From the IMG/VR virus record IMGVR_UViG_3300006750_000002, positions 1 through 64,000 of that record: 64,000 nucleotides of DNA; one strand, 5' to 3'. Position 1 is the stretch's first letter; every line of letters begins with the position of its first letter. Both the position numbers and the translations under genes were made by a program. Under the pieces are notes generated by a model, which was given only the letters and a program-made list of their open reading frames with translations, searched no databases and was not told the origin of the DNA. This document shows positions 1 to 64,000 of the stretch, piece by piece. This stretch comes from a virus.

Positions 1-86
1 CTGACTATTTGTGAATGCTGGAATAACTTAGTCTGACTTCCACTTAGTGTCAGATACTATCTTAATTTCAATACTTTCAAAGAACT
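1..86 (-). ncRNA. Putative structured ncRNA, 5' part only (runs off window)
   Basis: Lies directly behind a host-type promoter (93-124) and starts with boxA-like GTTCTTTGAAAGTATTG, as does the unit at ~720. Hairpin TCTGAC(32-37)/GTCAGA(49-54). No start codon context seen. Confidence 0.4.
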
Positions 87-92
87 ATGGTA

Positions 93-124
93 CAAATATA
101 CAAAAGATATTTTAAAGTACCAAA
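93..124 (-). promoter_or_regulatory. Bacteroidota sigma-A type promoter (TTTG-N20-TATATTTG) followed by boxA-like element at 76-85
   Basis: Minus strand TTTG gtactttaaaatatcttttg TATATTTG, then GTTCTTTGAA; near-identical copy at 710-758. Confidence 0.8.
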
Positions 125-140
125 CTACCAAATGTTTTTT

Positions 141-161
141 AAAAAAAAGATATCTTTTTTT
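141..161 (-). terminator. Possible intrinsic terminator / 3' end of the large ncRNA
   Basis: Palindrome AAAAAAAGATATCTTTTTTT; on the minus strand a weak hairpin followed by a U8 run, just upstream of the next promoter. Confidence 0.4.
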
Positions 162-720
162 ATCTCACCCATCTTATTTGTTCCAGGTTTAGCACCATCT
201 ATAGTAGCCCGTATCCCTTGTTACTATAAATGGTCAAGCTGCCAACTCCTCAGTGTATATTCCCTCTCAAATGGCATTTCAAGGGTTACACTGAATAAGG
301 TTATATGTGGCCAGACTTTCACTGGGTTGCTCTAGATTAATTATTTCTACACTTTCCCTTATCTTCTTTTAGTGATTGCTCACAAGGTCGTAGGTTTGAC
401 CTGTTTAAAAATAAATAACACTAACAAAGTTATCTGTTCGACTCAGTAACACCTAACATATACCTAGTATAGTGGTTAGTCTAGTGGGAGAGTTTATACT
501 CTACATACTCCAAGAGAACGCTTCTTTTTAAATAAATGATAAAACTACCAAGCCCCTTTCAGGCATATGGCATCCTTACGTGGTTAATGGAGAGCAGACT
601 GTCGTGCCACATTCATTACTCTTCCAACGGTTCTTTGGTAGTCTTATCAAATTTTTGTGGTTCTTCGGATGCTTTCTTCAAGCTCTTATTCAATCACAAA
701 ACCAATACTTTCAAAGAACG
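141..720 (-). ncRNA. Putative large (~570 nt) highly structured non-coding RNA
   Basis: Bounded by promoter+boxA and a U-tract. Minus-strand helices: ACCAUUUAUAGUA/UACUAUAGAUGGU (13 bp), CAGUGUA/UACACUG, GUGA-GCAA-UCAC, GCCU-GAAA-GGGGC, GACUACCAA/UUGGUAGUU, possible pseudoknot AUGUGGCA/UGCCAUAU. No credible ORF. Confidence 0.6.
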
Positions 721-726
721 ATAGTA

Positions 727-758
727 CAAATATACAAAAGATATTTTAAACCACCAAA
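727..758 (-). promoter_or_regulatory. Bacteroidota sigma-A type promoter (TTTG-N20-TATATTTG) followed by boxA-like element at 710-719
   Basis: Minus strand TTTG gtggtttaaaatatcttttg TATATTTG tactatc GTTCTTTGAA. Confidence 0.8.
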
Positions 759-847
759 TCCTTTTCAAATAAGATAGCATCTAAGACGCTTGTGAATTCT
801 TGGTAAGCACCGATACCCCAAATAACTCTGTAAATAATTTCTGTCAT
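746..847 (-). CDS. Small hypothetical protein (33 aa, MTEIIYRVIWGIGAYQEFTSVLDAILFEKDLVV), not in ORF track
   Basis: Manual translation; ATG preceded by an A-rich leader, same strand as neighbours. Confidence 0.45.
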   Translation of the reverse strand: MTEIIYRVIWGIGAYQEFTSVLDAILFEKDLVV

Positions 848-916
848 GTGTTTTTTTATTTTTATTAATTATTTATTTAACGTGAATATACAAATTATAT
901 TTAATATAACACTATT

Positions 917-1025
917 CCATCATAAATTCTTGAACCATATAGAGTCAACCGCCTCTTCATCCATCATAAATTCTTGAGCCATATAGTCCATAATTATTTC
1001 AATAGAGTCAACCGCCTCTTCATCC
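917..1025. repeat. Interleaved short direct repeats (tandem duplication with internal deletion)
   Basis: ccatcataaattcttga(a/g)ccatatag at ~917-942 and 961-986; atagagtcaaccgcctcttcatcc at ~939-962 and 1002-1025. Confidence 0.85.
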
Positions 1026-1249
1026 TCAGGTGTTAACATCCAATAATTAGGTACACTCTCGCATGTTTCTGCTACTATCACCCCTAAAGTTCCGAATAGG
1101 TTTTCAATACAACACATGTCATTAGGATTAACATCTGGGTGGTTTAATTTCACCATTATGTTTTTTAATAGGTATTCATTTGTTTCCTTATCATTGGTGA
1201 TATTCATGTTGAATAAATCGATTGCTTCCTTTACTTCGTTTGAAACCAT
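920..1249 (-). CDS. Hypothetical protein with duplicated C-terminal DEEAVDSI segment
   Basis: 109-aa ORF directly downstream of host-type promoter 1275-1305. Confidence 0.7.
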   Translation of the reverse strand: MVSNEVKEAIDLFNMNITNDKETNEYLLKNIMVKLNHPDVNPNDMCCIENLFGTLGVIVAETCESVPNYWMLTPEDEEAVDSIEIIMDYMAQEFMMDEEAVDSIWFKNL

Positions 1250-1274
1250 TTGTGTGTTTTTTAATTGTTCTCTA

Positions 1275-1305
1275 CAAAGATAGTAATTATTTTGTAACCA
1301 CCAAA
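1275..1305 (-). promoter_or_regulatory. Bacteroidota sigma-A type promoter (TTTG-N19-TATCTTTG)
   Basis: Minus strand TTTG gtggttacaaaataattac TATCTTTG upstream of ORF 920-1249. Confidence 0.8.
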
Positions 1306-1311
1306 TTTATT

Positions 1312-1509
1312 TTATTCACCTCGTTGCATACGTTCAATACCACCACAAGTCATCACCGAACCAATAATAAGCATAATTGCGATAAGAAACCCACTACCAA
1401 CAACCATCGTTGTTGATTGGTTAGTTAGTTGGTTTAATGTTGTTGGTATTAGTGCTATACTACATACCAACCAAAAGATACCAATTGTTATTCTTGTAAT
1501 TCCGTTCAT
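1312..1509 (-). CDS. Small membrane protein (two hydrophobic segments)
   Basis: 65 aa with two hydrophobic stretches; own host-type promoter at 1533-1563. Confidence 0.7.
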   Translation of the reverse strand: MNGITRITIGIFWLVCSIALIPTTLNQLTNQSTTMVVGSGFLIAIMLIIGSVMTCGGIERMQRGE

Positions 1510-1532
1510 TTCTTTTTTTTTAATATTCTCTA

Positions 1533-1563
1533 CAAAGATAATAATTATTTCTTAACCACCAAA
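1533..1563 (-). promoter_or_regulatory. Bacteroidota sigma-A type promoter (TTTG-N19-TATCTTTG)
   Basis: Minus strand TTTG gtggttaagaaataattat TATCTTTG. Confidence 0.8.
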
Positions 1564-1575
1564 TATCATTTAATT

Positions 1576-1608
1576 AAAAAAGCCACCACCCTTTCGGATG
1601 GTGGCTTT
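1576..1608 (-). terminator. Rho-independent terminator
   Basis: Minus strand AAAGCCACCATCC-GAAA-GGGTGGTGGCTTTTTT. Confidence 0.85.
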
Positions 1609-1630
1609 ATACACAACAGAGTACAAATCT

Positions 1631-2083
1631 TTATAACTTGGTATGGTACTTTATAAACTCTTTTTCATCATTAACTGACACTGGACGTACTTCGGGGTTA
1701 GTTAGGCTATCTAAGTTCTCCTTAGATGGTTCTGTTTGTGTATATCCTAACATACTATACTCATCCAACCACATACCATGGGTTACAACACTATCCATAT
1801 TTAATTTACGAAATTTCCGTTGTACTATTGGTTCGTGTTTAATGATTGCCGCACTACCATTGTATCTACCTATCACAATGTACTCTACACCATCCTTTTT
1901 AAGTGAGTGTACCTGATGCTCACCTACCATACCCAATTCCTCTACAATTATTGGTGTAGTGTTTGAGTTAAACTCAACCACCATTTGTTTTTCTTCCACA
2001 TTATCACTTGAACTAACTTTAGTGCAAGATGATACTGAAACGCCTAATAACGCTCCGATTAAAATAAATCTAACTTTTTTCAT
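1631..2083 (-). CDS. Predicted lipoprotein (likely start MKKVRF at 2083)
   Basis: MKK + hydrophobic core + lipobox VSS-C, followed by S/D/E-rich residues. Confidence 0.7.
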   Translation of the reverse strand: MKKVRFILIGALLGVSVSSCTKVSSSDNVEEKQMVVEFNSNTTPIIVEELGMVGEHQVHSLKKDGVEYIVIGRYNGSAAIIKHEPIVQRKFRKLNMDSVVTHGMWLDEYSMLGYTQTEPSKENLDSLTNPEVRPVSVNDEKEFIKYHTKL

Positions 2084-2152
2084 TGTTGTTGTTTTTAATG
2101 TTCTTGACAAAAGTAGTAAAATTTTCTTACCCAACACGCCGAAACTCAAAAA

Positions 2153-3718
2153 TTATTGCCTATAATCTGCTGGTGGATTACCGAAATAATTTGCTTGATT
2201 AACCACTTGAAATTTAAGGGTCTGATAGTAGGTGTTCACCTCTAAATTAGACACTGCCTGAATATCTAAATAATATTCATTAGGTATCATATCACCAGTA
2301 TCTACTAGAAAATAGTTTTGGTTATTAGCCGAATTTACTTTAGTCCAAGGGTGTGTCTCCACTTCAGTGGTCCCTTGTTTTACATATAACCTATATGAGA
2401 TGTTTGAAATTGGTTGTGGGACCTCTGTACTATATTCCTTTCTTGCAGAAACGATAACTTTTCTAATGTCTCCATTAACTATTTTTTCGTCTCTTTTTAT
2501 TCCAGAGACTGAATATCCATAGTGTTTAGGTAGGCCCACTTGTGTCCCTATCTCAAAATACTGTGAATTATCTTTTAAAGTGAATTTGTTATTAACATCG
2601 GTTTGACAATTACCATCTATTGATATCCCAGACCACCTATCACTAAAAATGCAGGGGGTAGAATAAGTGTCACAAGGTATGGAGAAACATACACAATACA
2701 CCCCTTTTGTTACTTGGGACGCTTGGAGTGTATATAAAAGGTCACCTGAACTGTTATATATTGTAACGGTGGGTAATGAATCTAAATTGACTGGGACCCC
2801 TCCAGCGTTCACATATAAATACAAACAATTAGTCTTACCTTCGTAAAAATGATTTCTGTCGTCGTTAATAAAATCGTTATAATTAGTTTCTAAAAACGGT
2901 TCATAGAATGTTTGGGTGTATTTAGTAAAGAATCCCGTAGAATAGCTTTCAGTTAACCCCGTTAAACTCTCTAGTTCTTTAACGAAACCTAACGCGTATC
3001 CCACACTGGTAGTGTTTGCCGTTAGGATTTCATTTATGACTAATGTCATATCCATCTCTATGTTTTCATTACCATTATCGAACACTTGTCGTGCAATTAT
3101 ATTTGGGGTTACACACCCTGAATCGTACCAATCATAAGCTCCTTCACATGTCCATCTATTCAAAGCACTTTCATAATACCAATTACTAGGTCTTTCAGAA
3201 AAAGCTTTGTCGTCTAAACCATCAAATTCAGAACTGCTATCCATATAGTCGTATCCCACACCTTCAGTCCACGTACTTGCTGTGGTAGCACCTGTTAACT
3301 GAACTAAAACTAACTCAAACGAAGTAGCTCTCCTGTTTCCTTTAGAGGTTATGGTATTAAGTAACTCCTTATCAAACGTAGAAGTGTTAACCATTCTTAA
3401 TGTGTGTGTCGTCCCCGAATTTAGACATCCACCCACTAAATTTATAGTACCGTCTTGATATTTTTCGATTAGGTCAGTTAAATCTAAGTCAAATAAGAAT
3501 CTACTAAAGGAATTGTTTATTCTAGTTCTAGTAAACCCAGTGATTGCCACTCCATTTTCATTAAGACACGTATCACCAGTAAGATTAGTAGCAATACAAG
3601 TATACCTTGAGTTTTTACCCCCATAATAGATTTCACTTACAGGATTTTTTGCTGTATTAGTTTGACTATTAGATAATAGGGTGTTGTTTTTACTAAAATA
3701 TGATTTATGTGTACTCAT
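2153..3718 (-). CDS. Virion structural protein (DNRLRE-like N-terminal domain suspected)
   Basis: 521 aa; SRFLFDLDLTDL and WT(E)GVGYD motifs; late-type TATTTATT upstream; follows the baseplate spike gene. Confidence 0.5.
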   Translation of the reverse strand: MSTHKSYFSKNNTLLSNSQTNTAKNPVSEIYYGGKNSRYTCIATNLTGDTCLNENGVAITGFTRTRINNSFSRFLFDLDLTDLIEKYQDGTINLVGGCLNSGTTHTLRMVNTSTFDKELLNTITSKGNRRATSFELVLVQLTGATTASTWTEGVGYDYMDSSSEFDGLDDKAFSERPSNWYYESALNRWTCEGAYDWYDSGCVTPNIIARQVFDNGNENIEMDMTLVINEILTANTTSVGYALGFVKELESLTGLTESYSTGFFTKYTQTFYEPFLETNYNDFINDDRNHFYEGKTNCLYLYVNAGGVPVNLDSLPTVTIYNSSGDLLYTLQASQVTKGVYCVCFSIPCDTYSTPCIFSDRWSGISIDGNCQTDVNNKFTLKDNSQYFEIGTQVGLPKHYGYSVSGIKRDEKIVNGDIRKVIVSARKEYSTEVPQPISNISYRLYVKQGTTEVETHPWTKVNSANNQNYFLVDTGDMIPNEYYLDIQAVSNLEVNTYYQTLKFQVVNQANYFGNPPADYRQ

Positions 3719-3740
3719 AATAGGCTTTAATAATAAATAT

Positions 3741-5408
3741 CTAATTGATTCTTATATTCTTATTTAAATAATTACCCTGTCTCATTAAATCATCTATTTC
3801 CGTTAGGAGTTGTACACCATCCGTAACGGCTGGAGTATTAGCTTCACCATGGACATGTGTCCTGAGAAACTCTACAATTTTTACTAATAACATGGTTAGT
3901 TGGTCCCCCCTCACTGTCGGTTCCGTTTCACTATCATTAACTTTTATTAAGGTTTCCTGGGACAATCCTAGATTGTCACCAACTTCGTTATTGTTCTCAT
4001 TTTCAATTACAGGATTAGTGGTGGATTTGTTTGGTATTGCACTATCATAAGAGTATAATATTATTTTATCAGATAATGCAGTTACGAACCCTTGTCTAGT
4101 AGAAGTATCAAAATCCCTATTTATCTCAATAACTTGTTGTTCTGTAAAAGTAGGTTCAGGTTGTTCCTTACTCAAAACGAAACCGTAGTATTTTTTATTA
4201 TTTACACCCGTTATACCTATATTTTTAATTACTGTGTTAGCAGTCTCTATATCAGTCGAGAGTGAATTGTCTTCACTATTAACTATCTCTGTAAAACTAA
4301 TTGTAGGTCTAAAATAAAAAGGAAATAGGTTTAAATTCTGGTCATTAGGTGTTGGTGCCATAGAAGAAAATGAGTCAATATATTCTCCCCTTTTTTCGAA
4401 CGCCCCACTGGTTAATCCACTTAAAACACCTTCATTAAATGGTGGGTCCGTAAGTATTTTATCGTTAAATGTGCCCACTTCCTCTAAAAATTCATTTATT
4501 AAGTAAGTGACACCACTTACAGCTTGATTAGTGAAATTAAGTTCTGCACGAACTTTTAAATCTGATTGAGTTTGGAAATTTGTTGTAAGACCTGGACTGT
4601 CTAAATTGGTAGGCAAATTAAAGGGTTTCTTGACCTTAAGTTCATATAGTTTTACATTACCATTTAAACTTTCGGGGGTATCTAGGTTAAAAACGTCATA
4701 CTCCACTAAATACCTTATGGGAGCCTCCACAGGACTCTCAAAAACCTTAGGTTCTTCTTGTAAAGATAATTTAGTGGGGAAATTACTTAATTGTAATGTA
4801 CTCGGTTTTGGGTTAAATATAGGAAAGGCAGGTTGTGGTATGTTAGGTATAAATTTCCCAGCCCTCATTGTTATTTCACCATCTTTACCTTCAGTGCCAC
4901 TGAATACCATATCAGAGTTGCTCCTACCTTCTATACTTATCTTGGTTGGTTCCGCAAAAGTATTGTTAGATATATCTGAATCCGTTATATTAAGAGTCCC
5001 CTCCACCCTAGTACCTTTAGAGGTGTGTAACCTCCCTGTGGTGTATTTTTCATAAGGTAATTTTTCAGGACTAGAAATGGTTGGCCCGACATACATTTTA
5101 TTTTGGGTGTCGTTGTCTGGGTCATAGAATAGTATGTTAACGTTTTCACTTTCTTTAGGAACTACATTAATAAAGTATGGTAAAAAGGGACTACATAAGT
5201 GGGGGTCGTCCTTTGACCATTTTAATTCTTCTACAGTTGTATACATACTGTATTTTTCCTGAGTTAATAGGTCTTTAAGTGTGTTCGCGTCATAATCGGT
5301 AGGTACCTGAGCCCCCTTATAGTCTTCATCTAACACCGCTCTAATTCTACCTGCTTTTGCTGGGTCATTAGAGTCTACACAAACACCAAAAAATAAAACT
5401 TTAGCCAT
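3741..5408 (-). CDS. Baseplate central spike (T4 gp5/VgrG-like OB fold)
   Basis: N-terminal GVCVDSNDPAKAGRIRA matches the gp5 OB-fold start; C-terminal HVH resembles the spike apex HxH metal motif. Confidence 0.7.
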   Translation of the reverse strand: MAKVLFFGVCVDSNDPAKAGRIRAVLDEDYKGAQVPTDYDANTLKDLLTQEKYSMYTTVEELKWSKDDPHLCSPFLPYFINVVPKESENVNILFYDPDNDTQNKMYVGPTISSPEKLPYEKYTTGRLHTSKGTRVEGTLNITDSDISNNTFAEPTKISIEGRSNSDMVFSGTEGKDGEITMRAGKFIPNIPQPAFPIFNPKPSTLQLSNFPTKLSLQEEPKVFESPVEAPIRYLVEYDVFNLDTPESLNGNVKLYELKVKKPFNLPTNLDSPGLTTNFQTQSDLKVRAELNFTNQAVSGVTYLINEFLEEVGTFNDKILTDPPFNEGVLSGLTSGAFEKRGEYIDSFSSMAPTPNDQNLNLFPFYFRPTISFTEIVNSEDNSLSTDIETANTVIKNIGITGVNNKKYYGFVLSKEQPEPTFTEQQVIEINRDFDTSTRQGFVTALSDKIILYSYDSAIPNKSTTNPVIENENNNEVGDNLGLSQETLIKVNDSETEPTVRGDQLTMLLVKIVEFLRTHVHGEANTPAVTDGVQLLTEIDDLMRQGNYLNKNIRIN

Positions 5409-5598
5409 TACCGTTTAATCTGTTTTGATACTCACTATACAATTTTTTATAGTCCTTTTCTATAGCGTCTATCTGGTGGGTTATTTCGATAACCTTTTCT
5501 TTATCACTTTCAAATCTTTCTTTTAAAAAACTTAACGCCTCAAACAGCTCCACATTGGATGCGGTCTTAGGTCCCTCTATAATTTTTTTTAAATTCAT
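5401..5598 (-). CDS. Hypothetical coiled-coil protein
   Basis: 65 aa, coupled to flanking genes by short overlaps/spacers. Confidence 0.65.
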   Translation of the reverse strand: MNLKKIIEGPKTASNVELFEALSFLKERFESDKEKVIEITHQIDAIEKDYKKLYSEYQNRLNGNG

Positions 5599-5600
5599 GA

Positions 5601-7535
5601 CTATAACATTATACCAACACCCTCTCCTGTTTCTGTAACACCAGGACCACTAGAAGTGCTTACGCTCGCTGGAAAAGTAGATATTTGTACCTTTCCATTT
5701 TTATTCCTTTCTTCCTCCACACCCTTAATTAGGCTATAAGCCATTTTTACATTAACGTTAGGCGAACCATCAGGCATAGGTTCTGTATTTATTCCCGATT
5801 TAGAAAAGTTTTTCATAACATTTTGTAAAGCTCTAACATCACTAAAACCTGACCTTGATTCTGCAGCGGCGACTAGGTTTTTCGGTATGTTAATCGGTGG
5901 GACTGGTGGTAGTGTTATATAACCTAATAATGTGTCTAAAATGCTGCGACAGTCTGACATATCATCTAAACCCTCACTTATCGATAATAAGGTCTCAACC
6001 AAAGAATTTATTATAGCAGATTGTTTCACATCATTTTCCTTTAGAATTTGTTGTACGATATAGGAAACCTGTTGTATTATAAATTTTTTCACTTCCTCCC
6101 AAACATATTCTAAGATTAATTCACCTATTCTTTTTAGTATTTTATATATTATCCTAAAAAATTTCTTCACCAAATCCATAATATCTAAACTTGCCACAAA
6201 AGTTCCCACAGCTTGTAAGGCAATTGAAAGACCCAATAAAACCTTAGGGGTTAAAATTAAACTTATTAGGGTTACTGGTAATTTTTTAATTACATTAAAG
6301 TCGAAGTCTGCTTTTAAATTAGGTAACTCAAAACCTAGACCTAACGACTTATCTACACTCATACCGTTTATAGCGTTTTCTATGGCGGTATTTATCATTA
6401 CACCTTGAGTTGTTGGGTTTGTTTCCCCTAACAGTGATGTAATAGCATCATTCATTTCATCTATATTAATTTCACCTTCTATATCACCACAAGTAACAAA
6501 TTTAACCAATCCGTTTAGTTGGAGATTAACCTCCTCGTTTAAATCTCTTAACTCTTGGTCACCGAAGTCAAAAAACTTATCTAAATCTTCATAATCACCA
6601 TCTTCTGATAAATGACCCACCCCAGAAGTATTAATTTTATTGCCTAATGACCCATCACCCTCATCACCACAGACATTCAATAATTTATTCATTAACGCTC
6701 CAAACTCACCTTTTAATTCCGCTTCGGGACCACTTAAATCTGATTGTACAGTTAAAAACCCGGACAGTGCATCTAATAAATTAGCTAGAAAGTTATGTGG
6801 CTCAAAGATTTTTATAGAATCATAATAATCTCTTAAAAAAGTTGTTATTTTTCTATCGTTGTCAGTGGTTGTAGTATTATCATTAAAAGTGTCATCTAAC
6901 CCAACAGGTTTAATTAAATAATTTTCAGTCCCATCAAATTCTATCGTGAATAACCTTTGTCCCGATACACCAAAATAGTCCTGGTCAGCGGAAGGATTTT
7001 CTAACCTTTCATATAGTTCTTTATTTGTCGCATAGGGAAAAGATTGAAGTACTGGGTCATCTTTTTCGTAAGTGGCTTTACCCACTTTAGTAGTAGGTGC
7101 ATTTTGTAGTAATTTGAATGGGTCTACACTTCTAACTGGAATAGTCATCATGTTTGCGTCTGTTACGACAACATTCCCCACAGTAGAATCAGCAGAAGGA
7201 ATGACGAAGTCTAGATTACAATTTATAAATTGTATTAATTCCTCGAATATAATTTCTTTACACTCCTCACCTATCTTACCACCAATCTCAGAACCAATTT
7301 TTTTACGTACCTTTTTTACAGACTCGTTACCACCAAGGTTCTGCAATAAATCCATAAAATATTGTAACATATTACCTTCACCTTCTTCTGCATTGGTCTC
7401 CGCAGAATCTAATGAGGACATTAAGCTATCTAACTTTGTATCTTTATCCAGGGATTCTATCGCGTCCTTAGTGTTCGTCAGGTTTTGAATTCCGTCTAAC
7501 CCCTTTTTCTTACTGTCATTTATATCTTCCGCCAT
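5601..7535 (-). CDS. Hypothetical, probably virion structural protein
   Basis: 644-aa intact ORF in the late operon with the spike gene; no recognised motif. Confidence 0.6.
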   Translation of the reverse strand: MAEDINDSKKKGLDGIQNLTNTKDAIESLDKDTKLDSLMSSLDSAETNAEEGEGNMLQYFMDLLQNLGGNESVKKVRKKIGSEIGGKIGEECKEIIFEELIQFINCNLDFVIPSADSTVGNVVVTDANMMTIPVRSVDPFKLLQNAPTTKVGKATYEKDDPVLQSFPYATNKELYERLENPSADQDYFGVSGQRLFTIEFDGTENYLIKPVGLDDTFNDNTTTTDNDRKITTFLRDYYDSIKIFEPHNFLANLLDALSGFLTVQSDLSGPEAELKGEFGALMNKLLNVCGDEGDGSLGNKINTSGVGHLSEDGDYEDLDKFFDFGDQELRDLNEEVNLQLNGLVKFVTCGDIEGEINIDEMNDAITSLLGETNPTTQGVMINTAIENAINGMSVDKSLGLGFELPNLKADFDFNVIKKLPVTLISLILTPKVLLGLSIALQAVGTFVASLDIMDLVKKFFRIIYKILKRIGELILEYVWEEVKKFIIQQVSYIVQQILKENDVKQSAIINSLVETLLSISEGLDDMSDCRSILDTLLGYITLPPVPPINIPKNLVAAAESRSGFSDVRALQNVMKNFSKSGINTEPMPDGSPNVNVKMAYSLIKGVEEERNKNGKVQISTFPASVSTSSGPGVTETGEGVGIML

Positions 7536-7912
7536 TACATTTTATATTCTGTTGACGTATCACTATCGTCTTTATCTTTATTTAGTAATGTATTAAGGGT
7601 TTCACGGTCCTCTATAGAAAAACTGTTAGTCTCGTTATTACCGTTTAAATCTTTTTGGACTAAAGCACTTTGGATTTTGGCTAACTGTATTTTCTTCTCC
7701 AATGAGGAGTCTATAACCTTTTGTTGTTCTTTAATTACGGGACCTAATTGTTGTAAATCGTCAGCATTCTGCATAAAACTTAACATCTTATTTTGAATGC
7801 GAATAGCGGTGGTTCTCTGTTCAACACACTCGTTATACACTTCTTGTAATAAAGCGAGTAAACTGTCTTGGTCTAACTTTATTTCCTTTTTTTTAGGTCT
7901 AGGCATAGTCAA
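7535..7912 (-). CDS. Hypothetical coiled-coil protein
   Basis: 125 aa; TATTTATG motif upstream; stop overlaps next start. Confidence 0.65.
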   Translation of the reverse strand: MTMPRPKKKEIKLDQDSLLALLQEVYNECVEQRTTAIRIQNKMLSFMQNADDLQQLGPVIKEQQKVIDSSLEKKIQLAKIQSALVQKDLNGNNETNSFSIEDRETLNTLLNKDKDDSDTSTEYKM

Positions 7913-7948
7913 TTTATTTATTGCATAAATACCACAACAATAAAAATC

Positions 7949-8653
7949 TTAGTCTTTATGACCGTCCACTACTCCTTTATATATGATTTTAAATTTCTTT
8001 AAAGAACTTCGAATTTCTTTTGTGGATAAATTAGTCATCTCCCTTAGGTTTAGTAGGACTAAGTTTTTATTGAATTTATTTCCATCTCCATGGATAAAAA
8101 TTTCATCATAGTTAGTAAACACTTCTATAAGTGCAGAACCTACCTTAACTTCATTTTCATTAAGAGGAGTGGTGGACATAAACTCCTCTATTTCATCTAC
8201 CAAATCTATAAAAAATCTTGTAGTGTCCGGTTCTTCATCACTATTCATGTAATATATTTGGTCCGGCCTCTCTTCTATAGACTTAGAAATATCATCATAT
8301 GACACATTTCTATTCTGTAGTTTTTGGTCTTTTATGATTTGACCCATTAAGTAATTTTTACAAATAGTGCCGAAGTAAGAATAAGCTTTTTTACCTTTTG
8401 ACGGTTGGAACTTTTCAGCTTTGGTTATTAGGAAGGATAGGACATCCGCGTGGATGTCTCTAAACTCCTGATTTTTACGATATAATTTATACCTCCTAAT
8501 GATACTATCTATCATTTTATTTAAAGGTTTGTACAGATAAGCGGTATAAATTTCATTTCTTTCGGTTAGGGTAGTCGCGGTTAAGAACATTCTTACCGCA
8601 TGTTCCTGTTCCTCCCCGAAGTACATGTTACTTTTAGACTTTGGTCTTGGCAT
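7949..8653 (-). CDS. Phage RNA polymerase sigma factor (T4 gp55-like late sigma)
   Basis: Region-2-like segment ...AEKFQPSKGKKAYSYFGTICKNYL resembles the FDPEK-x-PFAYFT motif of gp55-type sigmas. Confidence 0.7.
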   Translation of the reverse strand: MPRPKSKSNMYFGEEQEHAVRMFLTATTLTERNEIYTAYLYKPLNKMIDSIIRRYKLYRKNQEFRDIHADVLSFLITKAEKFQPSKGKKAYSYFGTICKNYLMGQIIKDQKLQNRNVSYDDISKSIEERPDQIYYMNSDEEPDTTRFFIDLVDEIEEFMSTTPLNENEVKVGSALIEVFTNYDEIFIHGDGNKFNKNLVLLNLREMTNLSTKEIRSSLKKFKIIYKGVVDGHKD

Positions 8654-8656
8654 TAC

Positions 8657-9457
8657 CTATACAGTTTCAGGACTGTATTTTATTTCTCTATCTGTAGTGA
8701 AAAAATACTCTTTCTTAGCCGTCTCAATCCAAAAGTTAGCCTCAGTAGAATCAATTAAGTCCCCCTCTTTATATTTATAATTCCAGAATAGGGAGTCTGG
8801 ACGCATATTTGTGTGTTTATACCCAACTTTAGGGATAGTGAATACTTTTAAGTCATTATACGTCCCTCTCAGTAAGAATTCATATACAAAAGTTAGTCGT
8901 ACACTACCTTTAAATCCACCAACCTCAGTAAACTTTTCTTTATTAATGACCATTCCACTTGTTTGGAAATTAGGGTATCTTAATAAACATTCGTTGTCTA
9001 AGTAACCCATTTTATCACTGAAGTTCATTGCCCATACAGCTTCATTTGTAAAGTTAATGAATTCTCCCTCAGCTGTTACATCAACAACAAGAGGTAGGAA
9101 AACGTCAACATCTTCATAATGTGAAGAATACTTTTCCACATTCTTAAACCAGATAGTAGCGTACTCATCGTCATGTTCCAATACGGAGAACCACTTAGTA
9201 TTAACTTTCCCGACACCGAAATTTATTTGACCCATAAAGGAAGTGTCCCCTACGTTTTCAATAACCTCAACGTCCAATCCGTTAAAATCAAAACTGTCTA
9301 GATAGTTTTTAAGTTTTATGTCATTACTTCTAACGACTATAAGTTTAGGTTTCTCATCGACAGTCTGAGTGGTGATGCTTTTAATAGCATTTTTAAACAG
9401 GTCATCGGTTTGTTCATTTGTTATATGAATAGGTAATATAATAGTTAAATCTTTCAT
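8657..9457 (-). CDS. Glycosyltransferase family 2
   Basis: LTIILPIH start, GQINFGV, WFSVLEHDDEY (DxD region), SGMVINKEKF. Confidence 0.85.
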   Translation of the reverse strand: MKDLTIILPIHITNEQTDDLFKNAIKSITTQTVDEKPKLIVVRSNDIKLKNYLDSFDFNGLDVEVIENVGDTSFMGQINFGVGKVNTKWFSVLEHDDEYATIWFKNVEKYSSHYEDVDVFLPLVVDVTAEGEFINFTNEAVWAMNFSDKMGYLDNECLLRYPNFQTSGMVINKEKFTEVGGFKGSVRLTFVYEFLLRGTYNDLKVFTIPKVGYKHTNMRPDSLFWNYKYKEGDLIDSTEANFWIETAKKEYFFTTDREIKYSPETV

Positions 9458-9459
9458 TT

Positions 9460-10554
9460 TTAGTTTTCTTCGTTTACGGTAAGTTTATCGACAGCTGTCG
9501 CTAGTTCTTCTTCTTTATCTTTCATTAGTTTTTCAATGAACATCTTAATTCCTTTTACTTGATTATCTGTGGTGTATGGTAGGACAGTCTCTTCCATTTT
9601 ATTAAGAAGGTTAGTTGGTACTGAATCCTCTAACCATGTTTTCATGTAAGCGTTAATCACATCAACTATTTGGTTGAACTCGTAACTCCAGAAACCGTTT
9701 TCTTCCTGTAACCACTCTGGTTTAAGGTTAGGTATCTTCCCAACAACTGGGACCCCACTTTTCATACATTCTAATGGGAAAGTACCGAACCCTGAAATGT
9801 CGTCTACCCACACACCTACTGCTACGTCTTGTAATGTGTCAGCGAAAGTAGTGGTGTCCATTCCTCTCATATCTCTAAAAGTCACCCATTTAAATTGTGG
9901 GTATCTAGCATAAAAGGTTTTAACTATTTTCATGGTATCCCTAGGTTCACGAGTATGAATCGCCACTAAAGGTGCCCCAGGTTTATCACTCTTACTAAAT
10001 TTAGAGGAGATAGATGGTGCAATAACCGTAATATCGATGTTTGGGAAAACAGATAAGATGTATTCTTTTGATATTTCTGATGTGGTAATCACATGAGTAT
10101 ACCCATAGTTAATCCACTGTACACCAGGTTGTAACATCTCAAATATGTAATCGTAGGACTGACATAATACTACTTTTGTACAAGCCATTTCTTTAGTTTG
10201 TTCCATTACATGACCAAACAATTCAGGAACAATTAGGACATCTGCTGGACCTACAGAAAGGTCACCAGAACTAACACACGCGTGTGGTAGGGATGAATAT
10301 TCTTCACCTAACCACTCACTAATGGACATCCATTCACCATTTTGTGAATCGTTAATTTTATAGTCTTCATTTTCGTGTAAGATAAATGCGTTGTAACCAT
10401 CCTCCTGTAAACACTTTACTAACTCATAGTTATATGCGATAGATGCTTTAGGATTTCCTTTACTGTCTTGGGTTAGAATAAAAATTTTAGACTCCTTCCC
10501 TTTAACTAGTTGTAAGGACTCCTCAATTTTTTGTACATTAATGTTTTGTGCCAT
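9460..10554 (-). CDS. Glycosyltransferase (GT-B fold, GT4-like)
   Basis: C-terminal GFGTFPLECMKSGVPVVG matches the GT-B E-x-FG-x-P-x-EAM-x-G-x-PV motif. Confidence 0.8.
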   Translation of the reverse strand: MAQNINVQKIEESLQLVKGKESKIFILTQDSKGNPKASIAYNYELVKCLQEDGYNAFILHENEDYKINDSQNGEWMSISEWLGEEYSSLPHACVSSGDLSVGPADVLIVPELFGHVMEQTKEMACTKVVLCQSYDYIFEMLQPGVQWINYGYTHVITTSEISKEYILSVFPNIDITVIAPSISSKFSKSDKPGAPLVAIHTREPRDTMKIVKTFYARYPQFKWVTFRDMRGMDTTTFADTLQDVAVGVWVDDISGFGTFPLECMKSGVPVVGKIPNLKPEWLQEENGFWSYEFNQIVDVINAYMKTWLEDSVPTNLLNKMEETVLPYTTDNQVKGIKMFIEKLMKDKEEELATAVDKLTVNEEN

Positions 10555-10565
10555 TTTAATTATTT

Positions 10566-10904
10566 TTAATTTACTTCTTTTATTATTTTATATTCAATTA
10601 AGGTGTTGAAAGATAATTTAAATGGAAAACTCAAATTATCAAGACTTTTATACCCCATCTTTTCATCTATTTCCTCATTTGTGGAAAGTATTACGTCTAA
10701 AAATAACCTTAACATTTCATATTTTACAGGATTGATAGCGAACTCTGCTTTAAATTCACCATCATCATTTTCTTCTTCTACGTTATACTGTTCGTTATCT
10801 AACTTTATGAACCCCATCATCTCATCTAGGTCTACCACCATTTTACTACCCAAAATTTCAACCTGGTATTCTTTAAGTGAACTCATATCTTTCAATATGC
10901 TCAT
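10566..10904 (-). CDS. Hypothetical protein
   Basis: 112-aa ORF in operon. Confidence 0.65.
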   Translation of the reverse strand: MSILKDMSSLKEYQVEILGSKMVVDLDEMMGFIKLDNEQYNVEEENDDGEFKAEFAINPVKYEMLRLFLDVILSTNEEIDEKMGYKSLDNLSFPFKLSFNTLIEYKIIKEVN

Positions 10905-11460
10905 TTTCTATTAAATCTTTTATAGAAGAAACGTAAAGAATGTTCCCATGGGGACCCTTATTTTCTTTATCACACTCTTCTTGGTTTATTTTTATATACT
11001 CTACCTCTTTATTCTCACTAATCTTTTCATTATTGGTGATAATTATATCCGCTCTTGTATTTACTGTTTTAAAGTCTTCTAATGGGAAAAACTCCACATT
11101 ATCTACCAAGATACCCATTCTCGCTAAAAACATTAACGTTGCGGGTTTAGACTTCTCAATCTCATTAGAAAATATAACTATATGATGTCGGTCTCTGTAT
11201 TTCTTATATAATTCATTAACCATAAAAGAGGCACCTTCTTCACATTCGTTAGAATACCCAAAAATCCTCATGGGACATTCTACATACATATATTCAATTA
11301 AATCCTCCTTAGAGTCGAACCCTAGATATTCTTGTAGTCCTTCACCCTTATATTCTTCTCCTAATTCTTTTTCTAAATTATCCGCTTTATAAACCAATAT
11401 TGTTTTACTGGTAATGTCTCTAATCACATCATTTAATTCTATGTATATATTTTTTTTCAT
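10873..11460 (-). CDS. HAD-fold 5'(3')-nucleotidase-like protein, catalytic motif degenerate
   Basis: IYIELNDVIRD occupies the DxD motif I position; overall layout like NT5C-type phage proteins. Confidence 0.5.
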   Translation of the reverse strand: MKKNIYIELNDVIRDITSKTILVYKADNLEKELGEEYKGEGLQEYLGFDSKEDLIEYMYVECPMRIFGYSNECEEGASFMVNELYKKYRDRHHIVIFSNEIEKSKPATLMFLARMGILVDNVEFFPLEDFKTVNTRADIIITNNEKISENKEVEYIKINQEECDKENKGPHGNILYVSSIKDLIENEHIERYEFT

Positions 11461-11498
11461 GATATAAAAAATAGTTTAAACCCCAAAGTAGTAAACGA

Positions 11499-12161
11499 TT
11501 AATAACCAGTTAATAATGTTAAGACTTCGTCTATAGCTTGGTGCCTATGATTGTCTTCTAAAACACACTTAAAAACAAAATTAGATGTTTGGATTTTAGG
11601 CACTTCATGTATTGCGGAATAGTTTTTATCCTTTAAATCAATTTGTTGGTTATCTCCACAAAATATCATGGTAGAATTTTTACCTAATCTTCCTAAAGCC
11701 ATATTTAACTGAGACTTAGTTAAATTTTGGAATTCGTCTACTATAACCACCGAGTTTTCAAAGGTCCTCCCTCGAAAATGAGCTAATGAAACCAGTTCTA
11801 TAGATTCATCTTCTTCTAACTTTGCAAGAATTTGGGGCTTGTTATACACTTTTCTCATATTACTTCTAATGGGAACTAACCAGGGTTCCATTTTTTCTTT
11901 TTCGGAACCAGGTAAAAATCCATTATCTTCCGTAGATACGGTAGGTCGTGTTATTATAATCTTATTAACCGTTCTTTTGAAAAACATATCTAAGGCTGTT
12001 TGACAAGCTAATAATGTTTTACCACTTCCCGCTTTTCCCACAATAAAGTTAAATGGGTGGGTTAATATCGCGGCTTTTGATTTTTTTTGTTCAGGAGATA
12101 AGGTTATAGAAAATTTTACTGCTCCTTTAGGTGGAGCCTTATTTACGTTCTGTTTAGCCAT
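11499..12161 (-). CDS. phoH: PhoH-family ATPase
   Basis: GKAGSGKTLLA, IIITRP, GFLPG, RGRTF, VDEFQN, GDNQQID. Confidence 0.95.
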   Translation of the reverse strand: MAKQNVNKAPPKGAVKFSITLSPEQKKSKAAILTHPFNFIVGKAGSGKTLLACQTALDMFFKRTVNKIIITRPTVSTEDNGFLPGSEKEKMEPWLVPIRSNMRKVYNKPQILAKLEEDESIELVSLAHFRGRTFENSVVIVDEFQNLTKSQLNMALGRLGKNSTMIFCGDNQQIDLKDKNYSAIHEVPKIQTSNFVFKCVLEDNHRHQAIDEVLTLLTGY

Positions 12162-12272
12162 ATAAGTTTTTATGCTAAGTTAACCCTATCTTATTGAAAG
12201 TGTATAGTGCAGTTAATGAACCTCTATTGGGTAGTATAATCATTATCACTAGTATCTGACTATATAACCAAT

Positions 12273-12437
12273 TCACGCATTAAGTATACTACCGTCTTGG
12301 CCAATAATAAAGTGTCTAACTGATTGTTTTTTAACAAATGACGTTGCCTCACCAAGAGTGTCAAAAGTCTTTATTAGTGTGAAAGGGACATATGGTTCCA
12401 TGTGACCATACGAAACGGAATCGAATATTCTATACAT
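12273..12437 (-). CDS. Small hypothetical protein (54 aa, MYRIFDSVSYGHMEPY...), not in ORF track
   Basis: Manual translation; ATG 3 nt after the fcl stop, fills the gap. Confidence 0.55.
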   Translation of the reverse strand: MYRIFDSVSYGHMEPYVPFTLIKTFDTLGEATSFVKKQSVRHFIIGQDGSILNA

Positions 12438-12440
12438 AAT

Positions 12441-13385
12441 TTATTTTCTTACTTTATCATAATTATTAACAAACCATTCAATAGTTTCTTTTAAACCATC
12501 TTCAATCGGTGTAAATTTAAAATCTGGTAGATACGATAATAGTTTTGAGTTGTCAGTTGGTTTTCTAAACTGACCATCAGGTTTACTGTCGTTCCAAACA
12601 ACTTCACCGTCAAACCCCATTATATCAACAATCAAATCAACAACATATTGTATTGATACCTCTTCGGATGTTGATAGGATTATTGGTTCCTCTTCCTCGT
12701 AATTATCTAAAACCCATTCTGTCAGTTTAGCGACATCTTTATTATAAATGAATTCCCTTAGTGGTTTACCAGAACCCCAAACTTCAAATGGTTTGTTATC
12801 TCGTTTGGCTATGTAGCACTTATGTATTAGTGATGGTATTACATGACCACGCTCCAAATTAAAATTATCGTTAATACCATATACATTGGTTGGTATAACG
12901 CATTTATAATTCAGACCATATTGTTCTCTATAAGCTCTAACCTGAACTTCTGCCATTCTCTTTGCATATGCATAACCGTCATTAGATTCGTGTGGTGGAC
13001 CTAAATGTATCTTATTCTCAGTAAGAGGATATTCAACATCATCTGGGAATATGCACGTAGATAGAAAGACCACCATATTCTTAATACCAAATTTTCTAGC
13101 AGCTTCTATGACGTTAGTATTCATCATAATGTTGTCGTAGAAGAACTCACCTTTATGTGTCATGTTGTAACCCACACCACCAACCTTGGCGGCACAATGG
13201 ATTATTCGGTCTACTGGTTCTGGTGTGCTTGGTGCTTTTGGACCGTTAACGGTATAATACCTAAGTAGTTTTTCCACGTCTGTTTGGTTTCTTAGGTCAC
13301 ATAACCCAGACGTTAACTTTAGTGAGTCACCACCAAATTGCGAACCTATTAACCCGTTTGAACCTGTTACTAATAATCTACCCAT
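12441..13385 (-). CDS. fcl: GDP-L-fucose synthase
   Basis: VTGSNGLIGS, IHCAAKVGG, FLSTCIFP, YAYAKR, PTNVYG, WGSGKPLREF, KPDGQFRK; adjacent to gmd. Confidence 0.95.
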   Translation of the reverse strand: MGRLLVTGSNGLIGSQFGGDSLKLTSGLCDLRNQTDVEKLLRYYTVNGPKAPSTPEPVDRIIHCAAKVGGVGYNMTHKGEFFYDNIMMNTNVIEAARKFGIKNMVVFLSTCIFPDDVEYPLTENKIHLGPPHESNDGYAYAKRMAEVQVRAYREQYGLNYKCVIPTNVYGINDNFNLERGHVIPSLIHKCYIAKRDNKPFEVWGSGKPLREFIYNKDVAKLTEWVLDNYEEEEPIILSTSEEVSIQYVVDLIVDIMGFDGEVVWNDSKPDGQFRKPTDNSKLLSYLPDFKFTPIEDGLKETIEWFVNNYDKVRK

Positions 13386-14370
13386 CTGAACTATCTTTAT
13401 AATACTCTAACCAATAATCAATCATTTCACTAATCATCATTTCAAATGTATATTTCGGTTCCCAGTTTAGTTCTTTTCTTAGTTTAGATGAGTCACCTTT
13501 AAGGTCCCGTAATTCTTCTGGTCTAAAATGTTTTTCTGCAGCTTCAATATAATCTTCATAACTTAATCCTAAACTAGAAAATGTATACTCACATAAATCT
13601 CTGACAGAATGAGATATTCCTGTAGCACACACATAATCATCTGGGGCATCTGATTGTAAAATTAACCACATAGCCTCAACGTAGTCCTTTGCGTGCCCCC
13701 AATCCCTAGTTGCATCTAAATTTCCTAAATATAATTTATCTTGTAAACCTAATTTAATTCTGACCGCAGCCTTAACTACTTTATTGGTTACAAAATTAGT
13801 TCCTCTTCTTGGTGATTCATGATTAAATAATATTCCATTGGAAATAAACATATTATAAGAATTCCTATAATTTCTACTTATATTATAAGAAAATACTTTA
13901 GCACACCCATAAGGTGATACTGGGGATAAAGGTGTTGTTTCTCTTTGGTACCCATCGTCATCAATGTTATTACCAAACATTTCAGATGAACTTGCTTGGT
14001 ATATTTTTGAATGTGGTGACACCATTCTAATCGCCTCTAACAGATTAAGTGTCCCTAATCCTGTTACATTAGCGGTATATATTGGTTGGTCAAAACTGAC
14101 CCTTACATGTGATTGAGCCGCTAAATTATATATTTCATTTGGTTGAACCTCTTTTAAAACTCGTATTAAGGATGACATATCAGTTAAATCAGCGTATTCT
14201 AAATTAATTTTACCTGATGAACATAAATGTTCTATCCTTGTTGATTGTGTTTCGGATACGGAATTTCTCTTTACTGTGCCCCATACTTCATATTCTTTTT
14301 CTATTAAAAATTCTGCAAGATATGAACCATCTTGTCCGTTAATTCCCGTAATTAAAACTTTTTTATTCAT
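13378..14370 (-). CDS. gmd: GDP-mannose 4,6-dehydratase
   Basis: LITGINGQDGSYLAEFL, YNLAAQSHV, YQASSSEMFG, SPYGCAK, GILFNHESPRRG, LGNLDATRDWGHAKDYVEAMW. Confidence 0.97.
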   Translation of the reverse strand: MNKKVLITGINGQDGSYLAEFLIEKEYEVWGTVKRNSVSETQSTRIEHLCSSGKINLEYADLTDMSSLIRVLKEVQPNEIYNLAAQSHVRVSFDQPIYTANVTGLGTLNLLEAIRMVSPHSKIYQASSSEMFGNNIDDDGYQRETTPLSPVSPYGCAKVFSYNISRNYRNSYNMFISNGILFNHESPRRGTNFVTNKVVKAAVRIKLGLQDKLYLGNLDATRDWGHAKDYVEAMWLILQSDAPDDYVCATGISHSVRDLCEYTFSSLGLSYEDYIEAAEKHFRPEELRDLKGDSSKLRKELNWEPKYTFEMMISEMIDYWLEYYKDSSDG

Positions 14371-15019
14371 ATCTAATTATATATTTTTTTACCCCACTAT
14401 TGTTCAAATAATTTATAAATCTTTGATTATCTTCCTTGGTTAATGAATTACTATGAAAATTCAATTTCTTCCCTTTGGTTTTAGAAACTCTACCTTTATC
14501 ACCTGAAATTATTTCTTTTTTACCTGTATTGTCATAAACATTTATAGATTCATTAAACAATTCTTCATAATTGTCCATAAAAATACCCAACTTTTTTTCA
14601 TCTAAAATATTTAAAAATTTTAAAATCTTTTCTATGTTATTCTTGGGTTGGGTTAATAGGTCTTCGTAATAAATTAATATTTTATTGCCTTTATGATTGT
14701 GAAAAGATTTTATTAAATCCATAAACCACTTTAAATCATCATCGGTAAATTTATTTTTATGTCTCATAATAGCTTCCTTTGGGTTTCTAACTATTAGAAT
14801 TAAGTTTTCATTAGGTTTAATATTAGAATACCAATGATTTTTAAAAAGTATGTAATCAGTACCAGAAACATGACTTAAAGTGTCCTTATTAACTAAATTA
14901 ACATAGATAGGTTTATCTTCTTTGCTCATACCTTTAGTTGGTTTACCAGAAAACCATTCCACAATAAACCTAACCCAATGATTACCTGACCTAGGATAAG
15001 ATATTAAATGATTGTTCAT
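14363..15019 (-). CDS. Sulfotransferase (Sulfotransfer_1-like)
   Basis: 5'-PSB SYPRSGNHWVR and 3'-PB IVRNPKEA; YYEDL. Confidence 0.8.
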   Translation of the reverse strand: MNNHLISYPRSGNHWVRFIVEWFSGKPTKGMSKEDKPIYVNLVNKDTLSHVSGTDYILFKNHWYSNIKPNENLILIVRNPKEAIMRHKNKFTDDDLKWFMDLIKSFHNHKGNKILIYYEDLLTQPKNNIEKILKFLNILDEKKLGIFMDNYEELFNESINVYDNTGKKEIISGDKGRVSKTKGKKLNFHSNSLTKEDNQRFINYLNNSGVKKYIIRYE

Positions 15020-15599
15020 AATTAAAATTTATTAAATCTATTTTACAATTTTTAGATACTATATCTATTAAATTATTGTTAACGTAATACTCTCTATAAT
15101 CTTTATTATTACTAACGTTGACTTTAGGTATATTAATTTCAAAACCAAGTAGGTCAGTTAATTTATCGTTAATTTCATACATATCTAAAGTATAGTCAAC
15201 CATTAGTTGGTTATTTTGATATATGTAATCTGATTGGTTTCTCCAACCTTGATGTTTTAATTTTTGGGGTGTGTTTTTTAAAATATCTAAACATTCTTCA
15301 AATGTTTTATCCTTTAATAATTCATAATCTGGGTGTTTACCGGCTCTAGCCTTATCTTCTTTTGCGTGCCAATAACTTTTATCCATTTTAGCGTATTCAT
15401 AACAAGAAACAACCCTATCCCAAGGGTTTCTAATAACACTTATTTTTTTATAATTTTCCCATTTATTAGGGTACTTGTTTTTATAATAACTCCATCCGTG
15501 ATGACCAATGTCTACCATCTCTAAAGTGTTTGTTATCGCAGTACCAGCGTTTTTAGGTATGTGAACAAAAATTAATTTATATTTATCAGATATTGGCAT
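14991..15599 (-). CDS. Sulfotransferase family 2 (carbohydrate sulfotransferase-like); likely start MPISDK
   Basis: FVHIPKNAGTAI and VIRNPWDRVVSCY motifs. Confidence 0.85.
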   Translation of the reverse strand: MPISDKYKLIFVHIPKNAGTAITNTLEMVDIGHHGWSYYKNKYPNKWENYKKISVIRNPWDRVVSCYEYAKMDKSYWHAKEDKARAGKHPDYELLKDKTFEECLDILKNTPQKLKHQGWRNQSDYIYQNNQLMVDYTLDMYEINDKLTDLLGFEINIPKVNVSNNKDYREYYVNNNLIDIVSKNCKIDLINFNYEQSFNILS

Positions 15600-15606
15600 A
15601 ATCGAA

Positions 15607-16140
15607 TTATTTAATTGCTTCAACATTTAGACTCATAAGAATACCATTATCCTTATCCATATGAGGTATATACGCTTGCGAATAATCGTCAATATCCGAA
15701 TGCTCAGTTGTTCTCCAATCCCATAACTTAACATCTTTAAATCCTATAAATTCTAGGTCATCTTTTAAGGTGTTAAAATCAAACGCTATATAATGGTAGT
15801 TATATTCATATGTTTGACCACCATAAAGGAATCCCATAAGACTTTTTAATGGATAACCGGAATTATACATAGTAACAACATTTTCAAAATCAGGTACAGA
15901 TATCCTTAACACACCACCATTAGATAATACAGTGTGCCATCTCTTAAGTGCCGAAAGGTACTCGTCACGACCGAAATGTTCTAAAACATGACATACATAT
16001 ATCAAATCAATAGAGTTATCTTCAATAGAATTTAATTCACCAACATCATCAATAATATCAGCACCTAAATCTAATCTTATATCTATATTAATAAAACCCT
16101 TTAATATTTTATGCCCACAACCTAAATGTAATTTTTTCAT
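15607..16140 (-). CDS. SAM-dependent methyltransferase (type 11-like)
   Basis: LHLGCG motif I, DLIYVCHVLEH, LSNGGVLRISVPD. Confidence 0.85.
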   Translation of the reverse strand: MKKLHLGCGHKILKGFINIDIRLDLGADIIDDVGELNSIEDNSIDLIYVCHVLEHFGRDEYLSALKRWHTVLSNGGVLRISVPDFENVVTMYNSGYPLKSLMGFLYGGQTYEYNYHYIAFDFNTLKDDLEFIGFKDVKLWDWRTTEHSDIDDYSQAYIPHMDKDNGILMSLNVEAIK

Positions 16141-16862
16141 CTTTTTCTTTTTAAAACAATAACTGGTTGGTACATTCCGTTTTCTGTTTTTAATTTTTTT
16201 TCATCAAAACCAACCTTATCAATAATTTCCCATCCAGCTATCAATTTAGGGAATCTATATTCACCATAAATCCTATGAGCATTCCAAAAAATAGTATCAG
16301 AGCCTATTGGAACTGCTAAAAATAATAAACCATCGTCTTTTAAAATATCTTGCATTTTTAACATGGCCTCAAAATCCCCAAAAGGGTTTATAGGGTCACC
16401 GTATCTCCCTAACCCATCATGTTCAAAAGAGGAAATAGAAAATACCACATCAAATTTTTGTAGATTTTTACTATATTCATCTACTGTTAATAAGGTTAAT
16501 CTTTCATCATCAGTTTTTAAAGAATTATACTCAATCGTAATAGGAATACCACCATAAGATAAAACTATAGCTTCATACCACGGTTGTGTAGAACCTAAGA
16601 TACCCACTTTTTTATTTTTTATATCATTTTTTTCTAATAATTTATATAATTCTGTATCGGTAGAACCATAATAACTTACTTCTTTATTTTTAATTTTTTC
16701 CATCATAGAATTAACTACTTCTTTAGAATAAAATCCCTTCAATTTACTATTGTTATTATTTCGCCCATCAATTAACCAATGTCTTAATGTGACTTTACCA
16801 TCTAAAGTAAATTCATTTCTTATAGCGGGAGATAATTCTTCCCATTTTATTATAGTCTCCAT
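16137..16862 (-). CDS. DUF268-like methyltransferase-fold protein
   Basis: GSTQPWYE, FDVVFSISSFEHDGLGRYGDPINP, NAHRIYG. Confidence 0.8.
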   Translation of the reverse strand: METIIKWEELSPAIRNEFTLDGKVTLRHWLIDGRNNNNSKLKGFYSKEVVNSMMEKIKNKEVSYYGSTDTELYKLLEKNDIKNKKVGILGSTQPWYEAIVLSYGGIPITIEYNSLKTDDERLTLLTVDEYSKNLQKFDVVFSISSFEHDGLGRYGDPINPFGDFEAMLKMQDILKDDGLLFLAVPIGSDTIFWNAHRIYGEYRFPKLIAGWEIIDKVGFDEKKLKTENGMYQPVIVLKRKR

Positions 16863-16867
16863 AGGTT

Positions 16868-17683
16868 TTATTTTTTATTTTCTAAATTTATCCATTTTTT
16901 ATTACTTTTAACCTTCAGAAAAAATGGTGCGGGGTGGAAGTATTTTAAGATGCATTCTTTTTTACTTATTAATGGAATTCCTAATTTAGAAAACTCTTCT
17001 TTTTTTATAAAGAACGCATCCCACCTTAATGTAGTGACTAATTCATAACCTTTAGATTTTGCTAAATCATAAAAAGCATGCAAATTTGCCCCAAAATAAC
17101 CTTCACCTACGTTTTGTTCATTCTCCTGAATAGTAACTGGATACTCATTAGAGATACCTGGATTAGTTTCTATTACTACTAAACGTGGTGCATAATTTAA
17201 TGCTTTCCATACCCAATAATCATTACTATCAATATCAATACTTAATACATCAAAAATATGTGGTACATTATGTGTTTTAAAAAGTTCATTAATGTTGTCT
17301 TTAGTGACCCAAGTATTACCATGTAAATTGATATTGGGTATACTCCCTGAAGCACCCTCCAATAATAAACCCCCCCAACCCTCATGTATACGTAAATCCG
17401 CAGTATTTGAAAGATGGCTGCCATTCATTGCTCCAAATTCTACATAATACTTGTTAGTTACCCCTATTTTTTTAAAAATAGATTTTATCACACCATATTG
17501 ACCCAATTGAGAATGTCCTTTTTGGGTGTTGGTATTAAAAATATCCTTAATGTTGGGGTGACCATTACCACCTTCTTGGGTATGTTTATTTATTAATTCT
17601 TTGACGATTTTATCGTTCTTTATAAGGGATTCTTCTATTAATCTCATATTTTTTGTTTTTATGAAAACACTAGTTGTGTCCAT
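16868..17683 (-). CDS. FkbM-like methyltransferase
   Basis: YVEFGAMNG...SNT, WGGLLLEG, LSIDIDSNDYWVW. Confidence 0.7.
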   Translation of the reverse strand: MDTTSVFIKTKNMRLIEESLIKNDKIVKELINKHTQEGGNGHPNIKDIFNTNTQKGHSQLGQYGVIKSIFKKIGVTNKYYVEFGAMNGSHLSNTADLRIHEGWGGLLLEGASGSIPNINLHGNTWVTKDNINELFKTHNVPHIFDVLSIDIDSNDYWVWKALNYAPRLVVIETNPGISNEYPVTIQENEQNVGEGYFGANLHAFYDLAKSKGYELVTTLRWDAFFIKKEEFSKLGIPLISKKECILKYFHPAPFFLKVKSNKKWINLENKK

Positions 17684-18438
17684 TTATTAATTGGATGAGG
17701 AGTTCTACCCCATGGATATAAAAAACTTTGTAGATTAATCCAGCCGGTGTAAGTATCCTTTATTTGACTTCTGTATTTTTTAGACATTACAACAGTAAAT
17801 TGGTCCCAAGTAGCATTTATTTTACCATCCATCTTATCATTTAAATCTCTAATTATATCACCTCTCATCATGCTATTCCATTGGCTTATAACGTAAACAC
17901 TTATCTCATACTCATCCTCAGTTTTATTTAACCAAACACTAAATTCATCATTTATTTTAATTTCTTTATGGCTTTTTGAAAATCTATTAACATTTTTTGT
18001 TTTTGAACTATTAGATACCTTACCCCCACCAAGTTTTATCTGAAATATGTCCATATCTTTTTCCATAGACTCAATCGCTACCTCACAAATCTTTTTAGAG
18101 TCATAGACCATCTCAACATCGTCTAAGAAAAACATTATATACTTTCCTGTAGATTCGGTTATTAATTTTCTAACTGACCTAACAAAACCTATTTCCTTTA
18201 TATTTTTAAAGTTAGGTTTTATTTCTTTAATTTTTTCTTCGACTTTATCAAAAAATTGGTAATTGGATTCGTTAACAATTAAAAATTCAACATCCTCCGT
18301 TTCTATTATATTTTTATAAGTGTTTAAACATCTAACAAACAGATTGAATTGTCTATTGTTAGTTATTTTTAAAGGGGTTAGTATCGATAATTTTTTCATA
18401 TGATAGTGATTGTTTATTTTAATAGTTTTATAATTCAT
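17659..18438 (-). CDS. GT-A fold glycosyltransferase-like protein
   Basis: LSILTP start, TGKYIMFFLDD segment; lies in glycan locus. Confidence 0.5.
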   Translation of the reverse strand: MNYKTIKINNHYHMKKLSILTPLKITNNRQFNLFVRCLNTYKNIIETEDVEFLIVNESNYQFFDKVEEKIKEIKPNFKNIKEIGFVRSVRKLITESTGKYIMFFLDDVEMVYDSKKICEVAIESMEKDMDIFQIKLGGGKVSNSSKTKNVNRFSKSHKEIKINDEFSVWLNKTEDEYEISVYVISQWNSMMRGDIIRDLNDKMDGKINATWDQFTVVMSKKYRSQIKDTYTGWINLQSFLYPWGRTPHPINKWTQLVFS

Positions 18439-18700
18439 AATCTAACCAAAATTTATCTATTTCTTTTTTATAATAACGTTTTATTGTTTATATTACTTCT
18501 TCGTCCATAACTTTTCTAAAACTTTTACTATTGGTTCTATTAATATATGGTAGACTATCCTCAGTTAAACCCAACCTAGAATTTAATTTTATAAAATCAT
18601 CATTTAAATTTTCATAATCTAATAGGGTGTCTACTATAATATCATCTTTTTCATCACACACATACTTGTTAATAGTCCATATAGTTCTGTGGCTATGGGT
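18428..18700 (-). pseudogene. 3' remnant of a family-2 sulfotransferase, fused to the upstream methyltransferase and interrupted by a TAA
   Basis: IIVDTLLDYENL...LPYINRTN...MDEEVI*TIKRYYKKEIDKFWLDYEL* parallels the C-terminus of ORF 20037-20636 (LVDKVFRLEEL...[24 protein letters not shown]). Confidence 0.7.
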
Positions 18701-19207
18701 ATCAACAGCTTGTTTAACACCACATGGGTTATTGTAATCGTGACCACTAATGATACCACCCTCTCTCATTTTAGGTAACCAAGCCTTAATATCCTTAACT
18801 ACCGATTCATACTTGTGGTCAGCATCAATAAATACGAAATCAACCGTACCATCTTCAAATTTCTCAGCCATCTCCCAAGACATACCCTTTAGGTCAGTAA
18901 TCATATCCATAACGCCACCCCGTTTTTTTACTTCGGTATAAATATCGTATAATACTGGTACTTGAGACTTCAACTTTTTATTCTTAGGTTCCGTCCATTG
19001 GTAACTATCACCCCACAAATCCACTGCATATATTTTACCATTAAACCCTAACTTTTTAATTTGGTTAGCTAAAAACGTAACAGAATGACCTTTCCATACG
19101 CCAAGTTCAACTACGATGTCGTAATTCTTACTGGCAATCATCTTATAAAACTCTTGGTAGTTGAACCACCAATCCGTATCTAAATTTCGCTTAACATTAT
19201 CTTCCAT
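18488..19207 (-). CDS. Class I SAM methyltransferase (Methyltransf_24) with chimeric C-terminus
   Basis: VVELGVWKGHS, VDFVFIDADHKYESV, GGIISGHDY, GVKQAVD; last ~70 aa are sulfotransferase-like. Confidence 0.85.
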   Translation of the reverse strand: MEDNVKRNLDTDWWFNYQEFYKMIASKNYDIVVELGVWKGHSVTFLANQIKKLGFNGKIYAVDLWGDSYQWTEPKNKKLKSQVPVLYDIYTEVKKRGGVMDMITDLKGMSWEMAEKFEDGTVDFVFIDADHKYESVVKDIKAWLPKMREGGIISGHDYNNPCGVKQAVDTHSHRTIWTINKYVCDEKDDIIVDTLLDYENLNDDFIKLNSRLGLTEDSLPYINRTNSKSFRKVMDEEVI

Positions 19208-20036
19208 TACTTATACTCTTTATCTTCTTGTTTATCATCTCCCAGATATTGTAATCATTCAACATCAGATTTCTAGCCTCTGTCAATGCCGCAATATCCT
19301 TCTCAGTTAATGGTGTGGTTATAATCTCACTGATTGTCTTCGCTGGGTTAGGGTCGTTAATATCAAGTAACCTGTAGCTACCTTCAGGGAACCACTCAGC
19401 GATATTGGGGCAGCCCCAGTATATCGGCATACACCATGATAAATAAGCGTCAGCCAACTTCTCAGTCCAGTAATTCTTCTGTTGTGAATTCTCCATAACG
19501 ATGGTATACCTGTAATCAATCAACCCTTTGAATTTACACGTACCGTTATAATTCAACACACCTTTATATCTACCACCATAAGATTTGTTATGACCCTTCC
19601 CATACAAGTCCATTTCTGGTAACACACCACTGAATACTTTATCAACATATCTTCTCCTGTGTTCATGTTTACTAGATACAACACAACTGGCTAATTTATC
19701 CTTAGCTGGGTATTCCAGAGCCGTCAATTCGTCATAGGTCTTACCCAACCAATACGTTACACCACCATTAGCGTCTGAGAAGTCAATGATATGCTTGTAC
19801 GGTATGTGAGGTACTCGCTTTATAAAGTTAGGCTCACGCTTGATGAATATTGTTCTATCAAGTGGTGGTTTTGGTGCCGTACTCTCCAGTACGATATAGA
19901 AGTCAGCCTCATCGTATTTATCCGTAACCACCAAGTCATCCCACTTACCAGAGCAATTAGGTGTTTGTTTTGAATACCTAGCATTCAAAGTGGGGTTTGG
20001 TTCGCCCCAACCGTTTATGAAATATATCTTAGTCAT
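19197..20036 (-). CDS. Glycosyltransferase family 10 (alpha-1,3/4-fucosyltransferase-like)
   Basis: YRYTIVMENSQQKNYWTEKLADAYLSWCMPIYWG matches the GT10 alpha-1,3 motif. Confidence 0.85.
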   Translation of the reverse strand: MTKIYFINGWGEPNPTLNARYSKQTPNCSGKWDDLVVTDKYDEADFYIVLESTAPKPPLDRTIFIKREPNFIKRVPHIPYKHIIDFSDANGGVTYWLGKTYDELTALEYPAKDKLASCVVSSKHEHRRRYVDKVFSGVLPEMDLYGKGHNKSYGGRYKGVLNYNGTCKFKGLIDYRYTIVMENSQQKNYWTEKLADAYLSWCMPIYWGCPNIAEWFPEGSYRLLDINDPNPAKTISEIITTPLTEKDIAALTEARNLMLNDYNIWEMINKKIKSISNGR

Positions 20037-20636
20037 TTAAAATTCGTAGTTGAATAGCTCTATATCTTTAGCGTAAACCTCAGCAATGATTCCTTTGGTT
20101 TCCTCATCGTAATAATCCTTGTAATCAATGTGTGAGTTATCACTTTGGTTTATAACCTGTAGGTTCGGTACCATAACTTTAAACTCTTCATTTGTGGCTA
20201 ACTCTTCTAACCTGAATACCTTATCAACCAATACCTTACCAGAGGTATCACAAAGATATTTGTGTTGAGCTTCCCAACCGTGGTGTTTGAACACCTTTGG
20301 GTTCTCTTTTAGTTTGTGTATAGCGTCCGTAAAGCTCATATCTTTCATCACATTATAGTCTGGGTGCGTACCATCCCTCTTAAAACCTTTAACAGAGTGC
20401 CAGTAACTTTCAGCCATCTTAGCGTACTCATAGTTGGAGACCGTTCTTGACCATGGATTACGAACCACACCGAACTTGGTGAAGGTATCCCATTCCGTTG
20501 GTAAACCTCTCATGTAAAATTGTGGGTAATGATGTCCAATTAGTGTGAACGCCATACCTTCAGCTTTACTTATAGCTGTACCACCATTCTTAGGTACGTG
20601 AATGAATATTAACTTATGTTTATGTGATATTGGCAT
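20037..20636 (-). CDS. Sulfotransferase family 2, paralog of 14991-15599
   Basis: MPISHKHKLIFIHVPKNGGTAI, VVRNPWSRTVSNY. Confidence 0.85.
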   Translation of the reverse strand: MPISHKHKLIFIHVPKNGGTAISKAEGMAFTLIGHHYPQFYMRGLPTEWDTFTKFGVVRNPWSRTVSNYEYAKMAESYWHSVKGFKRDGTHPDYNVMKDMSFTDAIHKLKENPKVFKHHGWEAQHKYLCDTSGKVLVDKVFRLEELATNEEFKVMVPNLQVINQSDNSHIDYKDYYDEETKGIIAEVYAKDIELFNYEF

Positions 20637-20744
20637 CTCTTACTAATCTATCATAGTTCTTAGGTGACTCGCAACAAGTATTCCTTATACCAATAAGTTT
20701 AGACCATTCAAATACCTTCATATTAACATACATAACACTTTTAA

Positions 20745-20834
20745 TTATAAAGTCAATTTTTTGTAGGCCTCTAATAATTCTTTTGGCGTTTGACCCCAAT
20801 TACATGAAAATGCTATTTTAATATCTTTTTTCAT
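20745..20834 (-). pseudogene. Truncated 5' end of a GT10-like gene (29 aa)
   Basis: MKKDIKIAFSCNWGQTPKELLEAYKKLTL* aligns by eye with the N-terminus KIYFINGWGEPNPTLNARYSKQTP of ORF 19197-20036. Confidence 0.55.
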
Positions 20835-20835
20835 T

Positions 20836-21495
20836 TTAATTTAACCCACTTTTGTTTTTAACCGTATTAAAATCTCTTATCATCCATTCATAAGTTTCAG
20901 AAACAATATTAGTAATATCACTTAGGCCAGGTTGTTGTATGGCATAGATTGGGTCCATTACAAAAGATTGACCTCTTCTTTTGACTATATGGTTATCTAA
21001 AACAGTATCTACAATATTGTATCCTCTACTCGTAGAGCTAGTCCATGCTTCAATCATATAGTCGAAAGCTTGGGCATTAGCCGCATATGCATGCGTAGTA
21101 AATGCAAAATTAGTTTTTAATATTCTATCGGTAACCCTAGTAAACCTTCCAGTTCGTGGACACATTGTTACACCCACATAAAATAAATCCCATTTACCAA
21201 TACTTTTTAAATCTTTAAAGGCTTCTTCTAAACGTTTAATATCTGTTTCTACAAATAAAACATCATCTTCAAAAATTAAAACATTCTCTAATCCGTCTTC
21301 CTTACATTTTTTAATTAAAGTAAGATGAGATAAAGTACAACCAAGATTACCATCAGTATGTTTAATTCCTGACCATCTTTCTACTTGGTCTAGAATATTT
21401 ATTTTTTCAAACTCTTTTTGAGCCAGTTCCCATCGGTCTACCCGTTCATCTAAGTTAATGCAATATACCTTATCAAAATATTCATTTATACCCAT
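20836..21495 (-). CDS. Glycosyltransferase family 25
   Basis: YCINLDERVDRW, GCTLSH, LIFEDDV, TTHAY. Confidence 0.85.
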   Translation of the reverse strand: MGINEYFDKVYCINLDERVDRWELAQKEFEKINILDQVERWSGIKHTDGNLGCTLSHLTLIKKCKEDGLENVLIFEDDVLFVETDIKRLEEAFKDLKSIGKWDLFYVGVTMCPRTGRFTRVTDRILKTNFAFTTHAYAANAQAFDYMIEAWTSSTSRGYNIVDTVLDNHIVKRRGQSFVMDPIYAIQQPGLSDITNIVSETYEWMIRDFNTVKNKSGLN

Positions 21496-22262
21496 TTGTC
21501 AAATAATTTTTTAGTTTCTACTATATCGTAGAATTTATCTGGTGCTCCCCCCATTAGTCCTCGTTGGGGATACTCCCACTTTTCATAGTAGTCGACCAAT
21601 TTTTTTATATCTTTAAAGTTAGGTGAGGCGGAGGAATTCTGTAGTTTTATTGCAATATTTTTACGTACATAACTCATATGGTGCATTTCTATTTCTTCTC
21701 TAGTAAAAATTTTGCACTTACCCCCATCCATCCGTCTAGTGGGGTCAACCAGTGCCGGAAATGGAAGACCTAAGACATATTGTTTGCCTCTTCTAATTTT
21801 ATATAATAAGGACACATAATAATCTTCTTTTGGGTCTAAGCGATAAATAGGTTCCTTATAATATGTTGTCATCTGACAAGCACCAGAATCAAAATCCCCT
21901 TCTTCCATAGTAATTTTCATCGTTTTAAATTGTTCATCAGTGTAGAATTCGTCTGAATCCATGGCCATATGATGGGTACACTTCTGACCTTCTGATAAAA
22001 ATAAACCAACATTTCTTTTAGTAATTTCATTATAGTGACCACCTTTGAGGGGCTGGGGTTTATACCTATAGAGTTCATCTACCAAACCATCATTTTTAAG
22101 TTTTTTAAGGAGGGGCACTAATTCTTTACTACAAGGATTACCAAAGTTAGAAATCTCCTGGTATACTACTGAAATGTAATCTACGTTTTCTCGGACACTT
22201 CTTATAGAATTCTCCAATAACTCTTCTCCATCAAATATGTTATAACTTATCCCTAATTTCAT
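21486..22262 (-). CDS. GT2-like glycosyltransferase
   Basis: LLENSIRSVRENVDYI, KRNVGL, MAMDSDEFY. Confidence 0.65.
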   Translation of the reverse strand: MKLGISYNIFDGEELLENSIRSVRENVDYISVVYQEISNFGNPCSKELVPLLKKLKNDGLVDELYRYKPQPLKGGHYNEITKRNVGLFLSEGQKCTHHMAMDSDEFYTDEQFKTMKITMEEGDFDSGACQMTTYYKEPIYRLDPKEDYYVSLLYKIRRGKQYVLGLPFPALVDPTRRMDGGKCKIFTREEIEMHHMSYVRKNIAIKLQNSSASPNFKDIKKLVDYYEKWEYPQRGLMGGAPDKFYDIVETKKLFDKWV

Positions 22263-23797
22263 GTTGTTAATGTTTTATATTTATTTTTTATGATTAAAGA
22301 CAAATTATTTTTATCTATATTAGAAAAATAATTATGACACATTCCACTTCCTATTATTTTAGGTAATAGTCTTTGTGTATAATCTTCGTATTCCCTTTTT
22401 AATTTTTCTTTGTCGTTATTTCTTGTTTGACTTTCATAGTGATATGCGACTGCACTCCCAACCAAATAATTTTTAAGTCTTTTGTTTAAACACTCAATGT
22501 TTAATTCTACGTCTTCGAAACATTCATTATATGTTTCTTTAAACCCCCCTATTTGTTTAAATAGGTTTTTTTTAATCATCATAAACGCCGCCGTATTCCC
22601 AAAAACTTCTTTTCTTCCTTGATGGTAGTTAAAGTAACTACCAATACCATGATGACTTACTCTAATATTATATTTGTCGTCTACAAATGCGATTACTCCC
22701 GAGTGTTGGATTTTATTGTCACCAAAATGAAGTCTTATTCCTACAGTTCCTGATTGTTTGTTTGTGTTAAATACCTCAACCATCTGAGTAATAGCATTAT
22801 TTAACAACTTTATGTCATTATTACAAAATAATAACAATTCTACATCATCTTCTACGTGACTAGACACCATATCATTATTAATACTCGCAAAATTATAATA
22901 ATTATATTCTATTAATTTGATGCTGGGTTTATCTTCAATATAGTTTTTTATTTCTTCTAATTCTTCTAAAGACGAACCTGTATCACCTATGTAAATTTTT
23001 AAATTAGGGTAATCATCTACCGTAATTAGAGAATTAACACACTCTTTTAATAGATGAACGTTCCCTTTAGTCGGTATCACCACCCCCACTGTTGGGTTTT
23101 TTTTAAGTTTAATTTTTTTACCCTTTACTAAAATAGGTGGAGTTAATGAGTAAGGTAAATTTTTAGAGTGGTTTTCCACAAACTGTCTTCTATTTTTTTC
23201 CCACTCATCATTCGTTTGACCTATAGATTTATGGGTTATAGTAATGTTAGTAATTACTCCTACTTTGGTTCCACCTAAATGGTTTGTAAAACAAAAGTCC
23301 ACCTCATAAAAATGAAATCCTTTTATGTTTTCGTCAAAAGAATTTTTTAATCTATCTTTATGTACTACAAAAAATAAACCATCAACTAATATACTTTCTA
23401 ATATTTCATCACCAAATTTAGGTGAGTAAACACTATTCCAAGTTTTACCTTCATGAGTGTGTTTAACTTGACCTAACATTAACGAGGGATTTTGCCACCA
23501 TCTTCCTGTTGCTTGCATTTCAGTTGTCCCAGCGACACCCAGGATGCCAAATTTACTATTGTTAAAATGTGAGATAAGTTTTTTACCCCAATTCTTGGTA
23601 TTAAATATAATGTCATTATGACAAAATACTACAATATCGTGTTTACAAGATTCTAATGCACGGTTATAGAACTGGGTTAGGGGTTCCCCTTTATTTATAT
23701 ATTCTATTATCTCCACACCCTTTAACCCCACAGTTTTTTTAATGTGGTCCGAGTGTTCAAGCATTGGTTCGGGGGTACAGTAGACAACACTTATCAT
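22259..23797 (-). CDS. Two-domain glycosyltransferase family 2
   Basis: N-domain VVFCHNDIIF, VDGLF, FHFYEVDFC; C-domain VVIPTK, LLFCNNDI, GNTAAFMMI, CFEDVEL. Confidence 0.9.
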   Translation of the reverse strand: MISVVYCTPEPMLEHSDHIKKTVGLKGVEIIEYINKGEPLTQFYNRALESCKHDIVVFCHNDIIFNTKNWGKKLISHFNNSKFGILGVAGTTEMQATGRWWQNPSLMLGQVKHTHEGKTWNSVYSPKFGDEILESILVDGLFFVVHKDRLKNSFDENIKGFHFYEVDFCFTNHLGGTKVGVITNITITHKSIGQTNDEWEKNRRQFVENHSKNLPYSLTPPILVKGKKIKLKKNPTVGVVIPTKGNVHLLKECVNSLITVDDYPNLKIYIGDTGSSLEELEEIKNYIEDKPSIKLIEYNYYNFASINNDMVSSHVEDDVELLLFCNNDIKLLNNAITQMVEVFNTNKQSGTVGIRLHFGDNKIQHSGVIAFVDDKYNIRVSHHGIGSYFNYHQGRKEVFGNTAAFMMIKKNLFKQIGGFKETYNECFEDVELNIECLNKRLKNYLVGSAVAYHYESQTRNNDKEKLKREYEDYTQRLLPKIIGSGMCHNYFSNIDKNNLSLIIKNKYKTLTT

Positions 23798-24765
23798 TAT
23801 AAATAGGATTTTACAGTTTCAGTGATGCCTAAATTAAAGTTAACCTCAGGTTTCCACCTTAATTTAGTGTAAATCTTATCAAAGTTTATGGAATGTCTTA
23901 GGTCGTGACCAGGGTGGTCGTTAACGAAGGAGATTAGCCTAGAAGAGGTACCTGGGACCAAACCCTTAATGTTATCATAAGTTAAACAAATTTTCTTAAT
24001 TAATTCTAAATTAGTTAATTCGGTATTGCTACCAACATTGTACCTTTCACCACCTTTTCCTGAATGGAAGACCTTATCCAACGCTTTGACATGGTCTTCT
24101 ACGTGTATCCAATCCCTTACGTTGCTACCATCACCATAAACGGGAATTTGATTATTTTTTTTGAGGCAGTCAATTACTTTTGGTATTAGTTTCTCTTGAT
24201 GTTGGTTTGGCCCATAATTGTTAGAGCAGTGTGTGATACACCCAGGCAATCCATGGGTTTTATATGCCGCTAACACTAAAAAGTCAGCAGATGCTTTAGA
24301 AGCGGAATAAGGAGAACTAGGAGAAAAAGGTGTAAATTCATAAAAAGTTCTACCATCGTTAAAATCTAAACTACCATAAACTTCATCGGTGGAAACCTGT
24401 AAAAATTTAGCTACTTTATATTTTAATGAAGAGTTTATCAACGTCTGAGTACCAATAACGTTAGTCACTAAAAAAATGTCCTCGTCCTCTATTGAGTTAT
24501 CTACGTGGGTTTCTGCCGCAACATTAATAACACCATCGAAGTTGTGTAAGTCAAAAAGATTGTTTATAAATTTTTTTTTGGAGATGTCTACCTTATAAAA
24601 ATTAATCTTATTAATGTACTCACCCAGATTTTTTTTATTTCCAGCGTATGTTAGTGAGTCGATAACGTGGATGTCATACGTTGGGTATTGGTCTACCATG
24701 TATTTCACCAGGTGAGACCCTATAAAACCAGCTCCTCCAGTTATTAAAATAGTTCTTTTTTGCAT
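23797..24765 (-). CDS. rfbB: dTDP-glucose 4,6-dehydratase
   Basis: ITGGAGFIGSH, DSLTYAGN, AAETHVDNSI, VSTDEVYG, SPYSASKAS, CSNNYGP, YGDGSNVRDWIHVEDH, PGHDLR. Confidence 0.93.
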   Translation of the reverse strand: MQKRTILITGGAGFIGSHLVKYMVDQYPTYDIHVIDSLTYAGNKKNLGEYINKINFYKVDISKKKFINNLFDLHNFDGVINVAAETHVDNSIEDEDIFLVTNVIGTQTLINSSLKYKVAKFLQVSTDEVYGSLDFNDGRTFYEFTPFSPSSPYSASKASADFLVLAAYKTHGLPGCITHCSNNYGPNQHQEKLIPKVIDCLKKNNQIPVYGDGSNVRDWIHVEDHVKALDKVFHSGKGGERYNVGSNTELTNLELIKKICLTYDNIKGLVPGTSSRLISFVNDHPGHDLRHSINFDKIYTKLRWKPEVNFNLGITETVKSYL

Positions 24766-24772
24766 ATTATTT

Positions 24773-25402
24773 TTATTTTATACCAGTACTCCCGAATCCC
24801 TCACTCTCTCGATTAGAGCTACTCAACCCACTAACTTTATTTAATTCACCCCACACTTTATCCAACACTGGTGACACTACCCCCTGAGCTATGCGGTCAC
24901 CATTTACTATGGTAAATGGTTCGTTACCTAAATTAACTAGTATTATTGAAACCTCACCCCTATAGTTACTGTCTACAGTTCCAGGGGTATTAAGTACCGT
25001 AATACCATGTTTTAAAGCTAAACCACTACGTGGACGGACCTGTAATTCATAACCCCTAGGAACCTCAAAGTAAAGGCCTGTAGAAATTAATTTTCTATCA
25101 TGTGGGTTAATGGTGATTCTGTCCTCACCATTTAGATTAGCTCTAAAGTCGAAACCACTATCACCTTCATGGAAATAATCGGGGTCCGTATTAGTACTTT
25201 TATTTAAAAACTTTATTTGTATCTTAGGTTTAGTTATCTCCCCTTGGTTATTTGGGTACACCACACTTTCTTTTATTTTGGCGAATTTCTTTAAAGCTTT
25301 TTCAGTTTCTGGTGAAGTTTCTGACTGAGGAATTAAATTAGTAATCTCATTAATTGTTTCTTTTAATTTCTTAATGTCATTTATTATTCTTTCTCTACCC
25401 AT
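24773..25402 (-). CDS. dut: Trimeric dUTPase with N-terminal extension
   Basis: SGFDF, QVRPRSGLA, NTPGTVDSNYRGE, GDRIAQ, RESEGFGSTG. Confidence 0.95.
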   Translation of the reverse strand: MGRERIINDIKKLKETINEITNLIPQSETSPETEKALKKFAKIKESVVYPNNQGEITKPKIQIKFLNKSTNTDPDYFHEGDSGFDFRANLNGEDRITINPHDRKLISTGLYFEVPRGYELQVRPRSGLALKHGITVLNTPGTVDSNYRGEVSIILVNLGNEPFTIVNGDRIAQGVVSPVLDKVWGELNKVSGLSSSNRESEGFGSTGIK

Positions 25403-26121
25403 TGTGTTATTTTTTTTACTAAATTTATTGTAGCGATAACATCATTTTCACAATATTCTTTTATGTTATCATCCCTATTTACCCCTAACGATTTTTCCTT
25501 TCCTTCAACCCAATCATAGTAATACTTATGCATATTCTCCCCTTTTAGGTCACCGTCTTTTGGTGAAATAATGTCTAATGAAGCACAAATTAAATCTAAG
25601 GAAGACAGTCCTATGTAGGAATTAAATCCCCACACCTCTTTAGTGTCTACCACCCTGGTTTCCCAAGGTTTATCGTTATATGTCGGGATTATTTTGGGTA
25701 TGCTGAACCCATGGATTAATAACCGTTTACCGATATAAGGTAAATCAAAACTTTTAACATTATGTCCGCATAATTTAAAATTTAATTTATCTATCCTACC
25801 TAAAAGGGTTATTAGGTTGGTTAGAATACCTTTTTCATCTCCAACATAACTATCTAGTTTAGTTTTACCATCAGGAAGTAAAAAACCTACAGATACACAA
25901 ATTATTTTACCAAATTCAGGTAAAAGAGCTGCTTTTTTAATAAACATTTCATTCATCGAGAGCTCTTCGTCTTTAGGGTACCTACGTTTACAGTAATCGT
26001 ATCCTGTTTTTTCCCATATATTACATAACTGTGGGAATTCTGATTGTAGAGAATTTAAATCTTTCGTAATCCCCACAGTTTCTATATCTAGAAATAAAAG
26101 TTTATTTATATCTTTAATCAT
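25384..26121 (-). CDS. 3'-5' exonuclease (PolB-like/DnaQ superfamily)
   Basis: LFLDIETV, PEFGKIICVSVG, CGHNVKSFDLPY, YCENDV. Confidence 0.85.
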   Translation of the reverse strand: MIKDINKLLFLDIETVGITKDLNSLQSEFPQLCNIWEKTGYDYCKRRYPKDEELSMNEMFIKKAALLPEFGKIICVSVGFLLPDGKTKLDSYVGDEKGILTNLITLLGRIDKLNFKLCGHNVKSFDLPYIGKRLLIHGFSIPKIIPTYNDKPWETRVVDTKEVWGFNSYIGLSSLDLICASLDIISPKDGDLKGENMHKYYYDWVEGKEKSLGVNRDDNIKEYCENDVIATINLVKKITQWVEKE

Positions 26122-26123
26122 TG

Positions 26124-26351
26124 TTAATAATAATTAGGAGTTAGTGTTGGGTGTAATATATCCTCATAGGGTGCTTTAACTAACGATACAATTTCTGAAT
26201 CTCTTGTATCTTCAGCTAGGTACTTACTCATTCGGGTAGTAGCCTCATAGACAGACTCAGATTCTACAATATATTTAAATTTTTTAACTTTTGGGTTGCC
26301 ATTTCCGTCTAGGACTCCCGTTTCAAATGCTACAATTGCTTGGTAATACAT
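26124..26351 (-). CDS. Small hypothetical protein (resembles Bacteroidota DUF4494)
   Basis: G-x-PK-x-K-x-KYIVESESVYEA pattern. Confidence 0.45.
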   Translation of the reverse strand: MYYQAIVAFETGVLDGNGNPKVKKFKYIVESESVYEATTRMSKYLAEDTRDSEIVSLVKAPYEDILHPTLTPNYY

Positions 26352-26362
26352 ATTTTTCTTTT

Positions 26363-27586
26363 TTAATGTGATTTTATTATTTGTTTATATAATTCGGCTC
26401 GTTTCTCGGTTACTCTATCGATATGGTATTTTTGTACTGACTCATAAAGCCTTTCACCTAAATCCTCAACCAATGCCGGGTTGGTCACTAATCTTTTTAT
26501 GTGTTGGGCCCATAGTTTGTGGTTACGAGAAGAGTCAATAAGTAGAGAATTCCCCTTATCGTTAAATGTCCCCCCTTTTTCATAGGCATTAATACAATCT
26601 ATCTGGTAAGGCCCAAAATCTTGAGCAATTAAGGCTTTTTTATGAAATCCAGCTTCTATTACTTTCAATTGTGATTTAACCCTATTGAATGTATGGTGTC
26701 TCAGAGGAGCTAAACTAATGTCAAACTTATTGTAATTACTCGCGTACGTTGTGATAGGTTTGGTCCAGACCCTACGATAAGGCGTACTAGAATCACCGAA
26801 TTCCTCCCCAAACTTGAACTGCATTAACTGTGACATTTGACGTTCGTCTACTATTTTATGGTTCCCAGTGAATATTTTCTCATACTCAAACCAAACCGAC
26901 TCCTTTGGTCGTATCGGTCTAGTTTTTTCTTCCCCCGTTTGTTGGTTCATTTCTGTAATACTTCCTCGTGTGTCAAACCCACAAAGTACGAACTGAATTT
27001 GGTCTTTTAAAGGTGATAATTTATTTACCACACCCCTCAGTATTTCCAGGTCAGCTAAGTGAGAAGACCCACCTAACCACCCTACCCTAATACGGTCACT
27101 CTCTTCTGCATTAGACATAAACTGTTTTTCACTAGGGTCTACACTATTTGGTAGTACGTAAACGTTTTTGCATAGTTTTTTAATTTCTTCAGCAAATAAA
27201 GGTGTGGTTGTAGTAACGTAATCAGCTAATTTTAAATTATCTGTTATTAGTTTATCCATTCCTTTATTACGAATTATCATATATGCTGGATGTTCTGGAT
27301 TGGGTAACCAGTAATCATCTAAGTCCATAATAGCTGGGATACCCAATTTTTTAATCCTAGGGATAGTCTGCTGGGATAAATTGTAGTCAGGATGTAGGGT
27401 TCTATGGTAATGGATTAAATCATATTGTTTAAGGTAATTATCATCGTTAAGTCTTGGGTTGTAATCAATATCTACCCAAAAATCATCCCCGAAGTTCTCC
27501 TGTAATTTTAAATGTTGGTCGATAGACCTAAATTTGGATACCCCCGTACGGTCACTAGGTAAAACTAATACTTTGTATTTTGACAT
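26363..27586 (-). CDS. Glycosyltransferase (GT-B fold, GT4-like)
   Basis: RVGWLGGSSHLADL, DISLAPL, FNRVKSQLKVIEAG, LIAQDFGPY. Confidence 0.85.
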   Translation of the reverse strand: MSKYKVLVLPSDRTGVSKFRSIDQHLKLQENFGDDFWVDIDYNPRLNDDNYLKQYDLIHYHRTLHPDYNLSQQTIPRIKKLGIPAIMDLDDYWLPNPEHPAYMIIRNKGMDKLITDNLKLADYVTTTTPLFAEEIKKLCKNVYVLPNSVDPSEKQFMSNAEESDRIRVGWLGGSSHLADLEILRGVVNKLSPLKDQIQFVLCGFDTRGSITEMNQQTGEEKTRPIRPKESVWFEYEKIFTGNHKIVDERQMSQLMQFKFGEEFGDSSTPYRRVWTKPITTYASNYNKFDISLAPLRHHTFNRVKSQLKVIEAGFHKKALIAQDFGPYQIDCINAYEKGGTFNDKGNSLLIDSSRNHKLWAQHIKRLVTNPALVEDLGERLYESVQKYHIDRVTEKRAELYKQIIKSH

Positions 27587-27612
27587 CTATTCTTTCTATT
27601 TTAGCTGTGAAA

Positions 27613-27641
27613 AAGGTACGGACAATACACTGAATAGTCAA
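27613..27641 (-). promoter_or_regulatory. Sigma70-like promoter TTGACT-N17-TACCTT
   Basis: Sits between the terminator and the start of the GT/exonuclease/dut operon. Confidence 0.45.
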
Positions 27642-27644
27642 ACA

Positions 27645-27672
27645 AAAAAAGAGAGGATTTCCTCTCTTTTTT
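27645..27672. terminator. Rho-independent terminator (symmetric A/T tracts)
   Basis: AAAAAAGAGAGG-ATTT-CCTCTCTTTTTT. Confidence 0.8.
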
Positions 27673-27695
27673 AAAACACTATATTTGTAATAACT

Positions 27696-28346
27696 TTATT
27701 TCTTTATCGATTTAATCGATTTAATGTTACCTATAAATACTTTATTACCTACACGTATCTGTAGACTCTCTTTAATGTTTTTAGATTCTATAAGTAAATT
27801 TTCCTCCTTCATAATTTCCTTTATACACTCTTTTATTGTCTCTTTTAGTGTGTTAGTGTCAAGAGAAGCTGAGTCAAAGGGGGAAGGTATTGGGTCATTA
27901 GACTTATTTTCTATAATGTTTGTCGTGGGTATTGAAACTTTATTTACATTACTATTCGCGGAACTTCTCATACCTCCCACACTATATTCTTGGGAATTCA
28001 TTTTTTGACTTACTTTATCCATAAAAGACTCCGATAGGTTAGTGGTTGGTGACACATCAGGAATAGGGCTATCAATCATAGCTTGTTTAATAGCGTCTGG
28101 TAATCGTGAATTTCTTATGGCTTCTTCACTCATATTTGATTTGGGGTTCATATTTGGAGCACTATTAGAAGGCATAGAAGGCATAGTAGGCATAGTAGGC
28201 ATATGAGGTTGATTAATATTTGGTTGTGTAGGAACTGATTCAGTTTGTAGGTTAGGTAGATTACCAACACCGTTAGTTTTTTTGTTCATGGCATCATGCT
28301 CCATAAATTTTCTAGCGGTTAATAGTGAATTTTCTAGGTTTTTCAT
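27696..28346 (-). CDS. Hypothetical low-complexity (N/P/M/S-rich) protein
   Basis: 216 aa; MPT/MPS tandem repeats. Confidence 0.7.
   Translation of the reverse strand: MKNLENSLLTARKFMEHDAMNKKTNGVGNLPNLQTESVPTQPNINQPHMPTMPTMPSMPSNSAPNMNPKSNMSEEAIRNSRLPDAIKQAMIDSPIPDVSPTTNLSESFMDKVSQKMNSQEYSVGGMRSSANSNVNKVSIPTTNIIENKSNDPIPSPFDSASLDTNTLKETIKECIKEIMKEENLLIESKNIKESLQIRVGNKVFIGNIKSIKSIKK
28167..28203. repeat. 9-bp tandem repeat x4 (codes MPT/MPS)
   Basis: (ag[a/t]aggcat) units seen directly. Confidence 0.8.
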
Positions 28347-28712
28347 TTAGTCAAATTTTACATTAATCCATACTTGGTTCATACTTTTATCACCGTTAGG
28401 GTTGTAGTTGGGTCTGGGTTCATCAAACTTTTCTGTCGTAGGGTTCCAGTTACGGACTCTATCTAATCTAAAAAATTTCCACCCAGGGACTTCGGTATCG
28501 GTAGCTCCTTCCGTTTGCCAAGCCCTCACCACGGGATTATTTTTCTTAGTTGTACCCGCACATACTGGTTCAATCGTCCTCCACCCTGGATTATTAATTG
28601 TATCCCCCTCATAGTAAATAACAGTAGTATTTCTATTTTTTATAGCTTTTTGGACTTCGTCCCTATTAGCTACCTCAAGTATAAGAGAATGTAGTGAGTT
28701 GTAAAGTTTCAT
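28347..28712 (-). CDS. Stand-alone WYL-domain protein
   Basis: AIKNRNTTVIYY...RTIEPV...VRAWQ...WKFFRLDRV is the WYL pattern. Confidence 0.8.
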   Translation of the reverse strand: MKLYNSLHSLILEVANRDEVQKAIKNRNTTVIYYEGDTINNPGWRTIEPVCAGTTKKNNPVVRAWQTEGATDTEVPGWKFFRLDRVRNWNPTTEKFDEPRPNYNPNGDKSMNQVWINVKFD

Positions 28713-28722
28713 ACATAAAAAC

Positions 28723-29046
28723 TTATGATGGAGTTAACCCGATAGTGCCACTAGTAACGTTATCGTCAGGAATACTATATCCATTACCAGAATTATAAGA
28801 ATTAGTTTTTACAATTTCTTTTCTAGTAAGAACATCGGTTTTAGTCCCTGTCTCTTGGTCCCTTACACCTAAAAATACAGATGTCCCTCTTCCTTTTTCG
28901 TCACCATCACTTAACGCGTGAGGATGTTGAGGCCCATATTTGTCGGATTTAGGACTATAAATATTTTTAGGGAATAATTTATCCCTTTCTGCTTGAGCAT
29001 ATTCTGATAATCTTGCTCCTGGTTGTAATTGTTGTTCACCTGCCAT
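28723..29046 (-). CDS. Hypothetical protein
   Basis: 107 aa; TATTTATA motif 12 nt upstream. Confidence 0.65.
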   Translation of the reverse strand: MAGEQQLQPGARLSEYAQAERDKLFPKNIYSPKSDKYGPQHPHALSDGDEKGRGTSVFLGVRDQETGTKTDVLTRKEIVKTNSYNSGNGYSIPDDNVTSGTIGLTPS

Positions 29047-29083
29047 AACTTTTTATTTTATAAATATTTTATTTTATCTTTAT

Positions 29084-29254
29084 TTATAGTTCAAACCCTA
29101 GATTTAGTAATATTACTTTGAATTTAGAACATTTATCATCATTACAAGGACAAATCTCCACCTCAAACACAGTTAATTTACCTAACCTAAAAGTTAGACC
29201 ATACTTAGCTTTTTTATTTTCACCTTTCCAGGCATTAATCCAATCTATTTTCAT
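29084..29254 (-). CDS. Small hypothetical protein (56 aa, MKIDWINAWKGENKK...), not in ORF track
   Basis: Manual translation; fills the gap, overlaps the end of the upstream gene. Confidence 0.55.
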   Translation of the reverse strand: MKIDWINAWKGENKKAKYGLTFRLGKLTVFEVEICPCNDDKCSKFKVILLNLGFEL

Positions 29255-29708
29255 AATTTATTAGTTTATTCATTCGTTTTATTGTTTCACTTAAAGTCAT
29301 CATACTATCCACACTGTCTGGTTCGGGTACGTTGACCTTGGTGGGATTTTTATTGCCGTCTTTTTCGTGTTCACTATAATGTGTATTCATCATACCACCA
29401 TTCATTTTAGTTTTTCTTCCAGAAGATTTACCATCTCTAAGTTGTTTCTCTAACTCTGAAAATACTTTTTTTCCGTACTCCCCACCAGTTAAGTTATATG
29501 GTGAGGTACCCTCTTCTTCATTTCTAAAAAAGTTATTTATTTTTTTTAGTAATTCCATACTAATCACTGGGTTTTTAATTATGTTAAGGGCACGTTCATA
29601 TCCCTCAGTGGTTTTTGGCCCAGTAAAATCCTGTACCACTGACTTAATGTGTTTAACACACTTGTTAGGTACTTTAATCTGATGTCCTTTAAGTGATTTA
29701 TCCGGCAT
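29235..29708 (-). CDS. Hypothetical protein
   Basis: 157-aa ORF in late operon. Confidence 0.65.
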   Translation of the reverse strand: MPDKSLKGHQIKVPNKCVKHIKSVVQDFTGPKTTEGYERALNIIKNPVISMELLKKINNFFRNEEEGTSPYNLTGGEYGKKVFSELEKQLRDGKSSGRKTKMNGGMMNTHYSEHEKDGNKNPTKVNVPEPDSVDSMMTLSETIKRMNKLINYENRLD

Positions 29709-30366
29709 TTTGGAGTTTATTTAATATTTTGTTAGGGTCGACACCCTCTACGTCACAGGCTTTTTTAAATCTAGAACCCAGTTTGTCGAGTATGGGGTAC
29801 TCTTTTTGGTCTAACAAGTCCATTTGAACACCCGTTCTAAGGTCTCCTTTCATATCTTTTTTATTTAAAATTACCTCTAACATATCTCGCATCTTTTTAT
29901 TAGACAACTCAACCAACCTCTGTCTGTCAGAATCTAAATCTTCCTTACTACCGTCCACTCTTTTTCCAGATTTACGGGCTTTGTCTATAGCTTTTGGTAA
30001 ACCCAAACCGTAGTCATCTTCGAAATGGTCAATAGTCTCTTGACCCGTCATTAAATCTATTTCCTCATTATCACCTAAAGAAGCTCCTTGGTATGACTCA
30101 CCCCAATATCTTTTATAGTAATAACCAAATCCATTGCCTTTTTGGTGTCCGGTTTTTACCATATCATCACTGGTACTTCGACTAATTTTATTAGTTTTGT
30201 TAATTCCTAGAGGAATTTTTGAGTTAAGCATAGAGCCGTCATAGTCTACCAGTTCTTCCAGTTCCTCCTTCTTTTTACCTTCTAATTGACCGGTTTCCCA
30301 CATTTCATGCTCTTCATCTGGATGAATATCACTACAACTTTTACCTTTATGTTCTAATCTCTTCAT
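29698..30366 (-). CDS. Hypothetical protein
   Basis: 222 aa; TATTTATA motif upstream. Confidence 0.65.
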   Translation of the reverse strand: MKRLEHKGKSCSDIHPDEEHEMWETGQLEGKKKEELEELVDYDGSMLNSKIPLGINKTNKISRSTSDDMVKTGHQKGNGFGYYYKRYWGESYQGASLGDNEEIDLMTGQETIDHFEDDYGLGLPKAIDKARKSGKRVDGSKEDLDSDRQRLVELSNKKMRDMLEVILNKKDMKGDLRTGVQMDLLDQKEYPILDKLGSRFKKACDVEGVDPNKILNKLQNAG

Positions 30367-30418
30367 AGTTTCTTTTTATCTATAAATATTAATGCATTCG
30401 TTAAATATTTATTTATGT

Positions 30419-33214
30419 ATGGGACCACAGAATTTAAATAACTATTACTTCAATAAATTAGACGCTAGGTTAGATTATAGTAGTTACTATGACATATTTT
30501 TAACGTCTGATGAATGGGATTACAACCGAGAAGTTGTATTTTCCCCTTACCTTATTTGTGTGGGTGACCACATTAATAACTATCTAAGTGGTGAGACTTG
30601 GTGTTCAGACTGTTTACCCTTATGGGTTGATTTGGGCAACCCTAAATCTAGTAGACAAATTTCTCCGTATTTGTGTACCGATTACGATGAAAACAATACT
30701 TTATTAAGTTTACCATACTGGTGTTCCGCATCACCTAACTCTAGCGATACCCAATGTACTTGTCCTAAATGTCAAAATAGAGAATTTACGGGACAAACTA
30801 AAGAGAAAACCTTGGTGTTTGTAGAATCGATTTGTGATGTTGGGTTAACTGGTGTTGACAATGGCCTGGTACAATACATGAGTGGTAATACCAATGAGTT
30901 TGACGTGTGTAAACTTTCATTAGTTAAAGTTAGTGCGTTTACAAGTACAATAACTGGAACTACGGCGGTGACGGGAATCTGCCAACCAACTGACGTAAGT
31001 TTGGGTACACATACCCCACCCAAGGTGAGTTACGATATATTAAATGGTGATTTGTTGATTGAGTACCCGTGTATTAAAAAACATGGTAGTTTAGGTCCTG
31101 GTGTGTCGTCGGGTTCGACGACAGTTAGTAACTTTAGTTTGGTTAATTCCGCTATGACATATTCGGGTTGTTGTAATTTTATCGCTGAAAGCGGTTATAC
31201 CTTCACTATTTCAGATGTTAATATAATTCTTTCCGCAGGTACAGAAAATAATGGCATTTTTACTGGTAAGACAACTATAGACTATGGTTACTGGGAAGCA
31301 CCTTGTAAACTAGACTCACTTAAAATATGGACTGATATGCCTGACCAGTATAAGTGGGACCATTTGCATTATGATAGAAGATTTAAAATGAAACAGGTCA
31401 CTGGTTTAACTCACCAGTACAGTTATGGCATAGAATCGGTTTCGGGTCAGACGGAAGGGTACTATAATAACTTAAGAGGTGGATTTTACCAAGGATTCTA
31501 CGAACTTTATGGTTACCCTTACCAAGTCTTACCTGAAAGGGCCGAGTGTGGTTGGACAGTAGAAAGTCTATTAAAATTTGATGTCGAATGTGTTACTGAA
31601 TGTATAATTCCTGGTTCTAAAACGTTAAACGATGTGTACAAGGGGAATAAAGGAATATATTTCTATATGGGCACCCGAGCAGAAAATAAGTTCCATAATT
31701 TTTACTCTGCGGAGACCCACCTAAATACGTGTGACCAAAATGACTATAGTTGTTCAGGTATACCTATCCCAATCGTAACTACAGGGACTACTGGCCACTG
31801 TGGTACGGAGGTCCAAGTTATTACCTCTACTTATGATGAAAAAATAGATTCTTTAAGTAACTCTTTTGCCCTTCGGTTGACTGATGAGGGTAGAGTGGGA
31901 TACAAAGCTTTATATTATACAGGTAGTTGTGCTACCACCTACTCAGACAAAAAGGTTTTAGATTGTAACACTAATGAGTACTATGTTGTAAAAGATTGTG
32001 TTACAGGATTAACATATATTTCTGATTACACCATTATAGAAAAATATAGTGATATTGTTTGTGGGTTAACTGGGAGTACTTTTGTGGAGACTTGTCCTTG
32101 GCTATTAATAAGTGCCAGATTCCAAAGAGACTATTGTTACGAAGGGTGTGATTTAGAAAATAAAGGTGGGGTAAATGATTTAATCAATATACCAATTATC
32201 GACACTCCAGGATATATAGATTCTGGTTTAAATAGCACCTCAGTTAGTTTAGTTAGGGAATCACCGTTAATGCCTGGATGGCAAGACCAGGGAAACAAAG
32301 TGGTAGTGACAGGTCAATATTTGGGTCCTGGTGATGTGGTAACTGGTTGTACAACTACAGAGTGTTGTTCTGAATGTGCACAACCCAACTGTTCTGGGTG
32401 TGGACCCGGAAGGGGTTGTACCACAAATTATACTAAATTGACTGAAGAAATTAAATTTTCTAAAAAATGGTCTGACGAAAGATTTTTAAGAAAAGGAACT
32501 TTAACTATTTTTGTTAACGGAAGACCTGTCTTAGTGGACCCTGATTTTGAAGAAATAATACCTAGAAGGTTAAACACCGAAAAGCAAAAACAAGTTGGTG
32601 TCCCGTTTAATATTTCATGGGGTGGTGGAACCCAAGGCCTTATAGATAACCAAACATTTAGTGTGGATACAAGTGGTAACACCATCACCTGCCCTCCGTA
32701 TGTTCAAGACCCAAACGATTTAGGTTTACTAATAGAAAAGAATTTTGCGGGAACCTATATAGGGGGAATATCCCAATTAAGGTATTATATTAGGCCTTTG
32801 GGTGTGGATGAAATTTTCCACAATTTCTTGGTTAATAAAGACCGTTATGATTTAGTAGATTGTGCGGGGGGTTGTACGAATGGGTGTGGACCATGTCCCG
32901 CTATCATAATAAGAGATTGTGATTCTTTAGATATAATATTAGATTTTGCTGTAGGACAGGATATGGTTGCGGTGGATAGTTTAGCTCAATTTATTGTACC
33001 TCCAGAATATATATCTGTTAAATTTACGGGGGTGCTGGTGGATAATGTCATTAGTTATACCATAACCCGTATAGAAAATATGAAGACAGGCCCGAGTTCC
33101 ATAGTTACCACACCTTTTTTAGCCTCACCAACCGACGTAATCCAAGTAGACATAGTTAAATTTGATGTCACAAAAGAATCTAAAGTAAGTATTATAGGCA
33201 ATTTAACTAAGTAA
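30419..33214 (+). CDS. Cys-rich virion structural protein with LamG/concanavalin-like elements (likely start MGPQN)
   Basis: LTIFVNG and IGGISQLRYYIRPL...EI..NF resemble LamG termini; many Cys and [ST]GxT motifs. Confidence 0.55.
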   Translation: MGPQNLNNYYFNKLDARLDYSSYYDIFLTSDEWDYNREVVFSPYLICVGDHINNYLSGETWCSDCLPLWVDLGNPKSSRQISPYLCTDYDENNTLLSLPYWCSASPNSSDTQCTCPKCQNREFTGQTKEKTLVFVESICDVGLTGVDNGLVQYMSGNTNEFDVCKLSLVKVSAFTSTITGTTAVTGICQPTDVSLGTHTPPKVSYDILNGDLLIEYPCIKKHGSLGPGVSSGSTTVSNFSLVNSAMTYSGCCNFIAESGYTFTISDVNIILSAGTENNGIFTGKTTIDYGYWEAPCKLDSLKIWTDMPDQYKWDHLHYDRRFKMKQVTGLTHQYSYGIESVSGQTEGYYNNLRGGFYQGFYELYGYPYQVLPERAECGWTVESLLKFDVECVTECIIPGSKTLNDVYKGNKGIYFYMGTRAENKFHNFYSAETHLNTCDQNDYSCSGIPIPIVTTGTTGHCGTEVQVITSTYDEKIDSLSNSFALRLTDEGRVGYKALYYTGSCATTYSDKKVLDCNTNEYYVVKDCVTGLTYISDYTIIEKYSDIVCGLTGSTFVETCPWLLISARFQRDYCYEGCDLENKGGVNDLINIPIIDTPGYIDSGLNSTSVSLVRESPLMPGWQDQGNKVVVTGQYLGPGDVVTGCTTTECCSECAQPNCSGCGPGRGCTTNYTKLTEEIKFSKKWSDERFLRKGTLTIFVNGRPVLVDPDFEEIIPRRLNTEKQKQVGVPFNISWGGGTQGLIDNQTFSVDTSGNTITCPPYVQDPNDLGLLIEKNFAGTYIGGISQLRYYIRPLGVDEIFHNFLVNKDRYDLVDCAGGCTNGCGPCPAIIIRDCDSLDIILDFAVGQDMVAVDSLAQFIVPPEYISVKFTGVLVDNVISYTITRIENMKTGPSSIVTTPFLASPTDVIQVDIVKFDVTKESKVSIIGNLTK

Positions 33215-33239
33215 AAAACTATTTATAAAATAAAAAAAT

Positions 33240-35414
33240 ATGTCTTGTAAATGTAAAAATATTATAGAAAACTTCCAAGGAGGGTCAATTCCTTTAGATA
33301 CAATATTTGGGGGTAACGTTCAAATATGTGGTGCTGGTAAAACCCTAAGTGTAGAAAATATAATAGGTTGTTCACCAGTAACCATAGGTAATGACAGTGG
33401 TTGTACTTCAGGTAATACTGCTTTAGTGGTAAGCGGAAGTTCTATATTTGGGTGTGACGTAAATATATTGGGGAACATATATAGTGGTGGTACTAACTTG
33501 ATGGATATTTTTTCGTCTGGTGGTTCTGGCACTGATTACTACACAACAGGTTTTACATTTAACCCAGCTAACTACGACCTAACAGTTAGTCTTAATAATG
33601 GTAATAATTTAACACAGAATTTGGGTATTTTAGCTGGTGATTTAACAGTGACTGGTGGTACTTATAATCCATCAAATGGTGTTGCCACATTTACCAATAA
33701 CCGTGGTGGTACTTTTGATGTTACTGGGTTTTTAACTGGTTATACAGATACTGATGTTTTCGTTACAGGTGGAACGTATATCGGTAACACATTAGAATTT
33801 ACAAATAATAGTGGTGGAACATTTAGTGTAACTGGAATTACTGGTACTGATTACTACACAACTGGTCTTACATTTAACTCAGGAACTTATGATTTAACTG
33901 TAAGTTTAAATAATGGAAGTGCTTTTACACAGAGCTTAGGTATATTATCTAGTGATATGACCATTACTGGTGGTACATATAACCCATCAAATGGTGTTGG
34001 TACATTTACAAATAATAGTGGTGGTACATTTCAAGTAACAGGATTTTTAACTGGTTATACCGACATATATACAACTGGTGTAACATTAAATGGTAACAGT
34101 ATTGAATTTGATAGAACTGACACATCTAATGCATATTCTGTAGATTTATCCCCAATATTATCAGGGTTTTCAGGTACTGATGTCTTTGTTACTGGTGGAA
34201 CTTATAGTTCATCAGCGGCAACAATAACTTTTACGAATAATACTGGTGGTACCTTTACTGTAACAGGTATATCTGGTGGTACTGGTAGTACTTCACCTGC
34301 TGGTTCTAATACACAAATACAATTCAATGATAGTGGTTCGTTTGGAGCAAATACAGGGTTTACATTTGATACCACTAGCCAAACTTTATTTACTGAGTCT
34401 AATGTCAGTGGGACTAGTGTTAATTTTTACAATGGGTTATCCAATTTTGATGTTGGTTTTGGTAGTACAGAAGTAATAGGTACGACTACGATTTATAATG
34501 CCGACCCGATTGGTAGTACTAGTGGTGTTACTATGTTCACTATGGGTGATTTAACCGATGTATTTGGTGAGGATAACAGTTACTTATTAGGGTTTATCAA
34601 TGCTACTGGTAATACTAATAGTCTTATCGTTGGTACTCCTGAAAGTACTAGGATTGTGTATCAACCATCAGATGGTGGTGGTAGTAGTAATTATATCGCA
34701 GTTGGTTATGGTGGTATCACTAATGAAATATTAAGCGGTAAAACATTCGAGGTTCAGGGTGTTTCTAATACATTATTAAACGTTAATAATTCTGGAACCA
34801 CATTCCACAGTGCTTATACGTTTCCAACAACGGACGGAAACCAAGGCCAAGTACTTAAAACAGATGGTGGTGGTAGTGTATCTTGGTCTAACGGTACAAG
34901 TGGTTTGTTTGCACAAACTGGTGATAGTACAACAGTGTCGGCCACTACAGGAACAACTACATCAATTATTGGTTCGGGTGTCGGTGAATTTAAATTTCCA
35001 GCTAATACTCTACAAGGAGGGGATACATTTCATATTAAGTGTGGTGGACTTTTAAAAAATATTGGGGCTTCAGGTTTAGCCTTTAACCTTTCAGGTGCAA
35101 CAGAATTATTAGATACTGGAATCATCGGTAACAACGGAGCAGTTAGTACATCAATTGACAGACCGTGGGAATTAGAAATTGATTTAACAATAAGGTCAAC
35201 TGGTGCCATCGGTACTGCTATAGTTGTTGGTGAATTTAATTGGGCGGGACTTTTACTACCTGGTGGTGCTGGACTTAGTGTAAATCGTTGGAATTTTCAT
35301 CAAAGCTCATCAATAGATACCACCGTTGATAATGCATTAGACTTAGCTGTAGAATTGGGAGACCTTACTTCAGCAATATATTCTCAGTTAACTTATCTTA
35401 ATAAAGTTTATTAG
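33240..35414 (+). CDS. Gly/Thr-rich tail fibre-like protein with internal repeats
   Basis: VTGGTY and TNNxGGTF repeats; AGSNTQIQFNDSGSFG motif; FPTTDGNQGQVLKTDG motif typical of fibres. Confidence 0.7.
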   Translation: MSCKCKNIIENFQGGSIPLDTIFGGNVQICGAGKTLSVENIIGCSPVTIGNDSGCTSGNTALVVSGSSIFGCDVNILGNIYSGGTNLMDIFSSGGSGTDYYTTGFTFNPANYDLTVSLNNGNNLTQNLGILAGDLTVTGGTYNPSNGVATFTNNRGGTFDVTGFLTGYTDTDVFVTGGTYIGNTLEFTNNSGGTFSVTGITGTDYYTTGLTFNSGTYDLTVSLNNGSAFTQSLGILSSDMTITGGTYNPSNGVGTFTNNSGGTFQVTGFLTGYTDIYTTGVTLNGNSIEFDRTDTSNAYSVDLSPILSGFSGTDVFVTGGTYSSSAATITFTNNTGGTFTVTGISGGTGSTSPAGSNTQIQFNDSGSFGANTGFTFDTTSQTLFTESNVSGTSVNFYNGLSNFDVGFGSTEVIGTTTIYNADPIGSTSGVTMFTMGDLTDVFGEDNSYLLGFINATGNTNSLIVGTPESTRIVYQPSDGGGSSNYIAVGYGGITNEILSGKTFEVQGVSNTLLNVNNSGTTFHSAYTFPTTDGNQGQVLKTDGGGSVSWSNGTSGLFAQTGDSTTVSATTGTTTSIIGSGVGEFKFPANTLQGGDTFHIKCGGLLKNIGASGLAFNLSGATELLDTGIIGNNGAVSTSIDRPWELEIDLTIRSTGAIGTAIVVGEFNWAGLLLPGGAGLSVNRWNFHQSSSIDTTVDNALDLAVELGDLTSAIYSQLTYLNKVY
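33528..34064 (+). repeat. 222-nt (74-aa) intragenic direct repeat, two copies (33528-33749 and 33843-34064)
   Basis: GTDYYTTG[FL]TFN...TGFLTGYTD occurs twice; shorter TDVFVTGGTY units at ~33750 and ~34176. Confidence 0.85.
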
Positions 35415-35458
35415 TGTTTAATTAGGTTACATATACAAATAATAAAAAAAATAAAAAA

Positions 35459-35833
35459 ATGGAATTTTTTATAAGAAAAGACTCATTAGAACCAGTATTA
35501 AAAATGCAATTAATACAAGATGGTAGAAACGACTTTAGAAAGTTTTACCAAGGATTAGAGAACGCTTCTTTAAGTTTTTCTATGAAAAAGGTAGATACTG
35601 GAGAATATGTTATTTTGAATAAAGCCGCAGGAATCGTACAAAAAACAGAGTTAGACCCCATCAATGACCCAGAATATTACATTTATTATAGATGGCAACC
35701 TTCTGATGTTATGGAAACAGGTAGATATCAAGGACAATTTTTGATAGAATTTTTAACCGAAGGCACACAGTTAGTGGCACCGATTAGAGAAGACTTATAC
35801 ATCAGCATTCAAGAAAGTTTCGGAATAATTTAA
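35459..35833 (+). CDS. BppU-N-like baseplate/fibre accessory protein
   Basis: FFIRKDSLEPVLKMQL...YYRW...D...GRYQGQF.IEF pattern. Confidence 0.5.
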   Translation: MEFFIRKDSLEPVLKMQLIQDGRNDFRKFYQGLENASLSFSMKKVDTGEYVILNKAAGIVQKTELDPINDPEYYIYYRWQPSDVMETGRYQGQFLIEFLTEGTQLVAPIREDLYISIQESFGII

Positions 35834-35834
35834 A

Positions 35835-35863
35835 TTGACATCCCCCCAACAGTTTCTTATATT
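35835..35863 (+). promoter_or_regulatory. Sigma70-like promoter TTGACA-N17-TATATT upstream of DNA polymerase
   Basis: Near-consensus -35/-10 with 17-nt spacer. Confidence 0.55.
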
Positions 35864-35931
35864 TTAATTAATGTTAAGTAAAATTCACCATCGAGGTGAA
35901 GCTAATATTACAAACGAAAATTATTATATAC

Positions 35932-38643
35932 ATGAAGCCTACACAAGAAGAAATTCAACAATTTTTAGAGGGTGGTGACCCTGAAAAATACATAGTAGCG
36001 GTAGAATACGATTACCGTAGTAGTTCTATATTTAAAATCAAAGAAGACCCAATTAATGGTAAACAAATAATTAAAGATAAATTTGTGCCTTTTGCTTGGG
36101 TCGGTGATTTACGACCCCATAAGTTTTATTCTAATAGTAAAGTTAGGCAAAAAGAAGCCATGTCCAAACATGGGATTATTATAGAAAAATTAAATAACCA
36201 TGAACAACCTAGGTTAGTTGAAGGGTTAAATTTTATAATTAAAACCACGAAAACCTACCAGAACTTAGTTTCGTTCTTTAGGGAAGGTGGAGTAAACCCT
36301 TGGGGGGAGGAGAGTAGGCAAGCTATCATCATATTATCGCCAGTAGAACAATACTTAATCCAAAAAGAAAAAAGACTATTTAAAGGTTTCGAGAACTATA
36401 ACGACATCCATAGATTGGTTTTTGATATCGAAACAACCGCTTTACGTCCTACCGATGGCATGATTTTTTTGGTGGGAATATTAGATAATAGGGGTAATAG
36501 TGAGATATTCTACGCTCACGACGATGAAAGTGAAAGGCAACTCATTATTAGTTTCTTTGAAACTTTAAATCGGGTTCGACCTACTATTATAGGTGGGTAT
36601 AACTCTTCCTCATTCGACTGGGAGTGGATGTTTAAACGTGCAGAGATACTCGGACTTAATATAACTGAAATTTCCAACACTCTTCATCCAAACATAAATA
36701 TTAGAAGAAGGGAGTCTAGACTAAAGTTAGGAGCTGAAATGGAAGAGTATATGTCCACTAATATGTGGGGATATAACATCGTTGATATAGCACACGCGGT
36801 TAGACGAGCCCAAACTATTAATTCAGACATTAAGAGTTGGGGACTTAAATACATAACCCAATTCATAGGAGCAAATAAAGAAAGTCGTGTGTATGTTCCA
36901 GGAGATAAGATATCTTCAATATATGAAGAAAATTTAGACTATTTCTTTAACCCACGGACGGGCAATTACAAACTAAAGGACACTAAGGGTTTAAGTGATT
37001 TAGTTCGTAAACACCCGAATGTTTATGCGGAGGTCAGTGGTCAATATATAATTAAAAAATATCTAGAGGGGGACATTGAAGAAACTTTAACAGTAGATGA
37101 GGAATTTAACCAAGCTTCATTTCTTTTAGCTTCTATGGTACCTACAACTTATGAAAGAGTTTCCACCATGGGGACAGCAACATTATGGAAAATGTTAATG
37201 TTATCGTGGTCATATAAATACAATCTAGCCATCCCGAAGAAAGATGAACAAAGGCCATTCGTAGGTGGGTTATCTAGATTACTTAAGACTGGTTACTCCA
37301 CTAATGTTTTAAAGTTAGATTTTAGCTCGTTGTACCCTTCTATCCAGTTAGTGCATAACGTTTTTCCTGAGTGCGACGTTACTGGGGCTATGGAATCTAT
37401 GTTAAAATATTTTAGGGACACAAGAATCAAATATAAGAAATTAGCCTCTAAATACTCTGGTGTTGACGATAAAAAGTCCTCATCCTATGGTAGAAAACAA
37501 CTGCCTATTAAAATTTTCATTAACTCCATGTTCGGTTCTTTATCCGCTCCTCAGGTTTTCCCTTGGGGTGAAATGGATATGGGTGAAATGGTGACCTGTA
37601 CTGGAAGGCAATATCTTAGACATATGATAAGATGGTTTATGGAAAGGGACTACTCCCCTTTAGTGTTGGACACAGATGGGGTAAACTTTTCGTCACCAGA
37701 AGGTGTGGAAGAAAGACTTTATATTGGTAAAGGAAATAACGAATTAGTTGTGGAAGATAAAGAATATAAAGGTGCAGACGCAGATGTGGCTGAATATAAT
37801 GATTTATATATGAGAGATGAAATGGGGTTAGACACTGACGGCACTTGGCCTTCCTGTATAAATGTAGCTAGAAAGAATTATGCTTTATTGACAGATAAAG
37901 GTAAGGTTAAATTAACTGGTAACTCAATCAAGTCTAAAACACTGCAAGGGTTTTTGGTGGAGTTTATCGATGAGGGGTTAGAAATGTTATTAAACGGTGA
38001 TGGTAAGTCTTTTATTGAACATTACTATTCTTATGTTGACAAAGTATACAATAAGGAAATCCCACTATCTAAAATAGCTAACAAATCCAGAGTAAAGTTA
38101 ACGGTAAATGAGTATAAAGAAAGAGCAAAAAGAGTGACAAAAGCTGGTAACCCTATGTCAAAAATGGCACACATGGAATTGGTTATTAGAGAGAACTTAA
38201 GGGTTAATCTAGGGGATACGATTTATTACGTTAATAATGGTACAGCGATGTCTCACGGTGACGTACAAAATAAAAAGTTAAAAGATGGGACTAAAGAAAC
38301 AATTCTTAGGTGTTATAGAATCCCAGAAAAAGATATAGAGGAATCACCTGAAACGTGTGGTGACTATAATGTCGCTAGGTATATGAATACGTTTAATAAA
38401 AGAGTTGAGCCTTTACTAGTTGTTTTTAAACCAGATGTTAGAGATAGTCTCATAGTTACGAAACCAGAAGATAGGCAGTTTTTCACTAATAAACAATGTG
38501 AATTAATAAATGGTTTAACGAGAAGGGAAGGGGACCAGGATGATTTAGACGATGTTCTTTCTCTTTCTACTGAGGAACAGGTATTTTGGGGTAAGATGGG
38601 TCAGAATCCAGATAGGTTCTTAGAACCACTAGGAATTTTTTAA
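35932..38643 (+). CDS. polB: DNA polymerase family B (likely start MKPTQEE)
   Basis: Exo FDIET, GYNSSSFD; polymerase LDFSSLYPSI, KIFINSMFG, LDTDG, RKNYA. Confidence 0.93.
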   Translation: MKPTQEEIQQFLEGGDPEKYIVAVEYDYRSSSIFKIKEDPINGKQIIKDKFVPFAWVGDLRPHKFYSNSKVRQKEAMSKHGIIIEKLNNHEQPRLVEGLNFIIKTTKTYQNLVSFFREGGVNPWGEESRQAIIILSPVEQYLIQKEKRLFKGFENYNDIHRLVFDIETTALRPTDGMIFLVGILDNRGNSEIFYAHDDESERQLIISFFETLNRVRPTIIGGYNSSSFDWEWMFKRAEILGLNITEISNTLHPNINIRRRESRLKLGAEMEEYMSTNMWGYNIVDIAHAVRRAQTINSDIKSWGLKYITQFIGANKESRVYVPGDKISSIYEENLDYFFNPRTGNYKLKDTKGLSDLVRKHPNVYAEVSGQYIIKKYLEGDIEETLTVDEEFNQASFLLASMVPTTYERVSTMGTATLWKMLMLSWSYKYNLAIPKKDEQRPFVGGLSRLLKTGYSTNVLKLDFSSLYPSIQLVHNVFPECDVTGAMESMLKYFRDTRIKYKKLASKYSGVDDKKSSSYGRKQLPIKIFINSMFGSLSAPQVFPWGEMDMGEMVTCTGRQYLRHMIRWFMERDYSPLVLDTDGVNFSSPEGVEERLYIGKGNNELVVEDKEYKGADADVAEYNDLYMRDEMGLDTDGTWPSCINVARKNYALLTDKGKVKLTGNSIKSKTLQGFLVEFIDEGLEMLLNGDGKSFIEHYYSYVDKVYNKEIPLSKIANKSRVKLTVNEYKERAKRVTKAGNPMSKMAHMELVIRENLRVNLGDTIYYVNNGTAMSHGDVQNKKLKDGTKETILRCYRIPEKDIEESPETCGDYNVARYMNTFNKRVEPLLVVFKPDVRDSLIVTKPEDRQFFTNKQCELINGLTRREGDQDDLDDVLSLSTEEQVFWGKMGQNPDRFLEPLGIF

Positions 38644-39501
38644 TCCGTCTGAAGAAAGAATGAACCAACCATCACCATTGGATAGTATTTCTATACTACT
38701 TTGGGGGCCCATACTAACCTCTTCCCATTCCCCATCTATTTTGCCTAATTTAGTTTTTACTGTAATGTTTGCCATAGATTTTATATAGAACCTATTCAGG
38801 GATTTATCGTTAAGTGTGATGATTAAATCCTCAGTAGCTATAATGTATCTAGTAGATGAGGTCACATAGTCTTGGACAATGGTAATAGGAACATTTTCTA
38901 CTGTTTCCACAGTTTTTTCTATAACTGGTGCCGTACCGTGTTTTAATATGGAAATTAAAGCTATCGTAAGTAGTTTATAACTTATACCATCGGGTTCTCC
39001 ATTTTTATTATACGTTACAAAATCAGTCAACCCTACCGAGTCTACTTCTTCCGCGATTAAACCTACAGAAGGTTTGTTATTATTTTTCCATTTAAACCTT
39101 ACAGGGGTTAATTTTAAAATAGGACTTAATTCATTAAACGATAAGGGCACTACATCTTTTTTATATCTTAAGGATGATGCAGCTTTAAAAACTTCGTTGG
39201 TCGTAGTATCTATTTCTAATTCATTTCCGCTCCCAGTAGGAATTAAATCAGAGTTTATTTGGACGGCGGATTTGCCGTAAGTCAAATCTGGGTCCACACC
39301 CATAGAAAAAACAGCTGTATTTGCGGAGGTAGAAGTAAAATTAAAATTATAGGTAGAGCTTATGCCAGATAAACCTATAAAGACATTTTGTTGGAGTTTG
39401 CTGCTCCCAGACATTTCAGCGGTGGTATTACAATTTTGGTATATCTGCCTAGAAAAATCTGCTTTTGTTCTTAAACCGTGTCCTGGATATTTGTATCCCA
39501 T
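38629..39501 (-). CDS. Tail fibre-associated protein with peptidase S74 (intramolecular chaperone) domain
   Basis: SSLRYKKDV...LKLTPVRFKWK...VGLIAEEV. Confidence 0.8.
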   Translation of the reverse strand: MGYKYPGHGLRTKADFSRQIYQNCNTTAEMSGSSKLQQNVFIGLSGISSTYNFNFTSTSANTAVFSMGVDPDLTYGKSAVQINSDLIPTGSGNELEIDTTTNEVFKAASSLRYKKDVVPLSFNELSPILKLTPVRFKWKNNNKPSVGLIAEEVDSVGLTDFVTYNKNGEPDGISYKLLTIALISILKHGTAPVIEKTVETVENVPITIVQDYVTSSTRYIIATEDLIITLNDKSLNRFYIKSMANITVKTKLGKIDGEWEEVSMGPQSSIEILSNGDGWFILSSDGLKNS

Positions 39502-39502
39502 A

Positions 39503-40621
39503 TTATATTACGTTATAGGGGTCTTGGAAGGGTCGATACCCCAAGGCTTTATTTAGATTTTCAGCTACCATAGCTTTTCTCTCCATCATTTTATCCTCCC
39601 TTAATCTTTCTAATCTCAATGTTAACTCCTCAGTTAATTTAGTTTTTTCATCCTGAGATTCACTAAATAACGAAGAGTAGTCCATGGTTAGTTCACTATC
39701 TGGAACCTTCAAGGCACCACTAAATTTACCCCTAACTCTACCTAAAGTTTCTTTCGCTAAAGCTGTGAAATATCTTCTTACCCATGCTCTTGCGGGAGAA
39801 TTTAAGTCAATCCATTCTATGTCACTTATTGGTGCGTCTGAGGGAACTCTAATAATGTCCTTATTTTCAGCTAAACAATCATTCACATTATCGGGATTAA
39901 CGTCATAATACCAATACCATACCCTACCACCTCTCATTTCTGAATTGCCGAAGTCAAAATTACCACCAGGTACGTTATAAAGGTGTAAATACCTAGTACC
40001 TTCTGGTCCTGTAGTGACCCTGTAAGTTAAATCAGACCCTATTAGTCTATTTTTAATATTTCGGTCTTGCATTCTAAGTAAAATGTCGTAAGCAGGCATC
40101 ATATAATACGAACCAACCATACCCATTTGAGCCATTCCAGCACCGGCCATTCCACCTCCACCTAAACCACCGAACGCACCCATAAATGGGTCAATTAACA
40201 TTTCATTAAGTTCTGGGCGATTATACCACATTATTTCATTTATTTCTCTTCCCGCTGGTATTTGATATATCTGTTGGTTTGGAACTAACTCCACATAGTC
40301 CTTTTTAAGAATCCAAGGGCCCATAGTCTGTAACCCAACAATTTTAGAATACGCATAAGTAAAGGAACTCTCCCAGTCCAAACTCCTAGTAGTGTAGGCT
40401 CTAGCTAAATCCGCTTCATCAACATTAATACCACCTAAAGAAGCCCACTGATTTTCAATTAACCAGTCATTAACATACATAGCGTAGTCTTGGATTGCTA
40501 TGTCCAATAATGAATCCAACATATCATCTTCTAATTCCACACCTACAATTGGTGCTCCTAACTGGTGTTTGAGTTGGGTATAAAGTCTCTGTTTATCTAA
40601 TATGGAAACGTTAGTTGGCAT
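39503..40621 (-). CDS. Neck/head completion protein (T4 gp13-like)
   Basis: LKHQLGAPIVGVELEDDMLD; WVRRYFTALAKETLGRVRGKF. Confidence 0.8.
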   Translation of the reverse strand: MPTNVSILDKQRLYTQLKHQLGAPIVGVELEDDMLDSLLDIAIQDYAMYVNDWLIENQWASLGGINVDEADLARAYTTRSLDWESSFTYAYSKIVGLQTMGPWILKKDYVELVPNQQIYQIPAGREINEIMWYNRPELNEMLIDPFMGAFGGLGGGGMAGAGMAQMGMVGSYYMMPAYDILLRMQDRNIKNRLIGSDLTYRVTTGPEGTRYLHLYNVPGGNFDFGNSEMRGGRVWYWYYDVNPDNVNDCLAENKDIIRVPSDAPISDIEWIDLNSPARAWVRRYFTALAKETLGRVRGKFSGALKVPDSELTMDYSSLFSESQDEKTKLTEELTLRLERLREDKMMERKAMVAENLNKALGYRPFQDPYNVI

Positions 40622-40659
40622 AATCTTTTTTTATATAAATATTACTAATTCTATTAGTT

Positions 40660-42402
40660 TCAAATATTATGGAGTTCATTAAATAATTCTGTCATAATAT
40701 CAGTCTCTGGGTTAAGAGGTACATCTCCCATAACCGTATCTATTATGTTTTTCTTTTTACGGAGGATGTTGTATATGATTCTTTCTAAGGTATTATCGAA
40801 AGTAGGGTAAAAACAAGACACGTTTTTTTTCTGACCTATCCTAAAGGCTCTATCTTCCGCTTGTGAATGGTCGGAAGGTACAAAACTTAAATCGTTCATT
40901 ATAACCGCTTCTGCTGAAGTAAGGGTAATTCCTACACCTCCCGCTTTAATATTAGATATGAAAATTTTAATGTCTGGGTTGTTTTGGAATTCATCTACAG
41001 ATTTTTGCCTTTCTTCTTTAGACATCTGTCCGTGTAAAACCACCGACTGGTGTGTGTAGTGTGAATGCAACTCCATTAGGGGAGCGGTGAAGTTGGTGAA
41101 AACAATTACCTTTTTATCTTGTTCCAAGATATCATTAATTATCTGACGAGTATATGTGATTTTCTCTGAAGCAATAATTTGCCTTACTTTTGTGAGTTTA
41201 GCAAGATGAATTGTAATACTTTCGTTTTGGTTTTCATCAGACCACGACAAATACTCACCCATTTCCTTTTCATACTCCTCAGATACCAATTCCAAATAGA
41301 TTGGTGTAATAATTTTATCTGGTAAGTCTAATACGTCTTCTTTTAATCGTCTTGTTATTTTGTCTTGTGTACGGTCTCGTAACTCTTCTAAGTTGGAGGC
41401 TCCACTTACGTTCCATATTTTTCTACCGTTCGGGCCTCTAAATTGTCTACCCTCACAATACCTCTTCACATATGCGACCCAGTTATTAGCTACCCTACTA
41501 TTGACTAGGTTAAGTAGGTTATAGTAATTAATGGGTCTAGATGTCATAGGAGTTCCCGTCAGTAACCAAACCTTACCTAACTTCAAGGAAATTTGGTTAA
41601 TTATCTTGGTTCTTTGTGCTTTAGGGTTAGAAATATAATGGGCTTCATCAATTATCACTCTTTCTACGCCAGATTCCAACAATGTTCTAACACTTTTATT
41701 TTTAAGTGAGTGGAAATTTTTAAGAATATCATAATTTACAATTATATATTTACCTTCTTTCCAATTTTTCCCTTCGACTATGACCACCTCCTCATCAGTA
41801 TAGTTCTCTATTTCCCTCTTCCAGTTTATTTTAAGGGAAGCTGGACATATCACTAGAGTACATTTAGGGTTTTCCACAATACTTGCTATGACAGCTGAAG
41901 TAGTTTTACCCAAACCCATATCGTCAGCTAAAATATACATATCGTTTTTTAATAAATCCTCGATGGCTGGTTTCTGGTGTTCCATTGGGGGCCTGTGATT
42001 AAAGGGAGAATAATCCACGGTTACTTTTTTACTGTTGGTAGGTACTATTTGTGACTTAGGTACCCAGAACGAATATAACTTTTCAGAGTCTATAACTTTT
42101 CCCCATATATGGTATGCTTTATCTGAGGTAACCAATATCTTTTCTACCCATATTTCTGTTGGTGCTTTGGGCAATAACTTTTTTTCTTGCAACTCTTGGG
42201 AAAAATAAAGGTCTATTTTTACCTTTTTTCTTGCAATCTTAGGGACAATATCATGGTTGCCTATAACATAATCTGATTGGTTCCTAGTTAAATTATAATA
42301 TTCACTTTTAATTTTTTCTTTTAAATCTAAGATAAAATTATTTGCACCATTATACCCTGTGAGTATTCCGCGTGCTTCTACTTCCGGTATTTTTAATTCC
42401 AC
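40660..42402 (-). CDS. SNF2-family helicase (SMARCAL1/HARP-like)
   Basis: LADDMGLGKT, VICPASLKINW, IDEAHY, LTGTP, GVGITLT, QAEDRAFRIGQ. Confidence 0.92.
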   Translation of the reverse strand: MELKIPEVEARGILTGYNGANNFILDLKEKIKSEYYNLTRNQSDYVIGNHDIVPKIARKKVKIDLYFSQELQEKKLLPKAPTEIWVEKILVTSDKAYHIWGKVIDSEKLYSFWVPKSQIVPTNSKKVTVDYSPFNHRPPMEHQKPAIEDLLKNDMYILADDMGLGKTTSAVIASIVENPKCTLVICPASLKINWKREIENYTDEEVVIVEGKNWKEGKYIIVNYDILKNFHSLKNKSVRTLLESGVERVIIDEAHYISNPKAQRTKIINQISLKLGKVWLLTGTPMTSRPINYYNLLNLVNSRVANNWVAYVKRYCEGRQFRGPNGRKIWNVSGASNLEELRDRTQDKITRRLKEDVLDLPDKIITPIYLELVSEEYEKEMGEYLSWSDENQNESITIHLAKLTKVRQIIASEKITYTRQIINDILEQDKKVIVFTNFTAPLMELHSHYTHQSVVLHGQMSKEERQKSVDEFQNNPDIKIFISNIKAGGVGITLTSAEAVIMNDLSFVPSDHSQAEDRAFRIGQKKNVSCFYPTFDNTLERIIYNILRKKKNIIDTVMGDVPLNPETDIMTELFNELHNI

Positions 42403-42468
42403 AATACGATAATTATCTAACCTAAATATAAGGAAGAACTGGATATTTATAAATAAAAAACCTTAGCA

Positions 42469-42984
42469 ATGAGTAAAAAGAGAGTACCAATAACTAGAGT
42501 AAATAAATTTTTCGGTGACGAAGATTTTAGACTACAAGAGTCTATGGGTATGGAATATCTACACGGAAACCTAAATTTTACTTTAGTATTATATAGTGTC
42601 GATAGGAGTAAGAGTGTTACCGACGATGTGTATGGTGAAGCCGCACAAGAAGAAATAAGGTTTTTTCCACCCGTCGAATTTAAAGCTCTAGTGAATATTT
42701 CTGGACCTACTAACGATAGTTACGCGAATGGTTTAATGAGATATTTAGAAAGTGGTAATTTAACTATTAGTGTATATAAGAAAGAATTAGACCAACTAGA
42801 TATAGATATAAAGTATGGTGATTACATTGGATATCCCGAAACCGAAGATTTTACTAGATATTTCACAGTTTCCAATGACGGTAGGGTAGCTGGTGATAAT
42901 GCACATACTATATTGGGGTACAAATCTTTTTATAGAACGATAACCTGTGTTCCAACCAGTGATAACGAGTTTAAAGGAATTTAA
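42469..42984 (+). CDS. Neck/head completion protein (T4 gp14-like)
   Basis: Position before gp15-like gene; DDVYGEA and YGDYIGY motifs; late motif upstream. Confidence 0.55.
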   Translation: MSKKRVPITRVNKFFGDEDFRLQESMGMEYLHGNLNFTLVLYSVDRSKSVTDDVYGEAAQEEIRFFPPVEFKALVNISGPTNDSYANGLMRYLESGNLTISVYKKELDQLDIDIKYGDYIGYPETEDFTRYFTVSNDGRVAGDNAHTILGYKSFYRTITCVPTSDNEFKGI

Positions 42985-42986
42985 TT

Positions 42987-44075
42987 ATGGGTAGGATTAA
43001 TAAAAAAATAAAAAAAACGTTAAATATGTATCCTGTGGTGGGAAACCAACCACAGTACCCTTCTGGGTATGACGGATTATCAACCCCAAAAAGAAGAAAA
43101 CAACTAGCAGAGTTTATTAGTGAGGACGGCACTTTCTTACCTAAAAGTGTGTTGCATGCAGATTTAGATAGGGGGATGTTAGATTTTGTCAATGACCGTT
43201 TAAAAATATCAGTAGATGGAAAACCCATATCAATAGTAGACCAAATACTAACAATCCAAAGATGGGCAGAGTTTTCTAATACTTGGTCTTTTGCGGATAA
43301 AGATTTGAATCCTGAAATTCCTTTTTTAGTTACAGTTAGAAATCCAGCGGTACAATATGGGACTAACCCATCCTTAACGTATACCATCCCAGATAGGAGA
43401 ACTTTCCATTACGCTAAGGTACCAACTTGGGATGGCCAAAGAAAAGGAATGGATTTATATAAAATACCACAACCAGTACCCGTAGATATAACATACGACT
43501 TAAAGATAGTATGTAATAGAATGAGGGAACTCAACCAATTTAATAAGGTAATGATGCAAACTTTCACCTCTAGACAAGCCTATACCTTCGTGAAAGGACA
43601 CTACATCCCAATTATAATGGAAACTTTAAGTGACGAAAGTCAAATATCTGACAATGAAAAAAGAAAATTTTATACACAAAATTATCAACTGCAACTGCAG
43701 GGATTTTTAATTGATGAAGAGGAGTTTGAGATTACACCCGCGATTACTAGAAAGTTGTTAGTGTTTGAGACTGAGACAAAAACCAAAAAGAGGAGATTAG
43801 AACCGACCAAAGAAAATCCTAGAGGCATATTTACACAAACGTTTACACTAAACGTGGCTGTGGTGGAGTTATCAGTACCGTTTGAGTACGATGCAAATGT
43901 TCAGGTATTAGACACTACCAATAATGATACGTATACTGTGCATTTAGATGGTGAGTTGGTCAGTGATGAATTTACTACTTATTATGTTTCTAGGGGCCAG
44001 ACACTACTCTTTAAAATGACACCCACGGATGCTTTGCAAGAACAAACAGTCACTCTAGAGACAAAGTTTATCTAG
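42987..44075 (+). CDS. Tail terminator/completion protein (T4 gp15-like)
   Basis: PVPVDITYDLKI...ELNQF pattern; lies just before the sheath gene. Confidence 0.6.
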   Translation: MGRINKKIKKTLNMYPVVGNQPQYPSGYDGLSTPKRRKQLAEFISEDGTFLPKSVLHADLDRGMLDFVNDRLKISVDGKPISIVDQILTIQRWAEFSNTWSFADKDLNPEIPFLVTVRNPAVQYGTNPSLTYTIPDRRTFHYAKVPTWDGQRKGMDLYKIPQPVPVDITYDLKIVCNRMRELNQFNKVMMQTFTSRQAYTFVKGHYIPIIMETLSDESQISDNEKRKFYTQNYQLQLQGFLIDEEEFEITPAITRKLLVFETETKTKKRRLEPTKENPRGIFTQTFTLNVAVVELSVPFEYDANVQVLDTTNNDTYTVHLDGELVSDEFTTYYVSRGQTLLFKMTPTDALQEQTVTLETKFI

Positions 44076-44095
44076 GAATTACCCAAATATACCCA

Positions 44096-44698
44096 TTAAT
44101 CTTCTAGTCTTTCTCCAGTTTCTTTTATTTTAAATTGGGATAGGTTGTTGGTTCCACTACTTCCACGTTTCTTCTTAACGTGGAACACAATACCGTTATT
44201 ATAAAGTTTATTAGGTGTATTAAACATGTCCCCATTAAAATGTAACCTACCATTCTTATCTAATAATACGTCATATTCCATACCCAGATATTTTCGGACC
44301 AGGTTAAGTGGAGCACCGTGCTTTTCAACAACTTCCAATAATCTAGTGTCTTCCTTTAATAAATAACTTTCTTCTTTAATCTCTTCAATATTGTAGATTT
44401 CCCCACCGTAAGCGTTCATAAAATTAATGAAATCACCCTCTAAAGTGTCGTCGTCATCTCTAAACCACTCACCAAAAACCCTACGACTATCCAGTATACT
44501 GTGTAACATTTTTTCTACTTTTCTCATATTATCCACCTTATAAACCGCAACAATTCTATATCTAATGGGTGACTTGGTGTTAGTCAGGGATTGTTCACGT
44601 ACTAATGGGTCTACGGATAACCCAATCTTTTTATCAGAGATATCGATTTCTCTACTTAATACGTCATAATGTTCTCCTAAATAAATGTATCCTTCCAT
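44096..44698 (-). CDS. T5orf172/MUG113 GIY-YIG-like nuclease with RAMA-like C-terminal domain
   Basis: GYIYL, KIGLS, EKMLHSILDSRRVFGEWF; C-terminal YLGMEYDVLLDKNGRLHFNGDMFNTP. Confidence 0.7.
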   Translation of the reverse strand: MEGYIYLGEHYDVLSREIDISDKKIGLSVDPLVREQSLTNTKSPIRYRIVAVYKVDNMRKVEKMLHSILDSRRVFGEWFRDDDDTLEGDFINFMNAYGGEIYNIEEIKEESYLLKEDTRLLEVVEKHGAPLNLVRKYLGMEYDVLLDKNGRLHFNGDMFNTPNKLYNNGIVFHVKKKRGSSGTNNLSQFKIKETGERLED

Positions 44699-44716
44699 GT
44701 TTAGTTTTTAATATTG

Positions 44717-44724
44717 CAAATATA
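44717..44724 (-). promoter_or_regulatory. Bacteroidota -7 promoter element TATATTTG for the nuclease gene
   Basis: 18 nt upstream of the ATG at 44698. Confidence 0.6.
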
Positions 44725-44737
44725 AAAAAAGAATAAG

Positions 44738-44765
44738 AAAAAAATGTTAGATTAACAAATCTAAC
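44738..44765 (-). terminator. Rho-independent terminator
   Basis: Minus strand GTTAGATT-TGTT-AATCTAAC followed by a T run. Confidence 0.6.
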
Positions 44766-44826
44766 GTCTGAGTTTTCTATTAAACCTCTTAAATACCATA
44801 CCGAACTATTTCCTATTAAATTTTAA

Positions 44827-44988
44827 TTAGTGGTCACCATAAATGTCTTTTTTAGGTGAACATTTATCCTTTATTAGTTTCTCCACAAACTGAAACATTT
44901 TTAAACCGTTTCTACCACAATATTCCTTTAATAGTTTGTGAACCCCACTATCTATTTTAATATTTTTTATCTTTTGTGTTGTAAGCAT
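44827..44988 (-). CDS. Small ribbon-helix-helix-like DNA-binding protein (53 aa), not in ORF track
   Basis: Manual translation MLTTQKIKNIKIDSGVHKLLKEYCGRNGLKMFQFVEKLIKDKCSPKKDIYGDH; strand-helix-helix pattern. Confidence 0.6.
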   Translation of the reverse strand: MLTTQKIKNIKIDSGVHKLLKEYCGRNGLKMFQFVEKLIKDKCSPKKDIYGDH

Positions 44989-45120
44989 ACCCATAAGTAT
45001 GAAAAAAGTATGTTTTTTTTCACACCAGAAGTCATAATAGTCAAAAAGATGGTCATCTTTTGGGATTAGAGATAATATTTATTAATAAAATAAAAATAAA
45101 GTACAAAAAAAATAATTAAC

Positions 45121-48100
45121 ATGGCAGCAGACGGCAAAGTTTTTGTATCACCAGGGGTGTACACGTCAGAAAAAGATTTAAGTTTCGTAGCACAAAGTGT
45201 GGGTGTGACCACATTAGGATTAGCTGGAGAGACTATTCAGGGTCCAGCGTTTGAACCTATCTTCATAAGTTCATACGGAGAGTTCCAAACCTACTTTGGT
45301 AGTTTAAGCCCATCAAAGTTTACCGAAACACAAATTCCCAAATACGAATTATCATACATAGCAAAAGCATATTTACAACAATCTAACCAGTTATTCGTAA
45401 CTAGGGTATTGGGTTATTCAGGGTATGACGCGGGACCTTCATGGTCTATAACCACTGTCGCTAATCCTGATTGTGAAACAATTAGGACTCAGTGTACAGA
45501 TACCAGTGGTACCTTATATAGTGCTTCTACTTGTAACACTGGTACGGCATTTGAGTCGGCTACTGGTTCAACAGCTGTAGTTAATACTGGAGACATATCT
45601 CTTTATTTTACTGGTTCTACCTCCGTTTGGACAGATTCTACAACTACCACTAAGCCAGTTACGGCATTACCTTGGCCTATTTCAGGAAATATAAATAATC
45701 CCATAACTAAGACAGATGGTAGTACTACAACAATCTCTGATGAGTTAGATAGTTTGTTATCGACTTACTACAATAGTTTAACTCATGATACTAGTGCGGG
45801 ATGTGCTACAGGAAGTACACCATGTTACCTACCTATGACGGGAGGAACAAGCCAAGAAAAGTCTTTCGGTTGTAATTATAATGGAGATGCCCATTCTGGC
45901 AATACATTATATGAAGGAACTTTCTTAGAGAACGCTACCGACCCATTATCTTCTGGACATACCTATCAAAGTATGTTTAGTGGTATAACGGAAACTTCCG
46001 TACTTGGAAGCTCTTGTAACCCTAAACCTTCAGTATTTTGTAATGATATTAATGACCCTTGGTTATATGGGTTCTTTGACCCTATACCTGGAACAGATAG
46101 TTACAGTGGATTCTCTTTAAGTTTTGGAGTCAACACTAATGAGGTATTTGATATTAGTACTTCGGCATCTACTACCTTATACTCTGGAGGTTCAGCCCTT
46201 AGATATTCTTACACCTTATATACAGGTGAAACTTTCTGTAACTACGATGACCTAGTTGTTGCTACATTCCGTTCAAGAGGTGTTAGTACCAATAATTCAG
46301 GTGGTCCAGTATATCAAGTTACTGGAGGTACTGACGTTAATATGGTGTGTACGGGAAGTACCTTCTCAGAAGTGGGTACAGACCCATTCGCAACTTTCGG
46401 CATGGATGTTACAGATGTGGATGGTGATTCATTTAGATTTGAGACTTCTATGTCACCATCATCATCAGACTACGTTAAAAGAGTATTCGGTGTAGCTCCT
46501 TTTGATAAGGATATGGAACAAGTACCAATCTTCGTAGAGGAAGCCTACCCTAACATGTTGACTTACGCTTATAAGAAGGGATACATTAGAGGACTAAATT
46601 GTAATTTATTAGACCTACCATCTTATAGAGATTCTAATAATACAGGAACTATAGGTTTTTACCAAGAACAATGGCAAACCCCAGTAACTCCGTATGTTGT
46701 TTCTGAGTTAAGAGGTACTAAAGTATACAAACTATTTAGATTCATCTCAATATGTGACGGTAATGCCGCTAACACACAAGTTAAAATCTCAATCGTTAAC
46801 ATCTCTTTTGAAAGAAATGAGTTCGACCTTTTGGTTAGAAGTTTCTACGATACGGACGCTTCTCCTGTGGTATTAGAAAGATACACAAGGTGTAGTATGA
46901 ACCCTAATCTTAACTCTTTTGTGGGTGTTAAAGTTGGTACCGCGAACGGTGAGTATGAACTTAGAAGTAGATACATTATGGTAGATATTGACCCAGAACA
47001 GGAAACCGACACTAATCGTCATGATGCTGTTCCTTGTGGTTTTGAAGGGTACTCCACTAGAAATTATTTAGGGGAACAAAGTCCTACAATATATTATAAG
47101 ACAAAATACAATAAACCAGGTGACATTATATGGAACCCTCCTTTCGCTATTAGTTCTACTGTGGACAATTCTGTGATAAGTGCTGGGGATAAAATTAGAA
47201 GGGTTTATTTAGGCATTTCAGATACTGCAGCGTCAGCATACGATGACGATTTCTTCCAATACAAAGGAAAACAAGCACCAATAGATAAATGTACTGATTT
47301 AGACGGTACTGATTGGAACTGTTTAACCACAGGATTCCACATGGATAAGGGAGCTACTTGTGTTGACACTCTTGGTGAGTTGTGTGTAACCACACTTTGT
47401 AAAAATTGTGGTACTGGTACAACTACCGAAGACCAGTTTTCGGTAGGAGCGGCCACTTTCAGAAGTGAACCAACAGACTCCCAAGACCCATATTACACAT
47501 TACAGTCTAGAAAATTCACATTAGCACCTTATGGTGGATTTGATGGGTGGGACATTTATAGAAAGTCCAGAAGTAACGGAGATAATTACGTAAGGGGTAA
47601 ATCAGGGTTCCTAAACGGAGCATGTAGTTCAACTACGTTCCCTAACGCGTCTGGTGATGGTTCATTTAAAATGTTGTCTCAGACTCCTTGGGGAGAATCA
47701 GGGTTCTTTGCGACTACTGACTATTACGCTTACTACTTCGGTATGAGAACATTTAGAAACCCAGAAGCAGTCAACATCAACGTTTTAGCGACGCCAGGCA
47801 TAGACTATGTAAACAATAGTAACCTTGTAGAGGAAACGATTGACATGGTGGAAACTGAAAGAGCTGATTCATTATATATTACTACCACACCTGACTACAA
47901 TTTGTTTGTACCAGGAACGACAATAGCTTCAAACATAATCCAACCTACTGAAGCTGTGGATAACTTAGATTTAACGGGAATTGACTCTAACTATACAGCT
48001 ACTTACTACCCATGGGTACAGTACAACGACCAAGAAAACAATACTAGAGTATGGTTACCACCTACTTATGATGTAATGAGAAACATCGCTTTAACAGATA

Positions 48101-48606
48101 ACATCTCATTCCCTTGGTTCGCGTCCGCTGGTTACACTAGAGGTATTGTAAACGCGGTTAAAGCTAGAAAGAAACTTACTCTTGATGAAAGAGATACGTT
48201 ATACGCTGGTAGAATTAACCCAATTGCAACTTACTCAGATGTTGGTACCATTATCTGGGGTAACAAGACACTACAAAGTAGACAATCTGCTTTAGACAGA
48301 ATCAACGTTAGAAGATTGTTATTACAAGCTAGAAAATTAATTTCGGCAGTAGCGGTTAAATTGTTATTCGAACAAAATGACGAACAAGTGAGAAATGAGT
48401 TCTTGGACTTAGTTAATCCAATCCTAGACTCTATCAGAAGAGAAAGAGGTCTAACAGACTTTAGAGTTGTTCTTTCTGACGACCCTCAATTAATCGACCA
48501 AAATACTTTAGAGGGTAAGATTTATATAAAACCAACTAGGTCTCTAGAATTTATCGATATTGAATTCTTGATTACACCTACTGGAGCATCATTTGAAAAT
48601 GTATAA
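45121..48606 (+). CDS. gp18: Tail sheath protein with large Cys/Thr-rich insertions
   Basis: VSPGVYTSE, GETIQGPAFEP, NVLATPG, NYTATYYPW, PWFASAGYTRG, INPI, WGNKTL, RINVRRLL, LEFIDIEF. Confidence 0.93.
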   Translation: MAADGKVFVSPGVYTSEKDLSFVAQSVGVTTLGLAGETIQGPAFEPIFISSYGEFQTYFGSLSPSKFTETQIPKYELSYIAKAYLQQSNQLFVTRVLGYSGYDAGPSWSITTVANPDCETIRTQCTDTSGTLYSASTCNTGTAFESATGSTAVVNTGDISLYFTGSTSVWTDSTTTTKPVTALPWPISGNINNPITKTDGSTTTISDELDSLLSTYYNSLTHDTSAGCATGSTPCYLPMTGGTSQEKSFGCNYNGDAHSGNTLYEGTFLENATDPLSSGHTYQSMFSGITETSVLGSSCNPKPSVFCNDINDPWLYGFFDPIPGTDSYSGFSLSFGVNTNEVFDISTSASTTLYSGGSALRYSYTLYTGETFCNYDDLVVATFRSRGVSTNNSGGPVYQVTGGTDVNMVCTGSTFSEVGTDPFATFGMDVTDVDGDSFRFETSMSPSSSDYVKRVFGVAPFDKDMEQVPIFVEEAYPNMLTYAYKKGYIRGLNCNLLDLPSYRDSNNTGTIGFYQEQWQTPVTPYVVSELRGTKVYKLFRFISICDGNAANTQVKISIVNISFERNEFDLLVRSFYDTDASPVVLERYTRCSMNPNLNSFVGVKVGTANGEYELRSRYIMVDIDPEQETDTNRHDAVPCGFEGYSTRNYLGEQSPTIYYKTKYNKPGDIIWNPPFAISSTVDNSVISAGDKIRRVYLGISDTAASAYDDDFFQYKGKQAPIDKCTDLDGTDWNCLTTGFHMDKGATCVDTLGELCVTTLCKNCGTGTTTEDQFSVGAATFRSEPTDSQDPYYTLQSRKFTLAPYGGFDGWDIYRKSRSNGDNYVRGKSGFLNGACSSTTFPNASGDGSFKMLSQTPWGESGFFATTDYYAYYFGMRTFRNPEAVNINVLATPGIDYVNNSNLVEETIDMVETERADSLYITTTPDYNLFVPGTTIASNIIQPTEAVDNLDLTGIDSNYTATYYPWVQYNDQENNTRVWLPPTYDVMRNIALTDNISFPWFASAGYTRGIVNAVKARKKLTLDERDTLYAGRINPIATYSDVGTIIWGNKTLQSRQSALDRINVRRLLLQARKLISAVAVKLLFEQNDEQVRNEFLDLVNPILDSIRRERGLTDFRVVLSDDPQLIDQNTLEGKIYIKPTRSLEFIDIEFLITPTGASFENV

Positions 48607-48630
48607 TAAGAAAAGTTAAAAAATTAAAAA

Positions 48631-49377
48631 ATGAAATTTAATTATAAAAAACAAAAGTTAGTGGAAAGTTTGGGGTATGACGTAAACTTTAAAAAAACCT
48701 ACGGTAGTAAGGCACAAAACGTTAGGGTCACACCAAACCAATTCCAAAGATTAATGGAGGCATATATGATATATGAAGAAACTCTAGAAATGAAAGGTTT
48801 AGATGCTGAGTTATCAGAATACGATAGTTCTTTTCAAACAGAATTAAGTGATGATATTCTAGACGAAATGAACTTTGGTGATGATGGTGGTTTAAATCTA
48901 CAAGCTGACGTAAATACTGATACGGAAAACTTCAATAACCCTATAGATTTGGACGAGGTTAACTATGAAGATGTGGACCACTCTGATAGAGATGAGTTTG
49001 ATGGGAGAAAATCTAGGGTTGTAGGTGTCGATTCTGACATACACAAACAACGTGAGATGAGTGAAGATTCTGAGGGTGAAGAGGCGTATAACTACGATGA
49101 AGATTTACACCACGACAGAATTGAATTGCGTAATTTGGATAATGAAAGAGACCGTTCTAGTGATTCGTCAAGAGATGGGATAGACCAACATATTGCCGCT
49201 CTTGTTAATTCAATGAAATATGACGAAAAAAGAGGTGTGGGTAAAGACGATAAATACCGTAGAGAACCAGGAGAACATTTTTTCCACTACGGTAATGGGT
49301 TAGCTGAATCTAAAACGCAAAAAACAAAACTTTTAAAACAAGCTAAGCGTGAATTAGCAAGGCGTTTGAAGAAATAG
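48631..49377 (+). CDS. Acidic hypothetical protein
   Basis: 248-aa D/E-rich ORF between sheath and terminator. Confidence 0.7.
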   Translation: MKFNYKKQKLVESLGYDVNFKKTYGSKAQNVRVTPNQFQRLMEAYMIYEETLEMKGLDAELSEYDSSFQTELSDDILDEMNFGDDGGLNLQADVNTDTENFNNPIDLDEVNYEDVDHSDRDEFDGRKSRVVGVDSDIHKQREMSEDSEGEEAYNYDEDLHHDRIELRNLDNERDRSSDSSRDGIDQHIAALVNSMKYDEKRGVGKDDKYRREPGEHFFHYGNGLAESKTQKTKLLKQAKRELARRLKK

Positions 49378-49399
49378 ATTTCCTATATGATATGACAAT

Positions 49400-49427
49400 A
49401 AAAAAAGGTCCTGATGGACCTTTTTTT
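49400..49427. terminator. Bidirectional Rho-independent terminator
   Basis: AAAAAAAGGTCC-TGAT-GGACCTTTTTTT between convergent genes. Confidence 0.88.
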
Positions 49428-49438
49428 ATTGGGTATTA

Positions 49439-50218
49439 CTACAAACGTATGTTTCTTCCAACGTATGTTTTCCAAGCTTCACTCTTATCATATTTTTGGT
49501 TGATTTTTTCAACAACTTGTGAAGGCAATTCTTCTTTGTCCAAAAAGTCTTTAGTTATTTTACATTTAACAGATGTAATTTCTTCATTCACCAAAGAAAC
49601 TTTAGCTTTTAACTCATCGATTTGTTTTTGCAATTCTTCCTTTTCTTCCTGTACTTTAACGAACTCCACATTATTACTGAATTCCTCAGTCCAAGCTTCC
49701 TCATAGGTGTTAGAGGTAAATAAGGATACGTGATTTGTAGTGTAGTCACGGTTAATAACGTCTACCGAATTTAATAAGTTGGCATTTAGGTCTGTCATGA
49801 GTTGAGAAATCATGTTAGTGGTTAACTCAGGAATACTATCTAGGAACTCTTGATATACCCTCTCGTACTTCTCCATCTTATTTTTTCTCGTACGAATTCC
49901 AGTGAATTTAAATTCAAATCTTTTTGATTGATTTACGTGGTAGGTATTCTCCCCACCAGGACAGTCATTCGTATACTTACAAATTTTAATAAGGTCTGGA
50001 TTGGCAGACTTTAAAATATCTACAGTTTCTGATTTAAGTGTTACATATACTGTTAAGTGGTTAGAACGGTCCAGAACATATTCAGAGTCTACAACTTTTT
50101 CACAGTTGTTTGGTGATACGTAAGTTTTAACCACAACGTCATTTTCGGTAATACCCTCTACTACGTTTAAAAACTTGTTTCCGTTCTCAAATAAACTTTC
50201 TATTTTCTCTATTTTCAT
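49439..50218 (-). CDS. Hypothetical early protein with C-terminal coiled coil (likely start MKIEKIE)
   Basis: The ORF-track start at 50248 overlaps the promoter, so the ATG at 50218 is preferred. Confidence 0.65.
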   Translation of the reverse strand: MKIEKIESLFENGNKFLNVVEGITENDVVVKTYVSPNNCEKVVDSEYVLDRSNHLTVYVTLKSETVDILKSANPDLIKICKYTNDCPGGENTYHVNQSKRFEFKFTGIRTRKNKMEKYERVYQEFLDSIPELTTNMISQLMTDLNANLLNSVDVINRDYTTNHVSLFTSNTYEEAWTEEFSNNVEFVKVQEEKEELQKQIDELKAKVSLVNEEITSVKCKITKDFLDKEELPSQVVEKINQKYDKSEAWKTYVGRNIRL

Positions 50219-50245
50219 GTCTTTCCTTTGTCGTTTTGTTATGCA

Positions 50246-50327
50246 CAAATATAAGGGATTTATGTCTAACTACCAAATTAAACGTAAAGAATTATCTTTA
50301 TTTAATGATTTTTTTTTATTATATTTG
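50246..50327. promoter_or_regulatory. Divergent Bacteroidota-type promoters
   Basis: Minus: TTTG-N20-TATATTTG (50246-50277). Plus: TATATTTG at 50320-50327. Confidence 0.75.
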
Positions 50328-50350
50328 TGCTAAACAGTAAAAGACAATAA

Positions 50351-50794
50351 ATGAAATTAGCACTATTTGATTTTGATAACACACTATTCGAAACACCATA
50401 TAATGAAGACCCAAATTATATGGATAGGCCGCAAAGCCTTTCCACACGTAAATGGAAATTTAAACCAATTCTAGAAACAATTAACGCATATGAGATAAAT
50501 TCAACATGTGACAATACCAAACTTATACTACTCACTAACAGGATTAGTGATGTTTATTTAGAACTTAAATCTATATTAGAGTCCCACGGGTTGAGATTTG
50601 ACGAATATATGACCATTGTCGGGGTTGATGGGGACAGGTCCAAGGGTAACAGATTAAAATCCTTAATTGAAAAGTATGGTGTTGTTACTGAGGTAGAGTA
50701 TTGGGAAGATAAGGATAAACATATCGTTGACGTTATGTCTATTATGGAGTCCTACCCTAACATTGCCCTTAAGATAAATAAAGTAACTATTTAA
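50351..50794 (+). CDS. HAD phosphatase (RNA-repair 'Swiss Army knife' HAD-like)
   Basis: LALFDFDNTLF, LLTNR, YWEDKDKH. Confidence 0.75.
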   Translation: MKLALFDFDNTLFETPYNEDPNYMDRPQSLSTRKWKFKPILETINAYEINSTCDNTKLILLTNRISDVYLELKSILESHGLRFDEYMTIVGVDGDRSKGNRLKSLIEKYGVVTEVEYWEDKDKHIVDVMSIMESYPNIALKINKVTI

Positions 50795-51440
50795 TTCTAT
50801 TTATACTACCACTAGCTCTTTCACCAACACCCAAGTCGTGTGTATTATCTACAATCCAATAATTGTCTACCATAGGTATTAGGTCTTTAACTACCCGCCT
50901 AACTTTATCATGGTAATCTATAACCATATCTCTAGGTAAACTACGGTCACGCTCTTGATTTCTATTTAAAGCTTTATCTAGTTCTGTCACTACGTGGACA
51001 ATAGTCACATTATACCCATTTTCTTTAGCTAGATTAATTACATCGTTCATGACCCCTCTTTGTCCACCACCCGCATCGTAAACTATGTTAGGCATGTGCC
51101 CTCTTTCTACTCCTATAAAATTCTTCAAAAACTTAATGGTTAAATTTCTAGGGTCTGATGTGGTGTGAGACATATCTAGTATTTTAGCGTACCCTTCTTC
51201 TGTTGAAATGTTTTCTTTCCACTGGTCCCCCCATAAATTTTTAGCTAACGAAACTCTATAGTTATCTACATTAAATTGTTTATAGTCGGGCAGGTCTATA
51301 AAATTCTGGGTAACATAACTTTTGCCAGCTCCAGGACCACCAGCTATAATTACAAAATTACCCTTAGGGTTGTCAAAACCTACCATCTTTGACTCAACCA
51401 ACATCAACTTTTTAATTTTATTAATCTCTTTAAGTAACAT
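50787..51440 (-). CDS. P-loop nucleotide kinase (zeta-toxin/AAA_33-like)
   Basis: IIAGGPGAGKSY, FNVD, IVYDAGG, ALNRNQERDR. Confidence 0.75.
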   Translation of the reverse strand: MLLKEINKIKKLMLVESKMVGFDNPKGNFVIIAGGPGAGKSYVTQNFIDLPDYKQFNVDNYRVSLAKNLWGDQWKENISTEEGYAKILDMSHTTSDPRNLTIKFLKNFIGVERGHMPNIVYDAGGGQRGVMNDVINLAKENGYNVTIVHVVTELDKALNRNQERDRSLPRDMVIDYHDKVRRVVKDLIPMVDNYWIVDNTHDLGVGERASGSINRIK

Positions 51441-51575
51441 ATCTACATATAAATATATTTATTAATAAGAATATTATAAAAAATATAATTACAAAATCGT
51501 GCCTACCTAAGGATTAAAACTTTTAACGGTACTTATATGATATATGGAATGTCCTATGGGTAAAATTTTAAATAA

Positions 51576-52244
51576 ATGAATTACATTAGAAGAATACTTA
51601 GAGAGTATACGGAACAACCTTTAAATGAGTTAGCTAAAACTAATCGTTTAATTCTTTTAGACGTGGACGACACACTACTTAAACCTACTGGAGTATACAT
51701 CTATAGAAACTTACCTTCAGATAGTGAAGAAGTGACTTTAACCCCGTACGAATACGGATTAGAACATGTAACGCAAGACACAAAACAATATTACGATTAC
51801 CGAGATTTTATGGACCCCGTAAAGACCCAACAGTCTATTGAAAAAGCAGAACCCATAGTAGCTAACCTATCTGTAATGGATGACTACCTAAAATTAGGAC
51901 ATCAGATTGGAATACTAACCGCAAGGTCTAACGAAGACATTGTATATGATGGGTTAAGACAATTCTTAATGTATAAAGACAGTAAGGGGAATTTGGTCCC
52001 AATAGGTGACAGGTTATCTAGAGAAAATGTGTACGCTATAAATGATATAGACCGAGTTAGGACTCTTGAATCGGAAACAGATTATGAAAAGAAAGCTGAG
52101 GTAGTAGAAAAACTTTTAACTAAGTATGATGAAATAGTTTTCATAGATGATGATATGAAAAATATTAAACAAATGAAACTATTAAAGAGAGATTTACCGG
52201 AAAAGCTTGCTAATAAATTATTTGTAATGCATGCTAAAGAATAA
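51576..52244 (+). CDS. HAD-family phosphatase
   Basis: LLDVDDTLL, ILTAR, FIDDDMKNI. Confidence 0.8.
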   Translation: MNYIRRILREYTEQPLNELAKTNRLILLDVDDTLLKPTGVYIYRNLPSDSEEVTLTPYEYGLEHVTQDTKQYYDYRDFMDPVKTQQSIEKAEPIVANLSVMDDYLKLGHQIGILTARSNEDIVYDGLRQFLMYKDSKGNLVPIGDRLSRENVYAINDIDRVRTLESETDYEKKAEVVEKLLTKYDEIVFIDDDMKNIKQMKLLKRDLPEKLANKLFVMHAKE

Positions 52245-52393
52245 AGTCTTTAAGAAGTATTTATATAAATATAATAGCTTTTATGCTAGTAGATATATGG
52301 AATGAGAAAAATAAAGTAAAGGGTTAATCTAGTCGATTTTTAAAAACCCGTATATTTATTAAGAAATAACAATACAAAACAAAAAAAACTAAC

Positions 52394-52882
52394 ATGGCTG
52401 ACTTATTAATGAAAATGCCCATACCGTATGAACCTAAAAAGAAAAATAGGTTTATCTTAAGATTCCCTTCTTCATTGGGCATTAATGAGTGGTATGTGGA
52501 AAGTACTTCGAGACCTGCTGTTAACATTAATCCAGTAGAAATCCCTTTCTTAAACACTTCTACATATGTGGCAGGTAGATTTACATGGAACACTATTAGT
52601 GTGACATTTAGAGACCCTATAGGGCCATCAGCAGCACAAGCTCTAATGGAGTGGGTAAGATTACACGCAGAATCAGTAACAGGTAGAATGGGTTACGCTG
52701 CGGGTTATAAAAAAGACATTGATTTAGAGATGCTAGACCCTACTGGTGTGGTTGTAGAAAAGTGGATAATGCAAGGGACATTCTTAACCGATGTAAACTT
52801 TGATAGTTTGGGTTACAGTGATGATGCAATAGCTAGTATATCAGCAACTCTAAGACCAGATAGATGTATTTTAGTATACTAA
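52394..52882 (+). CDS. gp19: Tail tube protein
   Basis: YEPKKKNRF, WNTISVTFRDPIG, YKKDIDLEMLDPTG...EKW, DRCIL. Confidence 0.9.
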   Translation: MADLLMKMPIPYEPKKKNRFILRFPSSLGINEWYVESTSRPAVNINPVEIPFLNTSTYVAGRFTWNTISVTFRDPIGPSAAQALMEWVRLHAESVTGRMGYAAGYKKDIDLEMLDPTGVVVEKWIMQGTFLTDVNFDSLGYSDDAIASISATLRPDRCILVY

Positions 52883-52903
52883 TAGTATAAACATATTAAG
52901 ATT

Positions 52904-52931
52904 AAGACCCACACTAAGTTGTGGGTCTTTT
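52904..52931 (+). terminator. Rho-independent terminator
   Basis: AAGACCCAC-ACTAAGTT-GTGGGTCTT-TT. Confidence 0.8.
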
Positions 52932-53543
52932 ATTTAATGGGGCTAAATTTTTATTTTTGGGATAAGGTTCTTCTCCCCATAAACAGTTTAATGTTTTATC
53001 GAACACTAGTAGGTATCGGTGTTTACGGTCACGAGCTCTCCACTTTCCTTTTTTTCCTTTCACGGGACCTCTTTGGTGTTTAACAAAAGAACCATCCTCC
53101 ATTTCGAACCAAAAATCCTTTTTAAATGAAGTTAAACCGTAGTATTTGAAATTTGTCGCTTGATATATGAATCCCGTATGTAACGACGAATCAGCGTAGG
53201 ATAAAATAGACTTTACCTCAGTTTTTTTTCTTAACAACTTAATTGATTTGGAAACAAACCAAGATAAAACATTTTTTTCTTTAATTGTGGGGCTAAGGCA
53301 CAATCTACCTAACTCATAAACACCCCCCTGTTCATCTCTCTTTAACCCAAAACAACCCTTTAATGTCTCAGGTACGGAAGGGGAGTGAAAGATGCAGACA
53401 CCAACCAATTCAGAGTCTTTATATAACCCAAAATTAAATCCACTTCTAAATCCTTTACTTTGTTTGTTTAAATAATGATATTGTGAAAGTATGGACTTAC
53501 ACAAATCTTTACTTATCATTTGTATGTTATAGGTTTTATCCAT
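52914..53543 (-). CDS. Mom-like (GNAT-fold) DNA base-modification protein
   Basis: HYL, LVGVCIF, ELGRLC, LSYADSSLHTGFIYQATNFKYYG match the Mu Mom family pattern. Confidence 0.7.
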   Translation of the reverse strand: MDKTYNIQMISKDLCKSILSQYHYLNKQSKGFRSGFNFGLYKDSELVGVCIFHSPSVPETLKGCFGLKRDEQGGVYELGRLCLSPTIKEKNVLSWFVSKSIKLLRKKTEVKSILSYADSSLHTGFIYQATNFKYYGLTSFKKDFWFEMEDGSFVKHQRGPVKGKKGKWRARDRKHRYLLVFDKTLNCLWGEEPYPKNKNLAPLNKRPTT

Positions 53544-53591
53544 TATGATAATTATAGCAAAAATAAATTAAAAAGTACATAAAATAAACAA

Positions 53592-54368
53592 ATGGACCCA
53601 AGAGAATACTCAGACCCAACCCAAACGAACATACCATATGATGTGGTTCCTCTCCCGTCTAAAGGAATGTTCTACCAGAATAAGTTAGAGTCTGTAAAGG
53701 TAACATATTTAACCGCATCAGACGAAAACCTTCTCAGTTCTCCTAATATAGTAGAAAGTGGAAACATAATAGACGAATTATTAAGAAGAAAGATTTTAGG
53801 AAGTGAGGTGAATATTACAGAAATGTTAGAATGTGATAAACAAGCGGTTCTAATATTTTTACGTAACACTGCTTTCGGAGCGACATATGAGTTTACACTA
53901 ACTGACCCCAAAACAAAAGAATCCTTTAACCACACACACGATTTAAGTAGTGTTAGTATGAAAGAGTTTAATTTAATAGCGGACGAAAAAGGAGAATTTT
54001 CCTACTCCCTACCCATAACTAAAAAAATAGTTAAATTTAAATTTTTAAGCTCTACACAAGAAACGGAACTATCAAACATAGACTCACAATATGAAGGTAG
54101 AATTTCACCTAAAGTTACAAGAAGACTGGAATATCTTATACAAGAGATAGAAGGTGAAAGAGACAAAGGTAATTTAGCACAAATGATTCAATCAATGCCA
54201 ATAAAAGATTCTCAGGGGTTTAGAAACTACGTTAAAGACAACGAACCTGGGTTGGATTTAAAAGTAACAGTAAGGGCACCGTCAGGAGAAGAGGTCACAA
54301 CTTCGGTTGTGCTTGGTGCCCATTTTTTTCGTCCTTTCTTCGGAATACAGGCAGGGCGTGCTGGATGA
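53592..54368 (+). CDS. Tail assembly chaperone / baseplate hub assembly protein (T4 gp26-like)
   Basis: VPLPSKGMFY, TASDENLL, DKQAVLIFLRNTAFG, PGLDL; upstream of tape measure. Confidence 0.75.
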   Translation: MDPREYSDPTQTNIPYDVVPLPSKGMFYQNKLESVKVTYLTASDENLLSSPNIVESGNIIDELLRRKILGSEVNITEMLECDKQAVLIFLRNTAFGATYEFTLTDPKTKESFNHTHDLSSVSMKEFNLIADEKGEFSYSLPITKKIVKFKFLSSTQETELSNIDSQYEGRISPKVTRRLEYLIQEIEGERDKGNLAQMIQSMPIKDSQGFRNYVKDNEPGLDLKVTVRAPSGEEVTTSVVLGAHFFRPFFGIQAGRAG

Positions 54369-54525
54369 AATCTATTATCTAGTAAAATTCGCAAATTTTA
54401 ATCACAAAGACTTAACAAATATGCCTGTTTATGAACGTAGGTATTATCTTAGTAAACTTATAGAAGAGTTTGACAAGAAAAAAGAAGCTGCAGAAAAACA
54501 AAAGAACAAGTCTGGAGGATTTTAA
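54331..54525 (+). CDS. Downstream chaperone segment (gp51/GT-like), probably expressed by frameshift from the previous ORF
   Basis: VLSSEYRQGVLDEIYYL...MPVYERRYY; no ATG before this conserved-looking part; CATTTTTTTC at 54321-54330. Confidence 0.6.
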   Translation, partial: VLSSEYRQGVLDEIYYLVKFANFNHKDLTNMPVYERRYYLSKLIEEFDKKKEAAEKQKNKSGGF

Positions 54526-54559
54526 AAGTAGATAGTTATCTATTTATATAAAAAAGACT

Positions 54560-56623
54560 ATGGGACCACTAGATTTTACTAAAGCGTGGAAGAACTTAAC
54601 TAACGCTGAACGAACGAGCTTCGGTGGGACGGAAGCTGAATATATCAAAAATCAGAAAACACTCAAAAGTACTCAGTCTAAGTCCACCCAATCAAACGAT
54701 AATCTAGCTGAAGGCCAAAACAAACTTAGTGGTATACTTAATAAAAATCTAGGACTATGGATTGACCTAAAAGATTCTATAGTAGGTGCCGAAGGTGCTC
54801 AATCTACCCTTAATAGTGTTACAAATATTGCGGTCGCTGCCCTAGAAAGAGAACAAAAAATACGTACTGAAATAGTTCAAGAGTTAGGGCAGGTGGGTGC
54901 CCTCCAACAAATGCAAAATGAAAATATTTTTCAAGCTTCAATAGAAGCTGAAAGATATGGTGTTACGTTAGACGAAGTATTAACCACAGTATCATCCCTA
55001 GCTCAACAAATGGGGAGAAATATGTTTATATCTGATGACGACATCGCTAGAGTAGCCATTTTTCAAAAAGCTATGGGTCTTACCAGTTCTGAAGCTGCAA
55101 ATATCTCTAAGTATTTCGACCAAATGGGATTCTCGATAGGAGAATCTATAGACAAGGGCAATGAAATGGCCACAGTTGCAAGACAGATGGGTGTTAATGT
55201 GGGTGATTTTATGAGTACAGTTTCATCTAATATGAAATTAATGAATACCTACAATTTTGCAGATGGTGTACAAGGGTTTGCAAAAATGGCCGCTCAAGCA
55301 CAAAAATTAGGTATTAGTATGGAGACTACAGCTGCCCTTGCAGAAAAAGTAATGGACCCAGAAGGAGCTATAGAATTAGCGGCAAACTTACAAGTAATTG
55401 GTGGTGCTGTTGGAGACTTAGCGGACCCATTTAAAATGATGTACATGGCGACCAACGATTTAGCTGGTTTACAAGATTCCTTAGTACAGGCAGGACAAGA
55501 ACTTGCGATGTTTAATGAAGAGACGGGTGAAATATCGTTTCCTCCGACTGCTCAGAGACAATTACGTGCTATGGCAGATGCTTTAGGTATGAATAAAGAG
55601 GAGTTTGCTTCGATGATTAAACTCCAAACAAAGTTTAAGTCAATGCAAAACCAATTCTCTTTTGAATTAGAAGGAAGAGAAGACATGCAGGAGTTTGTTA
55701 CTAGTATGGCCAGTTTAAATCAACAAACTGGTAAATATGAAATTAAAGTTCCTGGTTTAGATGACGCAGTCGAAATAGAAGACCTAACATCTAAACAACT
55801 AGACGCTTTAAAAGAAGTTCAAGACCAACAACAAATGACTGAAAAAGAGTTGATGGCGGAACAAACAGGTGTGTTAAAAAGCATTGAGAATAACACCAAC
55901 GCTCTAAATACCGCATTATTGGGGGGTGTGATAGAAGGTTTAGATTTAAGTAAGGTTTCCGTAGACCTGAGTCAAGCTATTAATAAAGCTTTTAGTAGTG
56001 ATGAATTAGGTAAAATTAGTGATAATCTTGCAGGATTACTATCAAGTGGTATGGAAAATGTGTTTGGTACTGAAATGTCTAACATTACAGGAATGATTGG
56101 TGAGGGTGGTAATGTTATGCAAGCTCTCATAGGCACCGCTATGGGTGGAACAGGGGACATAATGGAATTAATGACCGAAGCAAGTAAAAAAGATTTTGTG
56201 GTACAACAAGGATATTTTAAGATAAGTGAAGTAAAAGGGAAAGATGTAAATGATTTTAGTTTAGACCCTGGCAACACAAGAGCTGTTCTAACAGCAGATA
56301 GTGGATTTTTAATACCTTCAGTAAACGATACCGTAAGTGGTGTTGATTTAACCGCAGGAGCAAAAGGAGCAAATTTAGGTTCCTTAGTTAGTGGTGGTGG
56401 AAGTGTTCCAGAAAAAACAATAAAAGTAGAGTTTACTGGAATACCCTCCAGAATCCCGATTGAATTAAACGGTAAAAATATGGGAGACTTTAATTGGAAA
56501 GGTCTAATAGGTGACAACCTATTCATGCAAAACTTAAAATCACAGTTAATAGAAACTAACCTAACTACCGCTTCAGGTATGAATAATGAAAGAGAGTTAG
56601 CTAGGTATGATAGTATGGTATAA
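54560..56623 (+). CDS. Tape measure protein
   Basis: A/Q/M-rich helical ORF after the chaperone; PEGAIELAANLQVIGG. Confidence 0.8.
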   Translation: MGPLDFTKAWKNLTNAERTSFGGTEAEYIKNQKTLKSTQSKSTQSNDNLAEGQNKLSGILNKNLGLWIDLKDSIVGAEGAQSTLNSVTNIAVAALEREQKIRTEIVQELGQVGALQQMQNENIFQASIEAERYGVTLDEVLTTVSSLAQQMGRNMFISDDDIARVAIFQKAMGLTSSEAANISKYFDQMGFSIGESIDKGNEMATVARQMGVNVGDFMSTVSSNMKLMNTYNFADGVQGFAKMAAQAQKLGISMETTAALAEKVMDPEGAIELAANLQVIGGAVGDLADPFKMMYMATNDLAGLQDSLVQAGQELAMFNEETGEISFPPTAQRQLRAMADALGMNKEEFASMIKLQTKFKSMQNQFSFELEGREDMQEFVTSMASLNQQTGKYEIKVPGLDDAVEIEDLTSKQLDALKEVQDQQQMTEKELMAEQTGVLKSIENNTNALNTALLGGVIEGLDLSKVSVDLSQAINKAFSSDELGKISDNLAGLLSSGMENVFGTEMSNITGMIGEGGNVMQALIGTAMGGTGDIMELMTEASKKDFVVQQGYFKISEVKGKDVNDFSLDPGNTRAVLTADSGFLIPSVNDTVSGVDLTAGAKGANLGSLVSGGGSVPEKTIKVEFTGIPSRIPIELNGKNMGDFNWKGLIGDNLFMQNLKSQLIETNLTTASGMNNERELARYDSMV

Positions 56624-56670
56624 GTCTAAGATTTCTATTAACGAATATTTATATTAATAAATAAGACAAT

Positions 56671-59600
56671 ATGCCAGGGTCACCACAAAATAATAATTTT
56701 TCTTCATTAAGTTTTTCAGGTACTAAAGCACTTAGAGATTTACTTTTAACAAAAAATTTACCTAACCCAGAGGGTTTAGGTCCATATGGTAATTTTACTA
56801 ACTCCACATACTCTATTGCGTCCTTTTCAGTTAAAGATGTTATAGACCAACCAAGTGTAGAAGTTAACTCGGAAATGTTTTTAAATAAACTTTATTTAAA
56901 TAACGCTTACGGGCCAGAAGGTGGATATTCGGATTTTATAAAAATATACACTACGAGTCAAGGTATAGCTAAGGTAAACGAAGGAGAGTATCCTGATTTT
57001 ACCCCACCAGAGACTGGGGCAGGTTTATTTGGTGAAAACCCATTTAGGATTGTAGCTCGTTATTATTCACCAATGGACATACTATTAGGGGTAAGTGCGG
57101 AAGGACTTTTATCCCAAACATTGTTACAGGACAGTCCACTACAACAAGCGGGAGCGAGACAGCTAAGGTTTGAATTTCAAGAAAGAATAGCACAAGAACT
57201 TTATCAAGAAACAATTGGTAGACTTAGTTTTGTAGACGCATTACAAGACCCTATAGACGCTTTAGATATAGTTACGGGGAGACAACCCCTAATAAACAGA
57301 GATTATACTATAACACAACCTAAATCACTCGTAGGACAAGGATTAGACTTTGTATCTAGACTGACGGGAATATATGTCCCGTATTCTTACATACCTGGAG
57401 ATTATTTTGAATTAGAACCACCTAGAGGACTAAGCAGCGTAGAAAAATCTATTTCTGACATTACAGGAATATTGGGAAGTTTAGTGGGAATACCACGGAG
57501 GAGACAATCCCCTTCACAAAGATTTTTAGAATATACGGGAGGAGGAACAAAATCAAAACTTTTTAAAGCAATCAGATATAATAAATATGGGCCACAATAT
57601 GGTGAAGGTGCACAGGCACAGACCGCAATTGGTGCTGCGTTTGGTGAAGTTATAGATTTTGTTGGGGGAGGTATTCTGGGTTTTGGTAATAACCCACCCA
57701 ACCTACCACAATATATTGGAGGGCCTAGAAATAGGATTGCCGACATGACAAGTCCACCAGATAACACATATGCGGGTAAAAATTATGTGCAAATGTTTGG
57801 TCCCGACGCGGTAGCGAAAGAGTTCGACTCTAACGAGTATGAATTTGGGATGCGAGGGAGAAACTATAGTGACCAAGGAAATGTCCCAGGGGGATTTACA
57901 TGGTTTACGGATAAGACACCAGGAAGTGGATTTTTAAATAGTGTAGGTTCCTTATTTAACGCTAACGCTAATAGTAATAGGGTAGGACCACAGGAACCAG
58001 GAGCGACACAAGGGCCGGAAGGGTCTACAGATAATACCACACGGCATCAAGTACCAAACTCATACGACGACACCAAATCTACTAACTATAAATTTAGACA
58101 AGACAGTCTTATGGACACTACCCAACAGATTATAGATTCAGTACCTAAAGGTGGTGCCGGTCTAAAATCTGTTTCTCACGCTATGAACCAGGTGAGTAAA
58201 GTTTTTAATGATGGTTATAAAGAATTAACAAAAGGTTCACGAGTTAAAAAATTTGTAAATACTGATGCAACATCAGGAGAGGGGATAGAGCAATCGAGAG
58301 AGTACTGTAGGGTATGGACTAAAGATGTCCCTTATTACGCGTATGACAGACTGGTTAGGTTTAATATGAACCATAGAAAAGAAACATATTCTGTTTTAGA
58401 TAGTCCTTACAATTTAAATATTGCACCCCACAGAACCGATGAAAGTGGTAAGGGGTCCAGTAACATTGTTGACGGTAAGGTTAAAAAATATATGTTTTCG
58501 TTGGAGAATTTAGCTTGGAGAACAAGTGGTGAACCAGGATTTACATATGATGATTTACCTTCCTGTGAAAAAGGGCCAAACGGAGGAAGAATTATGTGGT
58601 TCCCACCATACGACTTAAGTGTAGACGAAGCGAGTTCAGCAAACTGGACTGAGAACAACTTTTTAGGTCGACCAGAACCAATATATACATATAATAATAC
58701 AAATCGTACAGGAAGTTTACGATTTAAAATCGTAGTAGACCACCCGAGTGTTCTAAACTTATTGGTTAGAAAAGAATTACAAAAGTTAGGACCTGAAGAA
58801 ACAGACGCTATTGTAGACTCTTTCTTTGCTGGGTGTAAAAAATATGATATTTTTGATTTAGCTAGAAAATGGAAACAGTTCTCAGTGAATGAATTAGAGT
58901 CCTTAAATGAACAACTTAACACTGCTGGATTGACAGACAGGGCCACTAGAGAAATTATAAATGAATCGGCAACTGAAAATCCACAGGAGACTAATCCCAC
59001 ACCATTACCAGAATTACAATCAGGACTATACTTCTTTTTTGATAACGACTATCCAGACACTAATACCAACTCTACTACATCTACGGTAAGTTATGTTGCG
59101 TGTGCTGAAGGGAGTATGTCACAATTTGGCCAATACCTAGTTCCAGGAGCGAGTTCTTTTGAAGAATATATTAATAGTGCTAGTGAAGCTGATAAACCTG
59201 GTTTTAGAACCTTCTTCACAGAAGACGCGGGTAAAAATGGTGGCATTGGTTCGGGTTCAGCTTATGACCAATATAATAACGTATGGCCACAATTTGCTAG
59301 AGATTTAAAACAGGTCTTAGATTCCGGTTTAAAAAATGTAACATTAATATTTGATGGTTCGTCAAGTTCTATCGCTACTTCCGCATACAATAAAAATCTT
59401 TCACAAAGAAGACTGGATTCCGTAATTAAAATGTTTGACACTTATGAGATTGATGGGAAAAAAGCTTTTAAACAGTATAGAGAGGACGGTACGTTAAAAA
59501 TACCTGATGGTAACTCCATGGGTGAGAGTCAATGTAACGTAGACACTGGTGGTACTGGTGAAGGTGAAGAGGGGCTTGGGTTAAATGAGACTGGTGTGAT

Positions 59601-61806
59601 AGGGAGTAACACTACGACAGGAACAGTAAATAATTCTGGTCCAGTTTATTCCGCACCCGCGGCAGGATGTAGGTATGTTACCATATCTAGTATTGAATAT
59701 GAAGATATTGCACAACCAGAACCAGAACCGGAACCTAAACCTCCAGTGGATAGGAAACGAGTTAGGCCTATACAACAACAGGAACAACTTAATATAGAAA
59801 ATGACAAAAATACCCGAAGAGAAATAGCCAACAAAGTTCTAATGAAAATGGTTACCGAGTGTGATTATTTCGACATGATTCAAGAAGAGAATGAATTTAT
59901 ATATGATTCTTTGAAACAAAAGTTTAAATTTTTTCACCCCGCATTTCACGCTATTACACCAGAAGGGTTAAACAGTAGGTTGACTTTTCTTAATCAGTGT
60001 GTTAGGCCAGGAGCGACCATCCCTACCGCCACCAAAAGTGGAACTTTAAACAGAAATGCAGACGCTAAGAACACATCATTCGGTGCACCACCAATATGTA
60101 TTTTACGAATTGGAGATTTTTACCATACAAAAATCGCTATAGACCAGGTGTCCTTTACTTATGATGAGAATCTATTGGATTTAAATCCAGAAGGTATTGG
60201 GGTGCAGCCCATGTTAGCTACTGTTAGTCTTAATTTTAAGTACATTGGAGGACAAGGGTTAAAAGAACCAGTCTCCCAACTACAAAACGCTTTATCCTTT
60301 AATTTCTTTGGTAATACTGAAATGTATGACGATAGAGCAGTTTTAACTGTTACGGATGACAATCCAGATGAAAAAGCGTGGATACAGGAGAACTCTGACT
60401 TAATTGGTAATACTGGACTCCCAAATCCAGAAGGGACCGCAGACGAAACAGATGAAATAGATACTTCAGCAAATGACGGGATTACTATTGGTGATAGAAC
60501 CAACTCATTTGGGGGCACTACAGGACAAACGGGCACAATTAACTATAAAAACAACTGGGTAGACCTAAGTACCGCAGCATATGAATATATCAATAGTACT
60601 AATAATGATATATTTGATTATGTGAAAAATCAAAATTATGTAGGTTTACAAATATTTTTCTCGGAAAAAGAAATGTTTGAAGGTGAGTATTATAGTGCGA
60701 CTGCGGTCCCAGGAAGTTTTAATACTAATAATGGAAAACTAATAGGTAAGTCTAAAGGTTGGGAAACTAGACTAAAGGATTTGGAAGACCTTTATAAATT
60801 TAAAATCACAGACGGTACGACCTATATTCAAAACATAGCTGTTGGGTTAACTTCATCACAAGAAGATAGTTTAAAAGAGTTTTTACAACACCAACTAGTT
60901 GATAGTATACGTGAATATGAGTACCAGTTCACCCAACTAGACCTAGATTTAAAAGCTAGCACCTTAAAGTATGTCAAACACATTAATTCACTTAATATTG
61001 TTAATAAAGGTGGTGATGGGTATGGGGAAAACGGTAAGTGGACCACACTTAAGTTATCGGGAGGGACAGACGTTTATCCCACAGTTAATGGAGCGACCCC
61101 TCCCACAAACACATTAGTAGAGTTAGGCGACGACTATAAAAACCTAACCAACTTAATTACTTTTTATAGTCAAATATATAACGGGGATAGTGCGGGGTTA
61201 ATTATTGGTAATACACTTCTTGATGTTGTGACAGCTAAATTAACTGCACCTAATCAATTTAGTGTTGGATGGGACAATATTAGTAATGACCTCAACTCTC
61301 CCATTAGTGCGTCACTCACCCCCTTCATTATGGAATATTACTTATTTGGTAATAAATTAATTGACCAGGCCACTGTGGATTCATTAGTTAATACTAACAT
61401 ACAACCATTTAAGGATAATAATAATAACTACGTGGGACAATCATCCTTTATAGGTGAAATGGTAGAAGCCTTATACCCACCACCACAAATGACGCCATTA
61501 TGGGTAGACTGGTTTAAAAATGAAGTTTCTGAATACATAACACTTAACGAAGATTTCTATATAAGAAAATTTCTAGATATTAATGACGAATTTCTTACAA
61601 ATGTAACACCCGAAGGTATTAGTACATTATCACAAGGATTAACTGAGTTATCATACCCCGCTAATTTAACTGACCTGAAAGATGATAAAAAACGAGAAAT
61701 GACTTATGAACAGGTTACGGACCAGAGTATAGAAGCCGATATTAGGGTTTACTCGAGTAAGAGAAGTACGGGTCCTGACAGTAGTTTTAATTTAAAATTC
61801 TTTTAA
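56671..61806 (+). CDS. Large baseplate/tail protein with internal OmpA-like domain
   Basis: 1711 aa; MWFPPYDL and GRPEPIYTYNNTNR tube-initiator-like motifs; YFFFDND...YNKNLSQRR...GES. Confidence 0.6.
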   Translation: MPGSPQNNNFSSLSFSGTKALRDLLLTKNLPNPEGLGPYGNFTNSTYSIASFSVKDVIDQPSVEVNSEMFLNKLYLNNAYGPEGGYSDFIKIYTTSQGIAKVNEGEYPDFTPPETGAGLFGENPFRIVARYYSPMDILLGVSAEGLLSQTLLQDSPLQQAGARQLRFEFQERIAQELYQETIGRLSFVDALQDPIDALDIVTGRQPLINRDYTITQPKSLVGQGLDFVSRLTGIYVPYSYIPGDYFELEPPRGLSSVEKSISDITGILGSLVGIPRRRQSPSQRFLEYTGGGTKSKLFKAIRYNKYGPQYGEGAQAQTAIGAAFGEVIDFVGGGILGFGNNPPNLPQYIGGPRNRIADMTSPPDNTYAGKNYVQMFGPDAVAKEFDSNEYEFGMRGRNYSDQGNVPGGFTWFTDKTPGSGFLNSVGSLFNANANSNRVGPQEPGATQGPEGSTDNTTRHQVPNSYDDTKSTNYKFRQDSLMDTTQQIIDSVPKGGAGLKSVSHAMNQVSKVFNDGYKELTKGSRVKKFVNTDATSGEGIEQSREYCRVWTKDVPYYAYDRLVRFNMNHRKETYSVLDSPYNLNIAPHRTDESGKGSSNIVDGKVKKYMFSLENLAWRTSGEPGFTYDDLPSCEKGPNGGRIMWFPPYDLSVDEASSANWTENNFLGRPEPIYTYNNTNRTGSLRFKIVVDHPSVLNLLVRKELQKLGPEETDAIVDSFFAGCKKYDIFDLARKWKQFSVNELESLNEQLNTAGLTDRATREIINESATENPQETNPTPLPELQSGLYFFFDNDYPDTNTNSTTSTVSYVACAEGSMSQFGQYLVPGASSFEEYINSASEADKPGFRTFFTEDAGKNGGIGSGSAYDQYNNVWPQFARDLKQVLDSGLKNVTLIFDGSSSSIATSAYNKNLSQRRLDSVIKMFDTYEIDGKKAFKQYREDGTLKIPDGNSMGESQCNVDTGGTGEGEEGLGLNETGVIGSNTTTGTVNNSGPVYSAPAAGCRYVTISSIEYEDIAQPEPEPEPKPPVDRKRVRPIQQQEQLNIENDKNTRREIANKVLMKMVTECDYFDMIQEENEFIYDSLKQKFKFFHPAFHAITPEGLNSRLTFLNQCVRPGATIPTATKSGTLNRNADAKNTSFGAPPICILRIGDFYHTKIAIDQVSFTYDENLLDLNPEGIGVQPMLATVSLNFKYIGGQGLKEPVSQLQNALSFNFFGNTEMYDDRAVLTVTDDNPDEKAWIQENSDLIGNTGLPNPEGTADETDEIDTSANDGITIGDRTNSFGGTTGQTGTINYKNNWVDLSTAAYEYINSTNNDIFDYVKNQNYVGLQIFFSEKEMFEGEYYSATAVPGSFNTNNGKLIGKSKGWETRLKDLEDLYKFKITDGTTYIQNIAVGLTSSQEDSLKEFLQHQLVDSIREYEYQFTQLDLDLKASTLKYVKHINSLNIVNKGGDGYGENGKWTTLKLSGGTDVYPTVNGATPPTNTLVELGDDYKNLTNLITFYSQIYNGDSAGLIIGNTLLDVVTAKLTAPNQFSVGWDNISNDLNSPISASLTPFIMEYYLFGNKLIDQATVDSLVNTNIQPFKDNNNNYVGQSSFIGEMVEALYPPPQMTPLWVDWFKNEVSEYITLNEDFYIRKFLDINDEFLTNVTPEGISTLSQGLTELSYPANLTDLKDDKKREMTYEQVTDQSIEADIRVYSSKRSTGPDSSFNLKFF

Positions 61807-61808
61807 TT

Positions 61809-62279
61809 ATGTCCAGATATTATAATAGATATACAGATTTTAATGTGAACGGCGAAAACCTAACTGTTCCGTTTATTAAATTACCTTCATTATCTTCAGA
61901 TAAGAAAACAATATATAAAGTTAATAGGTCTAGGTTAGATAAACTAAGTGAACAATATTATGGAAGTCCATATTTTGGGTGGTTAATCTTACAAGCGAAT
62001 CCTCAGGTAGGTGGGTTAGAATGGTATATAAAAGATGGGCAAGTATTGATTGTTCCGTATCCTTTAGTAGCTTCTTTACAAAACTATAAACAAGCGGTAG
62101 ACGACTATTTCTTTTTCTATGGTAAAAACTTACCCATGAATACCTATACGATACCTAACATCAACTCAACACCAATCACTTATGTGGCACCTGTAAGTAA
62201 CAACACAACTGGAACACAAGGTACCATAAATACCACTAATGGTGGTATTGGGGGAAGTACGTATTCGTCTTCGTATTAA
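61809..62279 (+). CDS. LysM-like baseplate wedge protein (gp53-like)
   Basis: RLDKLSEQYYGSPYFGWLILQANP...VLIVPYPL. Confidence 0.75.
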   Translation: MSRYYNRYTDFNVNGENLTVPFIKLPSLSSDKKTIYKVNRSRLDKLSEQYYGSPYFGWLILQANPQVGGLEWYIKDGQVLIVPYPLVASLQNYKQAVDDYFFFYGKNLPMNTYTIPNINSTPITYVAPVSNNTTGTQGTINTTNGGIGGSTYSSSY

Positions 62280-62293
62280 TTTAATGATTAATT

Positions 62294-64000
62294 ATGGCAA
62301 ATGAAATTAGTAATGGTGACAACGTCTTAGTAGAATTTTCCGAGAACAACATCCTGTTGGTTGACCCAAGTAGAGTTTTTGAGGGAGGTAAAGTAAAGGA
62401 TAGGTTAGTCGACTCAGAGAACCTAATTATATACGCTAGTTTAAAAGCCAGAGTAGTTCCCCGTAGTAAACTTATTGCGGGAGCAGGAGTAGATAACCCA
62501 ACACCAGAAGCTTTTGTCGATGTATTCGAAGGAGACATCAATTTTTTAAAACCAGAAGGTAAGAGTTATTATACCAGTGATTGGACCGACACTCAAACGG
62601 GAAAGGGATTTGCTACCGCAGGAGGTGCGTTAAACCAAAGAGTTCAAAACACGGTAACAGACCCACGAACTGGACAAGTGAGGGTGAGTGAGGAAATTAG
62701 TAATAGGTTAGATTCGGAAGGTTTTGGAATTAATAATATATCTGTTACTTTAAATAGAGCCTTTACCCCGATTGTAAATATTACATTTACTGACGTTAGA
62801 GGACAAACATTGTTCGAACAAGGCCCTAATTCACCCTATGCTGCGTTTTTCCAATTACCTTACCCCCTATTTAAATTAAAGTTAAAAGGGTATTATGGTA
62901 AAGCGGTAGAGTACCAACTCATGCTAGAAAAATTTAATGCGTCTTTTGATGCGTCTACAGGAAATTATAATGTTACGTGTAACTTTAAAGGTAGGGTTAC
63001 AGCATTGCTGGCTGACATCAACCTACAAGAAATGAGGGTGGCACCATATATGTTTTCGAGGTCTTATGAGGTAGATAATGGTGAAGACGAAAAAACTTCA
63101 TTTTTCACTAGTAGAGGTAGACAAACTTTGAGTCAAGTATATGAAGCGTACAAGGCTAAAGGTCTTATCGATAATCGATTACCGGACCTAACGATTGACG
63201 ATTTAATTGATAGGATTAAAGAGTTAGAAACCGATATAGAAAAAAAATTAAAAAGTTATAACTTAAATGCTTTAGATGATATTGAAAAATATGACAAATA
63301 TAGTACTGGATACCGAAATAAAATATTGGCAAGTGGAGGTTGGAGAGCCACATATATAGATACAGACATAAACTCGATTACGGGACCTCAGGTAGATGTA
63401 AAAACTGATAAAGTTTATTACATGTTTAAAAAGGTATATAGGGATAATCCCGTAAAACAAAAAGACGCTTTTGAAAATTTAAAAAAGAGGATAAAAGAAG
63501 GTAATGAGGGTCTTTTAGGTAATAAAACGTTTGGTACGGGGGGTGAACAAGCTATCCCCGTAGACATCAGGTATGAAGATTTATTGGCCGCTCCTCCGAC
63601 AGGATTTGAAGATAGCACTAATAGCTGGTTTACTTTTGAGATATTCGAAGAGAAAATAGGGAAAATAATTACCGTGTTCAACACTAAAAGAACCGAGATA
63701 GAAAAAACTTTAACTGCCGCGGTAAACACTGTAGTAGTAGAGTCACTAGGTTTCAACCCCACAGTAAGAAACATATTTGCTATATTTATTTCTCACGCGG
63801 ATACCTTTCTAAGGTTGATGGACGAAACCCACAACCAAGCCTTTGCTGTTAGAGAAGACCCTAACAGGTTAAACTCGATTAATGGTACGGGTAGCCCCAG
63901 TAGTACTGATGAGGTTGTTATGGTATACCCCTGGCCTCATTACTACCTAGAAGAAACGGACGAAAACGGACCACAATATGTTAGCACTTACCCTGGGTCT
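62294..64000 (+). CDS. Large baseplate hub-like protein, 3'-truncated by window end (absent from ORF track)
   Basis: Manual translation of the first ~350 codons (MANEISNGDNVLVEFSENN...FGINNISV...FTDVRGQTLFE...YPLFKLKLKGYYGKAV...) found no stop; the rest was not checked codon by codon. Confidence 0.7.
   Translation, partial: MANEISNGDNVLVEFSENNILLVDPSRVFEGGKVKDRLVDSENLIIYASLKARVVPRSKLIAGAGVDNPTPEAFVDVFEGDINFLKPEGKSYYTSDWTDTQTGKGFATAGGALNQRVQNTVTDPRTGQVRVSEEISNRLDSEGFGINNISVTLNRAFTPIVNITFTDVRGQTLFEQGPNSPYAAFFQLPYPLFKLKLKGYYGKAVEYQLMLEKFNASFDASTGNYNVTCNFKGRVTALLADINLQEMRVAPYMFSRSYEVDNGEDEKTSFFTSRGRQTLSQVYEAYKAKGLIDNRLPDLTIDDLIDRIKELETDIEKKLKSYNLNALDDIEKYDKYSTGYRNKILASGGWRATYIDTDINSITGPQVDVKTDKVYYMFKKVYRDNPVKQKDAFENLKKRIKEGNEGLLGNKTFGTGGEQAIPVDIRYEDLLAAPPTGFEDSTNSWFTFEIFEEKIGKIITVFNTKRTEIEKTLTAAVNTVVVESLGFNPTVRNIFAIFISHADTFLRLMDETHNQAFAVREDPNRLNSINGTGSPSSTDEVVMVYPWPHYYLEETDENGPQYVSTYPGS

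Follow-up and report, generated by a model that had tools for sequence, protein, structure and literature searches.

A Non-Coding, boxA-Led Unit in a Marine T4-Like Phage Carries a Predicted Member of a Widespread Phage RNA Family

Introduction

The boxA element in the leaders and spacers of rRNA (rrn) operons serves NusB/S10-dependent antitermination and is used upstream of CRISPR arrays too. Phage T4 makes stable RNAs, species 1 (rnaC) and species 2 (rnaD). In T4-type phages, the PeSL (promoter-early plus stem-loop) cassettes were reportedly proposed by Arbiol et al. in 2010 to mediate modular shuffling in hyperplastic regions.

Here, we describe a locus in IMG/VR record IMGVR_UViG_3300006750_000002, of which positions 1 to 64,000 (64,000 nt; hereafter, the window) were analysed. 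The stretch 758–141 on the minus strand, to be called unit 1, is a transcription unit devoted to non-coding RNA; the phage is uncultured, marine and T4-like and uses Bacteroidetes-type promoters. Unit 1 resembles GOLLD (RF02032) and ROOL (RF03087) in being phage-borne, several hundred nt long and rich in helices.

Results

An Independently Promoted, ORF-Free Unit in a Variable Island

The features of unit 1 and the start of the next unit, all on the minus strand, are as follows.

727..758 (−): Bacteroidetes-type promoter of unit 1 (−33 TTTG at 758–755, 20-nt spacer, −7 TATATTTG at 734–727)
704..719 (−): boxA-like leader GTTCTTTGAAA (719–709) plus GTATT, at most 3 nt from the expected transcription start
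652..703 (−): D1, the segment after the leader; sequence kept with sister phage L239, predicted hairpins not supported
538..648 (−): D2, 5′ domain with a predicted pseudoknot (H1, 648–635/551–538; H2, 625–619/594–589; pseudoknot, 612–605/572–565)
405..537 (−): D3, a swappable linker; unrelated sequence takes its place in L239
187..404 (−): M3, a 215-nt 3′ domain, assigned by its sequence to a new family of phage RNAs
141..186 (−): 3′ tail (U8 and a weak A-U hairpin), a module also present in unit 2; the next promoter follows
1..132 (−): unit 2 (−33 at 124–121, −7 at 100–93, boxA at 85–75) and the start of its ORF-free RNA

The TTTG-N20 promoter that an earlier, sequence-only reading of this DNA had claimed is read directly in the sequence, and unit 1 is independently promoted. 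Seven nucleotides lie between the −7 element and the leader; promoter and leader together are repeated at 124–69 (−) and kept in the sister phage L239, and related promoters are present in the relatives G002–G011.

The minus strand carries about 560 nt without a credible ORF in any genetic code tried, in line with the ORF-free stretch of that reading: the longest same-strand ORF in unit 1 counts 32 aa (table 11), and a recoded gene (TAG = Q, TGA = W, TAA = Q) yields no coherent frame. A tblastx search of the stretch against all loci collected here revealed no protein similarity, and we rejected a pseudogene remnant. Together, units 1, 2 and 3 span 1,254 nt without an ORF, one of the largest blocks of this kind in the genome, 92% of which is coding. 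Unit 1 is 100% identical in the seven contigs (out of seven) that span it, drawn from different samples; variation among samples was seen solely in unit 2, the RNA of which (about 200 nt, ORF-free) runs past the contig end and continues in L003 and L131. The island with unit 1 is missing from close relatives, and unit 2 is missing from L239.

The 109-aa gene upstream of unit 1 has undergone a recent internal duplication. Relatives of its product (81% and 64% identical) have small genes in place of the RNA. Homologs of unit 1 were found neither in INPHARED phages by blastn nor in ten related viral records; a first pattern search of the genome contigs yielded none, and neither did searches with patterns built on the D2 block, on the tail module or on the leader together with the RNA start. 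Local alignments of unit 1 with units 2 and 3, the tmRNA and the RNAs of G011 are not significant, and we rejected paralogy with them; the alignment with GOLLD (z of 3.5) is an A/T-rich artefact. A DGR template or antisense regulator was likewise dismissed: the longest exact match in the genome is 16 nt, as expected by chance, with no repeat or extended complementarity elsewhere.

At the 3′ end, the hairpin and U8 of the sequence-only reading are present, but they make a weak terminator: the stem consists of A-U pairs only (−3.4 kcal/mol, z of −0.13) and the terminator scan did not call it. The first strong terminator comes after the third unit, past the contig end. The tail of unit 1 and the promoter after it form a 49-nt junction, which recurs behind unit 2 at 92% identity and is kept in L239.

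The Leader Matches the rrn-Type boxA in Sequence and Position

The leader did prove to be of the proposed boxA type: both here and in the relatives of this phage the motif is specific for units of stable RNA, and its sequence agrees with the boxA of rrn operons in the host family. A relaxed form, GTTC[AT]TTGA.A, occurs three times in the 190-kb record, once within a coding region and twice after promoters, where both copies head ORF-free units. A third promoter-linked copy, on an adjoining contig, heads the tmRNA; in this phage the promoter-linked leader stands before the tmRNA and two ORF-free units only, while the promoter of the neighbouring CAP gene is without the motif. The tmRNAs of the relatives are headed by the same leader. 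Among 80 IMG/VR loci with promoter plus leader, we read about 28 as leading into the 5′ end of a tmRNA and about five into a tRNA, and Rfam bore out the cases sampled. The GOLLD RNA in viral contig L050 also has GTTCTTTGAAG upstream.

In the rrn operons of Flavobacteriaceae, GTTCATTGACA, GTTCATTGAGA or GTTCTTTGACA is found both ahead of 16S and in the 16S–23S spacer. Of 23 rrn loci from this family, about 20 have the motif GTTC[A/T]TTGA[A/C/G/T]A in the spacer, and about half have it in the 300 nt ahead of 16S. Compared with GTTCATTGACA, the version most common in Flavobacteriaceae, the phage leader GTTCTTTGAAA is changed at two positions; exact copies of the leader occur in a Bacteroidetes MAG (L192), 124 nt ahead of 23S, and in L158, 112 nt ahead of 16S. 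The leader has the marks of an rrn-type boxA, namely, a match to rrn sequences of the host lineage and a position near the 5′ end of untranslated transcripts, not in mRNA leaders.

Known RNA Classes and Folding Energy

The suggestion of a ROOL or GOLLD relative did not survive comparison with Rfam, no family of which matches the 596-nt stretch even at E ≤ 10. The GOLLD model is unmatched at E ≤ 1 on 3 kb and at E ≤ 10 on the 596-nt stretch; the positive control, the true GOLLD in L050, scores 308 bits. ROOL fails as well, with no Rfam family at E ≤ 1 on the window stretch. For tmRNA (RF00023), neither the covariance model nor ARAGORN gives a match in record G000, the true tmRNA of the phage being located on the adjoining contig (G001:16260–16668, 109.5 bits); ARAGORN detects no tRNA-like ends in M3. 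The group I intron model (RF00028) has no match in the window or in the loci of M3 family members, the window is without a host gene for an intron, and the sequence downstream of the M3 element of L243 is full of stop codons. Twister-P1 (RF03160) is without a match at E ≤ 10 anywhere in G000.

Folding energy, a check proposed with the original claim, gives whole unit 1 a z of about −2.0, but this lies within the genomic background, since it is matched by 3 of 22 stretches of 554 nt drawn at random from this genome. Bona fide GOLLD scores −2.0 and the phage tmRNA −2.8. Because random windows fold as well and true GOLLD and tmRNA score similarly, folding energy does not decide the matter. The other proposed check, collection of homologs and covariation, was more telling: homologs were found, covariation is present among them, and the stretch is therefore real as RNA.

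A Predicted Pseudoknotted 5′ Domain and a Probable Mosaic Build

Sister phage L239 retains the 5′ domain at 87–90% identity; beyond the phage under study, D2 was found nowhere except there. Its local folding z is −2.9. The long-range helix GACUACCAA/UUGGUAGUU exists as first described and extends to 14 bp (648–635 with 551–538), and so does the pseudoknot AUGUGGCA/UGCCAUAU (612–605 with 572–565; 8 bp including one G-U). These two and the GGAAGAG/CUCUCC stem show compensatory or pair-preserving changes in L239: one compensatory pair in H2 (G-C to U-A), two in the pseudoknot (U-A to C-G and G-C to A-U) and two G-U to A-U changes. When the partners are slid by 1–3 columns, 0–1 such pairs remain; in a shuffle control, weak with two sequences only, 70 of 500 shuffles do as well. 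On this comparative sequence evidence, the 5′ domain is pseudoknotted and kept by compensatory changes in the sister phage. Two other predicted elements, a 5′ helix sequestering boxA and a hairpin in D1, are both broken in L239, where substitutions disrupt the D1 GCUU/AAGC hairpin and the GUUCUUUG/CGAAGAAC helix (alignment A1).

The linker D3 is 92% identical to a segment of metagenome contig L242 that lies between a protein gene and an M3 element. The single ornate fold of about 570 nt once envisaged is unlikely, as the three parts of the RNA occur independently of one another in other phages; the RNA of unit 1 is a mosaic of D2, linker D3 and M3. One large GOLLD/ROOL-type ornate RNA of the whole 560 nt or so, possibly a self-assembling multimer, would suit the size class, the phage-borne and boxA-led setting shared with the L050 GOLLD, the whole-length z equal to that of true GOLLD and the order of D1–D2, linker and M3 kept in the sister phage. 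We nevertheless hold it to be very unlikely in view of the missing Rfam match, the modules that stand separate elsewhere, the linker swapped wholesale in L239, the 115-nt and 46-nt insertions in the 3′ part of that phage, and long-range pairing between the 5′ and 3′ halves that is neither predicted nor conserved.

M3 Belongs to a New Family of Structured RNAs

The landmarks of M3 in the window are as follows.

401–398/389–386 (−): helix Pa
383–380/375–372 (−): helix Pb, with GCAA loop
363–357/300–294 (−): helix Pc
293–287/257–251 (−): helix Pd
285–281/266–262 (−): helix Pe
250–238 (−): strand S3, AGGAGUUGGCAGC, invariant
234–222/206–194 (−): helix Pg, the 13-bp hairpin of the sequence-only reading
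193–189 (−): 3′ GCUAA

Judged by sequence and pairing, M3 belongs to a widespread phage RNA family, of which viral contigs from marine and other sources contain at least 15 members. It is defined by ordered blocks (the Pa hairpin; Pb; CUAAAAGAAGAUAAGG; CAUAUAACCUUAUCCAGUGUACCCUUGAAAUGCCAUUUGAGAGGG; ACACUGAGGAGUUGGCAGC; ACCAU...AUGGUGCUAA) and comprises six core helices (Pa, Pb, Pc, Pd, Pe and Pg), an optional seventh (Pf), joining strands that do not vary, and six fixed positions occupied by variable segments or arms. The window copy has all blocks, and all pairs of its six core helices are canonical; its Pb is minimal (GCAA tetraloop), the Pf arm is absent and Pg is extended. Minimal copies of M3 are this one (404–187) and L251:11497–11690. 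With 11 complete members as nhmmer queries, the sole match in the genome is window 403–224 (E from 2e-33 to 0.003; 7e-7 or better for 10 of the 11).

MAFFT alignments ran to more than 400 columns or misaligned the Pc strand, and we therefore tallied covariation with scripts and RNAalifold. Pc keeps seven of seven pairs in all 15 members across six sequence versions, with covariation at three positions and no broken pair; Pa, Pe and Pg have compensatory or pair-preserving variants among the members. RNAalifold alone recovers Pc, Pe, part of Pd and Pg. The core is 80–97% conserved across unrelated phages, the Pf and Pg arms fold with a median z of −3.0, and the variable segments V1 and V2 are without clear structure.

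Several helices of the initial description are real as written: the 13-bp hairpin (234–222 with 206–194), although its loop and upper part are lineage-specific, CAGUGUA/UACACUG enclosing CCCU/AGGG, and GUGA-GCAA-UCAC. The CCAGU-GAAA-GUCUGG stem is present but measures 4 bp only, and the CCAGUGAAAGUCUGG hairpin falls within a variable segment. The idea of a new class applies to the 3′ domain: M3 is without a match in Rfam 15, and the family is listed neither there nor in the searchable literature. In six member loci, Rfam matched nothing inside any M3 element at E ≤ 1. The single match in member loci is FopS in L252, about 2.6 kb from the element. Five member records are without Gp23, one of them 100% complete, and we have rejected a confinement of M3 to T4-like phages.

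The conservation weighs against decay. That the stretch is a non-functional remnant, decayed genes of a hyperplastic region behind duplicated promoters, could be read from the variable accessory island missing from close relatives, the unremarkable folding z and the duplication within the upstream 109-aa gene. Covariation in the 5′ domain and in M3 already largely refutes this, and the M3 core conserved across unrelated phages, the lack of any trace of protein similarity and the full identity of the unit in seven contigs from different samples also speak against it; we consider such a remnant extremely improbable.

In the members other than the window and L239, M3 follows directly after small co-oriented ORFs, which fits a cis-acting mRNA element equally with a trans-acting RNA. 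M3 may be a cis-acting element of phage mRNAs, for instance a 3′-end stabiliser, an exonuclease block or an intergenic processing site, with unit 1 a derived case in which M3-type elements came to lie behind a duplicated stable-RNA promoter and have no trans function. At least 12 members sit 0–30 nt after such an ORF, the overlap in L243 amounting to the last 12 codons; these members have no boxA or host-type promoter of their own (no boxA or Bacteroidetes-type promoter occurs within 700 nt upstream of any member besides the window and L239), and L251 has tandem copies. Yet six helices and about 100 near-invariant unpaired nucleotides far exceed the needs of known stabilisers and terminators, the transcript contains no upstream gene in the window and L239, and the genes upstream and downstream of the members are mutually unrelated (no common family; Pfam finds one DUF6717 only). 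We regard the cis-acting element as rather unlikely.

Mobility could also account for the distribution. M3, perhaps with D3, might be a selfish mobile element (an intron-like or homing-type RNA/DNA or a recombination cassette) the conservation of which reflects its movement: the same core occurs in unrelated flanks and in differing phage types, including the five records without Gp23; what distinguishes L242 from L243 is an insertion of some 330 nt, on the flanks of which the first 13 nt or so of the element stand as a direct repeat; partial and tandem copies exist (L249, L251); and the island is missing from close relatives. Against this, group I, group II and ribozyme models are unmatched, there is no exon continuity across the element, and the arms hold no endonuclease or transposase ORF. 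Arms that have fully diverged around a fixed core point to long-term purifying selection on the RNA fold, and a selfish element seems distinctly improbable to us.

RNA families of this kind have repeatedly proved to be ribozymes, riboswitches or RNA–protein machines. A ribozyme-like core would fit the roughly 100 unpaired, extremely conserved nucleotides with variable segments and arms at fixed positions, and the Pe loop UGCCA may form a pseudoknot with the invariant strand UGGCA. That M3 constitutes a new catalytic or self-assembling RNA class, either a ribozyme processing the boxA-led transcripts or a ROOL/GOLLD-like cage or scaffold, distributed over unrelated marine phages and, in T4-like Bacteroidetes phages, expressed from a hijacked rRNA-type unit, is a speculative and unlikely extension of these features.

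Discussion

The explanation that we favour, with a probability of about 0.65, is a boxA-led non-coding unit composed of modules, with M3 acting in trans and with a transcript, ends and abundance as predicted here. Host RNA polymerase would transcribe the unit early, and the leader would recruit the NusB/S10 antitermination machinery, letting the untranslated transcript escape Rho. Past the weak U-tracts, transcription could continue into the cassettes that follow, as far as the strong terminator behind unit 3, and the transcript, or modules cut from it, would accumulate as stable RNA. The M3 core would work in trans through its fold, most likely by binding proteins as a scaffold or decoy, and not as a regulator of neighbouring genes. 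Action in trans rather than in cis is suggested because the copies in the window and L239 lie in a stable-RNA-type unit with no gene to regulate, and because the neighbours of other members share no family.

T4-like phages with Bacteroidetes-type promoters have copied a putative rRNA-type antitermination signal before tmRNA, tRNAs, GOLLD and several unknown RNAs, so that the signal offers a simple sequence handle for finding more non-coding RNA genes in phages. With M3, the known structured RNAs gain a well-supported family that has several helices in its conserved core and is present in many uncultured phages, not all of the same type. Units of exchangeable modules in a hypervariable island bear on the evolution of phage RNAs and on their annotation.

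The phage leader compares with the rrn boxA as an 11-nt motif of the GYUCUUUGA type in a promoter-proximal position of untranslated transcripts; unlike it, the leader opens the phage RNA genes at their extreme 5′ end and is not preceded by a boxB hairpin. GOLLD in L050 is likewise preceded by such a motif (GTTCTTTGAAG) and adjoins a boxA-led tmRNA. Towards GOLLD and ROOL in general, unit 1 has no similarity in sequence or by covariance model, and, in contrast to them, it consists of separable modules, its conserved domain measuring about 215 nt at its smallest. The stable RNAs of T4 and phage tmRNA are, like the predicted unit 1 RNA, stable untranslated RNAs of T4-like phages, and the tmRNA of this phage and its relatives has the same arrangement of promoter plus leader; M3 differs in being without tRNA-like ends, outside tRNA clusters and without similarity to tmRNA. 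The likeness to the PeSL cassettes lies in the repeated junction of tail, U-tract, early host-type promoter and leader between cassettes, with copies 92–93% identical, in the island missing from close relatives and in the presence or absence of unit 2 between sister phages. In place of small protein genes, however, the cassettes described here carry boxA-led non-coding RNAs, and their stem-loop is weak.

Genomic setting of the RNA units

The IMG/VR record that begins with the window measures 190,908 bp. Its end shares 123 bp, at 100% identity, with a second record, and the ENA contig L131 (236,623 bp) covers the junction between both, the assembly break being located at a repeated promoter. 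In L131, a 521-aa gene is followed by small genes (150, 65, 109 and 33 aa), an ORF-free block of 1,254 nt, the CAP-domain gene and the convergent Gp23 major capsid gene; given the latter, the phage is T4-like. It uses Bacteroidetes-type promoters (TTTG-N19-21-TAnnTTTG). In five closer relatives (521-aa protein 74–90% identical), the CAP gene follows the 521-aa gene directly, without intervening content; the stretch from window position 2149 to position 1, together with two more RNA units, is thus an accessory island.

At its 3′ end (920–1010, minus strand), the 109-aa gene is imperfectly duplicated in tandem, with GATGAAGAGGCGGTTGACTCTAT and then ..CAAGAATTTATGATGGA each occurring twice; this looks like a recent slippage event, since homologs in other contigs have 97 aa. 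Other large ORF-free gaps lie beyond the window (G000:187768-189215, 177172-177866 and 186378-186956, G000 being the whole record); the boxA motif occurs in none of them.

RNA units and tmRNA of the phage
758–755 and 734–727, minus: −33 and −7 boxes of the unit 1 promoter, read from the sequence
719–709, minus: unit 1 leader GTTCTTTGAAA, read from the sequence
703–652, minus: D1
648–538, minus: D2, the pseudoknotted 5′ domain
537–405, minus: D3, the linker
404–187, minus: M3, the 3′ domain
1–132, continued at L131:6126-6375, minus: unit 2, with promoter, boxA leader and the same tail module as unit 1
L131:6376-6700: unit 3, with a weaker promoter TTTG...TACCTTTA, leader GTGTTGAGAG and an ORF-free body of ~250 nt
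G001:16260-16668 (adjoining contig), minus: tmRNA (109.5 bits), with promoter and GTTCTTTGAAATTAT leader

Unit 1 is a promoter-driven, boxA-led, untranslated unit. The promoter, leader, ORF-free stretch and helices listed in the sequence-only reading are all present in the window; same-strand ORFs of unit 1 do not exceed 32 aa, also when stop codons are reassigned. The unit is 100% identical in the seven contigs, from different samples, that span it. The hairpin/U8 at its 3′ end is weak (−3.4 kcal/mol, z −0.13) and is not called by a terminator scan; the first strong terminator, the only one in the ORF-free block (−22 kcal/mol, z −5.6), is that in which unit 3 ends. Whole-length folding energy (z about −2.0) proves nothing either way, because it is equalled in 3 of 22 windows drawn at random from the same genome and is no worse than that of a true GOLLD RNA (z −2.0) or the phage's own tmRNA (z −2.8).

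Between-sample variation is confined to unit 2, where a hairpin is replaced in contig L139; its ~200-nt body differs from that of unit 1 and gives no structure signal (z 0.08). Another phage has a leader, GTTCATTGAGAGAG, similar to that of unit 3.

The leader resembles boxA of rrn operons

The relaxed leader motif, GTTC[AT]TTGA.A, has three matches in the 190-kb record, two directly after promoters (758–703 and 124–69) and one alone in a coding region. This phage has one more promoter-linked copy, at the head of its tmRNA. In three relatives (G003, G004, G006), which carry the same promoter, leader and tmRNA, genes for tRNA-Leu and tRNA-Arg come first (with an overlapping tRNA-Ile among the ARAGORN calls), and the leader ends 4–5 nt before the mature tmRNA 5′ end.

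Scanning IMG/VR for the −7 box followed by the leader gave 80 loci. By our reading, a tmRNA 5′ end follows the leader in ~28, a tRNA in ~5 and ORF-free sequence of unassigned kind in ~15; ARAGORN calls only three tmRNAs and two tRNAs among the loci. In sampled loci, Rfam confirmed tmRNAs and dense tRNA arrays, plus one GOLLD (308 bits), which in a 149-kb viral contig (L050:5916-6890) is convergent with a boxA-led tmRNA; a promoter, a small hairpin and GTTCTTTGAAG lie ~470 nt upstream of its Rfam-matched part.

In rrn operons, boxA sits upstream of 16S and in front of 23S. Among 23 distinct rrn loci from sampled Flavobacteriaceae genomes (L209–L238), a near-identical 11-mer (GTTCATTGACA, GTTCATTGAGA, GTTCATTGATA, GTTCTTTGACA) occurs in the 16S–23S spacer of about 20, and within 300 nt upstream of 16S in about half. 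GTTCATTGACA is nearly invariant in the spacer, with variants upstream of 16S, and the set offers a usable boxA consensus for this family. Two MAGs contain exact GTTCTTTGAAA, one from Bacteroidetes at 124 nt ahead of 23S and one from Verrucomicrobia at 112 nt ahead of 16S. Since these 11-mers occupy the boxA positions, comparison supports the earlier proposal that the leader is a boxA-type signal.

Other boxA-led ORF-free RNAs were seen. A distant relative (L045:4222-4640, identical to L048 and L037:1545-1960; variant L049) has two in tandem (~190 and ~420 nt); the longer one folds exceptionally well (z −7.45), seems to have compensatory changes when L045 is compared with L049, lacks an Rfam match and is unrelated in sequence to unit 1. 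At least two more kinds, likewise without an Rfam match, start ..GGTGGGGTGGCAGACGAAAG (~375 nt, up to a tRNA gene; L051:1352-1728, L059, L105, L124, L127) and ..AGGCACCTGAAG (behind a tRNA array; L067:6929 downwards, L069).

The 5′ domain in a sister phage

Many other homolog searches came back empty; with the CAP protein as query, we found a 95%-identical protein on the 265-kb contig L239, which carries a diverged unit 1, lacks unit 2 and conserves unit 3 at 96%. The unit 1 alignment is a mosaic: promoter, leader, D1–D2, a 53-nt block, the CAGUGU hairpin, the 13-bp hairpin stem and the tail are kept, whereas the linker (537–405) is wholly replaced, as is the CCAGUGAAAGUCUGG region, and an insertion of 115 nt precedes the 13-bp hairpin, whose loop grows from 15 to 61 nt.

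D2 differs by three compensatory pairs, all in helices predicted beforehand from the single sequence: G-C to U-A in GGAAGAG/CUCUCC, and U-A to C-G and G-C to A-U in the pseudoknot AUGUGGCA/UGCCAUAU. Two G-U to A-U changes accompany them; sliding the partners by 1–3 columns yields 0–1 compensatory pairs. The covariation expected among homologs is seen in this stem and pseudoknot. L239 does not preserve the two innermost pairs of the long-range helix, a D1 hairpin or the boxA-sequestering helix. The pattern shows a 5′ domain evidently kept by pair-preserving evolution.

M3 belongs to an RNA family

A first pattern, the 53-nt block with its hairpin left free, retrieved four marine metagenome contigs, and two further core patterns added 14 member loci from IMG/VR (three with the same sequence) and three chance matches. 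What those contigs share is only the 3′ part of unit 1, M3 (404–187); D3 recurs in L242 only and D1–D2 in L239 only. Parsing the members block by block established a fixed order.

Blocks of M3, 5′ to 3′
1: Pa hairpin, GGUC-loop-GACC
2: Pb arm, GUGA...UCAC, enclosing 4 nt (GCAA/GUAA) in minimal copies and up to ~120 nt elsewhere
3: strand CUAAAAGAA
4: Pc, GAUAAGG/CCUUAUC, around GAAAGUG, variable segment V1 and CAUAUAA
5: Pd, CAGUGU/ACACUG
6: Pe, CCCUU/GAGGG, with loop GAAA-(optional arm)-UGCCAUUUGA
7: variable segment V2
8: invariant strand AGGAGUUGGCAGC
9: optional Pf arm, AGAGAUAA...UUAUCUCG
10: Pg, ACCAU...AUGGU
11: GCUAA

With nhmmer, each complete member as query matches window 403–224 and nowhere else in the genome (E 2e-33 to 0.003). 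Pc keeps 7/7 canonical pairs in 15/15 members, in six sequence versions, with double changes at three positions (A-U to G-C; G-C to A-U; G-C to C-G or U-A, also U-G). Pa varies from GGUC/GACC to GGUU/AACC and Pe from U-A to C-G, and L258 has a wholly different 9-bp Pg. Pc with its compensatory changes, Pe, Pg and some of Pd also emerge independently when RNAalifold is applied to a rough MAFFT alignment. Structure is strong in the Pf/Pg arms (median z −3.0); the folding z of V1 and V2 indicates no strong structure. Rfam 15 gave no match for six member loci, and the core motifs were not found in the searchable literature. By these comparisons, the 3′ domain, too, is shown as kept by pair-preserving evolution, and M3 as a member of a widespread, uncatalogued family of predicted RNAs. 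The family is not limited to T4-like phages, as Gp23 is absent from five member records, one of them 100% complete (98.5 kb).

In L246, L251, L254 and L255, a second conserved block lies 20–120 nt downstream of M3 (CTTGACA, ~23 nt, TAAAAT, then ..CGGGCATGTTGCTGG..GATGGGATAGACCCTCATC); a promoter with another conserved RNA or gene start is one possibility.

Possible roles and comparison with known RNAs

Members lie after small co-oriented ORFs; in L243, a 117-aa gene and the element overlap by 12 codons at the gene's end. Within 700 nt upstream, only the window and L239 have a boxA or Bacteroidetes-type promoter, and Pfam revealed no common family among neighbouring proteins. L251 carries two tandem copies and L249 one partial extra copy. 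Relative to L243, L242 has an insertion of ~330 nt (D3 plus other sequence), and the first ~13 nt of the element are repeated on the insertion's flanks, a hint that recombination or mobility occurs at such elements; a selfish mobile element is a serious rival account of M3. So is a cis element for mRNA stability or processing, because most other members look like parts of mRNAs.

We prefer a trans-acting M3, because this phage puts it behind the same cassette that heads its tmRNA, where there is no gene to regulate. Host RNA polymerase would transcribe unit 1 early, Nus factors would, via the leader, protect the transcript from Rho, possibly with read-through of weak U-tracts across units 1–3, and the transcript would accumulate as a stable RNA; M3 would act in trans. 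The sequence-only reading had likened unit 1 to GOLLD and ROOL, the large phage-associated RNAs; a single ornate RNA of that kind is disfavoured, because the modules of unit 1 are distributed independently of each other in other contigs.

Follow-up and report, generated by a model that had tools for sequence, protein, structure and literature searches.

Why should a phage carry some 19 kb of glycan-building genes, and what receives the product? The question is posed by positions 8657-27586 of the stretch studied here, a 64,000-nt window (positions 1-64,000 of IMG/VR record IMGVR_UViG_3300006750_000002) from the 191-kb contig of an uncultured aquatic giant (jumbo) phage, for which a sequence-only reading had proposed a cytoplasmic acceptor, either virion proteins or DNA bases. 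The best reading, which we hold with about even confidence and in which we infer the acceptor, is that the phage glycosylates its own virion proteins in the cytoplasm; it ranks as the most likely because conserved glycosyltransferases (GTs) are combined with a swappable fucose/methyl/sulfate cassette without membrane export parts.

Family searches identified seven GT proteins with eight GT domains in total, together with gmd, an fcl-like gene, rfbB, three sulfotransferases and four methyltransferase-like genes. This bears out the set that had been proposed, with fcl as fcl-like, and the entire glycan set lies, as claimed, on the minus strand. The earlier count of about eight GTs agrees with the number of domains, but includes a GT2 call for a 259-aa ORF (17659-18438) whose sole match has an E value of 0.009 and which is therefore unsupported; both GT4-like calls hold, since 9460-10554, as a profile, matches the GT-B enzyme AmGGT and 26363-27586 was modelled as GT-B. 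While the gene inventory of a 19-kb glycan locus is thus real, it is not a single block, as genes unrelated to glycans (PhoH, dUTPase, exonuclease and small unknown genes) are interspersed and occupy about 5 kb. The features are as follows.

7949-8653, minus strand: sigma-like core gene, last in the gene run (Sigma70_r2, E 2.7e-4; TIGR02937, E 3.5e-4; both under cut-offs)
8657-9457, minus strand: core 266-aa GT-A (GT2-like; Pfam E 1.6e-4, weak alone; 80/80 relatives)
9460-10554, minus strand: core 364-aa GT-B, AmGGT/Agt-related (14-homologue profile against PDB 8xsg, E 6.7e-13)
10566-12161, minus strand: PhoH-like ATPase (E 9.5e-51) and conserved proteins of 195 and 112 aa
12441-13385, minus strand: fcl-like epimerase/reductase (NF047922, 225 bits, under cut-off)
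13378-14370, minus strand: gmd (TIGR01472, 407 bits, under the cut-off of 415)
14363-21495, minus strand: hypervariable cassette of ~7 kb (Pfam and protein atlas; DNA comparison with the closest relative), comprising the next eight lines
14363-15019 and 14991-15626, minus strand: two sulfotransferases (Pfam)
15607-16140, minus strand: Methyltransf_11 methyltransferase-like gene (Pfam)
16137-16862, minus strand: DUF268 methyltransferase-like gene (Pfam)
16868-17683, minus strand: FkbM-like methyltransferase (protein atlas only)
18488-19207, minus strand: Methyltransf_24 O-methyltransferase (Pfam)
19197-20036, minus strand: GT10 fucosyltransferase (Pfam)
20037-20636, minus strand: sulfotransferase (Pfam)
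20836-21495, minus strand: GT25 (Pfam)
21486-22262, minus strand: 258-aa conserved protein bordering the cassette on the right (72-76% identity in close relatives)
22259-23797, minus strand: core 512-aa GT with two GT-A domains (Pfam Glyco_tranf_2_5, E 1.4e-31; Glycos_transf_2, E 2.6e-16)
23797-24765, minus strand: rfbB, dTDP-glucose 4,6-dehydratase (TIGR01181, 384 bits, above the cut-off of 365)
24773-26351, minus strand: DUF4494-like small protein, RNase H-fold/PolB-type 3'-5' exonuclease and dUTPase (Pfam; conserved in relatives)
26363-27586, minus strand: core 407-aa GT of GT-B (GT4-like) fold (AF2 model, pLDDT 84, and Foldseek)
27613-27641, minus strand: promoter-like site TTGACT-N17-TACCTT, 26 nt ahead of the 407-aa GT gene
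27644-27666, minus strand: intrinsic terminator, a 16-nt hairpin and a 7-T run read from the sequence, closing the upstream late genes

The architecture, which the earlier reader had missed, is one of conserved core GTs surrounding a hypervariable cassette. Framing the cassette are four GT genes (266, 364, 512 and 407 aa) that belong to the core of an extensive uncultured jumbo-phage lineage, hundreds of relatives carrying conserved GTs around a swappable cassette; across 80 related loci, fetched with the 407-aa GT gene, they occur in 80/80, 78/80, 64/80 and 80/80, respectively. An E-x-D-D-E motif is invariant among homologues of the 266-aa GT, whose profile retrieves structures of GT-A enzymes (E 1.6e-4), and the 364-aa GT belongs to a family of 2854 unnamed metagenomic clusters. 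The 407-aa GT, for which the Pfam search gave no match, yields Foldseek matches to GlgM, MshA, PglA, BshA and PimA (E about 1e-11 to 1e-14), and its relatives comprise about 200 viral loci as well as gp163/gp164 of phi92. The 258-aa protein, a member of an atlas viral cluster of 1450, is possibly GT-A-like, with an invariant D-x-D-E; its structure model is poor. Core-gene-level conservation of four GTs fits the phage's own biology better than it fits an accessory host-metabolic gene.

In transcription order, from high to low coordinates, the cassette encodes GT25, a short ORF remnant, a sulfotransferase, GT10, Methyltransf_24, the 259-aa protein, the FkbM-like methyltransferase, DUF268, Methyltransf_11 and two sulfotransferases. 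Between 14368 and 21248 there is zero DNA homology to the closest relative, whereas both flanks align at 77-80%, and we count this swap in a relative with similar flanks in favour of virion glycosylation. Other glycan genes occupy the position in relatives, and in their pan-island of 295 protein clusters GT, NDP-sugar, methyl- and sulfotransferase families predominate. Outside the cassette, rfbB is present in 5/5 close relatives and gmd in about half, and the position of fcl shifts among them; the gmd and fcl-like pair (12441-14370) supplies a GDP-6-deoxyhexose, probably GDP-L-fucose.

The 27613-27641 site is the probable start of the operon. A promoter of the same class (35835-35863) precedes the DNA polymerase gene by 32 nt, the TTGAC box is kept upstream of 407-aa GT homologues in relatives, and a hairpin and T-run lie at the equivalent place in close relatives. 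The glycan operon thus has a replication-type promoter downstream of a terminator, and the late motif is not the one used, which we count against virion glycosylation. Nor does gene position help: the locus had been described as flanked by virion genes and the late sigma, but neither Pfam nor PHROG gives a match for the flanking genes, so that an argument from position for a virion acceptor fails; evidence for the sigma is also weak (E about 3e-4; the gene has 505 related viral loci).

The claim that the locus lacks an exporter or membrane-anchored enzyme extends well beyond the window. Wzx, Wzy/ligase, WecA-type and PGT-type families are absent from the 191-kb contig and from four relatives that are 93-100% complete, in searches that gave matches in positive-control genomes. 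Among the locus proteins there was no hydrophobic segment at KD >= 1.6, except for a borderline one in the exonuclease, and 0/844 ORFs in the islands of about 140 related loci had at least two such segments. This is not proof of a cytoplasmic acceptor, because the phage could make use of host carrier lipid and exporters. Soluble phage enzymes could instead remodel the host surface by modifying undecaprenyl- or lipid A-core-linked intermediates at the inner membrane face, the altered glycan leaving via host flippase, ABC transporter and ligase, so that superinfection is blocked, progeny are kept off infected cells and debris, or grazers are deterred. We consider this possible, if unlikely. GT25, GT10, GT2 and GT4 alongside gmd/fcl/rfbB are typical of O-antigen, LOS and capsule loci, and those bacterial GT25, GT10 and GT2 enzymes that have been characterised act mostly on lipid-linked LPS/O-antigen intermediates, which counts against a virion acceptor. 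Early or middle expression also suits an effect on a living host, and a lack of TM segments does not discriminate, as peripheral GTs of bacterial pathways are likewise without them. Host remodelling is also how 'LPS' or cell-wall-modification clusters in large cyanomyoviruses are commonly interpreted, and the authors who describe similar sets in cyanophages S-SCSM2R, S-SCSM1 and P-SSM2 explain them as modifying the host cell wall (PMC12801897). Against this, an initiating phosphoglycosyl transferase, flippase, polymerase and ligase are absent in five genomes, and cassettes copied from bacterial surface-glycan loci should sometimes carry multi-pass proteins, of which the island ORFs have none. 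Four fixed core GTs in a diverse, lytic-type lineage would be unusual for an accessory role fitting many host glycans, and host remodelling leaves unexplained a lineage-specific motif in putative virion proteins, which are encoded by the following regions among others.

30392-35414, plus strand: 940-aa conserved Cys-rich protein and 724-aa hypervariable fibre-like protein with a high content of S, T and G (candidate acceptors)
45121-48606, plus strand: tail sheath bearing a long extra region at its N-terminal end (PHROG sheath match, residues 867-1159 only)

The motif is [S/T]-G-x-T, usually with a hydrophobic residue directly before it. It occurs 14 times in the 940-aa protein against 1.2 expected and 25 times in the 724-aa protein against 4.3, Pfam and PHROG searches with both proteins giving no match; a late-type TATTTATA motif lies 12 nt ahead of 33240. 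In the sheath, 10/11 sites fall inside the extra region, at residues 148-411. Seven large putative virion proteins, which apart from the sheath are classed as such by size, composition and one late-type promoter, contain 91 sites against about 16 expected (5-6 fold), while permuted motifs of the same composition gave counts of 13-32; TG.[ST], which overlaps the motif in part, gave 58. The enrichment is repeated in relatives, both in non-homologous fibres (z 4.4-5.9) and in homologues of the 940-aa protein (z 11-12). Enzymes taken for comparison (2 vs 4.9 expected) and T4 virion proteins (15 vs 11.5) show no enrichment, and phi92 (26 vs 13.1) was judged not enriched. Because this enrichment is lineage-specific and found in large putative virion proteins, these are the better candidate acceptor, although the motif might instead reflect the structure of beta-rich virion proteins in this lineage and not mark attachment. 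Exporter absence favours a cytoplasmic acceptor; of the two proposed earlier, virion proteins are favoured by this motif, and DNA bases find no support.

Some other cytoplasmic acceptor, such as a protein of phage or host that is not part of the virion, or a lipid or soluble compound retained in the cell, for example one masking a host-defence target, seems improbable to us, as does its variant in which the locus serves two acceptors at once; conserved locus proteins of 258, 195 and 112 aa without assignable function leave room for it (the latter two matchless in family searches and both in 75/80 relatives), but the hypervariable cassette points to a product under diversifying selection from outside the cell. 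Least credible, to the point of being very improbable, is DNA hypermodification, in which the transferases, especially the 407-aa GT-B, would glycosylate modified bases against restriction and the cassette would diversify the DNA glycan. In its favour, the 407-aa GT-B shares its operon start and promoter class with replication functions and adjoins dUTPase and exonuclease, and T4, which glycosylates hydroxymethylcytosine, uses early-expressed DNA glucosyltransferases that are GT-B. Phage DNA GTs are, moreover, diverse (Pyle et al. 2024, as cited in PMC12619734, reference 46). However, a search of the contig for a thymidylate-synthase-family hydroxymethylase found none; members of the family occur in three complete relatives (321-355 bits) and are missing from a relative that is 93% complete, the one member read through its specificity site shows P-F-N-I-A-S-Y, the canonical ThyA motif, and a TET/JBP search, run without a positive control, found none. 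A locus with eight GT domains plus three sulfotransferases and four methyltransferases also implies a long, decorated glycan that goes beyond any DNA glycan known to us, and we know of no report of glycosylated DNA in phi92, which bears the homologous GT-B pair.

By gene content, the lineage probably corresponds to the published moraphages, large aquatic phages with genomes to about 300 kb, predicted Bacteroidota hosts, T4-type structural genes, PolB, a sigma factor, PhoH, dUTPase and four core GT orthogroups (Perez-Hernandez et al., Arch Virol 2025, PMC12619734, in the sections used here). The contig resembles them in its four core GTs, sigma-like gene, PhoH, dUTPase and Bacteroidetes-type promoters; those sections list GTs without a resolved function and do not describe the variable cassette, missing exporters or acceptor motif (PMC12619734).

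Glycosylation of a virus's own particles in the cytoplasm has a precedent, which we count in favour of the same for this phage, in the chlorovirus PBCV-1, whose soluble early GTs and GMD/GMER glycosylate the major capsid protein (PMC5408694; PMC7826918). Both viruses encode soluble GTs without signal peptide or membrane anchor and GDP-L-fucose enzymes, and the fucosylated, O-methylated PBCV-1 glycans resemble the predicted cassette chemistry; PBCV-1 is, however, a eukaryotic virus with scattered GT genes and N-linked glycans, and the portions of PMC5408694 drawn on describe no sulfotransferases, of which the phage locus has three. Megavirinae decorate surface fibrils through clade-specific rare-sugar and GT clusters (PMC10117803), but these eukaryotic giant viruses vary at clade level rather than by a cassette between fixed core GTs. 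In mycobacteriophages, which are tailed, virion O-glycosylation by phage-encoded GTs affects subunits of the capsid and tail tube (Freeman et al. 2023, Cell Host Microbe, as summarised in PMC12619734, reference 45); that system, in the summary, has few genes, glycans at protein C-termini and different hosts and GT sets, and the summary reports no core-plus-hypervariable island, fucose pathway or sulfation. The cyanophages P-SSM2, S-SCSM1 and S-SCSM2R, with 13 GTs including GT10, GT11 and GT25 (PMC12801897), are marine T4-type phages >200 kb that likewise carry many GTs (of GT2, GT10, GT11 and GT25) as well as NDP-sugar epimerases, but belong to another lineage with another host, one has a homologue of the export protein PgaA, and their host-surface reading is likewise without experiment. 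Finally, AmGGT (PDB 8xsg) is a close Agt homologue, 51-53% identical to Agt proteins, and Agt elongates glucose already attached to adhesins in the cytoplasm (PMC12159676), so that we count the kinship of the 364-aa GT in favour of virion glycosylation. Like the 364-aa core GT, related by profile (E 6.7e-13) at low identity to AmGGT, these are retaining GT-B enzymes; unlike in the Actinobacillus NGT/Agt pair, an NGT (GT41) partner is absent from the 191-kb contig, where no protein-priming enzyme was recognisable, and this counts against the virion reading.

Under virion glycosylation, the order of steps and the sugars themselves being what we infer, the glycan genes would be transcribed alongside the replication genes from the DNA-polymerase-type promoter, and four soluble core GTs with conserved nucleotide-sugar enzymes (rfbB and gmd, and here the fcl-like enzyme) would form a membrane-independent assembly line. 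The strain-specific cassette would finish the glycan, adding galactose-type and fucose residues via GT25 and GT10, O-methyl groups via four methyltransferase-like enzymes and sulfate via three sulfotransferases using host PAPS. Its targets in the cytoplasm would be those virion proteins that end up exposed, namely fibres, the sheath with its extra region and further large structural proteins, to which the glycan may be attached at hydrophobic-[S/T]-G-x-T. If this is true, each strain would display its own glycan 'serotype'.

Searches against Pfam and NCBIfam bore out most of the glycan gene inventory that the sequence-only reading had proposed for 8657-27586, and the interval does hold a glycan-building locus of about 19 kb, with several non-glycan genes (PhoH, dUTPase and exonuclease) interspersed within it.

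Genes of the locus (Pfam/NCBIfam calls except where another source or a score is given)
8657-9457, minus strand: GT2-like protein
11499-12161, minus strand: PhoH
12441-13385, minus strand: fcl-like gene, 225 bits against a cut-off of 500, given which the product could be another GDP-6-deoxyhexose
13378-14370, minus strand: gmd, 407 bits against a cut-off of 415
14363-15019, 14991-15626 and 20037-20636, minus strand: sulfotransferases
15607-16140, 16137-16862 (DUF268) and 18488-19207, minus strand: methyltransferase-like genes
16868-17683, minus strand: FkbM methyltransferase-like (protein atlas, TM 0.75-0.81)
19197-20036, minus strand: GT10 (C-terminal domain match, E 1.8e-10)
20836-21495, minus strand: GT25
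22259-23797, minus strand: 512-aa protein with two GT-A domains
23797-24765, minus strand: rfbB
24773-25402, minus strand: dUTPase
25384-26121, minus strand: exonuclease

Because the atlas groups 16868-17683 with FkbM methyltransferases, the methyltransferase count is four. Together, gmd, the fcl-like gene and GT10 make up a possible GDP-L-fucose pathway with its fucosyltransferase. Neither of the two genes previously called GT4-like has a Pfam match, and both calls were confirmed by other routes: a profile built from 14 homologues of the 364-aa glycosyltransferase (GT) at 9460-10554 matches PDB 8xsg (E 6.7e-13, residues 89-335), and the 407-aa protein at 26363-27586 is predicted to adopt a GT-B fold (pLDDT 84), the model matching GlgM, MshA, PglA, BshA and PimA in Foldseek with E values of 2e-14 to 1e-11. 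One tentative GT2 call, that at 17659-18438 (259 aa), was dropped, having an E value of 0.009 and nothing else to back it. For a 258-aa protein, no fold was settled by a PDB profile, an AF2 model (pLDDT 57), Foldseek or a wide structural search, and no APS kinase for PAPS supply was found in the contig. Two short ORFs were also seen. One, of 54 codons between fcl and PhoH (12273-12437, minus strand), shares 30% identity (E 9e-4) with a counterpart from one relative's variable region and may be a genuine small gene. The other, of 29 codons in the gap after GT25 (20745-20834, minus strand), gives a 24-residue match to the N-terminus of a relative's island gene, which at E 0.57 is not significant, and we rejected it as the remnant of a replaced gene.

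None of the seven GT proteins contains a hydrophobic segment at a Kyte-Doolittle (KD) hydrophobicity of at least 1.6, and the sole segment near KD 1.6 among the locus proteins overall is a borderline stretch in the exonuclease. The phage thus resembles the chlorovirus, Megavirinae and mycobacteriophage type of system in having soluble GTs of its own, and resembles autonomous viral glycosylation in encoding the nucleotide-sugar enzymes gmd, an fcl-like protein and rfbB. The earlier statement that no flippase or polymerase is visible proved correct on a larger scale: Wzx (PF01943), phosphoglycosyl transferase (PF02397), WecA/MraY-type (PF00953) and Wzy/ligase (PF04932) families are lacking in the contig and likewise in four relatives of 93-100% completeness, in searches that were positive in 10-13 of 14 control genomes. 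Across ~140 loci, 0 of 844 ORFs in the variable island encode at least two strongly hydrophobic segments. As judged by these profiles, the absence of exporter families extends over the lineage. At a distance of 96 kb from the locus, genome 123831-124958 (plus strand) encodes a 375-aa protein that has four hydrophobic segments and matches no Pfam family; it is the contig's lone multi-segment membrane protein outside small or tail-like ones, and its lone candidate for an integral membrane enzyme.

The best-supported reading, to which we give an even chance, is that the phage encodes a cytoplasmic assembly line, the product of which would decorate its own exposed proteins. A precedent for protein glycosylation in this compartment is the NGT/Agt system. 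The PDB entry matched by the 364-aa GT, 8xsg, is AmGGT, a retaining GT-B glucosyltransferase and close homologue of Agt, a cytoplasmic enzyme that lengthens the glucose carried by adhesin proteins (PMC12159676). By this match the phage has a GT-B of Agt type; the priming enzyme of the GT41 HMW1C/NGT family (PF13844) was not found in the 191-kb contig, which represents ~60% of the genome. Ranked second, and in our view rather improbable, is remodelling of the host surface by way of a host carrier and exporters. Like a bacterial O-antigen or capsule locus, the phage clusters NDP-sugar genes with GTs and carries a cassette that varies from strain to strain; unlike such a locus, it has no initiating enzyme of WbaP/WecA type (PF02397, PF00953), no flippase and no polymerase or ligase. 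Similar GT-rich clusters in large cyanomyoviruses have been read, without experiment, as serving host cell-wall modification or DNA glucosylation (PMC12801897).

The window covers the first 64 kb of an IMG/VR viral contig that measures 190,908 bp and is estimated to be 60% complete; the GC content is ~34%. Genes from 30366 down to 920 lie almost all on the minus strand and are closely packed, and to the right of the locus PHROGs searches placed a B-family DNA polymerase, an SNF2-type helicase and the tail sheath. Megablast of the locus found no close GenBank phage, the DNA polymerase is just 26% identical to those of Salinibacter phages, and the 266-aa and 364-aa GTs gave no tblastn match among GenBank phages. 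Homologues of the 407-aa GT do occur in the cultured coliphage phi92 (gp163 and gp164), where gp163-166 form a four-GT cluster near the endolysin and DNA polymerase genes (102200-105376 of the phi92 record); we found no published function for this cluster.

In IMG/VR relatives are numerous: 505 stretches are related through the sigma-like gene (7949-8653) and 200 through the 407-aa GT, on contigs of up to 362 kb. The 364-aa GT belongs to a family of 2854 protein clusters, every one metagenomic. We compared each window protein by tblastn with 160 fetched loci, 80 retrieved via the sigma-like gene and 80 via the 407-aa gene. The 266-aa and 364-aa GTs were present in 80/80 and 78/80, respectively, of the loci fetched with the sigma-like gene, and the 512-aa and 407-aa GTs in 64/80 and 80/80 of those retrieved via the 407-aa gene; the lineage core further includes PhoH, dUTPase and two small proteins without assigned function. 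For the genes at 14363-21495, homologues were few or absent across the 160 loci. In all five relatives reconstructed over the full interval the frame is kept and the variable part differs in each. In transcription order this frame runs from the 407-aa GT through a small protein, the exonuclease, dUTPase, rfbB-like gene, 512-aa GT and 258-aa protein to the variable part, followed by gmd, PhoH, proteins of 195 and 112 aa, the 364-aa and 266-aa GTs and sigma. At the DNA level, the closest relative aligns without a break over 21559-30912 and 5893-12173 (78-80% identity), as well as over gmd, and has zero alignment over 14368-21248. The island ORFs from ~140 loci fall into 295 clusters, 134 of them singletons, and the most frequent Pfam families among 150 cluster representatives are GT2, NDP-sugar epimerases/dehydratases, DegT aminotransferases, and FkbM and other methyltransferases, with GT11, GT10, sulfotransferases, GT7C, UDP-glucose dehydrogenases and GT25 also frequent. 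This core-plus-cassette pattern is that of a serotype locus, in which function would be fixed and specificity quickly exchanged.

Moraphages are described as aquatic phages of up to 307 kb with T4-type structural genes and predicted Bacteroidota hosts, which carry PolB, a sigma factor, PhoH, dUTPase and four core GT orthogroups without resolved function (PMC12619734). Our phage has every core gene listed there, together with Bacteroidetes-type promoters, and to that extent the lineage matches the moraphages, by description only.

As for candidate acceptors, the motif [S/T]-G-x-T is over-represented, relative to shuffles of each protein, in the following large proteins.

Copies of [S/T]-G-x-T, observed against expected
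30392-33214, plus strand: 940-aa protein, 14 against 1.2
33240-35414, plus strand: 724-aa fibre-like protein, 25 against 4.3
tail sheath: 11 against 2.1
2153-3718: 521-aa protein, 5 against 0.7
downstream of the window: 2819-aa protein, 18 against 3.5
downstream of the window: 1266-aa protein, 12 against 3.0

Pooled over seven proteins there are 91 copies, whereas 10 of 11 permuted patterns of the same residues give 13-32; the eleventh, TG.[ST], gives 58 and partly overlaps the motif. At 42 of 66 sites the motif directly follows V, L, F, I or Y, and 10 of the 11 sheath sites are N-terminal, beyond the region of sheath homology. Enrichment recurs in 5/5 relatives, both in homologues of the 940-aa protein (z 11-12) and in non-homologous fibre genes at the same position as the 724-aa gene (z 4.4-5.9). 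The relatives' enzymes of at least 300 residues each have 0 or 1 copy, and in this phage the enzymes of the locus and of replication together contain 2, where 4.9 are expected. Controls gave no comparable signal: 15 against 11.5 expected in sixteen T4 virion proteins, and 26 against 13.1, with a top z of 3.6, in all 37 large ORFs of phi92, which we therefore rejected as a motif carrier, since it shares the GT-B family yet is not enriched. The motif is thus a genuine, order-specific and lineage-specific trait of large, mostly unannotated proteins resembling exposed virion components. It could mark sites of attachment or be a structural signature of the motif-rich proteins, and for a glycan joined covalently to virion proteins its enrichment is indirect evidence at most.

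No homologue of the 724-aa gene itself, whose product abounds in S, T and G, occurs among the 160 related loci; in relatives, unrelated genes of 373-694 aa adjoin the conserved 940-aa gene at that position, making this a second hypervariable spot, ~12 kb from the glycan cassette. Directly after the DNA polymerase gene lies a 290-aa protein (38629-39501, minus strand) with a Peptidase_S74 (endosialidase chaperone) domain (E 6e-9), a domain typical of tail fibres and spikes that cleave themselves.

A narrower proposal, possible but tentative, is that the phage encodes a cytoplasmic O-glycosylation system that attaches its glycan at hydrophobic-[S/T]-G-x-T, as a core function of a very abundant aquatic jumbo-phage lineage. 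The conserved GTs would carry out the priming on fibres, on sheath decorations and on further exposed proteins. The quickly exchanged cassette would then make the glycan specific to the strain, with fucose, methyl groups and sulfate, and so confer a virion 'serotype' comparable to bacterial O-antigens.

The sequence-only reading had also argued from position, the locus being flanked by virion genes and the late sigma. The flanking genes are putative virion genes only: the putative virion proteins have no Pfam match, and ten small or flanking proteins have none in PHROGs. The argument is weakened by the promoter-like sites, of which we derived three classes from intergenic regions. The first, late-type TATTTATA, stands 7-17 nt upstream of many start codons, with 27/64 copies no more than 40 nt ahead of a start on their own strand, compared with 9/64 in reverse orientation, and is a candidate late promoter of the lineage; it is the T4 late box in reverse complement, and the T4 late promoter proper, TATAAATA, is neither enriched nor positioned. 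Window copies lie at 29059-29066 (minus strand) and at 33220-33227, 54541-54548 and 56646-56653 (plus strand), the last three upstream of the fibre gene (33240) and of 687-aa (54560) and 1711-aa (56671) genes, both downstream of the sheath. Within 8657-27586 no copy has the usual spacing of 7-17 nt to a gene start; the sole near copy (23798-23805) directly adjoins the 512-aa GT gene's start codon. The second class, Bacteroidetes-type TTTG-N-TAnnTTTG, is found upstream of about ten genes and is consistent with a Bacteroidota host. The third and distinct class, replication-type TTGACW-N16-18-TAnnnT, lies upstream of the DNA polymerase gene (35835-35863, plus strand), at genome 157439-157466 and 129269-129297 (both plus strand), and at 27613-27641 (minus strand), 26 nt upstream of the 407-aa GT gene and immediately after a hairpin and T-run terminator; the TTGAC box and terminator recur upstream of 407-aa GT homologues in relatives. 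A generic sigma-70 scan was set aside, its promoter-like and terminator-like sites being no commoner than in shuffled sequence. Given the replication-type promoter and the lack of a properly spaced late motif, the locus appears to be transcribed together with the replication genes, reading into the sigma-like gene. This timing does not count against virion glycosylation, since in PBCV-1, too, soluble GTs are encoded by early genes (PMC5408694).

DNA glycosylation of the T4 type is unlikely: the contig (60% complete) has no thymidylate-synthase (TS)-family gene, one relative likewise has none, three complete relatives have one at near-full ThyA scores (321-355 bits), the sole relative's gene readable through the specificity site is a canonical ThyA (P-F-N-I-A-S-Y), TET/JBP was not found in a search run without a positive control, and we know of no DNA modification resembling a sulfated and methylated glycan whose assembly takes eight GT domains.

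Glycan coats made by the virus itself are documented in chloroviruses and giant viruses and, to our knowledge, among phages for a few mycobacteriophages only. The idea that phages build glycans is in print, and earlier work has noted this lineage's core GTs; in the portions of the literature available to us we found no description of the core-plus-cassette architecture, the lineage-wide absence of exporters, the capacity for sulfation and methylation, or the candidate motif.

Glycan machinery belongs to the core of this lineage, which numbers hundreds of IMG/VR contigs, and is accompanied by a cassette that varies in the manner of a serotype locus and by a motif that is a candidate for attachment. 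[S/T]-G-x-T defines peptides that can be searched for in viral-fraction proteomes, and the homologous GT-B pair in the four-GT cluster of phi92 offers a bench model for this GT-B family in a cultured phage. Should the particle carry the glycan, the sugars on these phages would be strain-specific, sulfated and methylated, and could influence adsorption, stickiness to marine polysaccharides, grazing and decay; this would matter for the behaviour of phage particles in water, and protein sulfoglycosylation would be an addition to phage biology.

Follow-up and report, generated by a model that had tools for sequence, protein, structure and literature searches.

The general O-glycosylation system of Bacteroidota recognizes the sequon D-[ST]-[AILVMT] and is periplasmic, relying on a lipid-linked glycan, a flippase and an oligosaccharyltransferase. 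The chlorovirus PBCV-1 glycosylates its major capsid protein autonomously in a eukaryotic host, using atypical sequons at which the glycan is N-linked to Asn. In mycobacteriophages, glycosylation sites reportedly fall within Ser/Thr-rich C-terminal extensions. The summary of Freeman 2023 given in PMC12363180 describes phage-encoded glycosyltransferases (GTs) that glycosylate mycobacteriophage capsid and tail tube proteins, as shown by mass spectrometry. SgtA of Clostridioides difficile is a soluble GT, encoded beside its substrate gene, that initiates O-glycosylation of the exposed surface protein BclA3, attaching the first sugar at Thr, with Ser tolerated, in short Gly-x-Thr units (PMC7157674).

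Here we follow up an earlier note on an uncultured marine T4-like jumbo phage, in which the motif [ST]GxT had been put forward as an O-glycosylation sequon. The features of the window, by which we mean the whole 64,000-nt stretch of DNA analyzed, are collected in Table 1. Within the lineage, this phage (G000) was compared with two near-complete relatives (G001 and G002), and T4, cyanophage P-SSM7 and the 484-kb jumbo phage LR756508 (676 ORFs) served as outgroups; public data also contain at least 8000 close homologs of the sheath and glycosyltransferase. A hydrophobic residue (phi) followed by Ser or Thr, Gly or Ala, a residue x and Thr occurs at 5-10x over expectation on outward-facing tail, fibre and lectin-like proteins, and hundreds of relatives display the same motif excess. 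We propose that this phi-[ST]-[GA]-x-T pattern is the acceptor sequon of a phage-encoded cytoplasmic O-glycosylation, a tentative reading to which we assign slightly under an even chance and from which we infer sugar attachment, a reader enzyme and an acceptor residue. A fuller version, in which the abundant and very large marine jumbo-phage lineage has a general system of its own, with a conserved GT-B/GT2 pair reading the pentapeptide at dozens of sites on more than 20 unrelated outer virion families and a cassette building strain-specific glycans, appears possible but somewhat more doubtful.

The proposed system would resemble that of Bacteroidota in that a sequon of three to five residues directs a single general system to many unrelated proteins, and it differs from it in that the phage locus encodes no membrane protein. 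The motif-rich proteins show no enrichment of D[ST][AILVMT] (42 against 42.1 expected); the contrast that the earlier note drew with a host sequon of the Bacteroidota type finds no support. The strict Thr at the end of the phage motif would recall the recognition Thr of the N-x-T sequon. With PBCV-1 the phage would share virus-encoded, export-free machinery, GDP-sugar synthesis, methylated fucose-containing glycans and non-canonical virion sites, although PBCV-1 modifies Asn of one capsid protein and the phage would modify a Ser/Thr motif on many tail and fibre proteins. The mycobacteriophage sites are said to lie in C-terminal extensions, whereas here a defined short motif is spread over many proteins, and neither the hosts nor the phage lineages are related. 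As far as the summarized account of mycobacteriophages Che8, Corndog and Myrna extends, they and the present phage would be alike in that the phage's own soluble GTs act within the infected cell on its own structural proteins, free of export machinery; the targets it describes differ, being capsid and tail tube. SgtA and BclA3 have the core G-x-T in common with the phage motif, but the BclA3 sites form regular collagen-like GPT arrays in one protein (PMC7157674). The phage sites are isolated and distributed over more than 20 unrelated families, depend on an [ST] and a hydrophobic residue ahead of the G-x-T core, and do not admit Ser in place of its Thr; no collagen-like runs of tandem G-x-T (GPT) triplets were found at these sites, and their spacing is irregular.

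Table 1. Features of the window, with their basis and motif content (observed counts; expected counts and z-scores in brackets)
Feature	Position	Strand	Basis and motif content
521-aa protein of unassigned family	2153..3718	-	5 [ST]GxT (0.8 expected, z 5.1)
Variable glycan-tailoring cassette	12441..22262	-	Pfam matches
Double-domain GT2 soluble glycosyltransferase	22259..23797	-	Glyco_tranf_2_5 + Glycos_transf_2, Pfam E = 1.4e-31 and 2.6e-16
GT-B-like (GT4/GT1-like) soluble glycosyltransferase	26363..27586	-	phrog_7162 'glycosyltransferase' E = 3.9e-42
Cys-rich (42 Cys) lectin-like protein	30392..33214	+	14 [ST]GxT (1.3 expected, z 11.6) and 5 [ST]AxT; predicted ConA-like/LamG jelly-roll core with large insertions
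Variable Gly/Thr-rich fibre-like protein	33240..35414	+	25 [ST]GxT (4.7 expected, z 9.8)
Family-B DNA polymerase, negative control	35896..38643	+	0 motifs; 61 orthologs: 21 against 18.8 expected
Small fibre-like protein with endosialidase-chaperone (Peptidase_S74) domain	38629..39501	-	PF13884 E = 6e-9; 0 motifs here
SNF2 helicase	40660-42402		0 motifs
T4-type tail sheath with large lineage-specific N-terminal insertion region	45121..48606	+	phrog_23 E = 2.9e-54, residues 867-1159; 11 [ST]GxT (2.1 expected, z 6.2)
Sheath motif-site cluster	45520..46362	+	residues 134-414; 12 of 13 [ST][GA]xT
Tail tube protein (inner tail part), negative control	52394..52882	+	phrog_4542 E = 1.9e-29; 0 motifs

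Enrichment and grammar of the motif

Expected motif counts were obtained for each protein from shuffles and from analytic expectations. A recount of [ST]GxT reproduced exactly the hand counts of the earlier note (about 14, 25, 11 and 5 in the lectin-like protein, the fibre-like protein, the sheath and the 521-aa protein), which correspond to z = 5-12 against shuffles. It also agreed with the claimed absence of the motif from DNA polymerase and the SNF2 helicase, and the hub, like these two enzymes and the tail tube, contains none. Over ten G000 proteins the forward motif was observed 138 times against 28 expected (4.9x, P = 6e-50), and compositionally matched controls ([ST][GA].S, [GA][ST].T and the motif in reverse) reached 1.0-1.75x in the same proteins. 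The excess hence passes the composition correction that had been named as its first check, and a composition artefact is ruled out by the shuffles, the analytic expectations and the control motifs. When all gapped tripeptides were scanned without bias, TG.T or SG.T ranked top in three independent protein sets. Enriched ORFs number 10 in G000, 15 in G001 and 11 in G002.

The remaining proteins do not avoid the motif: the rest of the G000 proteome has 34 against 42 expected, a difference that is not significant, and the rest of the G002 proteome, with a collagen-like protein of 2919 aa left out, 103 against 79. An apparent avoidance by non-virion proteins (121 against 166 in G002, together with the conserved enzymes of relatives) was discarded, as it vanishes without this protein. 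The collagen-like protein itself, of (G-T/A-x)n type, holds 18 forward motifs against 87 expected.

The full grammar comprises five residues and is the same in G000, G001 and G002. Across these three diverged genomes SGxT is enriched about 6x, TGxT 3-5x and SAxT 7-9x. Numbering the first Ser or Thr as position 0, Ala in place of Gly at +1 is enriched 4.5x, and Asn or Asp provide no substitute there (at most 1x). Thr is needed at +3, where Ser yields about 1x, and the residue at -1, hydrophobic at 61% of sites, raises enrichment to 8-9x if hydrophobic and leaves it at about 1x if charged. Position x, which had been described as varying freely, does accommodate many residues, but Asp, Pro and Arg are rare at it. 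Outside positions -1 to +3 the flanks show no conservation, and the sites are spaced irregularly, without solenoid periodicity. A positive-phi beta-turn, one form of the alternative offered in the earlier note, was rejected on the tolerance of Ala and intolerance of Asn and Asp at the Gly position.

Codons are used equally within and outside the motif, so that selection acts at the protein and not the DNA level, and a DNA-level motif is ruled out. The sole deviation in codon usage is an avoidance of ACC before GGN, which reflects genome-wide CCGG depletion.

Carrier proteins and their relatives

By profile and fold, the sheath gene encodes a T4-type contractile tail sheath (gp18): besides the PHROG match, Foldseek retrieves the KP1 and T4 sheaths at E = 2e-4 to 8e-4, and Pfam PF04984 and PF17482 give matches that fall under the cut-offs. 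Cyanophage sheaths align to residues 682-1161 only. The lineage-specific N-terminal part holds 10 of the 11 [ST]GxT, within residues 148-414, and the single [ST][GA]xT outside the cluster of Table 1 lies at 47413-47424 (residue 765). In 120 sheath homologs the N-terminal part contains 1058 motifs against 264 expected (4.0x), and the conserved C-terminal 482 residues 147 against 121 (1.2x), bearing out the claim that the sheath sites lie nearly all in non-conserved insertions. The sheath model places the sites at loops, hairpin turns or strand ends.

The Cys-rich protein is, by its predicted fold, a ConA-like lectin/LamG jelly roll. Its AlphaFold model (pLDDT 73.7) aligns in VIA-align with the lectin-like domains of tetanus Hc, CBM40 and a cyanopodophage tailspike (Z 14.9-14.0, 195-234 residues aligned, rmsd 2.9-3.4), and a Foldseek search with it returned nothing at 1e-3 or below. 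The family comprises more than 500 members, every one of them enriched (4-15x), and about eight sites are kept throughout, down to 30% identity, with x fixed per site. In the model the sites occupy varied contexts, four of them mid-strand and several at helix ends, and among those of deep conservation several fall within the conserved lectin core and at predicted mid-strand positions.

No Pfam or PHROG family was found for the fibre-like protein, so 'fibre' is our own reading of it. BLAST clustering places it in the largest group of enriched proteins, and its slot is occupied in relatives by non-homologous, motif-rich ORFs. Inflation by tandem repeats was considered and set aside, because removing two of its tandem repeat units lowers the excess (15 against 2.8 expected) without abolishing it. 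The product of the 521-aa ORF is probably a head-associated or decoration protein: its G002 ortholog, with 6 motifs against 1.1 expected, is encoded about 1.3 kb from a gp23-type capsid gene. Its nearest named Atlas cluster, CBM96, is found in only 14% of members and is a lead only. A capsid protein could not be placed on the window, where the Gp23 match is weak and interrupted by stops; that of G002 has a mild excess (5 against 1.1 expected). Orthologs of the small fibre-like protein with the Peptidase_S74 domain are motif-enriched (37 against 8.8 expected). The carrier proteins are also unusually rich in Cys.

In total, at least 22 BLAST-unrelated protein clusters are enriched. BLAST detects almost no homology among the carriers, and this, together with the lack of conservation in the flanks beyond -1, rules out a hidden shared domain. 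That the motif occurs in unrelated folds, beyond what one structural repeat would explain, had been asserted from the window; it is upheld by these families and by the mixed secondary structure of the sites in two AlphaFold models. The motif is thus short, position-specific and over-represented irrespective of fold, as is characteristic of sequons. The same grammar is found in about 220 related loci. Sites are retained over time, with 15 alignment columns conserved in five orthologs compared to 0-1 for control motifs, and substitutions at conserved sites remain in class (S/T, G/A). A turnover with a surplus of new gains was rejected, private sites being no commoner than for control motifs, and the signal is therefore one of longer retention.

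Outside the lineage, no specific motif enrichment was detected in T4, P-SSM7 or LR756508, so that in these three phages, which lack the candidate enzymes, the persistence that the earlier note had named as refuting did not occur. Among three unrelated phages picked solely for a distant GT-B homolog (G007, G008 and G009), two show a forward-specific signal that obeys the -1 rule as well: in G008 an 893-aa ORF contains 25 motifs against 6.2 expected, the signal in G007 is moderate, and the enrichment in G009 is non-specific only. Thirteen loci of other lineages with GT-B homologs contain no enriched ORF within 10 kb, in flanks that may lack virion genes, and further scans for independent lineages through distant GT-B homologs found nothing. 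For the lectin-like protein, the surrounding region and the double GT2, no cultured relative of use turned up in the phage collection.

A structural rule could generate such a pattern with no reader enzyme, if phi-[ST]-[GA]-x-T served to end beta-strands or to make tight connections in expanded all-beta surface domains. In confident regions of the models most sites do fall at strand ends, hairpin loops and strand-to-loop boundaries, with the -1 hydrophobic residue inside the strand. The lectin-like family sites conserved with a fixed x, several of them in the core and predicted mid-strand, would also fit a structural role, as would an excess due to retention instead of surplus gains and a remaining proteome without avoidance. 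A physical rule would, however, be expected to hold everywhere, and T4, P-SSM7 and the 484-kb jumbo phage show no specific enrichment in their own all-beta fibres, baseplates and sheaths. Moreover, the exchange of Gly for Ala and not for Asn or Asp is the reverse of the prediction for a positive-phi turn, Ser is barred at +3 yet interchangeable with Thr at position 0, and the motif occurs in mixed contexts, mid-strand and helix-end sites among them, and in at least 22 unrelated families. We consider this explanation unlikely, if still a serious contender.

Candidate enzymes and proposed mechanism

The two GTs of Table 1 are core genes of the lineage and accompany the motif throughout it. The GT-B-like gene, located about 2.8 kb upstream of the lectin-like gene, has weak Pfam matches to Glyco_transf_4 (N-terminal) and Glyco_trans_1_4 (C-terminal), is present in 125 of the 128 related loci with enough flank, and is 57-65% identical to its counterparts in G001 and G002. 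The double GT2, also encoded in G001 and G002, occurs in all loci with enough upstream flank (55/55 and 63/63, or 118/118). Homologs of the GT-B-like enzyme are absent from P-SSM7 and LR756508, and those of the double GT2 from T4, P-SSM7 and LR756508; motif and GT pair are both absent from the three outgroups and both present across the lineage. Because the 118 (GT2) and 128 (GT-B; 125 positive) informative loci include no lineage relative without GTs, the association counts as one evolutionary event, a contrast of one lineage with three outgroups that is confounded by phylogeny. Sequence searches of the PDB gave no match for either GT. No enzyme of the locus, both GTs included, has a TM-like segment, and the locus contains no membrane protein; the soluble GTs encoded by the phage (GT2, GT-B, GT10 and GT25) are accompanied by no flippase, exporter or oligosaccharyltransferase.

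The cassette encodes a GDP-mannose 4,6-dehydratase, an epimerase/reductase, three sulfotransferases, methyltransferases, a GT10-like fucosyltransferase and a GT25. Its homologs are found in only 1-12 of 79 related loci, so the cassette does not accompany the motif constantly, and since the grammar is constant, the conserved GT pair makes a better candidate than the fucose/sulfate cassette. The earlier proposal of a sequon for the adjacent GT/sulfotransferase system is therefore retained in part: the linear tag and its co-occurrence with a conserved GT pair stand, but the sulfotransferases belong to a cassette that few relatives carry. Beside the carriers no other type of enzyme was found conserved with the motif, the small conserved neighbors having no family match, and the GT-B-like enzyme is our prime candidate for the reader or initiating enzyme.

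The motif could instead be a linear tag for a lineage-specific factor other than a GT, acting through phosphorylation, methylation, acylation, Cys cross-linking or as a fibre-assembly chaperone. The sharp grammar, fold independence and lineage specificity would suit any trans-acting reader, the locus does encode methyltransferases, and Cys at +3 is enriched about 2x in the three genomes, in carriers whose Cys content is unusual. Such a reader nonetheless seems improbable to us, somewhat more so than a structural rule, as the two GTs are the only suitable conserved enzymes beside the carriers and a large, export-free glycan locus requires an acceptor.

DUF3494 ice-binding proteins carry a T-A/G-x-T/N motif. 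Despite this similarity, and although the carriers include lectin-fold and fibre-like proteins that are predicted to be probable binders of host glycans, it is very improbable that Thr-small-x-Thr arrays form flat hydroxyl-rich surfaces binding polysaccharide or ordered water, given the irregular spacing without solenoid periodicity, the lack of Pfam matches to DUF3494 or any beta-solenoid family among the carriers, the occurrence of sites in loops and low-confidence regions as well as sheets, the misfit of the -1 hydrophobic rule and of Asn exclusion at +3, and the want of an obvious ligand for the sheath insertion domains.

Under the sequon reading, selection would keep phi-[ST]-[GA]-x-T as a short linear tag on outward-facing virion proteins, namely the sheath insertion domains, baseplate and fibre proteins, the lectin-like protein and the head-proximal protein. 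A conserved soluble glycosyltransferase would recognize the tag and add the first sugar to a hydroxyl, a role that may fall to the GT-B-like enzyme, probably together with the double GT2. As acceptor we favor position 0, because Ser and Thr are interchangeable there and +3 is strictly Thr; by analogy with BclA3, the acceptor might alternatively be the +3 Thr of the G-x-T unit. The swappable cassette, through GDP-fucose synthesis, GT10 and GT25, and methyl- and sulfotransferases, would then extend the glycan, and the released particle would end up coated in sugar, with extended glycans that are fucosylated, methylated and sulfated.

If true, the motif would be the first glycosylation sequon to be defined in any bacteriophage, and it would supply exact acceptor sites and two candidate enzymes for an otherwise orphan phage glycan locus. 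For glyco-engineering, the combination of a soluble enzyme and a portable tag of five residues would be of use. Should the motif prove to be something else, one pentapeptide grammar shared by unrelated outer proteins throughout a lineage would still call for an explanation. For the phages themselves, sugars covering sheath, baseplate and fibres could influence how particles adsorb, how stable they are, how they are grazed or aggregate in marine waters, and which hosts they infect.

Motif excess and grammar

The earlier note's hand counts of the [ST]GxT motif proved exact in all four ORFs, as did its zero for polymerase and helicase (see table). Six further large ORFs are enriched elsewhere on the full record, in a baseplate/fibre module (86-113 kb) with a gp6-like wedge gene upstream of it, and when every di- and gapped tripeptide was scanned without bias, TG.T or SG.T headed the ranking in each of three independent sets of proteins. 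The excess survives comparison with controls of identical composition in the same proteins: the forward motif reaches 4.9x (138 vs 28 expected, P = 6e-50) and the controls (reversed motif, [ST][GA].S, [GA][ST].T and [ST].[GA]T) 1.0-1.75x. Tandem repeats inflate the fibre count, which still stands at 15 against 2.8 expected with two units taken out. Codon usage is the same inside and outside the motif, and selection therefore acts on the protein.

CCGG is about four-fold depleted in the window (20 sites vs 78 +/- 8 in dinucleotide-preserving shuffles), which looks like restriction-site avoidance; the depletion accounts for the motif's avoidance of ACC, TCC and AGC ahead of a Gly codon.

Varying each position in turn yielded the extended form phi-[ST]-[GA]-x-T, numbered from [ST] as 0. 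Position 0 accepts Ser (5.9x) and Thr (4.5x) and no other residue; position +1 favors Gly (5.1x) and Ala (4.5x), with Asn, Asp and Ser at ~1x; position +3 favors Thr (5.1x) over Ser (1.1x) and Cys (~2x), and Asp, Pro and Arg are rare at x. Of all sites, 61% have a hydrophobic residue at -1 (background 34%); enrichment rises to 8-9x with such a residue and falls to ~1x with a charged one. Sub-preferences, including SAxT over TAxT, are reproduced in two more near-complete genomes of the lineage (G001 and G002). In the motif-rich proteins of all three genomes [ST][GA]xC is ~2x enriched and [ST][GA]xS is not, a parallel to the N-glycosylation sequon, which has a rare N-x-C variant. Both D-[ST]-[AILVMT], the Bacteroidota sequon, and N-x-S/T occur at expectation in the motif-rich proteins; the contrast that the earlier note drew with a host sequon of this type depends on an unverified host.

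Features of the window, with [ST]GxT counts where determined
Feature	Position (strand)	Observed	Expected	z	Annotation
ORF	2153-3718	5	0.8	5.1	
Glycan locus	8.6-27.6 kb				Export-free
Fucose/sulfate/methyl cassette	12441-22262 (-)				
Double GT2	22259-23797 (-)				
GT-B-like enzyme	26363-27586 (-)				PHROGs 'glycosyltransferase', E = 3.9e-42; Pfam nothing above threshold
Cys-rich lectin-like protein	30392-33214 (+)	14	1.3	11.6	
Variable fibre-like protein	33240-35414 (+)	25	4.7	9.8	
Peptidase_S74 ORF	38629-39501				290 aa, endosialidase intramolecular-chaperone domain; amid replication genes
Tail sheath	45121-48606	11	2.1	6.2	phrog_23, E = 2.9e-54; fold matches to KP1 and T4 sheaths
Sheath-to-tail-tube gap	48631-52244				~3.8 kb, ORFs on both strands
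Polynucleotide-kinase-like ORF	50351-50794				
Polynucleotide-kinase-like ORF	51576-52244				
Tail tube	52394-52882				
Hub protein	53592-54368				
Polymerase and helicase		0			

Conservation and placement of sites

The lectin-like family comprises >500 members, down to 30% identity and each enriched 4-15x, with 860 motifs vs 129 expected at 79 IMG/VR loci and 801 vs 156 at 72 more. A variable gene slot downstream of it holds non-homologous ORFs that are likewise enriched, and 67 additional loci, found via the glycosyltransferase, contribute 72 enriched ORFs (1016 vs 202). G001 (93% complete) carries 15 enriched ORFs and G002 (99% complete) 11. Homology among motif-rich proteins is almost nil by BLAST; pooled over the three genomes and related loci, they form 22 unrelated clusters. 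Five orthologues share 15 conserved motif columns, against 0-1 for control motifs, with substitutions within class (TGTT/SAET/SGTT, SAGT/SGET); sites are gained no quicker than those of control motifs and persist longer.

Within the sheath, residues 134-414 hold 12 of the 13 [ST][GA]xT sites, and over 120 homologues the N-terminal part carries 1058 vs 264 expected and the conserved C-terminal core 147 vs 121. The Cys-rich protein is modeled as a lectin jelly roll of ConA-like/LamG type carrying large insertions (VIA-align Z 14.9, pLDDT 73.7), a fold that would suit a receptor-binding virion protein. Site contexts in two models are mixed: most sites lie at strand ends or in hairpin loops, four fall mid-strand, and the others are in plain loops or at helix ends.

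Many lectin-like members (relatives P0046-P0119; e.g. P0046, 989 aa) have a fused peptidase C1 domain of the papain family (PF00112). The Peptidase_S74 ORF, probably a small fibre or spike, has no motif in the window copy and 37 vs 8.8 expected in orthologues. G002 encodes a 2919-aa collagen-like protein of (Gly-Thr/Ala-x)n triplets (G002:C1:181308-190067, loci L102-L103), which alone skewed proteome-wide Ser/Thr/Gly motif expectations, and G001 a 4512-aa ORF with 215 cysteines (G001:C1:187576-201114). The top compositional signals in large proteins are poly-Thr tracts (G001) and Pro/Thr-rich linkers (G002), mucin-like tracts that would be further candidate O-glycosylation substrates.

Source phage and candidate glycosyltransferases

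The window (34% G+C) covers the opening 64 kb of an IMG/VR record (190.9 kb, ~60% complete) and derives from a T4-like jumbo myophage; no close relatives were found among deposited phages, and the closest sheaths from cultured phages, at ~27% identity, are cyanophage gp18 proteins. Its glycan locus encodes a GDP-mannose dehydratase, an epimerase/reductase, three sulfotransferases, several methyltransferases, GT10, GT25, the double GT2 and the GT-B-like enzyme, for which weak GT4/GT1 halves would fit a GT-B fold; membrane segments are absent from every enzyme of the locus.

The double GT2 is present at 55/55 and 63/63 loci with enough upstream flank and the GT-B-like enzyme at 125/128, the latter among the lineage's most conserved genes (57-65% identity vs 32-46% for the lectin-like protein) and itself motif-free (0 vs ~26 expected over ~130 orthologues, not independent of each other). 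In G001 synteny is broken, and both genes adjoin the capsid gene. The fucose/sulfate/methyl cassette, which the earlier note had emphasized as the motif's partner, loses that standing, with homologues at just 1-12 of 79 loci; the glycosyltransferases being near-universal, the constant motif therefore pairs with the constant enzymes.

Double GT2 homologues are absent from T4, cyanophage P-SSM7 and jumbo phage LR756508, and GT-B-like homologues from P-SSM7 and LR756508, the two outgroups searched. The motif is at expectation in T4 structural proteins and fibres (31 vs 29), shows no specific excess in P-SSM7, where all Ser/Thr/Gly motifs run generally at 1.2-1.5x, and yields no enriched ORF among 676 in LR756508 (484 kb). 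This association of motif and glycosyltransferases is a single phylogenetic contrast.

Searching a 50%-representative library with the GT-B-like enzyme gave 325 clusters at E < 1e-30, from which phages with distant homologues were retrieved, with mixed outcome. G008, an unrelated phage fragment (loci L241-L243) selected solely for its distant homologue, is enriched in ORFs 3737-6418 (893 aa; 25 vs 6.2 expected) and 48460-50244 (9 vs 2.2); its excess is forward-specific and the hydrophobic -1 rule holds there too. Enrichment is moderate in G007 (complete genome of 28.7 kb, lacking the double GT2) and not specific in G009; at 13 loci from other lineages no ORF is enriched within 10 kb, in flanks that may be without virion genes.

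Readings of the motif

We tentatively read the motif as a candidate glycosylation sequon, which is plausible without being probable; counting against it, the remaining proteome does not avoid the motif, and deep conservation is seen at some sites in the core. A purely structural motif is unlikely: a universal folding rule does not account for the motif's absence from equivalent all-beta proteins of other myophages, and a positive-phi turn cannot yield Gly/Ala without Asn/Asp. A different reader or modification is quite unlikely, and a ligand-contact surface highly improbable.

For the sequon reading there is precedent in SgtA/BclA3, where a soluble glycosyltransferase modifies a neighbouring surface protein at G-x-T (PMC7157674), and in virions coated by phage glycosyltransferases (Freeman 2023, as cited in PMC12363180). 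The simplest account is a linear tag recognized by a factor specific to the lineage, and the conserved glycosyltransferases, soluble and encoded in a large glycan locus without exporter or known acceptor, are the obvious candidate readers.
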